From Candidatus Saccharimonadota bacterium (GTDB taxonomy: Archaea; Nanohalarchaeota; Nanosalinia; Nanosalinales; Nanosalinaceae), in contig CP012986.1 of assembly GCA_001761425.1 (NCBI GenBank), positions 30,001 to 62,000 on the forward strand: a DNA stretch of 32,000 nucleotides, given 5' to 3'. The position numbers and the translations under genes were made by a program. Of the stretch, positions 1 through 32,000 are shown piece by piece. Every line of letters begins with the position of its first letter. Within the stretch, counting starts at the first letter, position 1. The notes below the pieces were generated by a model. It saw only the letters and a program-made list of their open reading frames with translations, was not told the DNA's origin and did not search any database.

Positions 1-762
1 TGTGATGTCGTCGATGTCTCTTTCCACTCCTTCGTACGTGGATTCGACGGGTCTCAGGCCGTATTTGATTCCTATTTCGAGAGGTTTCAGTTCGTCTTTT
101 TCCTGTTTGAGCTGTTGGAAGGCCTGTTTTACTGTTTCCTGTTTCTGTTTGATTGTTTCCCATTCCTGGTAGATTTTCTGTGCTGTTGTCTGTATCTGCT
201 GGTCTATGAGTTCGCTGTTGTCCGGTAGGTGGTATTCTGTTTCTTCTACTGTTTTTTCACCGTTTTCTATTTTTCTCAGGTCTTCTAGGTAGTCTCTCAT
301 GGCGTGTATTTTCAGTTCTTTTCCTTCTCTGAGGCCTTCGAGTTCTTCAAGAGTGGCAGGTATATCAAGTTCGTGTTTTACGGGTTTGAGGCCTTTTTCC
401 TGTCTGTATCTCTGGTAGAGGTGTTCTGCTTCTTTCATTGCTGTGTTTTTCTCTGTGTCGAGGTGTTTTTTGTGGTCGAGAAGGTCTGGTTTGTGTGCTT
501 CAAGGCCTCTGTTTTCTCCGTAGTTCTTTTTTGTAGGGTTTTCCAGCGGTCTGAGCGTTTTTCGGAAGTTGGTGTTTTCTGCTTTGAAGTATACTCTTTT
601 CTTTGAGAGGTCTCTGTAGTCTCTGTGGAGCTGTTCTATTTCTTCTTCCGGTTCTCTGTCGTCTTGAAGGCTCTGTTCTACCTGTGTGATGGTTTCTGTG
701 AGCTGTTCTACGTGTTCTGCAGCTTCCTTGTTGAACTGGTCTATCTGTTCTTCTGGCTCCAC
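1..762 (-). CDS. hypothetical K/E/Q-rich coiled-coil protein; C-terminus lies beyond the window edge and the ORF is absent from the supplied track
   Basis: My translation of the minus strand is open from GTG 762-760 (VEPEEQIDQFNKEAAEHVEQLTETITQVEQ...) to position 1 (...LEIGIKYGLRPVESTYEGVERDIDDIT). An in-frame TAA lies at 790-792 just upstream. TTTTAAT/TTATAA TATA-like boxes sit 25-33 nt upstream. The sense strand has the same purine-rich composition as neighbouring genes. Confidence 0.5.
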   Translation of the reverse strand, partial: MEPEEQIDQFNKEAAEHVEQLTETITQVEQSLQDDREPEEEIEQLHRDYRDLSKKRVYFKAENTNFRKTLRPLENPTKKNYGENRGLEAHKPDLLDHKKHLDTEKNTAMKEAEHLYQRYRQEKGLKPVKHELDIPATLEELEGLREGKELKIHAMRDYLEDLRKIENGEKTVEETEYHLPDNSELIDQQIQTTAQKIYQEWETIKQKQETVKQAFQQLKQEKDELKPLEIGIKYGLRPVESTYEGVERDIDDIT

Positions 763-816
763 CGGTAGAAGTTTGTTGTGATTAAAATGTTATAATGTTC
801 TCTGGTGTACATGTTT

Positions 817-1158
817 CTAGTTCTGTTTTGTTACTTTCTGCAGTGTGTATGGGAAGTATGTGAGGCCTGTCATGCCTAGTGGGTAGAGTATTCGGGCTAA
901 TGTGGCTGCTGTGTTGTTTTCTGTTGCCATGCCGTAGATTTCGAGTGTGAAGATGAGGACGAGGATTAGGCTTGATGCTGCGAGTGTTTTGAAGGCCTTG
1001 AGTGCCTGGTCTTTGAGGAAGAATTTTGCTATGGCTGTTTCTCTGTCTTTTTCCATGTTTTTGACGATTCTGTAGTAGAAGATGGTCATGCAGAGATAGA
1101 TTGTTCCTCCTATTATCCCTAGTATTATGAATCCTGCGTTTACTGTGGCTTGTTCCAT
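817..1158 (-). CDS. small integral membrane protein (about 3 TM segments), function unknown
   Basis: 113-aa ORF with hydrophobic segments GFIILGIIGGTIYLCMTIFYY, LAASSLILVLIFTLEIYG and LYPLGMTGLTYF. It follows the stop of the preceding ORF by 1 nt. Confidence 0.5.
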   Translation of the reverse strand: MEQATVNAGFIILGIIGGTIYLCMTIFYYRIVKNMEKDRETAIAKFFLKDQALKAFKTLAASSLILVLIFTLEIYGMATENNTAATLARILYPLGMTGLTYFPYTLQKVTKQN

Positions 1159-1159
1159 T

Positions 1160-1480
1160 TTAGAATCGCCTCCACCATCTTGCCATTACTGTGATTGTTA
1201 CTGTTCCCTGGATTACTGTTACTGTTCTTCCTATCAGTATTCCTGTTTCTCTGAATCCCATAAACATTCCTGTGCCGAGTATGAGAAGGCCTAGGGCCTG
1301 TATTGCGTGGGCGTATGTCAGGGCCCTAAATTCTCTGTATGTTTTGTCTGTTTGAAGCCTCATCTTTGTCATGAATGTTTTACCTGATTCCTCGAGGCCT
1401 CTGTATATGAGAAGTGCTACTGTCCCTGCTACGGCTGTGACCGATGCCATCGATACTAGGAGCAGGTGGTATCCTTCCAT
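1160..1480 (-). CDS. small integral membrane protein, possible distant paralogue of 817-1158
   Basis: 106-aa ORF with segments LLLVSMASVTAVAGTVALLIY and AIQALGLLILGTGMFMGF. It has the same TM / amphipathic linker / TM layout as the downstream ORF. A TGTTATAAC TATA-like box lies about 22 nt upstream of the ATG. Confidence 0.5.
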   Translation of the reverse strand: MEGYHLLLVSMASVTAVAGTVALLIYRGLEESGKTFMTKMRLQTDKTYREFRALTYAHAIQALGLLILGTGMFMGFRETGILIGRTVTVIQGTVTITVMARWWRRF

Positions 1481-1550
1481 GAGATCATTTTTGGTTTCTG
1501 GAGTTATAACAGTTAAAAAAAGAAGAACAGAGACGAGTAGCTTCCTTCAG

Positions 1551-1736
1551 CTATGCCTGTTTCTCTGAGTAAGCTGTGAACGCCGATGAGAAAAAGCCCG
1601 CGAACGCGACTGCGTAAAGCGCCCATACCAGGTCATCAGTCGGGATTAACGTGCTTACAGCGTACGTTGCTATCACCGAGATGAACAGGGAAATGACAGC
1701 ATGTATCAGAACATCCTTTGCAACATCTTCGTCCAT
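1551..1736 (-). CDS. 61-aa two-TM membrane peptide, function unknown
   Basis: Hydrophobic ORF (VLIHAVISLFISVIATYAVSTLI, WALYAVAFAGFFSSAF). A TATA-like AAAAATATAAG (1761-1771) ends 24 nt before the ATG, matching the leaderless spacing seen at other operon-first genes here. Confidence 0.35.
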   Translation of the reverse strand: MDEDVAKDVLIHAVISLFISVIATYAVSTLIPTDDLVWALYAVAFAGFFSSAFTAYSEKQA

Positions 1737-1902
1737 GAAAAAGTTTTACAAAAAACTTAACTTATATTTTTCCCAACTGACTCTTTTTCTAGCTTTCTAC
1801 ATAAGGCCTGTCCAGGTTTCCTGTACCAGGGATTTTCTTCTGACATTTTCAAAAAGTTTCCCGGATGTAGTATCTGTGGTTCAAGGCCTGTCTGAAGGTG
1901 TT

Positions 1903-1913
1903 GAAAAAGGGGG
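1903..1913 (-). terminator. oligo-T tract after rpoD (CCCCCTTTTTC on the sense strand)
   Basis: T-run about 29 nt after the rpoD stop codon. Archaeal RNA polymerase terminates at oligo-T. Confidence 0.3.
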
Positions 1914-1941
1914 TTGAGGCCTTGGAGTAGGAAATGGGGGT

Positions 1942-2514
1942 TCAGTAGTTTTTGAGTTCTGTTTCGAACTCGTCTAGGTCTTTCTGTAGCTGTTCGATGG
2001 CTGCTTCGAAAAGTTCCTGGTTGCTGTATCCTGAGGTGGATTCGATTCTGAATTCGAATTCTCCTTCGCCTGTTTTTTCGTATCCGACTGTTCCGCCCTG
2101 GTGTTTGGCGTGTGTGTGTCCTGTCTGGAGTGTTGCGATTCCTTCGAGTGTTAGTTCCTGTCCTTCTTTGAGTTCGACGAGTAGTGTATCAGGGTTGACA
2201 GGTTCTGCTTCATCGTTGTCGGCTTTGATGTCTGATGCGTGGACTGGTCCCGGTCCTTCCTGTTGGACTGCGATGTGTACTTCGTCTTCTTTGTCCACGT
2301 TCTGTGGGATTGTCCATGGGATCTGTCCGATCCTGTTTGCGAGGATTTCGTCGAAGAGGCCTGATTCGTTCTGGTTGACGTAGATTTCCTTGATTGCTAG
2401 GGTAGGTACTTTGACCATCATTGCTCTTCTTAAGGTGTTGGCGATGGCTGAGTTTGAGTCTTCCAGTTTTACTTTTAGAACGTCTTCTGTTTCCTCGACT
2501 GTCTCGATGTTCAT
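1942..2514 (-). CDS. rpoD: DNA-directed RNA polymerase subunit D (Rpo3)
   Basis: 190 aa. The N-terminus ...SNSAIANTLRRAMMVKVPTLAIKEIYVNQNESGLFDEILANRIGQIPW is the alpha-like dimerisation motif. The gene follows S13-S4-S11, the conserved archaeal order. Confidence 0.85.
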   Translation of the reverse strand: MNIETVEETEDVLKVKLEDSNSAIANTLRRAMMVKVPTLAIKEIYVNQNESGLFDEILANRIGQIPWTIPQNVDKEDEVHIAVQQEGPGPVHASDIKADNDEAEPVNPDTLLVELKEGQELTLEGIATLQTGHTHAKHQGGTVGYEKTGEGEFEFRIESTSGYSNQELFEAAIEQLQKDLDEFETELKNY

Positions 2515-2557
2515 TGTGGTAACCTCTTCGAAATTGGAAAGATAAAAACTGCAGAGA

Positions 2558-2941
2558 TTATACTCTGCGTCCTCTTTTACCGCCTTTCTCTCTGCATCCG
2601 TCGTGCGGTACAGGTGTAACGTCCTCGATATTTCCTACTTCGAGGTCGCTCCTTGAGATTGCTCTGATCGAAGGCTGTGCGCCTTTACCCGGCATCTTCT
2701 GCTTCTGTCCACCTGGAGCTCTTACACGGATGTCAACTTTTTCGATCCCTTTCTCCTGTGCCTGCTGGGCTGCCTGTTTAGCTGCCTTCATAGCTGGGAA
2801 AGCGGATCCTTGGAGTCGTCCTTTGTCCGTTGTCATACCAGAAGTGATCCTGGCAAGAGTTTCAGCTCCTGTAGCGTCCGTAAGATGGACGATGGTGTTG
2901 TTGAAGCTGGAGTAGACATGAACTATTCCTTTCTTGACCAT
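2558..2941 (-). CDS. rps11: 30S ribosomal protein S11 (uS11)
   Basis: GIVHVYSSFNNTIVHLTDATGAETL... and ...DVTPVPHDGCR are typical of uS11. Position in the operon is conserved. Confidence 0.95.
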   Translation of the reverse strand: MVKKGIVHVYSSFNNTIVHLTDATGAETLARITSGMTTDKGRLQGSAFPAMKAAKQAAQQAQEKGIEKVDIRVRAPGGQKQKMPGKGAQPSIRAISRSDLEVGNIEDVTPVPHDGCREKGGKRGRRV

Positions 2942-3492
2942 TATTCGTCACCTCCTTCATCTTCTGATTCCTCAGAGTCCTGTGACTCTTCTTCTGTAGT
3001 ATCGTTTTCCTCTTCAACTTCTTCCTCCGGTTCAGGCCTTCTTACTTCCAGGTTCTTTTCTTCCTGCTTGGTTAGAAGGTAGCCTGGAACGTTAACTCTC
3101 TGTCCATCTACGTAGACGTGTCCATGGACTACAAGCTGACGTGCTTCGTTCACCGTATCAGAATAGCCTCTCCTGTTGACAGCTGTCTGAAGTCTCCTGT
3201 CCAGAAAGTCTGTAACATTAAGTGTGAAAAGATCCTCAAGCTCTGCGTTGCCCTTAACAAGGCCTATATCGTGGGCTCTCTGCTTGATATCATTTACCGC
3301 TTCAGAATCGTCTTCTTCCGATACGAGTTCCCTTGCTTTTCTTCTGAAGCTTCTGAGCTGGCTCTGGGCCTTGTAGATTTCCTTCTTGTTGTTGAGACCG
3401 TATTCTTCTGTTAGCTCCTCTTCTCTCTGGATGCGTTCTTCGCTCCATCCTTCGTTCGGGGTCTCGTACGTCTTCTTAAGTTTCTTTACCAT
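2941..3492 (-). CDS. rps4: 30S ribosomal protein S4 (uS4) with a short acidic C-terminal tail
   Basis: S4 domain RRLQTAVNRRGYSDTVNEARQLVVHGHVYVDGQRVNVPGYLL. The last ~30 aa are EEEVEEENDTTEEESQDSEESEDEGGDE. Confidence 0.93.
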   Translation of the reverse strand: MVKKLKKTYETPNEGWSEERIQREEELTEEYGLNNKKEIYKAQSQLRSFRRKARELVSEEDDSEAVNDIKQRAHDIGLVKGNAELEDLFTLNVTDFLDRRLQTAVNRRGYSDTVNEARQLVVHGHVYVDGQRVNVPGYLLTKQEEKNLEVRRPEPEEEVEEENDTTEEESQDSEESEDEGGDE

Positions 3493-3506
3493 TATCGAAG
3501 CACCTC

Positions 3507-3989
3507 TTATTCCTCATCCTCGGAAGTGCCTTCTGAGGCCTCTTCCTGGATCCTTGCTCTGGATACTCCGATCTTGCTTCCAGATCTGAATGAGGATTTT
3601 GTCTTCTGACCTCTTACAGGGAGGCCGATTTCGTGTCTCCAACCTTTGTAAGACCCGATTTCTTTGAGTCTTCTGATGTCGAACTCTTCCTTGAGTTCGA
3701 GGTCGGATTCGATCAAGTGTGTATTTTCTCCAGTCTCTCTGTCCTTTCTGCGGTTTCTAAGCCAGTCAGGGACGTCAAGCTGGTCCGGGTTCTTGATAGC
3801 TTCTTCTATGTCATCTATTTCTTCTTCGCCTAGGTCTCCTATCTTCTTTTCTTCGTAGCCGAGGCCTTCTGCAACTGCATTAGCGTACATCGGTCCGACT
3901 CCTTTCAGTGCTGTGATAGCTTTGCTTACCGGCTTCGTACCGTCGATACCGGTTCGTGCGATCCTTACGACTTCTTTTGTCTCTGACAT
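3507..3989 (-). CDS. rps13: 30S ribosomal protein S13 (uS13)
   Basis: MSETKEVVRIARTGIDGTKPVSKAITALKGVGPMYANAV... I moved the start to ATG 3989. The 24 extra codons in the track ORF show no similarity and would run into the TATA box. Confidence 0.9.
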   Translation of the reverse strand: MSETKEVVRIARTGIDGTKPVSKAITALKGVGPMYANAVAEGLGYEEKKIGDLGEEEIDDIEEAIKNPDQLDVPDWLRNRRKDRETGENTHLIESDLELKEEFDIRRLKEIGSYKGWRHEIGLPVRGQKTKSSFRSGSKIGVSRARIQEEASEGTSEDEE

Positions 3990-4023
3990 GTTCAAACCCG
4001 TAACAGAATCATCTTTGTTAAAT

Positions 4024-4034
4024 CTTATAAAGGG
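4024..4034 (-). promoter_or_regulatory. BRE/TATA-like box of the S13 operon (CCCTTTATAAG on the sense strand)
   Basis: Lies about 35 nt upstream of the rps13 ATG. It has the same CCC+T/A-box form as the S17 and L3 operon promoters. Confidence 0.4.
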
Positions 4035-4183
4035 TTGACTCAGGCCTAGTAACTTAACCATAAGTCGTTTAGTAGAATTGCGTCCAACAGGGAGAAAAGG
4101 TCAAGAAGAGAAATGAGGCCTCCTCACTTCAAATAAAAGAAAAAATTACCGTTCGTCCTCTTTCTTGGTAACTAAAAGGAAGA

Positions 4184-4468
4184 CTATCTTTCGTCTTCCT
4201 TTTTGATTAGATGCCAGCCGAATTCTGTTTTTACAGGGTCGGAGACTTCGCCTACATCCATTTCGAAGGCCTTTTTTTCGAACGGTTTTACCATGTCTCC
4301 GCGTCCGAAGAATCCGAGGTCTCCTCCGTTGTCCCCGGAAGGGCCTTCGCTTTTTTCTTCTGCCAGGTCTGCGAAGCTTTTACCGCTTCTTTCTAGCTCG
4401 AGTTTGATCTGTTTGGCGTGTTCTTCGTTGTCTACGAGGATGTGTCTTGCTCGGACTTCGTCGCTCAT
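4184..4468 (-). CDS. parvulin-type peptidyl-prolyl cis-trans isomerase
   Basis: 94 aa: RARHILV...SEGPSGDNGGDLGFFGRGDMVKPFEKKAFEMDVGEVSDPVKTEFGWHLIK, the PpiC/parvulin rotamase signature. Confidence 0.8.
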   Translation of the reverse strand: MSDEVRARHILVDNEEHAKQIKLELERSGKSFADLAEEKSEGPSGDNGGDLGFFGRGDMVKPFEKKAFEMDVGEVSDPVKTEFGWHLIKKEDER

Positions 4469-4567
4469 ATCTTTTGTTGGAGGCCTTGTTTTTCTTATCT
4501 ATTCGGGTGCTGGAGAAGTCTTTTCAGAAATTATTTAATTTTCTATAGCTGAAGCGTAGAAAAGGCC

Positions 4568-4729
4568 TAGCCCCCCCAGGATTCGAACCTGGGTCAGGGG
4601 ATGACTTCACCCCGAAGATCAGAGATCTTCTATATCCTCATCCCTGAGGATTTGAGGTTCCAAAGTCCCCTATCATTAGCCGCTCCGAGTCTAACTCAGA
4701 TAGAGCTTTGACCACTAGACCAGGGGGCT
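4568..4729 (-). tRNA. tRNA-Gln(UUG) with two introns: D-arm ~4676-4707 and anticodon loop 37/38 ~4603-4659
   Basis: Hand fold of the sense strand: AGCCCCC TG GTCT AGTGGTCAA [32 nt] TGAT A GGGGA CTTTGG [57 nt] A TCCCC TGAC CCAGG TTCGAAT CCTGG GGGGGCT A. The acceptor stem is 7 bp, and the T-arm and anticodon stem pair perfectly. No CCA is encoded. Confidence 0.8.
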
Positions 4730-4746
4730 GTACCCAAGGGTTGGAA

Positions 4747-4761
4747 TTTTATTCTTAAAAA
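4747..4761 (-). promoter_or_regulatory. TATA-like box for tRNA-Gln(UUG) (TTTTTAAGAATAAAA on the sense strand)
   Basis: Spans -32 to -18 relative to tRNA nucleotide 1 (a purine). Confidence 0.4.
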
Positions 4762-4862
4762 CCAACATTGTAGGCGGCATATGCTAGTTTTCTGTTATCC
4801 TGTATTCGTCGAACCTGTCAACAAACTGGGTCGTAAACAGTTTGTTACGTTCGAGTAAAGAA

Positions 4863-4869
4863 TTTTAAG
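4863..4869 (+). promoter_or_regulatory. TATA-like box (TTTTAAG) for the 4892 gene
   Basis: Starts 29 nt before ATG 4892, consistent with a leaderless transcript. Confidence 0.35.
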
Positions 4870-4891
4870 TTTGAGGCCTTACTGGTTTTTT

Positions 4892-5512
4892 ATGGATGAG
4901 GATGTGTTGGTGACCCGGGGCCGGTATCAGCCTTTTGGGAATCATCATGCTGCGGTTGTCGATCATTTTGCAGGTAAACATGATGCGGATACTGTCTATA
5001 TTTTTGCGGATGATACTCATGGCGAGCGTCTTCCTACCAGTCCTGCTATGGGTGGTGAGGTCGCGGATTTGATAGAGGCCTCGTATGAGAGTGATTACGA
5101 CGCCAGTTTTGGTGTGGAGGCCTTTGCGCATGATGGTTTGAATCCTTTTGAGTACGGGAATATTTTTTCTGTTCTTGGTGATGATCCGGTGTTTTTTACG
5201 CGGGAAGAGGATTTTGCCCGGAACGCTGAGAGAGGTAAGAGAGTTCTGGAGTCGTTCGGTTATAGTATGGATGTAGATTACGAGCCGAGGAATGATGAAG
5301 CTCCTTTCGAGAAGTTTGGTTATCCTGTTGAGGCCTCTTCGACGAGTATTCGCCAGGGTATCTTGAACGGTGATGAGTGGAGGAGATATGTTTCAGATTC
5401 TGTAGAAGAGTTTGTAGATGAGAACGATGAGTTCCGTGAAGCTCTTGTTCCTGAGGATGATCAGGACGCTTCAAAACATGTAGGTCTTCTGAAATCCCGT
5501 TTATCTGTCTGA
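4892..5512 (+). CDS. cytidylyltransferase-fold protein resembling archaeal nicotinamide-nucleotide adenylyltransferase
   Basis: VTRGRYQPFGNHHAAVVDH resembles the GRFQPFHxGH motif, and C-terminal SSTSIRQGILNGDEWRRYV resembles the ISGTxIR motif. I set the start at ATG 4892 (MDEDVLV...). Confidence 0.55.
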   Translation: MDEDVLVTRGRYQPFGNHHAAVVDHFAGKHDADTVYIFADDTHGERLPTSPAMGGEVADLIEASYESDYDASFGVEAFAHDGLNPFEYGNIFSVLGDDPVFFTREEDFARNAERGKRVLESFGYSMDVDYEPRNDEAPFEKFGYPVEASSTSIRQGILNGDEWRRYVSDSVEEFVDENDEFREALVPEDDQDASKHVGLLKSRLSV

Positions 5513-5842
5513 TTACTGGGGTGAGGGAGGCCTGACACTGAGTTTTTCGGGGTCTGCTGCTGCTATCCGTGCCTCGGAAAAATTTGTTTCTATTGCTTCC
5601 AGCCATTCGCCGTAGACCTTGTTGTTGAATTCCAGAGTTGATACGTCGGTGTAGACTGAAGAATCCAGTGCTGGCTTATACCTGCTCTCAGAGGATTTGA
5701 GGAAGTAATCCAGTTTCATCGAACCTTTTTCTTCATCGTATCTCGGAGAGACCACCATGCCTAAATTCGATTCCTCGATGCCGAAAGCCTGCATAAAGTT
5801 CTCTATACTTTCTATACAGCTTTCTATATTGTCGTCATACAT
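5513..5842 (-). CDS. hypothetical acidic protein (109 aa)
   Basis: ATG ORF preceded by GGAGG about 15 nt upstream and a TAATATATTT box. I recognise no family. Confidence 0.5.
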   Translation of the reverse strand: MYDDNIESCIESIENFMQAFGIEESNLGMVVSPRYDEEKGSMKLDYFLKSSESRYKPALDSSVYTDVSTLEFNNKVYGEWLEAIETNFSEARIAAADPEKLSVRPPSPQ

Positions 5843-5970
5843 CTTGTCCCTGATTGCCTCCTTCCTTTGAATAAAAAAAGACGCTAAAATATATTAACCG
5901 TTATTACAGCCCTTTGTATAGCCTATGGTAAACATGGAGGAAAAATCTGTCGGAGAAAAAGAGACTTTTT

Positions 5971-6076
5971 TAGCCCCCCCAGGATTCGAACCTGGGTCGA
6001 GAGGGCCAGGGCCTCTCATGAATTGCCGCTCCGAGTATAAACTCAGATAGAGCTTTGACCACTACACCAGGGGGCT
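5971..6076 (-). tRNA. tRNA-Gln(CUG) with one D-arm intron (~6022-6054)
   Basis: Hand fold: AGCCCCC TG GTGT AGTGGTCAA [33 nt] TCAT G AGAGG CCCTGGC CCTCT CGAC CCAGG TTCGAAT CCTGG GGGGGCT A. The acceptor and T-arm are identical to the other tRNA-Gln. Confidence 0.75.
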
Positions 6077-6100
6077 TTACATCACAGTCGTGAAAGCCAA

Positions 6101-6110
6101 TTGTTAAAAA
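6101..6110 (-). promoter_or_regulatory. TATA-like box for tRNA-Gln(CUG) (TTTTTAACAA on the sense strand)
   Basis: Spans -34 to -25 relative to tRNA nucleotide 1. Confidence 0.4.
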
Positions 6111-6191
6111 CTGATATCCGACGCTTCTCACGGGTCCAACCTTCTAGCTTTGGACAGAGTTGAATCCTCCTTCACCAAAAAAAGCTCTGAG

Positions 6192-6200
6192 ATAAAAAAG
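6192..6200 (+). promoter_or_regulatory. TATA-like box (ATAAAAAAG) for the 6220 gene
   Basis: Starts 28 nt before ATG 6220. Confidence 0.35.
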
Positions 6201-6219
6201 TTTTACATAAGGATTTGTT

Positions 6220-6675
6220 ATGAGAGGCCTTGAACGCAGAGTCATAGTTCTATGGTTTTTACAGGTAACAGCCTTTGTACTGTTTCTCTCGGCAGGCCTT
6301 TTCGCCGGTGTGGTTATGGATTTGCTTCCAGCTTCTGTACTAGTGCTTTCTTTGATGTTTGAAGCTCTGGGACTGGTTTATATGGTTTTGAGGTTCAGGA
6401 ACTGGGGTTTTGAGCTACGTGAGGATCATCTGTACCTGGATCACGGTGTTTTGAAGAGGACGTGTTCGATGGTTCCTTATGTACGTGTTCAGCATATTGA
6501 TACTCAGAGAGGGCCTTTTTACCGTTTGTTAGGTCTTTCGAAGGTTGTTGTTTATACTGCTGGTTCAAAGGGTGCTGATGTGGCGATTCCAGGCCTTTCA
6601 GGGAGTGATGCTTCGGTTGTTCAGGAAAAGCTTAGAGACTTGGCTATCGAGTCAGAAGATATGGATGCTGTGTGA
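6220..6675 (+). CDS. YdbS-like membrane protein with one bacterial PH (bPH_2/DUF304) domain
   Basis: Two N-terminal TM helices are followed by HLYLDHGVLKRTCSMVPYVRVQHIDTQRGPFYRLLGLSKVVVYTAG, the bPH_2 pattern. Confidence 0.75.
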   Translation: MRGLERRVIVLWFLQVTAFVLFLSAGLFAGVVMDLLPASVLVLSLMFEALGLVYMVLRFRNWGFELREDHLYLDHGVLKRTCSMVPYVRVQHIDTQRGPFYRLLGLSKVVVYTAGSKGADVAIPGLSGSDASVVQEKLRDLAIESEDMDAV

Positions 6676-6687
6676 GGTGTCTAGTTT

Positions 6688-8112
6688 TTGAAGCTTTCCA
6701 GGATTTCTGTTCCTTACAGGGCGTTGAAGCATAACGGTACTTTGCTGGCATTGGTTTTTCTCTCCGGTAATATTTCTTTGGAGGCCTCTAATTTTCGTTT
6801 ATTGTTTTTCGCCTCTCTAGGTTTTACCGCGGTTGTTCTTATTTCTCTTCTGTGGGAGTATCTGGTCTGGAGGCGGTATGATTACTTTTTCGAGGATGAT
6901 AGTTTGAGGATAACTCAGGGCGTTTTCAGGAGAGATGAACGCGAGATACCGTACAGGAGGATACAGAACGTGGATATAGAGAAAAATATTTTTCAGAGAG
7001 TTTTCGGTATAGCCAGAGTCGATTTCGAGACTGCAGGAGGTTCATCTACCGAGGCCTCATTCAGATTCGTGGAGGGTGAAGAGGCCAGAAATATCCAGGA
7101 AAGAGTGAGGAAGTTCAAGAGAGGAGAGGACAGGGAAGATGGGGGAAAGGATAGGGAGAAGCTTTTAGAGCTCTCAAGCTCCGATTTACTGGCTTACAGC
7201 TTTCTCTCGGTCAACACACAGGCCTTGATCATTGCGTTTACAGTCTTCGGCATCTTCGGGGGTATGGGAACAGGCCTTGTAGAAAGCTCTCTGGCACCTG
7301 TAGTCGTGCTGACGTTCCTGGGCCTTACCTCGGTGATAGGTCTCTGGACATTCAACGCCTTCTCTAACTTTGTAAAGTACTATGATTTCAGGCTGTGGCG
7401 TGAAAGAGATACCCTGGAGTATGAGAGAGGTCTCCTGAACCGTTCAGAAGGTTCTATCCCTGTAGAAAAAGTTCAGGGCGTCTCTATCGAGGAAAACTTC
7501 CTGAAGAGACAGCTGGGCTATGCGACGATGAAGGTAGAGACCGCAGGCCTTTCAGACGGACAGCAGTTGAAGAGTAACATGGTAGCTGTGCCTCTTGCAA
7601 AGTACAGTTCTGTTCTGGATTTCGCTCAGGACCTTGAACAGTTCAACTCTCCTGATATGAATTCCATATCTTCAAGAGCCAGGAGAAGATATTTCGGACA
7701 GTACAGCATTATTCTAGGCCTTGTCCTGTTGCTCGGTATCGGAGCGGATACTTACGTAAGGCCTTTCAATTACCTGTTTATCTTTGCTTTCGTGCCTCTA
7801 GCTGTAATCGGGGCGCATCTGAAATGGGTTAACAGAGGTTTCGAGGCTCAGGAGGATTATTTCATTTCGATGAACGGTTTCTGGACCCGTAGAACTTCTA
7901 TAACTCCTTATTACCGGGTTCAGAACCTTATTCAGACTGAGACGGTTTTGCAGAGGCGCTGGAATCTTTCGACTCTAACAGTGGATACTGCTGGAAGTCT
8001 TATCATGAGTGATTCGCGGGCTGTCGATGTGGATGTGAAAAAAGCTGTAAAGTTGAGGGAGGAAGTATTTGAGAGGTTCAAGAAGGCCTTGGATGAGAGT
8101 AAGAAGTCCTAG
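6688..8112 (+). CDS. YdbT-like membrane protein with three bPH_2 domains
   Basis: TTG start. Three repeats of the same pattern: LRITQGVFRRDEREIPYRRIQNVDIEKNIFQRVFGIARVDFETAG, LEYERGLLNRSEGSIPVEKVQGVSIEENFLKRQLGYATMKVETAG and FISMNGFWTRRTSITPYYRVQNLIQTETVLQRRWNLSTLTVDTAG. TM pairs lie between the repeats. Confidence 0.75.
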   Translation: MKLSRISVPYRALKHNGTLLALVFLSGNISLEASNFRLLFFASLGFTAVVLISLLWEYLVWRRYDYFFEDDSLRITQGVFRRDEREIPYRRIQNVDIEKNIFQRVFGIARVDFETAGGSSTEASFRFVEGEEARNIQERVRKFKRGEDREDGGKDREKLLELSSSDLLAYSFLSVNTQALIIAFTVFGIFGGMGTGLVESSLAPVVVLTFLGLTSVIGLWTFNAFSNFVKYYDFRLWRERDTLEYERGLLNRSEGSIPVEKVQGVSIEENFLKRQLGYATMKVETAGLSDGQQLKSNMVAVPLAKYSSVLDFAQDLEQFNSPDMNSISSRARRRYFGQYSIILGLVLLLGIGADTYVRPFNYLFIFAFVPLAVIGAHLKWVNRGFEAQEDYFISMNGFWTRRTSITPYYRVQNLIQTETVLQRRWNLSTLTVDTAGSLIMSDSRAVDVDVKKAVKLREEVFERFKKALDESKKS

Positions 8113-8453
8113 AGGATTTTCTGATCTATTCTGTTGACTGCTTCCTGTGAGATTTCTTTTTCCAGGTTTGATGCCTCTTCTTCCGGTTTGTCGATATTTA
8201 TTTTCTGGAAGAAGGCCTTGAGTTTTTCATGTTTGTCTGCGAGTTTTTCTCCTTTTTCTTTTCCCATTGGGCTGAGTGTGAAGCCTTTGTATGGAGCCCT
8301 GCAGACAAGTTTTTGTTCTTCAAGGTTGGCTATGGCCTCTGAGGCGGATGCGTTTGTTACCTGCATCTGTTCGGCGAGTTCAGAGGTTGTCATGGATTCT
8401 TCGCCGGCTTCTGTTATCTGGTATATTTTTCTGAGGTAATTCTTTTTTGTCAT
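8109..8453 (-). CDS. short DtxR/MntR-family winged-helix transcriptional regulator
   Basis: NYLRKIYQITEAGEESMTTSELAEQMQVTNASASEAIANLEEQKLVCRAPYKGFTLSPMGKEKGEKLADKHEKLKAFF matches the DtxR N-terminal HTH plus dimerisation helix. At 114 aa there is no SH3-like C-domain. Confidence 0.7.
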   Translation of the reverse strand: MTKKNYLRKIYQITEAGEESMTTSELAEQMQVTNASASEAIANLEEQKLVCRAPYKGFTLSPMGKEKGEKLADKHEKLKAFFQKINIDKPEEEASNLEKEISQEAVNRIDQKIL

Positions 8454-9436
8454 TAGATTAACGCGCTTTCTGCATTTCTTTCTTCGCTTTCAAGTTTGTC
8501 TGTAAAGTTTCCTACTTCTTGAAGTTTTTCCATTGCTTTCTGGGCTTCCGTTACGTTTGAGTCGATCTCTGTCTGCATGTTGTGCAGTTTTCTGATCCTT
8601 TCGTTCTGATCTCCAGGAGCTTCCTTTATATCTTCGATCAGTTCATCTATATCTTCGTACATCTCTTTAGCTTCTTCCACTGTCTTCTTTACCTCCTTGT
8701 AAAGTTCTTTTACCTCTTCTTCCTCTTTTTCCGTGAGATCTTCAATCTGGCTGAACTCTTCCTTGGTTTGCTCAAACTCTTCCTTATCTTTCTCCGCCAG
8801 CTTTTGGTCTTTTTTCTCCCCTGCTTCTGCACCTACCTCTTCAAGGATCTGGCCGAATATTTTCTCCATATTGTAATCATCCTCCTCATCTTTGAGGAGT
8901 TCCTCATCTTCTTTAACCGCTTTACCTAGTTCATGGCCGAGTATATCGAGGTCCTCGGACATCTCTGCCTCCTCATCCATATCCGTCTCCATGTTCTCAA
9001 CACTGTTCCACATCTGGCTGATAGCACCATCGACTCCTTCTTTGAAGCTATCAGCATTAGCTATAGAACCTAGAGCATTCTCAATACCCTTTGTAGCATT
9101 ATTGAAGTTCTTCATCTCCTGTTTCTGATGCTCACTGATCTTGTTAATAGTATCCTGTAGCTCCTGTAAGGCCTTTCTAGTATCTTTTATGGACCTCTCC
9201 TCGTACTCTATAAGCTCTTCCTGCTCTTCTTCCTGCGCCTCAAACTCCTCAAGAATTCTCTTCATCTTTTTAGCACTCAGATCGCCGTTTCTGAACTTTT
9301 TCAGATCCTCACGGACGGCCTGATGCTCTTTAGATAGATCTTTTTCATCGGCCTCTATCTCACCGTGAACTCCATCAATTTTCCTGGCAAGTCTTTCAAC
9401 GTGTTCTATCTGCTCTATCTCATCATCCCGAGACAT
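8453..9436 (-). CDS. hyperacidic coiled-coil protein (327 aa), function unknown
   Basis: Long E/K/D-rich heptad-like sequence. Its stop overlaps the start of the DtxR-like gene by 1 nt. Confidence 0.6.
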   Translation of the reverse strand: MSRDDEIEQIEHVERLARKIDGVHGEIEADEKDLSKEHQAVREDLKKFRNGDLSAKKMKRILEEFEAQEEEQEELIEYEERSIKDTRKALQELQDTINKISEHQKQEMKNFNNATKGIENALGSIANADSFKEGVDGAISQMWNSVENMETDMDEEAEMSEDLDILGHELGKAVKEDEELLKDEEDDYNMEKIFGQILEEVGAEAGEKKDQKLAEKDKEEFEQTKEEFSQIEDLTEKEEEEVKELYKEVKKTVEEAKEMYEDIDELIEDIKEAPGDQNERIRKLHNMQTEIDSNVTEAQKAMEKLQEVGNFTDKLESEERNAESALI

Positions 9437-9487
9437 AACTCCTAATTACCTCAAATCGTTTTTATCTTTGGTGAAAAAATCCTGGCT

Positions 9488-10687
9488 TTACCTGTCAGAG
9501 ATACTGTAGAGAAGAAGTATCGTCGGCGCAGACAGCAGGACTGCCGGGGCGAACACCTGCATGATGCTGTGACTGAGGACGCCAAGATCGTTGGCAATAA
9601 GCAGTATAACAAGACTTTCGATATCCAGAGCTACTAGAGAGCCGGCAACTTTCAGAGGCTGCTCTGAACCGTGCTTCCTGGAGACAAAGTAAGAGATAGC
9701 GACCTTTGAAACCGTTGAAAGACCGAAAAGGAACAGGGCAGCAGGAAGATAAGCTATCATACCGTGATCGCCGAAGATCGTTAATCCGAGGCCGAACCAT
9801 GCGAAGAATATCGGGATGAAAAGGCCTTCGCCAATAGCCCTGATCTTCTCCTGGAATCCCCTGCTGTTCGTGAAATCGCTTCTGGAGACAAGGACGCCGG
9901 CGAAGAATGCTCCGAGAACTGAGGAAAGGCCTATGGACTGAGTGATGTATGCCATGAACAGTAGAAGTGCAAAGGTTATTGCGAACTGGGCCTCTGCTTC
10001 TTCAAACATTATGACATAGTCATCTATTTTGTGGATGAACTCGTGGAGGATGTAAAAGGATACTGCGAACCCTGCGATCGCTGCGATTTTAGAAACCTGT
10101 GCATAGAGGCTTTCGGATGCCAGGACAACCAGAAGTGTCAAAGCGATGAAGCCTGATGTCACGTTGATGACTGAGGACTTTATCGTGTATCCTCCTATCT
10201 TATCTCTCATCATACCTTTCGAAAGCATGATCTTCGATGGTACACCGATGTCAACTACCGCATAAGCCAATGCGAGGAAGACAAAGGCCTTTACAGACTC
10301 AGCAGGGACGAATTCAGGCCTTAAAAAGTACAGGATTCCGAATATGAATAGGAATGCTCCGGTAAGGACGGCTGTTCCGAGCTGTAGGCCTTCTCTGTTC
10401 GTGAATATTTCTATTACGTTTTCTTCTTTGAGTCCTGCCTGGAAAAGTATAAGTGTAGCTCCTACTGTTGCAAAGCTGGCCAGTGACTCTGCCTGTAGTG
10501 CGAGGCCCTGTGGTATGAATGTATAGGTTTCCCCTGCTGTGGCTAGTATTGGCCCGAGTAGAAGGCCTGTTAGGATGTATCCTATGATTGATTCGAGGCC
10601 TATGCGTTCGAATATTTCTCCTATTATGAATGATACGGCGAGTATGATTCCAAGTGAGAGTAGTGTGGCTGCTGATAGGCTTGCCAT
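9488..10687 (-). CDS. cation:proton antiporter (CPA2 / Kef-type Na+ or K+/H+ exchanger)
   Basis: 399 aa with about 11-12 TM segments. The N-terminus IIGEIFERIGLESIIGYILTGLLLGP is typical of the sodium/hydrogen exchanger family. Confidence 0.8.
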   Translation of the reverse strand: MASLSAATLLSLGIILAVSFIIGEIFERIGLESIIGYILTGLLLGPILATAGETYTFIPQGLALQAESLASFATVGATLILFQAGLKEENVIEIFTNREGLQLGTAVLTGAFLFIFGILYFLRPEFVPAESVKAFVFLALAYAVVDIGVPSKIMLSKGMMRDKIGGYTIKSSVINVTSGFIALTLLVVLASESLYAQVSKIAAIAGFAVSFYILHEFIHKIDDYVIMFEEAEAQFAITFALLLFMAYITQSIGLSSVLGAFFAGVLVSRSDFTNSRGFQEKIRAIGEGLFIPIFFAWFGLGLTIFGDHGMIAYLPAALFLFGLSTVSKVAISYFVSRKHGSEQPLKVAGSLVALDIESLVILLIANDLGVLSHSIMQVFAPAVLLSAPTILLLYSISDR

Positions 10688-10690
10688 TTT

Positions 10691-11104
10691 CTAGGCCTCC
10701 TGTACTACTTTGTTTTCGTGTACTACGCCTATGGTTTCTCCTTCTTTTTCTACAGGTATTGATCTGATGTCTTCTCGGTCCATGAGGAATGCTATTTCTC
10801 CGAGGGTTTCGTCCGGTGGTACTGTGACTTCGTGTTTTTTCATCAGGTCTTTTGCTTTTTCCGCGACGTAGCTCTGGTCGAATGAAAGGCCTAGGACGCC
10901 AATGACTTTTTCTTCGTCGATCCTGTCCTGCGGGATCACGTCTTTGAGAAGAGAGTTTTCATGGATCTCGCCTTTTACTTCGCCGTCTTCCCTGACTATC
11001 AACGTGTTTTCCGTGCCTGCGAACTCTTCTTTTACCTCATCGATATCAGCTTCTGCATCGATGAAGTCAGGTTCATCCATAAGTTCTTCCGCGGTAACAG
11101 GCAT
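10691..11104 (-). CDS. CBS-domain pair protein
   Basis: ...LMKKHEVTVPPDETLGEIAFLMDREDIRSIPVEKEGETIGVVHENKVV is a CBS motif. I set the start at ATG 11104 (MPVTAEEL...). The gene lies directly upstream of the antiporter. Confidence 0.7.
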   Translation of the reverse strand: MPVTAEELMDEPDFIDAEADIDEVKEEFAGTENTLIVREDGEVKGEIHENSLLKDVIPQDRIDEEKVIGVLGLSFDQSYVAEKAKDLMKKHEVTVPPDETLGEIAFLMDREDIRSIPVEKEGETIGVVHENKVVQEA

Positions 11105-11184
11105 ACAGTCACAGTTGTTTTCCGCTATACATAAAGTCAATGAAACAGAAATCAAATCCTGCCTCGAATCTTAGAAAAATTATA

Positions 11185-11274
11185 CGCCGGAGCTGGGATT
11201 TGAACCCAGGAGAGGCGGGTATGCCTCACCGGTTCTCAAGACCGGCACAATTAGCCAGACTCTGTCACTCCGGC
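11185..11274 (-). tRNA. tRNA-Ser(UGA), class II with a long variable arm
   Basis: Hand fold: GCCGGAG TG ACAG AGTCTGGCTAA TTGT G CCGGT CTTGAGA ACCGG TGAGGCATACCCGCCTCTC CTGGG TTCAAAT CCCAG CTCCGGC G. Length is 90 nt. Confidence 0.85.
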
Positions 11275-11419
11275 AAATACGAAGTATTTGCGTCGGATCG
11301 AGAAAACTCTTCCGAGTTTTCGATCTCCGGCAATTCCCGTAGCAATTGAGTACTTGCCGCATTCAGCTCAAAGAGCTTTCAGCGTCTCTGTCGAAAATAT
11401 GAGGCCTAAGTGTCTTATA

Positions 11420-12007
11420 TCATTGCTTCGCTTTCTGGTATCTGTCTCTGATCTCGTTGAACAGTTGTTTTCCTTTCAGTGTGGTTATTCTTGGTTCGGT
11501 GGTTGCGAAGAATTCGTCCAGGTTTTCGTATTCCTGGAAGTTTTCGTTGTCTTCTTCCGGATCGTACCTGTTTTCTTTTTCGTATTTCACGGCCTGGAGA
11601 CACATGTCGATCATGTCCAAGTCCTTGACGAACTTTGCTTCATCGGTTTCATGTTCCTCGTATTCCATCCAGATTTCGTCTAATTCTTCTCCGAGAAGGC
11701 CTGAAAGCTTTTCCACAGCTTCTTTTTCCATTTTTTCTTTCTCTTCTTTTTCTATTTCCTGTTTATCGTCTATTTTTCTGGTGACGAAGTCTCCTGTCTC
11801 CGCCTCCGCAATATCATGGATTAGAGCCATTTTCAGAGCTTTTTCCTCATTTATACCTACTTCCTTGCTGTAAACCAGTGTGAGAAGTGCGACACCCCAT
11901 GAATGGTCTGCTACGGTTTCAGGGTCTTCGATATTTCTGAGCTCCCAGCCTGTTCGTTTCTCGTCTTTCAGGTTCAGGGCAGTGAGGAGGCCTTTGATCT
12001 CTTTCAT
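11420..12007 (-). CDS. HD-domain phosphohydrolase (YfbR-like 5'-deoxynucleotidase family)
   Basis: ...KRTGWELRNIEDPETVADHSWGVALL...ALIHDIAEAETGD carries the H..HD..D metal-binding motifs. Confidence 0.8.
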   Translation of the reverse strand: MKEIKGLLTALNLKDEKRTGWELRNIEDPETVADHSWGVALLTLVYSKEVGINEEKALKMALIHDIAEAETGDFVTRKIDDKQEIEKEEKEKMEKEAVEKLSGLLGEELDEIWMEYEEHETDEAKFVKDLDMIDMCLQAVKYEKENRYDPEEDNENFQEYENLDEFFATTEPRITTLKGKQLFNEIRDRYQKAKQ

Positions 12008-12606
12008 TACTGTTTTGCCTCCGTTAGGAAGTTCATTATTGTGGTTTCTGAGACTTCTGCTCTGTTTACCTGTTTTATCTCCAGGCCTTTTTCTTCGAGC
12101 AGTTTTCTGGCTTTTTCCTCGCTTATTAGATACTGTTTGACTTCGCTTCCGTATCTTTCCCTGATGAAGGTTCCTTCTCCAATCTTGAAGCTGGCGTAGA
12201 GTGTTCCTTCATCTTTGAGTACTCGTTTGAGTTCTTTGAGGACTTCCTGCATCTCTTCTGGAGGGAAGAAGTGCATGACTGTGTTGCACCAGACTCCTTC
12301 GAACTTTTTGTCTTGGAATTCGAGGTTTTTGATGTCCATGACTCTGAAATGGCCTTTCTTGTTCTCTTTTGCGTGTTTTATCATTCCTTCGGCCAGGTCT
12401 ACTCCTGTTGCGTCGAGGCCTTTTTCTGTGAGGTATTCTGTGTCTCTTCCTGGTCCGCATCCTGCGTCCAGTGCTTTTCCGTTCCCGATTTTTTCTGTAA
12501 AGGTGTCAAGAAGATCTGTGTAGGCCTCTGGCATTTTTTCGATACTGTATTTTTCTGCGAACTGTTCTGCTCCTTTGCTGTAGAATTTTTCAGGCCTTTC
12601 TGTCAT
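12007..12606 (-). CDS. class I SAM-dependent methyltransferase
   Basis: ALDAGCGPGRDTEYL is motif I. I set the start at ATG 12606, because the longer track ORF would overlap the end of cbf5. The stop overlaps the HD gene start by 1 nt. Confidence 0.8.
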   Translation of the reverse strand: MTERPEKFYSKGAEQFAEKYSIEKMPEAYTDLLDTFTEKIGNGKALDAGCGPGRDTEYLTEKGLDATGVDLAEGMIKHAKENKKGHFRVMDIKNLEFQDKKFEGVWCNTVMHFFPPEEMQEVLKELKRVLKDEGTLYASFKIGEGTFIRERYGSEVKQYLISEEKARKLLEEKGLEIKQVNRAEVSETTIMNFLTEAKQ

Positions 12607-12628
12607 AGGTATCTTTTTCGCCTGTTTT

Positions 12629-13606
12629 TTACTGGTTTTCGTCCTGTTTCCATCGTTTTGGGTATTTTTTAGGGTCCATGTAGACGTTTTCAAGTACGGC
12701 TGCTTCGCCTTCTTTGTCGTAGAGCTGTTCTGAGTTCATCTGTGCGGTTGCCAGTGCGATTAGTTCTCCTTTGAGGGTGGTGATTGCTACTCTGTCGCCT
12801 TTTTTTATTTTGTCCTGGAACTTGGAGATTCCTACTGCTCCGAGGTTGGATCCGTTTGCGACTGCGTTTACTGCGGAGTCCTTTATGGCGATCTTTGGAA
12901 GGTGGTTGACTGCTTTCTCTATGGGGTAGAGGACTTCTCTGAGTTCTTCTTCTTTTCCGTCCTGTTTGTAGAAGTGGTAGGCATCGACTATGTCCTGTAG
13001 AGTATCTGTTTCCTCTTCGGTTATGAGGCCTTGCTCTGTTCTTCTCAGTTCTTCCATGTCTGTATCTGTTCCGAGCTTCTCTCCAAGCTCTTCGACCAGT
13101 ACTCGGACGTAGAAGCCTGATTCGCATTTTACGCGGGCTAGAAAGTTTTCTTCTTTTTTTTCGAGGAACTGGATTTCGTATACTTCGCGTTTGCGTCCCT
13201 CTTTTTTTACCGCTGATTTTTCCGGGGGAACCTGGTGATTAGTGCCTTCAAAGGTTTTTAGAGCTTCTTTTATCTCTTCTTTTTCTCTTTCCTCTCTTAG
13301 CTCGACGTGGAAGACGTATTCTTTCTGTGCTTTTGCCAGTGCCTGGTTTATTCTTGTTCCCCTGTTGAGGCCTACAGGCAGGAGGCCTGATGCGTTTGGG
13401 TCCAGTGTGCCGAAGTGTCCGGTTTTTTTGAGGTCGAGTTCTTTTCTGGTCCAGGTTGAGATCTGTTTGCTTGTAGGTCCGAACGGTTTATCGACCAGGA
13501 AAAGGCCTTTTTCCAGTAGGTCTTCGATATCTCTGTTTTCCGGTATGTTTCCGTATTCTTCGCTGGTCTCTGCTTGTTCTCTTGTGTACCATTCAGCTTG
13601 GCTCAT
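12629..13606 (-). CDS. cbf5: H/ACA RNP pseudouridine synthase Cbf5 (TruB family with PUA domain)
   Basis: ...LVDKPFGPTSKQISTWTRKELDLKKTGHFGTLDPNASGLLPVGLNRGTR is the TruB catalytic motif. The C-terminus KIAIKDSAVNAVANGSNLGAVGI...GDRVAITTLKGELIALATA is a PUA domain. I moved the start to ATG 13606 (MSQAEWY...). Confidence 0.9.
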   Translation of the reverse strand: MSQAEWYTREQAETSEEYGNIPENRDIEDLLEKGLFLVDKPFGPTSKQISTWTRKELDLKKTGHFGTLDPNASGLLPVGLNRGTRINQALAKAQKEYVFHVELREEREKEEIKEALKTFEGTNHQVPPEKSAVKKEGRKREVYEIQFLEKKEENFLARVKCESGFYVRVLVEELGEKLGTDTDMEELRRTEQGLITEEETDTLQDIVDAYHFYKQDGKEEELREVLYPIEKAVNHLPKIAIKDSAVNAVANGSNLGAVGISKFQDKIKKGDRVAITTLKGELIALATAQMNSEQLYDKEGEAAVLENVYMDPKKYPKRWKQDENQ

Positions 13607-13662
13607 AATCCTGTTTTCGAGTGGAAGTTTTTTTATTGTAGAAAGTCCTGTCCCAGGTTTTC

Positions 13663-14388
13663 TTACTGGACTCCTAGGGCCTTTCTGAAGGTGTAACTCA
13701 GTGGCATCATGAGGAGTATGTAGAATCCTAGCCAGTTCAGTGCTGTTCCGATGAACGGTATGTTCACCGGTAGCGGAACAAATACTGCGTTTATCTTCAG
13801 TTTGCCGTCCGCTTCCTGGTTTGAGGCCTGGTTGAAATTCATTACCTCCCAAGTCATTCCGTGGCTATGGAAGGATTCGTGGAGTGATGCGTTTTCTCCA
13901 TTGAACTTTATCACAGGTTCTGTATTGTTTATGACCTGTATCTGTTCTGTCTGTCCTGCGTAGCTGATGTTTCCGGTGAAGGTCTGGTTGTCTGCGTTCT
14001 GCATTTCGATGGTCGGTGCGTATGTGGCTCCGAGCCATGGGAAGATCAGTGCGACGAAGACCATGGTCGCTATCATCGGTTTGAAGTTCAGCATCATGAA
14101 CTTCTGGTTCAGTTTCAGGGTCTTTTGCATGTGGTTGGAGGCCTTGTCACTTTTGTCGTTTTGCCGGGCTTCCTTCATTTTGTCCTGGTGGTGTTCGAGT
14201 TTGTCTTTGATCTCGTCGGCTCTTTCTTTGTCCAGTAGCCACCAGTAGATCAGTGAGAAGATTCCGGCCAGGGCTACTGAGAAAAATCCCAGTGATACAT
14301 AGGGCCCCATTGATAGCAGTGGCTGGAAAACAGTGTCGTAAAATGCGAAGAGTGGTGCCAGCACTGCTGCAAAATTTGATAGTGCCAT
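13663..14388 (-). CDS. DUF106 / EMC3-YidC-Oxa1-like membrane insertase homologue
   Basis: TM1, then a basic coiled-coil (DKERADEIKDKLEHHQDKMKEARQ...LKLNQKFMMLNFKP), then TM2 ... TM3, ending FRKALGV. It lies in the conserved position downstream of secY. Confidence 0.7.
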   Translation of the reverse strand: MALSNFAAVLAPLFAFYDTVFQPLLSMGPYVSLGFFSVALAGIFSLIYWWLLDKERADEIKDKLEHHQDKMKEARQNDKSDKASNHMQKTLKLNQKFMMLNFKPMIATMVFVALIFPWLGATYAPTIEMQNADNQTFTGNISYAGQTEQIQVINNTEPVIKFNGENASLHESFHSHGMTWEVMNFNQASNQEADGKLKINAVFVPLPVNIPFIGTALNWLGFYILLMMPLSYTFRKALGVQ

Positions 14389-14413
14389 GTATGATTCTAC
14401 TGATTTACGAATC

Positions 14414-14421
14414 CTTTTAAA
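14414..14421 (-). promoter_or_regulatory. TATA box (TTTAAAAG on the sense strand) for the DUF106 gene
   Basis: Ends 25 nt before ATG 14388. Confidence 0.35.
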
Positions 14422-14457
14422 CAGAGGTCTTTACGACAGGTTTTTTGTTACTTAGAG

Positions 14458-14496
14458 ATAAAACAGGGGAGAATTGGGGAGGCCTTTTTTCCCCTG
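14458..14496 (-). terminator. hairpin plus T-run after secY
   Basis: On the sense strand, CAGGGGA-17 nt-TCCCCTG is followed by TTTTAT, starting a few nt after the secY stop. Confidence 0.35.
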
Positions 14497-14500
14497 GGTT

Positions 14501-15910
14501 TTATCCCATGAAGTCTTTGAGTGCTGGGTGGAGTTCTTCCATGTGTTTCTGTGCTAGTTGTTCGTACAGCTTGTATAGGATCATGACGGTCAGTAGGATT
14601 CCTGTTCCTCCTCCGGCTGCCTGTGTCATGTTTGCTGCTGCTGCGAGGATTCCGACTGCTGCTCCTGACAGGACTGTTAGGCCTGGGATGTAGCGGTTGA
14701 GGACTTTTTTGATGATTCTTTTGTCTTTTCTGAATCCTGGTACTTTCATGCCTGTGTTCTGGATCTGGTCTGCGACCGAGTCTGCGTCCTGTCCGCTGGT
14801 TTTGACCCAGAAGATTGAGAACATGATTGATCCGAATGTGTAGACTGATCCGTAGAACAGGACGTGGAATAGGCTGTCTGTTCCGAGGAGCTGTAGGTTC
14901 TGGACTCCTGAGGTGATCAGGTTGGTTGCGAATCCTGTTGGTGCCTGTAGCCATGCTACGAGGCCTGAGCTTGCTGTTCCGTTGCTCATGCATCCTAGGA
15001 TTGAGCATCCGTTTTCTCCTGTTATTACTGTGGCTGCGATCTGGAGGTTGGATACGAGTGCTGCGATCAGGATGACTGGCATGTTGGATGTGTAGATGAA
15101 TTTGAGAGGCCATTTCTGTCCGAATCCTCTTGCGTTTCCGAATGTAAGCGGGATCTCGACTTTCATGGTCTGCATGTAGACTACCGCTGAGAAGACGAGT
15201 ACTGTGGATATGATAGGTAGTAGTGAGATGAATTCGTATGTCTGTAGGAACTGGAAGACTGCTCCTGTGGGATTGGCTCCGGGTGCGTTCCAGTAGAGTT
15301 CTGGAGGCACTGTTGAGGTTAAAGGAGAGATTATTGTTACGAATACCTGTTTGGATACTCCTGCTGCGATGAACAGGCCTGTACCGCTTCCGAATCCCCA
15401 TTTCTGGACTAGGTCGTCCATCAGTATGATGAGGAATCCTCCCAGTGCGATCTGGCCTCCTAGAAGCATTATGAGGCCTATGTCGCCTCCTACGTTTCCG
15501 AATGTTCCTGATAGTACGTATCCGAAGGCCTGTACTACTGTCAGTCCGTATGCGAGTACTTTCTGTGCTGATTGGAATTTCCGTTTTCCTTCCTGGGTGT
15601 TGGTGTTCCATGGAAGTAGTTCGGATCCGACCATCATCTGGAGTACGATGCTTGATGTGACGATGGGTCCGATTCCGAGTGTGATTATAGAACCGATCTG
15701 TGCTCCTAGAAGTGTCTGGAATGTTTCAAGCTGCTGGAGGGCCTGGTTTACGCTCTCGACGTCTCCTCCGTATACGTTGATGGAGCCTAGTGTGAAGTAG
15801 AGTATAAGGACTATACCGGTCCATGTGAGCATCTCCTTAAGGGATTGTTCTTTCTCGGGTTCTTTGATTCCTGGAAGGTAGGATGCTATCTGGACCAGTG
15901 TTGAGGCCAT
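14501..15910 (-). CDS. secY: preprotein translocase subunit SecY
   Basis: 469 aa with 10 TM segments. ...GIKEPEKEQSLKEMLTWTGIVLILYFTLGSINVYG... and a conserved position after L30-L15. Confidence 0.95.
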   Translation of the reverse strand: MASTLVQIASYLPGIKEPEKEQSLKEMLTWTGIVLILYFTLGSINVYGGDVESVNQALQQLETFQTLLGAQIGSIITLGIGPIVTSSIVLQMMVGSELLPWNTNTQEGKRKFQSAQKVLAYGLTVVQAFGYVLSGTFGNVGGDIGLIMLLGGQIALGGFLIILMDDLVQKWGFGSGTGLFIAAGVSKQVFVTIISPLTSTVPPELYWNAPGANPTGAVFQFLQTYEFISLLPIISTVLVFSAVVYMQTMKVEIPLTFGNARGFGQKWPLKFIYTSNMPVILIAALVSNLQIAATVITGENGCSILGCMSNGTASSGLVAWLQAPTGFATNLITSGVQNLQLLGTDSLFHVLFYGSVYTFGSIMFSIFWVKTSGQDADSVADQIQNTGMKVPGFRKDKRIIKKVLNRYIPGLTVLSGAAVGILAAAANMTQAAGGGTGILLTVMILYKLYEQLAQKHMEELHPALKDFMG

Positions 15911-15923
15911 GTGTTTATTCCTC
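15903..15923. repeat. 21-nt direct repeat, copy 1 (gaggccatgtgtttattcctc), containing the real secY start
   Basis: Perfect match to 16048-16068. Confidence 0.9.
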
Positions 15924-16047
15924 CAATTGGTTATGCTCTATTGATACGCAAGATGGGGTTCTGTGAACCCCGTTTTCTGATGATGAAATATGGAAAGCAG
16001 GTTTTCCTGTAGCAGGAGATTTTTGATTTCCAGCTTTCAGAAGTTTC

Positions 16048-16068
16048 GAGGCCATGTGTTTATTCCTC
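16048..16068. repeat. 21-nt direct repeat, copy 2, containing the rpl15 stop codon
   Basis: Perfect match to 15903-15923. Confidence 0.9.
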
Positions 16069-16500
16069 TATAACTGCTTTTCCGTCTGATTCTTCTATTT
16101 TTCTCTTTGCTGAGTCGGAGAAGTTTTCTGCGTGGATCTCGATGTCTTTGGTAAGTTTTCCGGTTCCGAGGACTTTGTCGTAGCCTATGTCGTCTAGGTT
16201 TACTACGAAGGTTCCGTCTTCTTCGTCTGCGAGGCCTGCTTCGACCAGTTCTTCGATTCTCTGGTCGATGTCACGGAGGTTGAGGCCGTTTTGTTCGTTG
16301 TCGTGGAATGGTTTGAATCCGTGTTCTCCCATTTTTTTGAGGCCTTCTTTGCCCATTCTGTCGTGGCTGGCCTTTTTTCCTGATCCTGCTTTTCCTCTGC
16401 CTCCTCGGCTTCCTGCTCCTCTGTTTTTTTTGGAGCTTCCGTATCCGTGGCTGCCGGACTTTTTCTTCTTTGATCTTCTTTTTGTCATTTTTTGAAACAC
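16060..16500 (-). CDS. rpl15: 50S ribosomal protein L15 (uL15)
   Basis: Gly/Lys-rich N-terminus KKKSGSHGYGSSKKNRGAGSRGGRGKAGSGKK. Operon position is conserved. Confidence 0.93.
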   Translation of the reverse strand: MFQKMTKRRSKKKKSGSHGYGSSKKNRGAGSRGGRGKAGSGKKASHDRMGKEGLKKMGEHGFKPFHDNEQNGLNLRDIDQRIEELVEAGLADEEDGTFVVNLDDIGYDKVLGTGKLTKDIEIHAENFSDSAKRKIEESDGKAVIEE

Positions 16501-16502
16501 CT

Positions 16503-16850
16503 TTAGACCATTTTGTTGACGAGGCCGTCCATATTGTTTCTTTCTCCGAGGCTTCCGCCCTGGCCGACCTGCTGTCTTGTATCTTTGAATCCTCCGCTTG
16601 GAGGGCTCAGGTTTACTGTTTCTCCTGTTTCAAGACTGGTATCTGAGGCCTCTTCAAGGTTTTCTACAGTTTCTTCGTCGACTGTTCCATAGGTGATGTA
16701 GTCTTTGGCGACTGAGAGCTGTCCTCTGATAGCGTTGTTGTCTTCAAGTAGGACTGCCTGATTTCTGTTCTGAAGGCCTAGATGGTCCAGTGCCTTCTTT
16801 GCTTTGTCTCTTGCGTCTACTCTTCCTCTGATCTGTACTGCTACTATCAT
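16503..16850 (-). CDS. rpl30: 50S ribosomal protein L30 (uL30)
   Basis: MIVAVQIRGRVDARDKAKKALDHLGLQNRNQAVLLEDN... Operon position is conserved. Confidence 0.9.
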   Translation of the reverse strand: MIVAVQIRGRVDARDKAKKALDHLGLQNRNQAVLLEDNNAIRGQLSVAKDYITYGTVDEETVENLEEASDTSLETGETVNLSPPSGGFKDTRQQVGQGGSLGERNNMDGLVNKMV

Positions 16851-17521
16851 TACTGGATGTCACCTCGTTTATATTCGTTGATTTTCTTCAGTGCATTGAA
16901 TGTTGCACGGATCAAGTTTTCTCTTGTACGTGTTTTTCCTCTTGCCTGTACCCAGATGTCTTCGATTCCTGCTAGTTCGAGGATTTTCTTGACTTCATCT
17001 GAGGCTGCGAGGCCTGTTCCTTTCGGTGCAGGTTTCAGTGTTACTGTTACTGATCCGGATTTGCCTGTTACTTCGAGTGGTACTGTGTGGTCTGTTCCGC
17101 ATCCGCATTCCCAGCTTCCGCATCCTTTGCTGACTTGGATGAGGTTGAGCTTGGCTTTTCTGTTTGCGTCGTCGATTGCTGCTCGTGTGTCGTCTGATTC
17201 TCCCATGCCGAGGCCTATTACGTTTCTTCTGTTTCCTAGGACCGTCATGGCTTTGCTGTTGTATCTTGCTCCTGATTTGTGCATTCTCGCGGTTCTTTTG
17301 GAGACTGTTCTTCTTTTGCCTCCTCCTTTTCCTGGTGTTCCTCCGATGAGGATTACTTCTTCGTCCAGGTCTGTGAGGGAGTCGATGATCTCCGGTTCCA
17401 TTATTTTTTTCCTGGAGTTGAGTGCTTGTTCGATGCTGGAGATCTGTCCCTGTGCTACTTTTCTTCCTAGCTCTGTCTTCGGGTTCCAGATTTCTTCCTG
17501 TTCCTGTTCTTGTTCTGTCAC
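16850..17521 (-). CDS. rps5: 30S ribosomal protein S5 (uS5)
   Basis: ...AMTVLGNRRNVIGLGMGESDDTRAAIDDANRKAKLNLI... and ...GTGLAASDEVKKILELAGIEDIW. Confidence 0.95.
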   Translation of the reverse strand: MTEQEQEQEEIWNPKTELGRKVAQGQISSIEQALNSRKKIMEPEIIDSLTDLDEEVILIGGTPGKGGGKRRTVSKRTARMHKSGARYNSKAMTVLGNRRNVIGLGMGESDDTRAAIDDANRKAKLNLIQVSKGCGSWECGCGTDHTVPLEVTGKSGSVTVTLKPAPKGTGLAASDEVKKILELAGIEDIWVQARGKTRTRENLIRATFNALKKINEYKRGDIQ

Positions 17522-18027
17522 TCTAGATCACCTGTGATCTGTTCTTTGGTTTCTTCGAAGTTTTCTACGATGTCTGAGTCTTTTATCTCTTTGATGTGTT
17601 TTCCTTTGATCCTGCCTTCTTCTGGGAATGTTTTTTCTCCTGCTGGTACTTCGAGGCCTGCGTCGTTCATTCCTTTGACTGCTGCGAAGACTCTGCCTCC
17701 TGCTTTCTTTTCTCTGAGGCCTAGGTCGAGGATTGCTTTGTCTATGTCTGCTTTCATTCCTGTCAGGTATCCTGTGAGGTATGCTGCAGGAAGGTTGCCT
17801 GTGTTGTGCTCCCATCCGTAGTTTTCGAGGTCTTTGCTTGTGGTCTGGGCCTCGTTTTTGTCTCCTTCTCTGTTGAAGTGGGAGAGATGTGCTTTAGTAT
17901 GTTTGTTGCTTGTTCTGATTACTGCTCTTGGTTTCCCTGATTTTACGAGCTTTTCTCTCTGCTGGTAATCAGTTTTCTGTTCTCTTCTTCTCTTGTGCGG
18001 TACTTTGTAGTTTGATGTGTCTGCCAT
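17518..18027 (-). CDS. rpl18: 50S ribosomal protein L18 (uL18)
   Basis: ...YKVPHKRRREQKTDYQQREKLVKSGKPRAVIRTSNKH... I set the start at ATG 18027, with GAGTGA SD-like sequence 5 nt upstream, rather than GTG 18036. Confidence 0.92.
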   Translation of the reverse strand: MADTSNYKVPHKRRREQKTDYQQREKLVKSGKPRAVIRTSNKHTKAHLSHFNREGDKNEAQTTSKDLENYGWEHNTGNLPAAYLTGYLTGMKADIDKAILDLGLREKKAGGRVFAAVKGMNDAGLEVPAGEKTFPEEGRIKGKHIKEIKDSDIVENFEETKEQITGDLE

Positions 18028-18032
18028 TGTAA

Positions 18033-18476
18033 TCACTCTAGCTTGTTCTGTACGTGGTTTTCGAGGTGTTTGGTGTCTCTGAAGAATCCTCCTTTGGACA
18101 TGTCGTACAGTTTTCTGTACTGGTCCTGTGTGATTTCCTTTTCATCTCTCATTTCCTTCAGTCTTTCTCTGATTGATCTGATCTTTTCCATCCATTCGTC
18201 TTTGGAGGATTTTCTTGCTCCTTTCCTTCCTTTCCTGCTTCCGTGGCCTTTTCTCTGACCTTTCTTTTTCTGCTTCTTGTTTTCTCTGCTTCTTCCTTTG
18301 GAAGTTCCTTTCTTGTCTTTCTTCTGAATGGCTCCGGATTCGACAAGGTTTCTGATGTCCTGTCTTGTGATTGCTTCGTCTACTCTGCCCATCTGTTCAG
18401 GGTCGATCCATACTCTGTCCTTTCCTATGTCCATTACTTCTGATGCCATTCTCTTCTGACTCTTGAGATCTGTCAT
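18033..18476 (-). CDS. rpl19e: 50S ribosomal protein L19e
   Basis: MTDLKSQKRMASEVMDIGKDRVWIDPE... followed by a basic K/R-rich middle region. Confidence 0.93.
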   Translation of the reverse strand: MTDLKSQKRMASEVMDIGKDRVWIDPEQMGRVDEAITRQDIRNLVESGAIQKKDKKGTSKGRSRENKKQKKKGQRKGHGSRKGRKGARKSSKDEWMEKIRSIRERLKEMRDEKEITQDQYRKLYDMSKGGFFRDTKHLENHVQNKLE

Positions 18477-18820
18477 TCGAAATCACCTCTGTTAAGTACG
18501 TAAATACTGTTTTCATCTGCCTCTTCGATGATCTTCGCTCTCTTTCTTGCGCCTACTGTGGAACCGATCCTTGCTGCCTCTGTCTCGGAGTCGATGTCTT
18601 CAAGATCATCTGTGTTGTGTACAAGCACTTCCTCGTAGCCTGAAGGGTGAAGGCCTCTGATCTGTTTGGGAGTCCTGTATCCTACTGTAGGCATAGGCCT
18701 TGCTGACTTGAGCTTCAGCCTTACCTTGGAGTGTTTGCCGACAGGCTTTTTCCATGACTTGCTGTTCAGCTTGCTGTGCTTGTGCTTCTGCTGTCTTTTG
18801 AACTCTCTCTTCTTGCTCAT
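18473..18820 (-). CDS. rpl32e: 50S ribosomal protein L32e
   Basis: ...SWKKPVGKHSKVRLKLKSARPMPTVGYRTPKQIRGLHPSGYEEVLVHN... Confidence 0.93.
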   Translation of the reverse strand: MSKKREFKRQQKHKHSKLNSKSWKKPVGKHSKVRLKLKSARPMPTVGYRTPKQIRGLHPSGYEEVLVHNTDDLEDIDSETEAARIGSTVGARKRAKIIEEADENSIYVLNRGDFE

Positions 18821-18865
18821 TGTCGAAAACCTCTGGTTTTCTGTGAAATCTTGAGATCTGTGGTT
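18821..18865 (-). repeat. intergenic hairpin spacer (L6 to L32e)
   Basis: On the sense strand, AGATC-TCAA-GATTT then CACAG then GAAAACC-AGA-GGTTTTC (18825-18841), then CGACA-ATG. Confidence 0.7.
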
Positions 18866-19396
18866 TTATTCATTTGTATCGACCTCTGTGATGTAGACGC
18901 CGTCCTGGAAAGTTCTTGGATCTCTGTCGCCTTTTTTGCAGAGCTGTTCGATACGTGCTGCTGTCTGGCTTACTGATTCCTTGTTAGCTCCGGTGATTGT
19001 CAGGTCTTCGCCGTCTACTTCGACTGTTACTCCTTCGATGATGTCTGCTGTTCTTGGCTTTCTTTCTCCCATGAAGTTTTCGATCACTACCTGGTCGTCT
19101 TCCTGTTTGAGGGTCATCGGGAAGTGTGCGTAGACCCCCTGCATCTTGTAGACGTGTGGTTCCTGGAGTCCGTCCACAAGGTTCTGTACGTGGCTTCTGT
19201 AAGTGTTCAGTATGCTTGTCACGTTTTTCTTCGTGGATCTTGTGGAGAACTTTACTTCTTCATCTACTTCCACGTTGATCATGGCGTGTTCCAGCTTCTT
19301 CGAGACTTCCTCTCCGTTTCCTTCGATAGTGAGGACTCCTTCGCCGTACGAGGCCTCAAAGTCTTCTGGAATCTTGGCTGTAACTGATTCTGTCAT
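18866..19396 (-). CDS. rpl6: 50S ribosomal protein L6 (uL6)
   Basis: 176 aa: ...GVLTIEGNGEEVSKKL... and ...VTVEVDGEDLTITGANKESVSQTAARIEQ... Operon position is conserved. Confidence 0.93.
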   Translation of the reverse strand: MTESVTAKIPEDFEASYGEGVLTIEGNGEEVSKKLEHAMINVEVDEEVKFSTRSTKKNVTSILNTYRSHVQNLVDGLQEPHVYKMQGVYAHFPMTLKQEDDQVVIENFMGERKPRTADIIEGVTVEVDGEDLTITGANKESVSQTAARIEQLCKKGDRDPRTFQDGVYITEVDTNE

Positions 19397-19411
19397 TGTG
19401 TTTCTTCCTCT

Positions 19412-19801
19412 TCAGTAGACGTATCCGAGGAGTTTTCCTCCGACGTCCTCTTTTCTTGCTTTTGAATGGGTCATAACTCCCTGGCTTGTTGTTACCAGGA
19501 TTTCTCCGAATCCCTGCGCTGGCAGGTATCTCTTGGCCCATTTTTCGAACTCATCGTTGCCGACTGCAAAGTTCGGCTTGATAGGCTGGCATTCGTTGAT
19601 CTGAGGCTTAACCTCTACCTTGAACTTGCCTCCCTGACCGTCTTCGACGAGTTCGAATACTCCGATGTATCCTAGCTGCTGTAGCTGGATAAGTACGTTC
19701 TTGACAAGGTCGCTCGTCGGCGAAATCATCGCATGAGTCTTACCCTGTCTTGCTGCATTGTTGATCGAACTTAGTGCGTCGCTTAGTGTATCATGTTGCA
19801 T
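19412..19801 (-). CDS. rps8: 30S ribosomal protein S8 (uS8)
   Basis: MQHDTLSDALSSINNAARQGK... and ...GEILVTTSQGVMTHSKARKEDVGGKLLGYVY. Confidence 0.95.
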   Translation of the reverse strand: MQHDTLSDALSSINNAARQGKTHAMISPTSDLVKNVLIQLQQLGYIGVFELVEDGQGGKFKVEVKPQINECQPIKPNFAVGNDEFEKWAKRYLPAQGFGEILVTTSQGVMTHSKARKEDVGGKLLGYVY

Positions 19802-19815
19802 TTACTTGTCCACCT

Positions 19816-20040
19816 CTATTTTAACTGCTCGAATCCAAGTTCTTCAGCGATTTCACGGAAGCACTGTCTGCAGTAGTTAAGGCCGTATTTCGAGATAACT
19901 CCGCGACCTGTTCTACCGCATCTTCGGCATTCCTTCTTTTCCTTGCCGAAATCTCTCTTCTTCGGTGCGTTGTGCTTTTCGAACTTCTCTTTTTTTCCTT
20001 TCTTGTGCTTGATTTGATCAAGGACTGCTTCATAACTCAC
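19816..20040 (-). CDS. rps14: 30S ribosomal protein S14 (uS14, zinc-ribbon type)
   Basis: [29 protein letters not shown] start directly after the SD hairpin. Confidence 0.9.
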
Positions 20041-20099
20041 TCGAAAACACCTCTTGTTTTCTGCGTGATCGTGAAATTCTTTGAATTTCTAACCATTTT
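20041..20099 (-). repeat. intergenic paired-hairpin spacer (L5 to S14)
   Basis: On the sense strand, GAAATTC-AAA-GAATTTC (20073-20089), linker ACGATCACGCA, then GAAAACA-AGAGG-TGTTTTC (20043-20061), then GA-GTG. Confidence 0.75.
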
Positions 20100-20609
20100 C
20101 TACTTCACCTCTGCTCCGAGCTCGTTTTCTACGAACTCCTTTGCCTCTTCATCGGATACCTTGTGACTTTTTCCGATTGTTGAAGGCTTGTGATCTCTCT
20201 TCTTGACCCTGTAACCAGGTCTTTCAAGGATCACGGTAACTTCGAAACCTTTCATGCCGATGTCCGCATCATAGTCGACTCCTGGAACATCGATGTACTC
20301 GCTGATTCCGAATGAAAGGTTTCCTTCTCCATCGAAGGCCTGTTCGGACAGTTCGTTGTTTGCTGCTGGAAGTACTTTTTCGAGGAATTCTTTTGCTTCC
20401 TCTCCTCTGAGTGTTACTGATGCTCCTACGTTGAGGCCTTCTCTGAGGCCGAAGCTTTTTGCTTCTTCTCTGGATTCTACTCTGACAGGTTCTTGATCGG
20501 TAAGCTTTTTTACAAGTTTGAAGGCCTTTTCTACGCCGTCTCCGACCTGTTCTTCAGAGATGTTGACTGATACCTTGCTGATGTTGATTTCTTTCATCTC
20601 TTCGCTCAT
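20100..20609 (-). CDS. rpl5: 50S ribosomal protein L5 (uL5)
   Basis: ...SFGLREGLNVGASVTLRGEEAKEFLEKVL...GNLSFGISEYIDVPG... Confidence 0.95.
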   Translation of the reverse strand: MSEEMKEINISKVSVNISEEQVGDGVEKAFKLVKKLTDQEPVRVESREEAKSFGLREGLNVGASVTLRGEEAKEFLEKVLPAANNELSEQAFDGEGNLSFGISEYIDVPGVDYDADIGMKGFEVTVILERPGYRVKKRDHKPSTIGKSHKVSDEEAKEFVENELGAEVK

Positions 20610-20658
20610 TGTCCGAAAACACCTCTGGTGTTTTCTGCATCACGAAAATGTTTGATTT
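20610..20658 (-). repeat. intergenic paired-hairpin spacer (S4e to L5)
   Basis: On the sense strand, GAAAAT-CAAAC-ATTTTC (20644-20660, overlapping the S4e stop), linker GTGATGCA, then GAAAACACC-AGA-GGTGTTTTC (20615-20635), then GGACA-ATG. Confidence 0.75.
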
Positions 20659-21324
20659 TCATTGTCCATCACCTAGCTCGATGTTTTCTACTGCTACAAG
20701 GTTTTCGAGCTGTGTCTCGAATTTCTGGTCTTCTTTTTCGACTGTTCCTGTGTCTTCGTCGAGGTTTCTTCTGTTGATTTCTTTGAGTTCTGCGATGTCT
20801 CCTGCGTGGCTTCCTGAGATTACAAGGACCTGTGCTCCTTCTTCTCTCTTGACTTCTTCTGCTTGTCCGTTGAGCAGGAGGCTGCTTCCTGTGTCATGGT
20901 TTTCCTCTGTCCTGTAGTTGTCGCCGTTGTGGAGGTGGTAGACAAATTCCTCGCCTTCTGTCTTCTTGTCTCCTATTCTTACGATTGTTTTCTCTGAGTC
21001 ATCTACTTCGACGAATTTGAGGTCGTTTCCGTCGATGATTACTCTGTAGGCCTCGTCTACTTCTTCGAGTGTTACTACGTCGAGTACGCCGATTCCTTCT
21101 TTGACGTCGCGGACTCTTTCTCCGTTCCTGAGTAGCTGGCCGTTTCTGATTATCTGTTTTGCTTCTTTTTCGCTTTCTGCGTATCCGGTAACGTCTCTCA
21201 AGAAGAGAACTGCCGGGATTGCTGTCTTGTTGCTCCTTGAGCCTTTTATCCCTGAGACGTAGCTGTAATGCTTCCTCTCGATAGGATAATGCTTCGGAGC
21301 TGAAAGTCGTTTTTGATGTGTCAT
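20659..21324 (-). CDS. rps4e: 30S ribosomal protein S4e
   Basis: MTHQKRLSAPKHYPIERKHYSYV... plus a KOW-like middle region. Confidence 0.95.
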   Translation of the reverse strand: MTHQKRLSAPKHYPIERKHYSYVSGIKGSRSNKTAIPAVLFLRDVTGYAESEKEAKQIIRNGQLLRNGERVRDVKEGIGVLDVVTLEEVDEAYRVIIDGNDLKFVEVDDSEKTIVRIGDKKTEGEEFVYHLHNGDNYRTEENHDTGSSLLLNGQAEEVKREEGAQVLVISGSHAGDIAELKEINRRNLDEDTGTVEKEDQKFETQLENLVAVENIELGDGQ

Positions 21325-22035
21325 TTAATTGTCACCTTTCTCCTTTTCCTCTTCGGTTTTCTCTTCTGCGTCTTCTTCCTCGTCTTCTGAGGCCTCTTCC
21401 TCTTCAGAATCTTCAGATTCCTCTGATCCAGTTTCTTCTTCCTGTTCTGTGTTTTCGTTTTCAGCTTCTTCCTCTGTTTCTTCTTGTTCGTCTATTTCTT
21501 CCTGGATCTCTTCGAGTTCGTCTTCGTCGATGTCCATATCTTCCATGGACTGTCCTCCGCCCTGCATCTGCTGCATCATTTCGTCAGCTTCGTCTTCTTC
21601 AAGGGCTTCTTCGACTTCCTCTGAGTCAACCTGGATCTGTCCAGAGTCCTCGATCTCGTATTTTTCGATTCTGTCATCTTCTTCTAGGTTCAGGGCCTGT
21701 GCCTGTAGGTTGGAAGGCCTAAAAGGTACTTCGCTTGTGGATCCGTCCTGACGGGTTACTTCAAGTCCGTTGATGTAGACTTTTTCTTTGCCTCTGTCGA
21801 TATTTGATACGATTCCTTCTGCACCTTTTCTGTCGCCTCTCATGACCTTTACGCGGTCTCCGAGGTTGAGGCTGATTGAACGTGTTCCGAGTTCTTCTCT
21901 AAGTGTGTCGGAGAGATTTACTGAGATTAAAGTATCTTTTATGTGCTGTGGAGCGTTTTCCCTGTACTTCCTCTGCTTCTGAGGGTTCTCACTTGAATTC
22001 CAGTCCTTGCTCCAGTTTTCTGTCGTGTTACTCAT
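21325..22035 (-). CDS. rpl24: 50S ribosomal protein L24 (uL24) with a ~110-aa hyperacidic C-terminal extension
   Basis: KOW core LNLGDRVKVMRGDRKGAEGIVSNIDRGKEKVYINGLEVTRQDGS. From about residue 125 the sequence is almost entirely E/D/Q. Confidence 0.92.
   Translation of the reverse strand: MSNTTENWSKDWNSSENPQKQRKYRENAPQHIKDTLISVNLSDTLREELGTRSISLNLGDRVKVMRGDRKGAEGIVSNIDRGKEKVYINGLEVTRQDGSTSEVPFRPSNLQAQALNLEEDDRIEKYEIEDSGQIQVDSEEVEEALEEDEADEMMQQMQGGGQSMEDMDIDEDELEEIQEEIDEQEETEEEAENENTEQEEETGSEESEDSEEEEASEDEEEDAEEKTEEEKEKGDN
21386..21486. repeat. 101-nt module, copy A (in the uL24 tail)
   Basis: Hand alignment to 24391-24491 gives 7 mismatches in 101 nt. Confidence 0.85.
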
Positions 22036-22089
22036 TTACGAAAACACCTGTGTTTTCTGTGAATCATGAAAATCTCTGATTTTCAGCAT
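22036..22089 (-). repeat. intergenic paired-hairpin spacer (L14 to L24)
   Basis: On the sense strand, GAAAATC-AGA-GATTTTC (22068-22084), linker ATGATTCACA, then GAAAACAC-AG-GTGTTTTC (22040-22057), then GTAA-ATG. Confidence 0.75.
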
Positions 22090-22491
22090 TTACACCACCT
22101 GTGATGCGATTTTTCCGATCGGGCTGAACCTCTGGACTACTTCTTTTGCGATAGGGCCTTTGGTTACCGATCCTTTTGGAAGAAGGTTTTCTTCTTCGAC
22201 GAGGACTGCTGCGTTGTCCTCGAATTTTACTCTGAGGCCTTCAGGCCTCTGGTATTCTTTTGCCTGTCTTACGATGACGGCGTCGAAGACCTGGTGTTTT
22301 ACTTCTTGGTCTCCTTTCAGTACTTTTACTTTGACAATGTCTCCGACTCCTGCGGAGTTTCTTCTGGAACGTCTTCCTTTCTGGCTTCTGACTCCGATGA
22401 CTTTCAGTTTTTTTGCTCCGGAGTTGTCTGCACATGTAAGCTCTGCTCCGATGTCCAGTGTTCTGGTGATATTGGCTCCCAGTGGCTTCAC
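22090..22491 (-). CDS. rpl14: 50S ribosomal protein L14 (uL14)
   Basis: ...IGAELTCADNSGAKKLKVIGV... GTG start overlaps the S17 stop by 1 nt. Confidence 0.95.
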   Translation of the reverse strand: MKPLGANITRTLDIGAELTCADNSGAKKLKVIGVRSQKGRRSRRNSAGVGDIVKVKVLKGDQEVKHQVFDAVIVRQAKEYQRPEGLRVKFEDNAAVLVEEENLLPKGSVTKGPIAKEVVQRFSPIGKIASQVV

Positions 22492-22826
22492 TACTGTTCA
22501 CCTTCTTCGTCGTTTCTGATCTGTACGATAACGGAGGATATTGTCTTGGAAATAGGCCTTGATTCTACGATACCTACGTCGTCTCCTTCTTCTATGTCCA
22601 GGCATTCAGGTACGTGAGCTGTAATCTTGGTATTTCTTCTTTCCTTTCTTTCGTATTTGGGAACACTCTCTGCGGTCTCCCATCTTACTGTTGCGGATTT
22701 CTGCATCTTCGTGGACTGCACTTCTCCCGTAAAAGTACTTCCTCTCACGGATAGATCTCCGTGGAACGGGCAGTGCTTGTCGTCGCATTCTTGTTCTGGT
22801 TCTTTTACGTCAAGTCCGATTCCCAC
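22491..22826 (-). CDS. rps17: 30S ribosomal protein S17 (uS17)
   Basis: (M)GIGLDVKEPEQECDDKHCPFHGDLSVRGSTFTGEVQS... I prefer GTG 22826, which has AGGTGA 8 nt upstream, over the track start at GTG 22838, which has no SD. Confidence 0.9.
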   Translation of the reverse strand: MGIGLDVKEPEQECDDKHCPFHGDLSVRGSTFTGEVQSTKMQKSATVRWETAESVPKYERKERRNTKITAHVPECLDIEEGDDVGIVESRPISKTISSVIVQIRNDEEGEQ

Positions 22827-23057
22827 TGTTCTGTTCACCTATGTTGTTGTACAAACCTTCCACAGGAAAGACAGCTTCTGGATTCCCGACCATCAGGCCT
22901 TCAGGTAGAGAAGAGAGCATCAAACACAAGCGGTTTTTCATAGCTCTCCACCCGAAGTATCGATCCACGCACTGGAAATCCGGACAATGGATTTCAAGGC
23001 CTGAAACCGACTTCAAGCGGTCAAGGGGAAAAAACTCGGTCTTTCCCTTCAAGGTCT

Positions 23058-23094
23058 GTACCCATGAAAACGAAGCTAAACTTTAAAAGGGTGG
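23058..23094 (-). promoter_or_regulatory. promoter of the S17-to-SecY operon
   Basis: On the sense strand, CCACCCTTTTAAAG, then 8 nt, then TCGTTTTCATGG (23062-23073), then GTAC. The architecture nearly matches the L3 promoter at 29240-29276. Confidence 0.55.
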
Positions 23095-23160
23095 TTTACG
23101 TGTGGCAAGATTTTAACCCTGGCCGTATTTCATATTTGCAGATACTTGTTTCACGTGAGT

Positions 23161-23625
23161 ATGTTACAGGGTACAGGCCTTGCGGTACATGGTTACAGTA
23201 GGTATGTGGATGAGGAGGCTTTCAGAGACGCAGGCCTAGAGATAGCAGATGAAGTGCCTGTATACGGGATTGAGGCCTCACACAAATCTCAGGGCCTTAC
23301 CGGTGATTTCTATGAGGATACTTTCGGGGAGATAGAACACGGTAGAAACGGTGCGGTGGCTTCAGACGATCTTGAAGGCCTTGAAGAGCCTTTCTATGTC
23401 TTTGGAGGTCTGGTAAGTGAGTGTGTTCCCGGTGCGGTCTATTCTGTCCAGAAATCTGGTTTTGAGGCCTATGTCATGGAAGATGCATCTTTCGAGAAGG
23501 TTGAGGATGATTTCATGACCTATGATGAGATGAAGGCCTCTGACAGGGATTTTGGAGAGGTATTTGATAATCTGGGGTGGCTGGGTGTGCCGACTTTGAC
23601 TTTGGATGAGCTTGTTGAGAAATAA
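23161..23625 (+). CDS. hypothetical acidic protein; C-terminal half weakly resembles the isochorismatase/cysteine-hydrolase fold
   Basis: ATG 23161; the track uses TTG 23146. FYVFGGLVSECVPGAVYSVQKSGFEAYVMEDAS resembles the G-x-x-x-x-x-CV...G-(F/Y)-x-V-x-V-x-x-DA motif. The canonical N-terminal DxQxxF strand is not evident. Confidence 0.5.
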   Translation: MLQGTGLAVHGYSRYVDEEAFRDAGLEIADEVPVYGIEASHKSQGLTGDFYEDTFGEIEHGRNGAVASDDLEGLEEPFYVFGGLVSECVPGAVYSVQKSGFEAYVMEDASFEKVEDDFMTYDEMKASDRDFGEVFDNLGWLGVPTLTLDELVEK

Positions 23626-23666
23626 GATTTTATGAGAGAAAGTAAGAGAATATGGAGGGGAGTGTT

Positions 23667-23978
23667 CTATGCTTCGACTTCGATGTTTTTGCGGTCGAAG
23701 CCTTCGTCTTCCAGGATGTCTACGATTCTGCGGGTGTGGTCTCCCTGGAGTTCTATGTGACCTTCTTTTGCTGTTCCACCACAGGCAAGTTTGGATTTGA
23801 GTGTGGAGGCGAGGTCCTGGAGATCAACTGAGTCTTCAAGGCCTTCGATGACGGTCATTTCTTTGTTGTAGCTTCTGGAGTCGATTTTGACTGTGATTTT
23901 CTGATCCTCGCGTGCGATGCTGTCGCAGACGCAGAGGTCTTCAGGCATTCCGCATTTTGGACAAGTGGACTCTGCCAT
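23667..23978 (-). CDS. sui1: translation initiation factor aSUI1 (eIF1 homologue)
   Basis: CPKCGMPEDLCVCD zinc knuckle followed by ITVKIDSRSYNKEMTVIEGLE...LKSKLACGGTAKEGHIELQGDH. Confidence 0.9.
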   Translation of the reverse strand: MAESTCPKCGMPEDLCVCDSIAREDQKITVKIDSRSYNKEMTVIEGLEDSVDLQDLASTLKSKLACGGTAKEGHIELQGDHTRRIVDILEDEGFDRKNIEVEA

Positions 23979-23985
23979 TGAATAT

Positions 23986-24189
23986 CTATTCGGAGTTCTG
24001 TTCGTTGAGAACTGTTTTGATCCTTGCGATGGTTTTCTTCATCTCTTTGATTCTTCCCGGATTGTCTGTGAATCCTCCGACTTCTATCTGTCCTTTTTCC
24101 TGGACCAGTTCTTTCTGAAGGTCTGTTTTTCTTTCCTTGAGTTCGGATTTATCCATGTCCCGGATTTCGTCTGCTGTTAAGATTGCCAC
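23986..24189 (-). CDS. rpl29: 50S ribosomal protein L29 (uL29)
   Basis: ILTADEIRDMDKSELKERKTDLQKELVQEKGQ...GRIKEMKKTIARIKTVLNE. GTG start. Confidence 0.9.
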   Translation of the reverse strand: MAILTADEIRDMDKSELKERKTDLQKELVQEKGQIEVGGFTDNPGRIKEMKKTIARIKTVLNEQNSE

Positions 24190-24215
24190 TGTTTGATCAC
24201 TCTCGCTGGAAATTT

Positions 24216-25292
24216 TTATGCTTTCTGGCCTTCCAGCCAGTCCACGAATGTTGTCCGGTTTTTGTTGCCTTCTTCTGCTTCAAGCAGTGCGTCGAAGTCA
24301 GGGCTGTCAAGTTCCGAGATCATGTCCTTTGCGTCACTGATTGTTCCTGCGACGATCTCATCGTAGTCGATTTCGTCACTTGATTCTTCGTCTGAGGCCT
24401 CTTCCTCTTTAGACTCTTCAGATTCCTCTGGTTCGGTTTCTTCTTCCTGTTCTGTGTTCTCGTTTTCAGCTTCTTCTTCTGTTTCTTCTTGGTCAGCTAG
24501 TTCGTCTTCGTCGATCTCTTCGAATGCGTCTCTTACTTCGTCTTTGCTGATGTCTGTGTCTCCTTCTATTTCTTCAGTTCTGTCTTCGATTGCTCTTTCG
24601 AGTTCTGCAGAGGTCATGTTGTCTGCTTCTTGGATGATTTCTTCTATTGTCTCTGTCCTGTCCTGTGCCTGTTTTCCTTCTTCTGTGTGGTGGAGGATTT
24701 CTTCGCTGACGTCTACGTCTCTGTGCTTGAACTGTGGTAGTTCTTTCATGATGCGGACTTTGACACCGATTGCTCCTGGCTTTGTTCTTGCCAGTGCGTA
24801 TCCTTTCTGGACGTTGTCCTTGGAAGTGTTTCCGCATCTCTTGACGTATCCGTAGTTGAATTTTTCTGTTCTTCCACGGTTTCCGGAGAGTTTTCCTGTG
24901 ATCTCGATCTCTGCTCCGATAACTCCGGCTTCTTTCATACGTCTGAGGTATGTATAACCTACACGCTTTGCGTGGCCTCCTTTCTGAAGCCAGTCTGCGA
25001 TCGAATCTGCGACTACGTTTGCGTCTGCGTCAGGTTCATCGATCTCGTTGACCTCGATCTGAGGGTTTTCAAAATCGAATTCCTTTTCGATGTCATCTGT
25101 AAGTTCGTTGATCCTTGAGCCTCCTCTTCCGATGACGAGGCCTGGTCTCTGAGCCCAGATAACGATTTTTGTGGATGTAGGTGTTCTCTGAAGATCTGAC
25201 TTGGAGTATCCTGCACCTTCAAGCTCGTCGGCGAGGAACTCGTCAAGTCTTACCTTGCGTGCACCTTTTTCGATAAATTCTTTCTCTTGCAT
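24216..25292 (-). CDS. rps3: 30S ribosomal protein S3 (uS3) with a ~150-aa acidic C-terminal extension
   Basis: KH domain ...TKIVIWAQRPGLVIGRGGSRINELTDDIEKEF... and ...AKRVGYTYLRRMKEAGVIGAEIEITGKLSG. The tail begins near residue 200. Confidence 0.93.
   Translation of the reverse strand: MQEKEFIEKGARKVRLDEFLADELEGAGYSKSDLQRTPTSTKIVIWAQRPGLVIGRGGSRINELTDDIEKEFDFENPQIEVNEIDEPDADANVVADSIADWLQKGGHAKRVGYTYLRRMKEAGVIGAEIEITGKLSGNRGRTEKFNYGYVKRCGNTSKDNVQKGYALARTKPGAIGVKVRIMKELPQFKHRDVDVSEEILHHTEEGKQAQDRTETIEEIIQEADNMTSAELERAIEDRTEEIEGDTDISKDEVRDAFEEIDEDELADQEETEEEAENENTEQEEETEPEESEESKEEEASDEESSDEIDYDEIVAGTISDAKDMISELDSPDFDALLEAEEGNKNRTTFVDWLEGQKA
24391..24491. repeat. 101-nt module, copy B (in the uS3 tail)
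   Basis: About 93% identical to 21386-21486. A further shared 16-mer gttcgtcttcgtcgat lies at about 24501-24516 and about 21526-21541. Confidence 0.85.
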
Positions 25293-25373
25293 TACTGAAC
25301 TTCACCTTTTGCGATGTGGTTCATCTGAGAATTTCTCCTTGAAGATTTGATTTCGTTCATTAGTATCCCTCTT
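25293..25373 (-). repeat. degenerate member of the hairpin-spacer family (L22 to S3)
   Basis: Contains the SD AGGTGA (25302-25307) and imperfect GAA..TTC inverted repeats, but no perfect stems. Confidence 0.35.
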
Positions 25374-25793
25374 TTACTGTTCTCCCACTACGATTTTGAC
25401 GTGGGCTGCTTTGGTTTTTTCTCCTCTGAAGCGTCCTGGAGTTACGAATTCCTGTCCCTGGTTTGTGATGACGTTGTCTACTGCTAGTGCGCCAGGGTTG
25501 AGGCCTTCGTGTTCTGCGTTGGCCTCTGCTTCTTCCAGGACTTCGAGGATGTGTTCTGCTGCTTTTACCGGGAAACGTCCTGAGTCTCCTGCACCTGAAC
25601 GATGTCCGACGTCGCTGTCGAATTTTGTGTACGGTACCGGAAGGTCTTCCCTGATTACTTTTTCGAGCTTTCCTTTTGCTTTTTCGACTGTGTCTCCGTC
25701 GATGAAGCGGCCGATTTCTGTGGCGTCTTTCCAGGAGATCGGCATGTTTTTGCCGAAGGCCTTTGCCTGGTGTGTCTCTGTTTCTAAAGTCAT
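25374..25793 (-). CDS. rpl22: 50S ribosomal protein L22 (uL22)
   Basis: ...AKAFGKNMPISWKDATEIGRFIDGDTVEKAKGKLEKVI...GRFPVKAAEHILEVLEEAEANAEH... Confidence 0.93.
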   Translation of the reverse strand: MTLETETHQAKAFGKNMPISWKDATEIGRFIDGDTVEKAKGKLEKVIREDLPVPYTKFDSDVGHRSGAGDSGRFPVKAAEHILEVLEEAEANAEHEGLNPGALAVDNVITNQGQEFVTPGRFRGEKTKAAHVKIVVGEQ

Positions 25794-25906
25794 TGCCGAA
25801 ACTCACCTGAGTTTCTGGTAAGGCTGAAAACGAAATTCCGTGAGGAATTTCTTGGAGAAAATTCTCCGAATTTTCGAATCTCTGATTTTCGCATAATCTT
25901 ACACCT
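25794..25906 (-). repeat. expanded paired-hairpin spacer (S19 to L22) with three hairpin-A units
   Basis: On the sense strand, GAAAATC-AGA-GATTC (imperfect, 25876-25890), GAAAATTC-GGA-GAATTTTC (25857-25875) and GAAATTCC-TCAC-GGAATTTC (25832-25851). These are followed by GAAACTCA-GG-TGAGTTTC (25798-25815) and GGCA-ATG. Confidence 0.75.
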
Positions 25907-26284
25907 TTACTTGAGTGGCACGTGCTTGGAGGAGCGTGTTGCTCCGAGTCCTGGTGCACTGTGTGATACTTCTTTCCTGGTTTTTGCGAATTCTCCGAAG
26001 TAGTGGCCGATCATTTCTTCGTCGATTTCTACGGATTCGAATCCCTGTCCGTTGTAGATTTCTATTGTTGTTCCTACCATTTCTGGGAGGACGATCATGC
26101 TTCTGAGGTGTGTCTGGACTGTGTCTTTCTCTTTGATCTTTTCGAGAAGCTTTTTTTCGCTTTCTCTGAGGCCTCTGTTGAGTTTTCTTCTGCCTCTTGA
26201 GTTGAGCAGGTCTGCGAATTCGTCTCTGCTCATTTCCTGTAGTTCGTCCAGTGTTTTTCCTCTGAATGTAAAGTCGTCTGACAT
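25907..26284 (-). CDS. rps19: 30S ribosomal protein S19 (uS19)
   Basis: ...[47 protein letters not shown]... Confidence 0.95.
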
Positions 26285-26296
26285 TTTCTAGTTCAC

Positions 26297-27001
26297 CTAG
26301 TCGTTGTTCTTTTTTCCGCTTCTTTTGGCGCCTATGCTTCCAACTTTGCTTCCTGGGGAAGAGCTTTTGGAAACGGTCTTAGGCTGTCCTGGTTTTGCTG
26401 ATCCACCGAATGGGTGGGCTACTGCGTTCATGGATACGGCGGAAACTGTTGGGTATGATAGTCCACGTGCTTCTGCCTTCTTCGCTGCGTTTCCTGCCTT
26501 TACCAGTGGCTTGTCTTCTCTGCCTCCTGCAGCTACTTTTCCTACTGTTGCCCTGCATTCAGGGCTGATTTTCTTGAAGGCCTTGCTTGGCAGTCTGATC
26601 CTTACGCCGTTTTTTTCGTGTGATACGACGAATGCGTATGTTCCGGACGCTTTTACGAGCTTGCCTCCGCTGTTCGGCTGCGTTTCAATGTTATGGATCG
26701 GGACTCCTTCAGGGATTTCTCCGATTGGGAGTGTGTTTCCTTCCTTGATTTCTGCGGAGACTCCTACTTCGATTTCGTCTCCTGTGGAGAGGCCTTCTGG
26801 TGCAAGAACGTTTCTTATGTCGCCGTCTTCGAACTCTACTACTGCGACTGGTGCTGTTCTTGCTGGGTCGTGTACTATATCTTTGACTTCTCCTGTGATT
26901 TCTGCGTTCTTTGTGCGTACTCTGCCTTTTCCTTTGTGGGAACTGGCTCTGTACTTTGGAGAGGCCTTTCCTCTTTTCTGTGATCTGATTGGTCTACCCA
27001 T
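26297..27001 (-). CDS. rpl2: 50S ribosomal protein L2 (uL2)
   Basis: ...GNTLPIGEIPEGVPIHNIETQPNSGGKLVKASGTYAFVVSH... and ...MNAVAHPFGGS... Confidence 0.96.
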   Translation of the reverse strand: MGRPIRSQKRGKASPKYRASSHKGKGRVRTKNAEITGEVKDIVHDPARTAPVAVVEFEDGDIRNVLAPEGLSTGDEIEVGVSAEIKEGNTLPIGEIPEGVPIHNIETQPNSGGKLVKASGTYAFVVSHEKNGVRIRLPSKAFKKISPECRATVGKVAAGGREDKPLVKAGNAAKKAEARGLSYPTVSAVSMNAVAHPFGGSAKPGQPKTVSKSSSPGSKVGSIGAKRSGKKNND

Positions 27002-27013
27002 GTAGTATCACCT

Positions 27014-27283
27014 TTACATCATTCCCAGTTCGGTCGCTACGTCCATTGCGTCGTCACTTTCTGACAAGCGGACGTAGGCCTTTTTCTGGGCCTGTGGTGT
27101 GACGTTTGTGTTGACTTTTTTAACCGTCACATTGAACAGGGTTTCTACTGCGTCTTGGACTTCTCCTTTGTCTGCGTTGAGGTCTACTATGAGAACGATT
27201 TTGTTCTCTCTGTCGATCTGGTCCATTGCCTGTTCTGTCATGTGAGGGTTTTCGATTACATTCCATGCTTCGTCGTCGTTCAT
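27014..27283 (-). CDS. rpl23: 50S ribosomal protein L23 (uL23)
   Basis: ...ENKIVLIVDLNADKGEVQDAVETLFNVTVKKVNT... Operon position is conserved. Confidence 0.92.
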   Translation of the reverse strand: MNDDEAWNVIENPHMTEQAMDQIDRENKIVLIVDLNADKGEVQDAVETLFNVTVKKVNTNVTPQAQKKAYVRLSESDDAMDVATELGMM

Positions 27284-27349
27284 TATCGAAACTCACCTGT
27301 GAGTTTCTGGTAATCCATAAAATCTTTGATTTTGGTCATTTGGTTCCAC
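27284..27349 (-). repeat. intergenic paired-hairpin spacer (L4 to L23)
   Basis: On the sense strand, AAAATC-AAA-GATTTT (27319-27333), linker ATGGATTACCA, then GAAACTCAC-AG-GTGAGTTTC (27288-27307), then GATA-ATG. Confidence 0.75.
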
Positions 27350-28108
27350 CTAGTGGTAGAGGCCTTCCTCATCTAGTTTTTCGATTGATTTTTCGCTCCA
27401 GACTACAAGTCTGCCTGGCTCTGCTCCTGGTGCTAACTTTTCTGCGTTCAGTTGGTCGACTCTTGAAACGTCGACTCCCTGAAGGTTGTTGGCTGCCTGG
27501 AAGATTCCGTTGTCCTCTGCTACTACGAGTAGAGGCCCGGTTTTTCTGACGTATTTTCTTCCACGGTTGCGTCCTTTGCCAGCTCTTACCTTTTTCTGGC
27601 TGATTCTGTCAAGCTCGTCTTCAAGGCCTTTTTCTTCAAGTCTTTCTTTGAGTTCCTGTGTCTTTTCGATCTCTGAAAGGCCTTCTTCTACTAGTGGAAG
27701 GTCTCCTTCGTAGTTGTGTTTTTCAGAGACAAGTTCTTCCTTTGTGGTTGCCGTGATTGCTGATCTGATTGCTTTTCTGCGTTCTTTTTCGTTGATGTCT
27801 TCCTCAAAGTCTTTCTCTGCTTTCGGAGGATGTGCTCTGCGTCCGCCACGTGTGTTCGGTGCTTCTGCTCCTTCCCCAAACAGTTGCATTCCTCTTGCAG
27901 TCCTGATTTTTCGTGGGGTTCTTGCTCGGCCTTTTCCTTTTGCGCTTCTGTAGCTTCTGCGTCTTTTTCTCCATCTTACGACGTGTTTGAGACCTGCGTC
28001 TGTTTCTGATCCGTAGTCCTGTCTCTTCTTGGATTTGATGGAGAGATTGGCTCTTTTGACTATGTCAGGCCTTACTCTTTCGTTGAACTGGGTTGGTAAA
28101 TCTGTCAT
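27350..28108 (-). CDS. rpl4: 50S ribosomal protein L4 (uL4)
   Basis: 252 aa: ...RQDYGSETDAGLKHVVRWRKRRRSYRSAKGKGRARTPR...GRRAHPPKAEK... Confidence 0.93.
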   Translation of the reverse strand: MTDLPTQFNERVRPDIVKRANLSIKSKKRQDYGSETDAGLKHVVRWRKRRRSYRSAKGKGRARTPRKIRTARGMQLFGEGAEAPNTRGGRRAHPPKAEKDFEEDINEKERRKAIRSAITATTKEELVSEKHNYEGDLPLVEEGLSEIEKTQELKERLEEKGLEDELDRISQKKVRAGKGRNRGRKYVRKTGPLLVVAEDNGIFQAANNLQGVDVSRVDQLNAEKLAPGAEPGRLVVWSEKSIEKLDEEGLYH

Positions 28109-28120
28109 TATCTGGTCACC

Positions 28121-29092
28121 TTATTTTTCGATGTGTGTGATTTCTGGGTTTCCTGGGTTTTCGTCTGATCTGAGTGCTGTTCTCAGTCGGATCAGTCTTT
28201 CAGATGGTCCTGGAACACTTCCTTTAACGAGGATGTAGTTTGTCTCTACTTCTCCGTATCCGCTGAATCCTCCTTCTCTCTGGACTGTATCAGGGTTCTG
28301 AGAATGACTCATGATTCTTTTGTTGTGTTCTGTCCTGTTGTTGTATCCCTGCTGTCCTGGCAGTGGGATTCTCCAGCTTAGCTGGTCTGGATGCCATGGA
28401 CCGACGTTTCCGGCTTTTCTAACTTTTTTCTGTGTCTTGTGGTCCAGTGTCTTGATTCCGTATCTCTGGACAGGTCCTTCAACTCCTTTTCCTTTTGTGA
28501 CGCCGATGACATCGCTGTATTCTCCTTCCTCGAAGACGTCTGAGAACTCGATCTGTTTTCCGATCATCTCTTCTGCGTATTCAAGTTTTTCTTCAACTGA
28601 TCCTCCAAGGCCTAGTTCAAAGTTCGCTGGCTTTTTCTTAGAGACACCTGCTTCCTGAGGCTGGGTGTGGACAAGAAGCTTCACGTCACTGAGATCTTCG
28701 CTGTTTTCCTTCGCCTTCTCCAGGTTATCCATGTTTCCCTCTTTTGGAATGTCTGTTGCTCTCTGGAGCTCTGGTGCAGGAGATTCTGTCCAGGCCTCTG
28801 TGAAGACCTGTTTTCCTGAGTTCCTGTCCTCTGTGTAGAAACGTGCTCCGTAGACACGTAGTGGAGGAGCTTCTAGTATTGTAACTGGTTCAGCGACTTC
28901 CTGCCCCTGAGTTGCTCCTTCTGTATCGTCGATAGTGAGGACTCTGGTCATTCCGACCTTGTATCCTGCGTATCCTAGAGGTTTTAGTTCGTCTGTGTCT
29001 TCCCATGTACGTACATCTGGGTAAATCCTTTCCGCCCTTGTCTTGGGCTTGAATCCCAGTGATCCGCTTCTTGATCTATTCTTGTCTGCCAT
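28121..29092 (-). CDS. rpl3: 50S ribosomal protein L3 (uL3)
   Basis: MADKNRSRSGSLGFKPKTRAERIYP...GYKVGMTRV...GVTKGKGVEGPVQRYG... I moved the start to ATG 29092. The 38 upstream codons of the track ORF lie in the leader. Confidence 0.93.
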   Translation of the reverse strand: MADKNRSRSGSLGFKPKTRAERIYPDVRTWEDTDELKPLGYAGYKVGMTRVLTIDDTEGATQGQEVAEPVTILEAPPLRVYGARFYTEDRNSGKQVFTEAWTESPAPELQRATDIPKEGNMDNLEKAKENSEDLSDVKLLVHTQPQEAGVSKKKPANFELGLGGSVEEKLEYAEEMIGKQIEFSDVFEEGEYSDVIGVTKGKGVEGPVQRYGIKTLDHKTQKKVRKAGNVGPWHPDQLSWRIPLPGQQGYNNRTEHNKRIMSHSQNPDTVQREGGFSGYGEVETNYILVKGSVPGPSERLIRLRTALRSDENPGNPEITHIEK

Positions 29093-29239
29093 TGTAATCG
29101 TTTCTCCTATAGGCCTCAAAAATAGAGGCATAGATGTGTTAAAGCTTTCAATAATCCAGTTGAATCTAGTCGATGAAAGCTCTCTCACCAGAGGCCCACT
29201 CCACAAGAGTCGGCTTGTCCCCTCAAGAAAACTCGAAGG

Positions 29240-29276
29240 GTAACCATGAAAACGAGACCAAGTTTTAAATAAGGGG
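29240..29276 (-). promoter_or_regulatory. promoter of the L3-to-SUI1 operon
   Basis: On the sense strand, CCCCTTATTTAAAAC, then 7 nt, then TCGTTTTCATGG (29244-29255), then TTAC. The implied 5' leader to the L3 ATG is about 150 nt. Confidence 0.55.
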
Positions 29277-29332
29277 TGACAGGTAGGTGAGAAAACTACA
29301 CTGTAATATAATGGGAAAAGGAGGAAAGAGGT

Positions 29333-30751
29333 TTAGCCCTTGATATTCACTACAGGCCTCAAACGGGCGACTTTCTCGCCGATACCGAGTTCGTCGGAAA
29401 TTTTGATGACTTCGTCTACGTCTTTGTAGCTGCCTGGTGCTTCTTCTGCGATCGTCGAGCCTGAAGCCGCTTTGACGTAGATTCCTTCACGTTTCAGGTC
29501 GTCCTGGACGTCTCCGCCCCAGTAATCCTGTTTCGCCTGTGTTCTTGACTTTAGTCTTCCTGCGCCGTGGGCTGTAGATCCGAAGGAAAGGCCTGGAGAG
29601 TTTTTTCCGCCGGAGAGGATGTAGCTGGAGGTTCCCATGCTTCCAGGGATGAGTACTGGCTGGCCGACTTCAGAGTAAACTTCGGGGACTTCTTCTCTTC
29701 CTGCTGGCATTGCTCTTGTCGCGCCTTTCCTGTGTACAAGCAGTTCTTTGTCTTCTCCGTCTACTTCGTAGGTTTCCTCTTTAGCGATGTTGTGGCAGAC
29801 GTCGTAGAGAAGTTCTGAATCAAACTCTTCGAACAGGCGTTCCATGGAGTGTCTGATAGCTTCTGTGATCGCCTGTCTGTTTGCCCATGCAAAGTTTGCA
29901 GCAGCGTACATCGCATAACGGTAGTCATCCGCCAGTTCGTCTCCGATAGGAGCATAGATCAATTCTTTATCAGGAAGTTGGTCCACGGTTTCAGTGTATT
30001 CTTTCTCGAAGTCTCTCAGGTATTCAGTACATGTCTGGTGTCCGAGGCCTCTACTCCCGGAATGTATCATTATCACGATCTGGTTTTTTTCAAGACCGAA
30101 GGCCTTGGCTTTTTCCTCTTCGAAGGTTTCTTCTACTTTCTGTACTTCGAGGAAGTGGTTTCCTGATCCGAGGCTTCCGACCTGTTTGAGGCCTCTCTTT
30201 TTAGCGTCTTCCGGGACTTTTTCTGGCTTTCCTGGAAGCCTCCCATTTTCCTCGCATCTTTTGAGATCGCTTTCCTTGGCGTGGCCGTTTTGCAGCATCC
30301 ATTCAGCTCCTTTTTCAAGAATTTCTTCAAGATCTTCTTTATCGACGTCGATGTAGCCTCCTTTGCCGAGTCCGCACGGTACTTTGTCGAAGAGGATATT
30401 TGCGATTTGTTCCTCTTTTCCCTTGATATCGTCGTATTTGAGCGAGGTTTTGAGGACTCGTACGCCACAGTTTATGTCGTAGCCGATTCCTCCAGGACTT
30501 ATTACGCCGTTTTCCATGTCTATGGCTGCGACTCCTCCGATTGGGAAGCCGTAGCCCTGGTGTCCGTCGGGCATGACGATCGAGTGTTTCTGGAGGCCTG
30601 GCAGGGTTGCCACGTTTTTGATCTGTTCTAGTGTATCGTCTCCTTTGATCTCTTCCAGCAGTTCTTCGTTTGCGTAGATCCTGGCAGGTTTCTTCATCTT
30701 TCCTTCTTTCGGGATCTCGTAGATATTTTCGGATACTTTGTTGAGTTCCAT
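29333..30751 (-). CDS. rtcB: RNA-splicing ligase RtcB
   Basis: ...MPDGHQGYGFPIGGVAA..., GGIGYDINCGVR, GSGNHFLEVQ, HSGSRGLGHQ and HGAGR are the conserved RtcB metal- and GMP-binding motifs. Confidence 0.95.
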   Translation of the reverse strand: MELNKVSENIYEIPKEGKMKKPARIYANEELLEEIKGDDTLEQIKNVATLPGLQKHSIVMPDGHQGYGFPIGGVAAIDMENGVISPGGIGYDINCGVRVLKTSLKYDDIKGKEEQIANILFDKVPCGLGKGGYIDVDKEDLEEILEKGAEWMLQNGHAKESDLKRCEENGRLPGKPEKVPEDAKKRGLKQVGSLGSGNHFLEVQKVEETFEEEKAKAFGLEKNQIVIMIHSGSRGLGHQTCTEYLRDFEKEYTETVDQLPDKELIYAPIGDELADDYRYAMYAAANFAWANRQAITEAIRHSMERLFEEFDSELLYDVCHNIAKEETYEVDGEDKELLVHRKGATRAMPAGREEVPEVYSEVGQPVLIPGSMGTSSYILSGGKNSPGLSFGSTAHGAGRLKSRTQAKQDYWGGDVQDDLKREGIYVKAASGSTIAEEAPGSYKDVDEVIKISDELGIGEKVARLRPVVNIKG

Positions 30752-30919
30752 ACCTGGTATTTGGCAGGGAAAGTTTACAAGTATGGTAGAGATCGCCTTT
30801 TGAATCTGACTTAGTCTTCTTGCTTCTCTACCGATAGGTTTGCAGAGTTTGCCTGGAGATCCTGCGGAAAGTTTTGGACAAGTTAAAGAGAAAAATGAGA
30901 GGGAAACAGTTTGGGAGGC

Positions 30920-31150
30920 CTAGGTTCGGCGGTCTGTCCAGTCTTCGGGCAGAAGGCCTATGATTAGTAGTATTGCTCCGAGTGTTGCTCCTGCGAGACT
31001 GAGTGACTTTATTAGAGGCCAGTCCATGTCTTCACCTGATATTACGTCTTCTGCCTGGGATGCTAGGTCCTGTTGGTCCTGTGCGTAGGTGTAGCCGAAA
31101 AGGCCTATTACTAGGAGTACTGCGCCGATTACAGCGAGTTCTGTTCTCAT
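30920..31150 (-). CDS. 76-aa two-TM membrane protein, function unknown
   Basis: LAVIGAVLLVIGLFGYTY and LSLAGATLGAILLIIGLL flank an acidic loop. Confidence 0.45.
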   Translation of the reverse strand: MRTELAVIGAVLLVIGLFGYTYAQDQQDLASQAEDVISGEDMDWPLIKSLSLAGATLGAILLIIGLLPEDWTDRRT

Positions 31151-31215
31151 TGTGGGTTCTTACCTCTGTAAACAAGAGGTAGTTAGATACAGAAACCGTT
31201 TGTTGCAGTAAGAAA

Positions 31216-31626
31216 CTATATATCCAGTACTGCCTGTAAAACCCATTTGCCGTCCTCGTGGTCGACTTTCATCTCGCTGTAGGTGGGGGCCTTGATATCG
31301 AGGAGTGCCATCTCATCGCTGATGTTGTCGACGACAATCTTCGCGGTCAAGCGGTGGCCTTCATCCGTATCCTCTATCTCAAGCTCTTCTGCGGACGAGA
31401 CGACGACACCTTCAGTATCCTGAAGGAATATCAGTTCGTCCAGGAAATCAAAAAGCAGAGGTTCATATCCCTCTGACTCGACCTCGATGTCATGGTGGTA
31501 CATGCCTCCTTCACCGCCGACGATCTCGGAGAAGGCCTCCACTGCATCGGAGAACGCCTTCTCTATGGTTTCTCCTTCTGTTCTGAACTTTTCGTCTGCC
31601 GGATGCTCAAGTATCTCGTAGCTCAC
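31216..31626 (-). CDS. archease (RtcB activator family)
   Basis: (M)SYEILEHPADEKFRTEGETIEKAFSDAVEAF... and C-terminal ...IKAPTYSEMKV match archease. GTG start. Confidence 0.8.
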   Translation of the reverse strand: MSYEILEHPADEKFRTEGETIEKAFSDAVEAFSEIVGGEGGMYHHDIEVESEGYEPLLFDFLDELIFLQDTEGVVVSSAEELEIEDTDEGHRLTAKIVVDNISDEMALLDIKAPTYSEMKVDHEDGKWVLQAVLDI

Positions 31627-31680
31627 CCTGTCTCACCCGTAAGTTGAGCGATCTCATAAATTTTTAGTCCTCGGCTCATC

Positions 31681-32000
31681 TTACTTTTCCTCAAACCTGT
31701 TTGGGAACTGCTCCTTCAAGGCCTTTTTGACCAGGCCCTGCTGTTTTCCTATACTCATCTCAGTGTTGTCGATTATCAGGTCGTACATTTCAAGGTCTTT
31801 GACGTCTATGCCGTAGTAGTTGCTGTAGCGTTCCTTGTTATCTCTGTCGCGTTTTTTGATTTTTTTCTTGACTTCTTCAACGTCTGTAATTTGTTCCTCA
31901 GCTTTTCTCTGACCTTCTTCAAGATCTCTGGCAGTCCTGCGCGCTCTTTCCTCGAGATCAGCCGTCACATAGATCCTGAAATCACTGTATGTTCCAAGCA
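31681..32000 (-). CDS. cmk: cytidylate kinase, archaeal type (N-terminus beyond the window edge)
   Basis: The frame stays open past the track start to position 32000 (...LGTYSDFRIYVTADLEERARR...RDRDNKERYSNYYGIDVKDLEMYDLIIDNT). This pattern is typical of archaeal CMP kinases. Confidence 0.7.
   Translation of the reverse strand, partial: LGTYSDFRIYVTADLEERARRTARDLEEGQRKAEEQITDVEEVKKKIKKRDRDNKERYSNYYGIDVKDLEMYDLIIDNTEMSIGKQQGLVKKALKEQFPNRFEEK

Follow-up and report, generated by a model that had tools for sequence, protein, structure and literature searches.

Genes and AGGCCT sites in the window

The window, the whole 32-kb stretch of DNA that we analyzed, comes from a nanohaloarchaeal (DPANN) contig of 1.1 Mb and spans a ribosomal-protein/SecY/RtcB region. 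Our sample amounted to ∼4% of one genome (49.9 kb of 1,125 kb) together with orthologous loci, which are mutually nonindependent. Dispersed over positions 1 to 32,000 are 123 exact copies of the hexamer AGGCCT (mean spacing about 260 bp), a figure close to the ∼120 copies reported in a preliminary description of this DNA. AGGCCT is the top-ranking of all hexamers in the window, and because it is its own reverse complement, each site is present on both strands. No earlier account of its hyperabundance was found in the literature searched.

Three plus-strand sites in the bPH_2 gene at 6688 to 8112 illustrate the three codon phases just as the preliminary description had assigned them: gAG GCC Tct (Glu-Ala-Ser; phase 1) at 6782 to 6787, xxA GGC CTx (X-Gly-Leu; phase 2) at 7272 to 7277, and AGG CCT (Arg-Pro; phase 0) at 7759 to 7764. 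Six sites in the window are strictly intergenic: one at 4116 to 4121, those starting at 4481, 4874, and 11402, one at 14480 to 14485, which lies 3′ of secY and 16 nt past its stop codon, and an ORF-less site at 4563 to 4568, at the 3′ end of a tRNA gene. This last site overlaps the discriminator base (the last base) of the tRNA encoded at 4568 to 4729 on the minus strand, as had been stated, but the Gln identity given to that tRNA is less certain; the gene is 162 nt long and intron-bearing, ARAGORN called it Arg with some settings and Leu with others, and its identity (Arg, Leu, or Gln) is ambiguous. Two further sites put forward as leader or spacer copies, at 22899 and 22997, were poor examples; the first really starts at 22895, and both lie inside a called 81-aa ORF (22841–23086), leaving their spacer status unclear. 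The two sites lying nearest each other in the window are 8 bp apart (22235–22248), and such close pairs are rare. The densest gene is a 154-aa ORF on the plus strand (23161–23625) with six sites in 465 bp and no Pfam hit. Among neighboring genes, one 2.4-kb S-layer gene has no AGGCCT at all, whereas its adjoining paralogue has 12, and this absence is the pattern expected for recently imported DNA.

The 123 copies compare with 6.66 ± 2.78 (maximum 14) in 100 dinucleotide-preserving shuffles; across the DNA read, the density was 3.8 to 4.1 per kb. AGGCCT is a short GC-rich palindrome overrepresented at least 10-fold relative to composition. Its share of all GGCC tetramers, previously put at about two-thirds, was 123/185 (66%) in the window, and the remaining contexts occurred 4 to 15 times each, both on the left (GGGCCT 15, TGGCCT 9, and CGGCCT 4) and on the right (AGGCCG 7, AGGCCA 5, and AGGCCC 4). 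Markov models had been suggested as a way in which the excess might be explained away; they predicted 5.9 copies at order 0, 6.6 at order 1 (an 18.6-fold excess), 21 at order 2, and 54 at order 3. Only order 4 came near the observed count, with 113.5 expected from AGGCC (139) × GGCCT (151)/GGCC (185). This figure is circular, because the pentamers are mostly the motif itself (88% of AGGCC and 81% of GGCCT), and it therefore does not refute the enrichment. An ordinary type II restriction site, expected to occur at or below its compositional expectation, does not match a word that is 18-fold enriched.

Codon phases, spacers, and protein sequence

Codon tests were run on a 41-kb stretch with called genes, which holds 155 AGGCCT in coding sequence. 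Shuffling synonymous codons within genes gave 29.6 ± 4.6 copies (maximum 44 in 500 shuffles), and shuffling codon order gave 12.6, so neither reproduced the observed count, as the preliminary description had asked of a codon-based explanation. The enrichment was likewise not confined to one phase or dipeptide. Phase 0 held 16 sites versus 3.8 in the synonymous shuffle, phase 1 held 51 versus 7.0, and phase 2, the commonest class with 57% of coding sites, held 88 versus 18.7, each four to seven times its own expectation. The codons used by the motif, GGC and AGG, are minor ones; A|GGC|CTN was found in 88 of 125 Gly-Leu dipeptides even though the main Gly codon is GGA, and AGG CCT in 16 of 24 Arg-Pro dipeptides even though the main Arg codon is AGA. 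AGGCCT lies in frame within conserved ribosomal and RtcB proteins.

The claim that the word also occurs in spacers was borne out by other sites than the two cited for it. In strictly intergenic DNA (5.08 kb of the 49.9-kb stretch), there were 16 sites versus 0.77 expected, about 21-fold, and density was alike in coding sequence (about 4.0 per kb) and spacers (3.2 per kb). One-off variants in spacers numbered 11 versus 15.8 expected.

We then compared occupancy with orthologous genes. AGGCCT fills 154 of the 212 peptide-compatible positions (73%), whereas at the same conserved residues motif-negative relatives show 0 to 12% occupancy. Compatible peptides themselves occur at 14 to 16 per 1000 aa here, against 8 to 10.6 in all 14 motif-negative orthologue sets; being about 1.5 times denser, they indicate that the proteins have shifted too. 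Together with the phases and spacers, the orthologue comparison strongly supports a DNA-level force, as originally proposed, rather than protein or codon selection. These data show that a genome-specific process acting on the DNA word itself puts AGGCCT wherever the encoded protein tolerates it, and in spacers as well.

Word structure and distribution among relatives

The word carries a flank preference, R-AGGCCT-Y. Among intergenic sites, R stood at −1 in 14/17 and Y at +1 in 14/17, and at a purely synonymous position, Leu codons were CTY:CTR = 87:11 within the motif versus 546:419 elsewhere (P = 5e-11). Base frequencies at −8 to −2 and +2 to +8 were near background, and nothing was conserved beyond ±1. 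A dispersed repeat or miniature mobile element is ruled out, since the copies have no common extended flanks.

When 206 kb of motif-positive DNA was compared with 341 kb of motif-negative DNA, variants keeping the GGCC core (NGGCCT/AGGCCN) were enriched 1.5- to 3.7-fold, whereas inner variants were at 0.8- to 1.1-fold. The T-for-C neighbors were undepleted in the same comparison (AGGTCT/AGACCT 0.81-fold; AGGCTT/AAGCCT 1.12-fold). At compatible positions, the commonest residual variant was AGGTCT. AGGACT was nearly gone (2 versus 88), despite GGA being the predominant Gly codon, and AGGTCT:AGGACT at compatible positions was 9:2 here and 19:33 in motif-negative relatives. Residual one-off variants were mostly transitions (C4>T 11, T6>C 8, and C5>T 4; n = 29). 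Close neighbors appeared to exclude one another: compatible positions 9 to 30 bp apart were both occupied in 2 of 16 pairs here (8.3 expected), and in 14 of 48 pairs in relatives (24.4 expected), giving a combined binomial P of 2e-5 for short-range exclusion within 30 bp. Alternatively, the exclusion could arise simply because 6-bp GC hairpins are selected against or because nearby copies undergo slippage.

Among related loci, the trait is patchy and mostly on or off. Motif-positive loci carry about 2.5 to 5.1 sites per kb and motif-negative loci at most 0.5, with a few intermediates. Motif-positive genomes (e.g., CP180230 and Ga0136257_100001) fall in at least two RtcB clades, and one negative genome is nested among positives. 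Locus L063, with 0.27 sites per kb, groups beside L002, with 3.9 per kb, to which it is 80% identical in nucleotide sequence, and retains just 3 of the 25 L002 sites; L002 and L001 have 30 of 51 sites in common at 77% nucleotide identity. Across relatives, 45 to 75% of orthologous sites are common at about 66% aa identity. Observed sharing (0.82) exceeded only modestly the ∼0.71 predicted if the same conserved peptides became saturated independently, a process that can explain it, so that sharing is not proof of selection. For one motif-positive relative, the named strain Ca. Nanosalina sp. VS9-1, a complete genome is listed.

Candidate explanations and known systems

Our tentative reading, which we regard as plausible rather than probable, is that R-AGGCCT-Y is a highly iterated palindrome in a subset of Nanohaloarchaeota, an archaeal analogue of cyanobacterial HIP1, switched by a word-reading gene. 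We infer that the switch would encode a protein that recognizes the palindrome through two AGG half-sites with GGCC as the core, and the likeliest candidate would be a solitary cytosine methyltransferase with a specificity like that of StuI or HaeIII. The putative methyl mark might be used genome-wide, for marking self DNA or the parental strand, so that a site roughly every 250 bp would be maintained; alternatively, repair or recombination biased toward the marked word may maintain the sites. New DNA would gain AGGCCT only slowly. By Pfam, genes for a DNA methyltransferase, Vsr, or a T:G glycosylase were absent from the 49.9 kb read of this 1,125-kb genome and likewise from the related loci; none of the called genes of the region was PF00145, Vsr, or Mig-like, and a search with M.HaeIII returned bacterial relatives only. 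Elsewhere, an AGGCCT-specific modification enzyme does exist, in Alcanivorax (AgGCcT; PMC12128166), nanohaloarchaea carry active Dcm-like methyltransferases (PMC10266531, PMC11001535), and one study describes restriction-modification genes as patchily distributed in Halobacteria (PMC6471742).

A mark may be dispensable if AGGCCT is simply bound by an abundant nucleoid-associated or chromosome-organizing homodimer, with selection keeping about one site per 250 bp. The palindrome with its two half-sites, flanks that are near-independent given the core (139 × 151/185 = 113.5, close to 123), information that declines toward the edges of the word, the similar coding and spacer densities, and mutual exclusion within a footprint-sized 30 bp are all consistent with such an array, and a nucleoid role is the one favored for HIP1 by Xu et al. 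(PMC5861425). We nevertheless consider it unlikely, as a core chromatin protein would have to come and go repeatedly to account for switching on and off at only 20% divergence, no protein emerged as a candidate, and the exclusion has simpler explanations. An uptake or recombination signal (DUS/USS- or Chi-like) would instead spread by molecular drive, with cells or genome copies favoring AGGCCT-bearing DNA in uptake or recombination and proteins dragged along. This would account for the filling of tolerant positions in all frames, the shifted proteome, the lineage-specific trait, and the probably imported gene that has no AGGCCT, and USS has been described with similar frame-independence, tolerant positions, and protein effect. 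Known uptake sequences, however, are nonpalindromic 9- to 12-mers at about one per kb, whereas a 6- to 8-bp palindrome at four per kb is too short to be specific, and the region read contains no uptake genes; we therefore hold this explanation to be improbable.

Very-short-patch repair alone, the precedent invoked in the preliminary description, would combine a C5-methyltransferase on the word with a Vsr- or Mig-type enzyme turning T:G in near-cognate words to C:G. Precedents are Dcm/Vsr of Escherichia coli (CCWGG) and, on plasmid pFV1, the T:G glycosylase Mig.MthI beside the GGCC methyltransferase M.MthTI, and the predominance of transitions among residual variants agrees with the word often being lost through C>T changes. 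The variant data fit T:G-only repair poorly, because T-for-C neighbors are undepleted (0.81- and 1.12-fold) and variants one transversion or two substitutions away are nearly absent too; AGGACT in particular needs an A>C transversion, which T:G repair cannot make, and the excess of AGGTCT over AGGACT here, compared with negatives, is the opposite of what a T>C-specific sink would predict. Spacers still hold 11 one-off variants where 15.8 were expected, protein sequences have changed, and the CCWGG excess in E. coli is mild, far from the 18-fold effect of AGGCCT. This suggestion consequently fared badly, and we judge it very improbable. Least credible of all is a by-product of codon, dipeptide, or amino acid usage, or of an AGGCCT-containing dispersed repeat or mobile element. 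The concentration of coding sites in one phase (57%, Gly-Leu) and the maximal-order Markov value of 113.5 point that way, but the reading is refuted by the shuffle tests (30 versus 155, with each phase four- to sevenfold over), the 21-fold enrichment of spacers, the use of minor codons, orthologues that have the same residues without AGGCCT, the lack of conservation beyond ±1, and the circularity of the order-4 model.

Returning to the reading of a HIP1-like palindrome with a reader gene, a bolder form of it is possible but doubtful: that this is a second, independently evolved system of highly iterated palindromes, in archaea, with a single transferable gene (a methyltransferase or other reader whose mark is used genome-wide) as its on/off switch. 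The mark may then let the cell distinguish its own DNA from that of the haloarchaeal host on which it feeds, or guide repair. Hyperabundant palindromes are known in cyanobacteria (HIP1), where origin and function are debated between biased repair and selection. AGGCCT looks like an independent case from another domain, in a symbiont whose genome is very small (about 1.1 Mb), with most permitted positions filled and protein sequences measurably altered. As sister genomes can be either positive or negative, the causal factor could be named by comparing gene content, together with a methylome; to our knowledge, the factor behind HIP1 has not been so identified in about 25 years. In practice, StuI would cut such genomes every ∼250 bp unless they are modified, codon and dipeptide statistics are biased by the word, and AGGCCT could mark genomes for binning and flag imported genes.

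HIP1 (GCGATCGC) and the alternate highly iterated palindromes of cyanobacteria (Elhai 2015, PMC4390886; Xu, Lawrence and Durand 2018, PMC5861425) are the closest parallel. Both words are GC-rich palindromes (HIP1 15- to 300-fold enriched, AGGCCT about 18-fold) found in every reading frame and in spacers, with some related genomes without the word and the same choice between biased repair and selection. Related genomes have orthologous HIP1 sites in common, and for AGGCCT such sharing may largely reflect independent saturation. In both, one-letter deviants fall at outer positions around a possible methyltransferase core, a pattern that Elhai tied, for HIP1, to an internal methyltransferase site (PMC4390886). 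They differ in host (cyanobacteria versus DPANN archaea), in form (an 8-mer versus a 6-bp core with degenerate R/Y flanks), and in density (a quoted figure of about one per kb for HIP1 versus about four per kb); AGGCCT, moreover, switches on and off between genomes only about 20% diverged, its cognate methyltransferase is a putative one, and the 50 kb read here compares with a HIP1 periodicity of 10 to 90 kb.

The identical six-base word is read and methylated in StuI-type systems (AGG^CCT), such as that of Alcanivorax borkumensis, whose genome has 1674 AGGCCT sites (AgGCcT; PMC12128166). Restriction sites are usually avoided or neutral, whereas AGGCCT is 18-fold enriched and near saturation here. 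The A. borkumensis genome is roughly 3.1 Mb, which gives about 0.5 AGGCCT per kb. Dcm/Vsr and Mig.MthI/M.MthTI resemble our case in that a methylation-related palindrome is raised by a DNA-level process, and the archaeal pFV1 example has the same GGCC core, but AGGCCT differs in its undepleted T-for-C neighbors, the near absence of transversion variants, and a much larger effect. The DUS of Neisseria and USS of Haemophilus are likewise dispersed and frame-independent, occupy positions that proteins tolerate, affect protein sequence, and form lineage-specific dialects; unlike AGGCCT, they are longer, nonpalindromic, and about four times less dense, and they belong with a competence system, of which the region read has none.

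Enrichment of AGGCCT in the window

The palindromic hexamer AGGCCT occurs 123 times in the window, where dinucleotide-preserving shuffles gave 6.66 ± 2.78 copies (maximum 14). It is the commonest hexamer of the window; the next palindromic hexamer, TTCGAA, has 24 copies. The preliminary description, made by eye, had reported both a huge over-representation and a preference of GGCC for the A_T context, and exact counting bears it out: 123 of the 185 GGCC tetramers lie between A and T, with 1 to 15 in each remaining flank combination. Markov expectations were 5.9, 6.6, 21, and 54 at orders 0, 1, 2, and 3, and a maximal-order (4) model, whose agreement with the count was to have spoken against enrichment, formally agrees, giving 113.5 from AGGCC (139) × GGCCT (151)/GGCC (185). 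We rejected this model as a test because its input pentamers are themselves 88% and 81% motif, which makes the expectation circular; the match shows only that, with the core fixed, each half-site flank is nearly independent of the other, and the enrichment stands.

Codon-level controls were based on called genes in a 41-kb stretch of the source genome, within an assembled stretch of 49.9 kb (window coordinates -9183 to 40751, extending 8.7 kb to the left of the window and 8.75 kb to its right) that represents about 4% of the genome. Coding AGGCCT sites number 155, with 16 in phase 0 (AGG CCT, Arg-Pro), 51 in phase 1 (xAG GCC Txx), and 88 in phase 2 (xxA GGC CTx, X-Gly-Leu). As a control, we shuffled synonymous codons within genes, which preserves the proteins and also the motif-inflated codon usage; 500 shuffles gave 29.6 ± 4.6 sites (maximum 44), or 3.8, 7.0, and 18.7 in phases 0, 1, and 2, and shuffling codon order gave 12.6. 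The motif relies on minor codons: A|GGC|CTN encodes 88 of 125 Gly-Leu dipeptides even though GGA (482) outnumbers GGC (267) overall, and AGG CCT encodes 16 of 24 Arg-Pro dipeptides despite 372 AGA to 133 AGG. Strictly intergenic DNA of the 49.9-kb stretch holds 16 sites in 5.08 kb, where 0.77 were expected, and no conservation around the sites was found past the ±1 flanks. We therefore reject codon, dipeptide, and repeat-element explanations. The claim that the enrichment is independent of codon phase and of coding holds in every phase and in spacers, and the synonymous-codon shuffle proposed as its check fails to reproduce the count.

Pfam matches in the window include SecY, Cbf5/TruB, RtcB, and ribosomal proteins S3, L3, L4, and L24, and the closest genomes by RtcB are Nanohaloarchaeota (top amino acid identity 82–89%); on this basis, the window is nanohaloarchaeal (DPANN) DNA that covers the ribosomal-protein/SecY/RtcB region. 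Exact protein matches place it at 28,963–60,962 of contig Ga0136257_100001 (1,125,078 bp; JGI metagenome 3300010222), and a Logan assembly of SRR2630167 contains the same stretch. Two small ORFs with no Pfam match, at 22841–23086 and 23161–23625 on the plus strand, lie inside the ribosomal-protein cluster on the opposite strand and are putative genes; the second is the densest of all genes, with six AGGCCT in its 465 bp. At 4568–4729 on the minus strand, ARAGORN finds a 162-nt tRNA gene with a long intron. By default, only its 3′ 85 nt were called, as tRNA-Arg(TCT); with introns allowed, the full gene was called as Leu(TAG), and the earlier reading as tRNA-Gln, with a CUUUGGA loop, is possible. 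The intron resembles a C/D-box sRNA (weak SNORD52-like Rfam match, 16.6 bits, E = 0.84), as does the intron of haloarchaeal tRNA-Trp.

Occupancy of compatible positions and anatomy of the sites

Positions were counted as compatible where the peptide permits the word: Arg-Pro, [KEQ]-Ala-[FLSYCW], or Gly-Leu preceded by a residue with any codon ending in A. AGGCCT occupies 154 of 212 such positions (73%) in the 41-kb stretch, and 176 of 245 when the full 49.9 kb are counted, compared with 0–12% in orthologues from nanohaloarchaeal loci poor in the word (negative loci, ≤0.5 sites/kb). Residues beneath window sites are conserved in negative loci as well as the remaining protein is, and where a compatible peptide is present at a window site, it is written as AGGCCT in 97 of 118 cases in AGGCCT-rich (positive) relatives versus 19 of 202 in negative ones. 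Compatible peptides themselves number 14–16 per 1000 aa in the source genome versus 8–10.6 in all 14 negative orthologue sets; among positive sets, five of seven have 16–24, and the small set L008 (nine positions) has 11.5. From this higher density relative to negatives, we conclude that the word has shaped amino acid sequences too, by about 1.5-fold.

The third base of the motif Leu codon, a purely synonymous position, is biased toward pyrimidine (CTY:CTR 87:11 versus 546:419 elsewhere, P = 5e-11), and of 17 intergenic sites, 14 carry R at −1 and 14 carry Y at +1; the word is therefore nearer R-AGGCCT-Y. The flank bias is milder in relatives (65% R versus 52% in negatives). One-off variants with an intact GGCC core (NGGCCT/AGGCCN) are 1.5–3.7 times as frequent in positive as in negative loci, and inner-position variants 0.8–1.1 times. 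Residual variants at compatible positions are mainly transitions (C4>T 11, T6>C 8, and C5>T 4, of 29), and AGGACT is almost missing among them.

Close copies exclude one another. Compatible pairs 9–30 bp apart were both AGGCCT in 2 of 16 cases in the source genome, with 8.3 expected (P = 0.0013), and in 14 of 48 cases in 13 positive relatives, whose gene calls were approximated by long ORFs, with 24.4 expected (P = 0.0019; combined binomial P = 2e-5). An initial, smaller orthologue-based sample showed no effect (12/24), and none was seen beyond 30 bp. An apparent periodicity (pair excess at 76–90 bp) was discarded as the same orthologous pairs counted across many loci. Even spacing was also discarded: the CV of 0.80 over 41 kb becomes 1.06 once a site-free S-layer gene is added, and because the under-dispersion thus vanishes, we restrict our claim to exclusion below 30 bp. 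This gene (801 aa, 2.4 kb) lies just outside the window, at window −5506 to −3101 (14260–16665 of L284, the source-genome stretch with S-layer genes), and contains no AGGCCT, two GGCC, and four compatible peptides. Its adjoining paralogue has AGGCCT at 12 of 14 compatible positions, and the genome averages 4 sites/kb. The site-free gene was probably imported or replaced only recently and has yet to gain the word.

Distribution among relatives

We compared rtcB neighborhoods taken from both genomic and metagenomic sequence; these loci are orthologous and hence non-independent. Densities of 2.5–5.1 sites/kb were found in at least 14 distinct nanohaloarchaeal loci, including L001 (NHA29, MAG JALDAN01), L002 (Ca. 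Nanosalina sp. VS9-1, a complete genome, CP180230), L015, L022, L045, L204, L207, L222, and L226, whereas about 27 loci had ≤0.5/kb, among them L063 (MAG JBEQAY01), L004, L026, and L058; pooled over these non-independent loci, the density is 3.81/kb in 206 kb of positive versus 0.21/kb in 341 kb of negative sequence. A few loci are intermediate (L005, 1.6; L019, 1.2; L032, 1.0 per kb); intermediate genomes include CP046106 (M3_22) and the LKMP01 MAG that carries L019. Occupancy of compatible positions in L019/L218, L005, L032, and L037 is likewise intermediate (0.16–0.50), and in L019 occupancy is low (0.27) but compatible peptides are dense (17 per 1000 aa), perhaps a relic, at the protein level, of a trait since lost.

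In a single-gene, unbootstrapped RtcB neighbor-joining tree, positives occupy at least two clades, and the negative locus L063 nests beside the positive L002. L063 keeps AGGCCT at only 3 of 25 L002 sites despite 80% DNA identity, the main difference from L002 being C4>A, with the preferred GGA in place of GGC, whereas L002 and L001, at 77% identity, have 30 of 51 sites in common. From this contrast, the trait turns on or off within about 20% sequence divergence, a timescale that points to gain or loss of one factor. A metagenome RtcB search for nearer strains gave a top match of 86% amino acid identity, and the only close positive pairs, L204/L256 (13 mismatches and one 1-nt gap) and L254/L221 (92.5% over 3.2 kb), hold too few events to polarize gains and losses.

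Haloarchaeal and bacterial loci carry AGGCCT at expectation. In several high-GC haloarchaeal loci, CTCGAG (L038/L242, L049, and L061) or GTCGAC (L237, L238, L052, and L039) exceeds its order-1 expectation by a factor of 3–5 (46 versus 9 and 79 versus 19, for instance), likely as Leu-Glu and Val-Asp codon-pair effects. A viral collection was scanned for three AGGCCT within about 100 bp; among the matches listed, the only dense contigs were tandem repeats, with 73-bp units carrying AGGCCTAGGCCT at 6700–8430 of L197 and 90-bp units at 14110–14890 of L201, which are unrelated to the dispersed enrichment.

Candidate mechanisms and the cyanobacterial counterpart

A genome-specific force acts on the DNA word itself; it overrides codon preference, shifts protein sequences, and is absent from close relatives. 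The preliminary description had put forward Vsr-type T:G repair next to a C5-methyltransferase as one possible driver, and a pure T:G repair drive, whether Vsr- or Mig-type, fits these data poorly. Its substrates are undepleted in positive relative to negative loci, AGGTCT exceeds AGGACT (9 to 2 here, compared with 19 to 33 in negatives), and 11 one-off variants persist in spacers, where 15.8 are expected; such repair is also incapable of the transversions required to erase the GGA variants, which are nearly absent too. Because the word is patchily distributed, its GGCC core is privileged, and the case parallels the highly iterated palindromes of cyanobacteria (HIP1), we infer that a cognate solitary cytosine methyltransferase is the most likely switch. 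Sites would then be held through use of the methyl mark, or else through a bias of repair or recombination toward the marked word. AGGCCT-modifying enzymes are known (PMC12128166), and nanohaloarchaea have active Dcm-like enzymes reported to methylate even host DNA (PMC10266531, PMC11001535). An array of nucleoid-protein sites and an uptake or recombination signal are both live alternatives to the methyltransferase. The similar coding and spacer densities, together with short-range exclusion, agree with a set-point density; selection against 6-bp GC hairpins, or slippage where two copies lie near each other, could explain the exclusion equally well.

No DNA methyltransferase (sought by motif regex and Pfam scans of nanohaloarchaeal loci), Vsr, or T:G glycosylase was found in the 49.9-kb source stretch or related loci. 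The class-I SAM methyltransferase at 12007–12606 on the minus strand (199 aa; Methyltransf_11/25, TehB-like), flanked by the Cbf5 gene and an HD-domain gene, lacks DNA-methyltransferase motifs and is of a generic small-molecule or RNA type. When M.HaeIII was used as a query for GGCC-type methyltransferases, it gave at least 120 matches; those listed were 73–99% identical to it, and the few named among them were bacterial.

We found no paper on AGGCCT in nanohaloarchaea or on its over-representation in any genome; our coverage was incomplete, and an earlier description is possible. The nearest known counterpart is HIP1. Both systems show a strong excess of a GC-rich palindrome, spread over all frames and noncoding DNA with no longer repeat, and one-letter deviants at outer positions with the core kept, a variant pattern that Elhai described for HIP1 (PMC4390886). 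HIP1 sites are also shared at orthologous positions; for the sharing seen here, independent filling of the same peptides would yield nearly as much (about 0.71 predicted, 0.82 observed). Every alternate palindrome of the HIP1 system co-occurs with a matching methyltransferase (PMC4390886). The present case differs in its domain of life and its word, in a density roughly four-fold higher, and in the sharp on/off contrast among close relatives.

Follow-up and report, generated by a model that had tools for sequence, protein, structure and literature searches.

Spacers in the ribosomal protein gene cluster

The window, that is, the whole 32,000-nt stretch of DNA analyzed here, is a Nanohaloarchaeota ribosomal protein gene cluster. 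Several of its minus-strand gene junctions hold spacers that, according to an earlier note on this DNA, share a layout of two consecutive hairpins, denoted A and B, ahead of the downstream start codon. All six spacers described in that note are real and read as claimed, far beyond chance; two further copies are present in the window, at the L22-S3 and L15-SecY junctions, the latter (15911-16059) outside the range that the note covered. The copies, the mini-ORFs that span them and the direct repeats detected at some of them are listed below, with scores in bits.

27284-27349, minus strand: L4-L23 copy; hairpin A at 27319-27333, hairpin B with the Shine-Dalgarno (SD) sequence at 27288-27307; 48.3 bits
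27283-27339, minus strand: L4-L23 mini-ORF, MTKIKDFMDYQKLTGEFR, ending in TAATG
25794-25906, minus strand: S19-L22 copy with four hairpins, an imperfect one at 25875-25890, then 25857-25875, 25832-25851 and hairpin B at 25798-25815
25790-25894, minus strand: S19-L22 mini-ORF, 34 codons, ending in ATGA
25293-25373, minus strand: degenerate L22-S3 copy with weak hairpins, the B-like one at 25296-25323
25292-25360, minus strand: L22-S3 mini-ORF, MNEIKSSRRNSQMNHIAKGEVQ, ending in TAATG
22036-22089, minus strand: L14-L24 copy; hairpin A at 22067-22085, hairpin B at 22040-22057; 58 bits
22036-22089, minus strand: L14-L24 mini-ORF, MLKIRDFHDSQKTQVFS
22087-22093 and 22033-22039, minus strand: L14-L24 direct repeat GTAAATG, 7 nt
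20610-20658, minus strand: S4e-L5 copy; hairpin A at 20644-20660, hairpin B at 20615-20635; 67.6 bits
20606-20662, minus strand: S4e-L5 mini-ORF, MKIKHFRDAENTRGVFGQ, with an ATGA overlap at each end
20659-20667 and 20606-20614, minus strand: S4e-L5 perfect 9-nt direct repeat, GGACAATGA
20041-20099, minus strand: L5-S14 copy; hairpin A at 20073-20089, hairpin B at 20043-20061; 45.2 bits
20037-20096, minus strand: L5-S14 mini-ORF, ending in GTGA
18821-18865, minus strand: L6-L32e copy; weak hairpin A at 18846-18859, hairpin B at 18825-18841; 23.8 bits
18817-18873, minus strand: L6-L32e mini-ORF, MNKTTDLKISQKTRGFRQ, starting within the end of L6
15903-16068, minus strand: strain-specific L15-SecY insertion with a 124-nt hairpin-rich insert at 15924-16047; 14 bits
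16048-16068 and 15903-15923, minus strand: L15-SecY 21-nt repeat, GAGGAATAAACACATGGCCTC, two perfect copies
15915-16055, minus strand: L15-SecY mini-ORF, 46 codons

Hairpins and Shine-Dalgarno sequences

Perfect hairpins with stems of 7 bp or more number 26 in the window, compared with 8.6 +/- 2.9 in dinucleotide shuffles; 14 of these are of the GAA..TTC type (0.26 expected), and 10 hairpins fall within 467 nt of spacer (0.13 expected). A script recovered hairpin B as a perfect stem of 7-9 bp in all six originally described spacers and also found hairpins of the A type, except that the first hairpin of the S19-L22 spacer is imperfect (GAAAATC/GATTCG); in this spacer, the hairpin pair is present as claimed but the count differs, four hairpins instead of two. 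In the RNA folding of each spacer, A plus B form the minimum-energy structure (z-scores -1.3 to -3.4), and the hairpins, which are rich in A and U, reach no more than moderate stability (-7.5 to -14 kcal/mol for spacers with two hairpins). The SD core (GGTG/AGGT) occupies the loop of B and its 3' arm, at 11-15 nt ahead of the start codon, which is the same distance as at element-free junctions, and it is paired inside B in every copy, in agreement with the earlier claim that B holds the SD. Contrary to the earlier note, hairpin B is not the sole carrier of an SD; the native SD survives upstream, ahead of the mini-ORF. The hairpin at 22975-22995, previously regarded as a relative of these structures, is part of a long conserved operon leader, separate from the element.

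The compensatory stem changes reported earlier are borne out by the larger set, in which 21 different B stems are found among 28 copies. In the model-fitted alignment, 97.6% of the cells pair, and 13 of the 16 pairs show changes on both sides. However, G.U pairs are not more common than other mismatches (11 vs 20 of 830 cells), so that maintenance of a palindrome at the DNA level fits equally well, and the covariation, which also fits a functional RNA, does not prove selection on RNA as the earlier note had argued. An alternative pairing between the 3' arm of A and the 5' arm of B extends over 7-10 bp in some copies (L003, L130 and L141 among the related loci).

The only match in the window at the Rfam gathering score is one tRNA, with no element family matched, and between 18700 and 27500 at E <= 1 there was nothing but a chance match to a lncRNA. 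No account of the element was found in the literature.

Distribution and mobility among related loci

Across 18 related loci and 23 cluster junctions, 19 junctions hold the element in one genome or more, no junction holds it in every genome, and the positions vary by genome. The number of filled junctions per locus is 8 in the window, 11 in L130 and 0 in Nanosalina VS9-1 (L006); whole lineages, L005 and L006 among them, are devoid of the element, and 22 element sites were detected in 240 kb of the relatives. The earlier note had staked its proposal of a conserved regulatory RNA or operator of ribosomal protein operons on conservation at orthologous junctions. This conservation is not observed: presence and absence differ at every junction, even between strains that are 98.5-99.3% identical. 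The strain with this level of identity to the window, L145, differs from it by two spacer insertions with flanking direct repeats. It lacks the 145-nt L15-SecY block, bordered in the window by the 21-nt perfect repeat that spans the SD as well as the stop codon of L15 and the start codon of SecY, and it contains an additional 45-nt hairpin pair nested in the linker of the L5-S14 copy and flanked by a TCACG repeat. Copies are rapidly gained and lost, and the four-hairpin versions are nested copies.

Individual junctions show the same variation. The S19-L22 copy is present also in L016 and missing from L001, whereas the L22-S3 copy has counterparts in both (L016 4435-4487, 33.7 bits) and is therefore older. 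In L016, where the S4e-L5 site is empty, the two genes overlap at ATGA; S14 starts with GTG in the window and with ATG in relatives with an empty L5-S14 site; and the ATG that starts the L6-L32e mini-ORF is the L32e start in relatives in which the two genes overlap by 8 nt. Copies are bordered by direct repeats of the target that include the start codon. The following repeats were identified in the related loci.

L4-L23 junction, L010: AAAATGA, 7 nt
L32e-L19e junction, L130: GAATGAGT, 8 nt
L18-S5 junction, L130: GGTGATTTCGA[A/G]TGAGCGAA, 20 nt

The direct-repeat lengths (5, 7, 7, 8, 9, 20 and 21 nt) do not fit a single classical transposase, and neither a transposase nor a parent insertion sequence was detected in the window and the related loci examined.

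Sequence subfamilies are common to unrelated junctions and genomes. In particular, linker subfamilies are common to non-orthologous junctions, and an identical 63-nt copy is found at two unrelated junctions, S5-L30 in L010 and L11-L1 in L025. A role specific to ribosomal proteins, as initially suggested, is not supported, given the copies at the DnaK-DnaJ, Rrp4-Rrp41, S6e-aIF2gamma, Rpo7-Spt4 and RHH-phosphodiesterase junctions. Furthermore, one in-frame copy interrupts the HhH-GPD domain of endonuclease III, with about 25 residues in place of 4 in the solved structure 8a5c, and hairpins of the same type, there lacking an SD, occur downstream of genes, in the gaps of convergent gene pairs and next to tRNAs.

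These observations make it fairly probable that each of the spacers holds a member of a family of small insertional palindromic repeats of the Nanohaloarchaeota, with a unit of about 45 nt that consists of hairpin A, a linker and hairpin B. The hosts of the element are salt-loving nano-archaea, and its sites are gene junctions. The ends of the element (ATG... and SD...ATGA) resemble native junctions, which makes the insert boundaries ambiguous, and exchange by recombination from one junction to another could look like transposition. Every junction copy is sense-oriented, and all eight window copies are within the ribosomal protein cluster, which would fit a selected function as well.

An alternative, in line with the earlier note, is a dedicated cis-regulatory RNA, in which hairpin B is an SD-sequestering gate or a protein operator that adjusts ribosomal protein synthesis to salt, temperature or a ribosomal protein, and the spread of the element reflects adaptive recruitment. 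The paired SD core, the strong covariation, the uniform orientation of the junction copies and their enrichment in the ribosomal protein cluster of the window and L130 are all consistent with such a role, and the 7-10 bp pairing of A with B in some copies would free the SD, by analogy with leader-peptide attenuators. However, on reading the sequence, most window copies offer just 4-5 bp for this pairing; no common peptide or loop motif points to a stalling signal or a ligand; entire lineages lack the element and close strains differ; and the same element resides at chaperone, exosome and RNA polymerase junctions, between convergent genes and within a coding sequence. We therefore consider a dedicated regulatory RNA unlikely.

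Bridging mini-ORFs and proposed relay translation

A mini-ORF that starts with ATG bridges 25 of the 30 long spacers, compared with 1.98 expected from shuffles (P = 2e-8 against the one-in-three frame chance). These mini-ORFs consist of 15-46 codons and begin at the duplicated native start codon; their stop codons lie on or adjoin the real start codon (ATGA, GTGA, TAATG), ending at -3 to +3 of its first base in 25 of the 30 spacers. At the independent locus L130, 9 of 11 copies follow the same rule under automatic detection. Element cores are poor in stop codons, with 1.87 of the three sense-strand frames open compared with 0.88 in shuffles, and the strain events at L15-SecY and L5-S14 both leave the mini-ORF open. 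Neither the bridging mini-ORFs nor the flanking direct repeats had been noticed in the earlier note, and both alter the mechanism.

In Haloferax volcanii and Escherichia coli, gaps of about 20 nt nearly abolish termination-reinitiation coupling (PMC10666635), so a relay would be needed across an inserted spacer. Given compact operons in which genes abut or overlap, the surviving copies would be only those that leave translation intact. The first copy of the duplicated junction would retain the native SD and start codon, the latter now opening the mini-ORF. Ribosomes leaving the upstream gene would translate this mini-ORF, melting hairpins A and B, and terminate at its stop codon, which adjoins or overlaps the real start codon. 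Reinitiation would follow at this start codon, with the ribosomes retained by the SD of the B 3' arm at the normal distance of 11-15 nt. When upstream translation is absent, hairpin B would hide the downstream SD, and the downstream gene would therefore stay strictly coupled. The translation of the mini-ORFs is predicted from the nucleotide sequence.

The best reading is a small insertional palindromic repeat that tight operons tolerate, since its own SD, together with relay translation, maintains translational coupling. The element probably persists at junctions owing to its own ribosome-binding site and the tiny spanning reading frame that passes ribosomes to the next gene. We infer that the hairpins belong to the element as such, and that it can live at junctions owing to the open frame and the SD that hairpin B contains. 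SD gating might then be a consequence of relay translation rather than the work of a salt- or protein-dependent operator.

A more far-reaching version, which we consider unlikely, is that the element is not simply junk that is put up with: the open frame, the hairpin-locked SD and the overlapping stop and start codons would make up a self-spreading 'coupling cassette' that acts as a translational gate and moves by a route unlike that of known prokaryotic transposases. The target duplications of 5-21 nt would in this case suggest template switching or an RNA-derived copy. If so, the downstream gene would be made only after a ribosome has just translated the spacer, and the strength of the gate would depend on hairpin stability and hence on salt or temperature.

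Apart from relay translation, the hairpins could be REP-like processing or stability elements that shield the upstream mRNA from exonucleases or mark endonuclease cuts and so set per-gene levels within an operon. The palindromic, intergenic, multi-copy character of the element and the SD-less hairpins found downstream of genes, in convergent gaps and near tRNAs agree with this possibility, which nevertheless leaves unexplained the bridging ORF with overlapping stop and start in 25 of 30 spacers, the fixed SD-start distance and the copy inside a coding sequence. As a substitute for the insertional repeat it is improbable; such a role may exist alongside it.

It is very improbable that the mini-ORFs are genuine genes that encode a small-protein family (17-20 residues) and were duplicated between ribosomal protein genes. 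All of them possess an SD as well as a start codon and show tight coupling on either side, and some peptides are alike, for example, M.KIKDF..D..ENTRGVFE and MSENRRFS..AEN....FE. However, a single nucleotide motif, hairpin A, is read in all three frames across copies; the peptides change at almost every nucleotide change; differences between close copies are almost all non-synonymous; stem changes hit two codons at once; and the mini-ORFs vary from 15 to 46 codons and are present sporadically. Also very improbable are intron-like elements excised by the archaeal splicing endonuclease: a hairpin pair does occur in a long tRNA intron (about 4568-4720), and L002 and L070 have tRNA-like 3' halves into which elements are inserted, but no bulge-helix-bulge motif is evident at the boundaries on reading the spacer folds, and efficient removal from mRNA would give no reason to keep the bridging ORF and SD.

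Relationship to known repeats and translational systems

The insertional repeat family resembles MITEs and other small dispersed repeats (Correia, ERIC and BOX elements; archaeal MITEs of Sulfolobus, Halobacterium and Haloquadratum) in being short, non-coding, multi-copy and mostly intergenic, with palindromic ends (GAAAA at one end, TTTTC at the other), flanking direct repeats and insertion polymorphism among strains. MITEs can alter the expression of neighboring genes (PMC10969869). The element is small, non-autonomous and multi-copy, as MITEs are, with units of about 45 nt, of which the window has 8, L130 has 11 and the 240 kb of relatives have 22 sites. However, MITEs are usually 50-500 bp long and produce target duplications of one fixed length, in contrast to the shorter unit and the 5-21 nt direct repeats observed here. 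As for terminal inverted repeats, the ends of the element, (C)GAAAAY... and ...RTTTTC(G), do have inverted orientation, but they measure just 6-7 nt and fall within the two hairpins. Finally, the element carries an SD and a relay ORF, whereas the cited review does not mention a Shine-Dalgarno sequence or ribosome binding for any MITE.

Rickettsia palindromic elements are also translation-compatible and are found in-frame within protein-coding genes, a situation seen once for the present element. They are bacterial, about 100-150 bp long and encode a conserved peptide, whereas the present element is about 45 nt long, its peptide is not conserved and is read in three frames, and most copies are at gene junctions, where they supply an SD. 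The REP/BIME sequences (including REPINs and their RAYT transposases) are extragenic palindromic hairpins of 20-40 nt, often paired, located in operons and with effects on mRNA (PMC2817692, PMC3116915). REPs have a conserved GTAG head and inverted doublets and are not known to duplicate their target, in contrast to the GAAA start, tandem hairpins and direct repeats of the present element.

With respect to translation, the overlapping or abutting stop and start codons (ATGA, GTGA, TAATG) and the upstream SD are those of termination-reinitiation coupled pairs (Huber et al., 2019, 2023). At the upstream end, the native junction is kept; the known pairs couple gene to gene directly, whereas the element would couple them via an inserted relay cistron. 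Unlike the autoregulatory operators or leaders of ribosomal protein operons, the element is not conserved at orthologous positions across related genomes. In ermC-type attenuators, a leader cistron of about 16-20 codons has a stop codon that overlaps the main start, a hairpin contains a second SD, and the structure unfolds when the leader is translated. The element has the leader ORF and the hairpin-held SD of the main gene but not the conserved stalling peptide, given that its peptides vary and are read in three frames. The synthetic 'bicistronic design' of Mutalik et al. from 2013 reportedly combines a short leader cistron, a second, hairpin-held SD near its 3' end and a stop/start overlap. 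The attenuators are dedicated leaders and the bicistronic design is engineered, whereas in the Nanohaloarchaeota the comparable arrangement appears to arise by repeat insertion at many junctions.

Genomic context

The junction elements considered here are units of about 45 nt in which hairpin A, a linker and hairpin B, the latter holding a Shine-Dalgarno (SD) sequence, follow one another (three-digit labels such as L001 denote the related loci and metagenome contigs compared, and labels such as L24 denote ribosomal proteins). They lie in an archaeal ribosomal-protein cluster that extends from L3 to SecY on the minus strand, from ~29.2 kb to 14.5 kb of the window. The closest public genomes are those of Nanohaloarchaeota. 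The S4e of the window is 87% identical to that of a Ca. Nanohalobium MAG (L001) at the protein level and 82% at the DNA level, and 52-72% identical to that of other Nanohaloarchaea. A Logan contig (L146) matches the window at 100% identity, and an ENA contig (L145) represents a strain with 98.5-99.3% identity.

The cluster is broken between SUI1 and S17 by a 159-codon ORF on the opposite strand (23146-23625, plus strand). At this position, the Nanoanaerosalina loci L013 and L014 contain an ORF resembling Rpp29, an RNase P protein (identified by eye only); the window and its close relatives show no Rpp29 gene at this site. The C-terminal tails of L24 (21386-21523) and S3 (~24390-24530), which are long and acidic, have ~140 nt in common at 87% DNA identity and look like a common or copied tail module; in other genomes, the tails of L24 and a further ribosomal protein end in a similar way (..DWLE.Q..).

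Structure of the junction elements

An earlier note on this DNA attributed a single layout to six spacers within 18821-27349 (minus strand), and the sequences at all six match that description. Hairpin B has a perfect stem of 7-9 bp in every spacer, hairpins of the A type are also found, and the SD core lies in the loop and 3' arm of B, as the note had proposed. The distance from the SD core to the start codon is 11-15 nt, the same as at ordinary junctions. RNA folding of each spacer yields A plus B as the minimum-energy structure (z-scores -1.3 to -3.4). In the window, 26 hairpins have perfect stems of 7 bp or more (8.6 +/- 2.9 in shuffles) and 14 hairpins are of the GAA..TTC type (0.26 expected), with 10 of that type found within 467 nt of spacer (0.13 expected). 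A covariance model built on eight copies, seven of which come from outside the window, detects four further copies in the window with scores of 45-58 bits and two more with ~24 bits, all six in the sense direction. Two copies were not listed in the earlier note:

15911-16059, minus strand: copy in the L15->SecY spacer, a strain-specific insertion
25293-25373, minus strand: degenerate copy in the L22->S3 spacer, also present in L001 and L016

No match of the element to an Rfam family reaches the gathering score or E <= 1. A scan of viral contigs with the hairpin A pattern gave 8 matches, all lacking hairpin B, which thus look like chance.

Insertional origin of the spacers

Comparison of filled junctions with their empty counterparts, that is, junctions with and without the element, shows that these spacers originated by insertion: the difference between the two consists of the element and a direct repeat of the target, start codon included.

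Direct repeats flanking the elements
S4e->L5, window: GGACAATGA, 9 nt; empty in L016, where the two genes overlap by ATGA
L14->L24, window: GTAAATG, 7 nt
L4->L23, L010: AAAATGA, 7 nt; empty in the sister locus L006
L32e->L19e, metagenome locus L130: GAATGAGT, 8 nt
L18->S5, L130: GGTGATTTCGA[A/G]TGAGCGAA, 20 nt

The same process is seen between near-identical strains. At L15->SecY, the window is 145 nt longer than L145, the excess consisting of a 124-nt insert and a perfect 21-nt repeat that spans the SD together with the stop and start codons. Conversely, the L5->S14 copy is 45 nt longer in L145, where the linker has gained two new hairpins flanked by TCACG repeats; nested insertion of this kind accounts for the four-hairpin versions. 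L010 and the metagenome contig L025 carry an identical 63-nt copy, the former at S5->L30 and the latter at L11->L1. GTG start codons are found at 8 of the 30 filled junctions and at 9 of 108 short junctions, a frequency that fits the right end of the element (...TTTTCGAGTGA).

Transposition, template switching and recombination between look-alike junctions are all possible modes of movement. A fold-back origin, with each hairpin being an inverted copy of its own target, was considered since the 3' arm of hairpin B at L18->S5 of L130 lies within the 20-nt repeat, and was dropped because the consensus of hairpins A and B is identical at junctions of unrelated native sequence.

Bridging mini-ORFs

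A mini-ORF, a frame that bridges the filled spacer, was defined by an ATG located -7 to +14 nt from the upstream stop codon and a frame open through the whole spacer. Such frames are present in 25 of 30 long spacers (1.98 expected from shuffled spacers). Each is preceded by a native SD, in or just past the end of the upstream gene, and its stop codon lies at -3 to +3, counted from the initial base of the downstream start codon, in the form of TAATG, ATGA, GTGA or TAAATG. This frame rule, tested against a one-in-three chance of frame, has P = 2e-8; it is obeyed by all eight window copies and also by the L130 copies that were not used in finding L130. The bridging frame stays open in both events that distinguish L145 from the window. 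Element cores are poor in stop codons, with 1.87 of three frames open in the sense direction and 1.55 in the antisense direction, compared with 0.88 in shuffles.

Hairpin A is read in all three frames, differing by copy, and the differences between close copies are almost exclusively amino-acid-changing substitutions. What is retained is the nucleotide sequence and an open frame, and not the peptide. The use of three frames and the lack of peptide conservation led us to reject the interpretation of the mini-ORFs as small-protein genes. An intron or bulge-helix-bulge element was likewise rejected, in view of the retention of both mini-ORF and SD.

Covariation of the stems

The earlier note took the paired changes in the stems as a sign of selection on RNA structure. 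The compensatory changes are indeed extensive, but they do not single out the RNA level. The 28 copies of hairpin B compared include 21 distinct stems, which have undergone compensatory change at positions 4-9. In an alignment that was fitted to the structure and includes some rows from the opposite strand of near-palindromes, 97.6% of the cells pair, changes on both sides occur in 13 of 16 pairs, and 107 cells are doubly changed (shuffles, 24.4 +/- 5.6; slid controls, 0-18). The excess of G.U pairs sought as proof of RNA-level selection is absent (11 G.U cells vs 20 with other mismatches), and the internal non-standard pairs show no G.U bias. Given covariation without this excess, the stems behave as well-kept perfect palindromes. 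They are compatible with RNA selection, and to the same degree with maintenance acting on the DNA or with derivation from a variety of master copies.

Distribution across genomes

Every cluster junction was extracted from 16 related loci and from L130. The suggestion that the spacers are a conserved ribosomal-protein operator does not hold in this survey, in which the element occupies different junctions in different genomes: 19 of the 23 cluster junctions are filled in at least one genome and none is filled in all. The window and L001 have four filled junctions in common; a further four are filled in the window but not in L001, and two in L001 but not in the window. In L130, 11 are filled. 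The element is absent from the Nanosalina VS9-1 locus (L006), from L005 and from the outgroups L013-L015. The linker subfamilies at L14->L24 differ among the window, L001 and L011, which suggests turnover at the same site.

A metagenome scan with the two-hairpin pattern identified at least 120 loci; the pattern required an exact hairpin A, so the scan is uninformative on variation in A.

Sites of the element in acidic-proteome contigs, among the metagenome matches listed
Junctions with the SD in hairpin B:
L11->L1 (L025)
DnaK->DnaJ (L046)
Rrp4->Rrp41 (L063)
S6e->aIF2gamma (L117)
Rpo7->Spt4 (L141)
RHH gene->phosphodiesterase (L133)
acidic-tail gene->S27ae (L127)
Element upstream of a separate native SD:
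LSm->L37e (L071)
AtpF->AtpA (L125)
Other sites:
between convergent genes (L031, L061)
in frame within the endonuclease III coding sequence (L124, 9403-9452; L062)

In the endonuclease III case, a single HhH-GPD domain (Pfam) spans the insert, and alignment with the solved structure 8a5c places ~25 residues in a loop where the latter has 4 (~21 extra). In L137 (9191-9233, antisense), an element seemingly fuses genes for an asparagine-synthase-like protein and a PP-loop ATPase into one 684-codon frame.

Double GAAA..TTTC hairpins without an SD are present in low-GC, non-halophilic archaeal contigs that encode type II GAPDH and PAN (e.g., L029, L039, L041, L044, L094, with five copies, L096, with two, and many others). 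Each hairpin has an extra short closing helix, CACAA..TGTG and CACA..TCGTG, and these might represent a wider archaeal family related to the element. Palindromes of 17 bp (GAAAATC..GATTTTC) form tandem arrays with a ~22-bp period in saline-lake metagenomes (L026, L045, L050, L057, L069, L077, L084, L090, L095, L112, L115, L126 and L143); these look like replicon iterons unrelated to the element.

Proposed mechanism

The comparisons establish the anatomy, insertional origin, frame rule and SD position; for the remaining steps, including mini-ORF translation and SD gating, we infer the following course from the sequences. The first copy of the duplicated junction would retain the native SD and start codon and drive the mini-ORF. 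A ribosome translating the mini-ORF would melt hairpins A and B, terminate at the stop codon overlapping the real start codon and reinitiate there via the SD of hairpin B. Without translation, hairpin B would conceal this SD, so that little independent initiation is expected. In some copies, a helix of 7-10 bp is possible between the 3' arm of A and the 5' arm of B and would release the SD in the manner of a leader-peptide attenuator; in most window copies, this helix has only 4-5 bp. Insertions that break the chain would be eliminated. Termination-reinitiation coupling fails at ~20-nt gaps in Haloferax volcanii and E. coli (PMC10666635).

Relationship to known systems and implications

Among known elements, the nearest are REP elements, the Rickettsia palindromic elements that insert in frame, and MITEs with other small dispersed repeats; in function, the nearest are native overlapping gene pairs, ermC-type leaders and synthetic bicistronic design. 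The element fails the membership tests for each family compared: the length of its direct repeats ranges between 5 and 21 nt, it has no known parent element, and both a GTAG head and a conserved peptide are lacking. The literature on repeats of Nanohaloarchaea and Nanohalobium and on MITEs with an SD or translational coupling yielded no description of it.

The elements show which insertions a very compact archaeal genome accepts at gene junctions and provide a natural test of coupling. The surviving insertions restore a series that leads from an SD and start codon through an open frame to a stop codon overlapping the next start codon. This supports the view that near-zero gaps are required for termination-reinitiation coupling, and makes the element a natural counterpart of synthetic bicistronic design. 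For annotation, such spacers are not to be treated as empty: they contain putative translated mini-ORFs and start codons shifted from ATG to GTG, and at least once an element is predicted to add residues within an enzyme. Insertion differences between near-identical strains are fine-scale markers for populations of Nanohaloarchaeota, and if the mode of movement proves new, the element would be an additional kind of archaeal mobile DNA.

Neighbouring hairpins in operon leaders and tRNAs

The S17 leader (22839-23120, minus strand) and the L3 leader (~29207-29440, minus strand) are 200-280 nt long, and in both a TATA-like box at the start precedes TCGTTTTCATGG(G/T)TAC. L016 (6206-6565) also carries a conserved S17 leader, in which the counterpart of the hairpin at 22975-22995 has changed with compensation (GAAACC../..GGGTTTC). 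The identification of the S17 leader as RNase P or SRP RNA was considered and rejected; the absence of an Rfam match for 22839-23120 and a start like that of the L3-operon leader make a long 5' leader more likely, which could be regulatory.

In the stretch 11268-11335 (minus strand), two hairpins (11302-11321 and 11273-11291) are located upstream of tRNA-Ser, flanked by copies of the 5' end of the tRNA itself, TGCCGGAG (11325-11332 and 11268-11275). The same layout is found in L010 (19140-19200, TGCCGAGG) and L004 (8520-8640, CTGCCGGGG), each repeat again being the tRNA's own sequence; the hairpin pair may be an insertion of the same kind at a gene 5' end or a functional leader. The tRNA-Arg called by ARAGORN (~4568-4720, minus strand) apparently belongs to a longer tRNA interrupted by a large intron, and a paralogous intron-bearing tRNA, uncalled by ARAGORN, is present at 5967-6076 (minus strand). 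The intron of the tRNA at ~4568-4720 contains a hairpin pair, ATCCTCA-GGGA-TGAGGAT and GAAGATC-TCT-GATCTTC.
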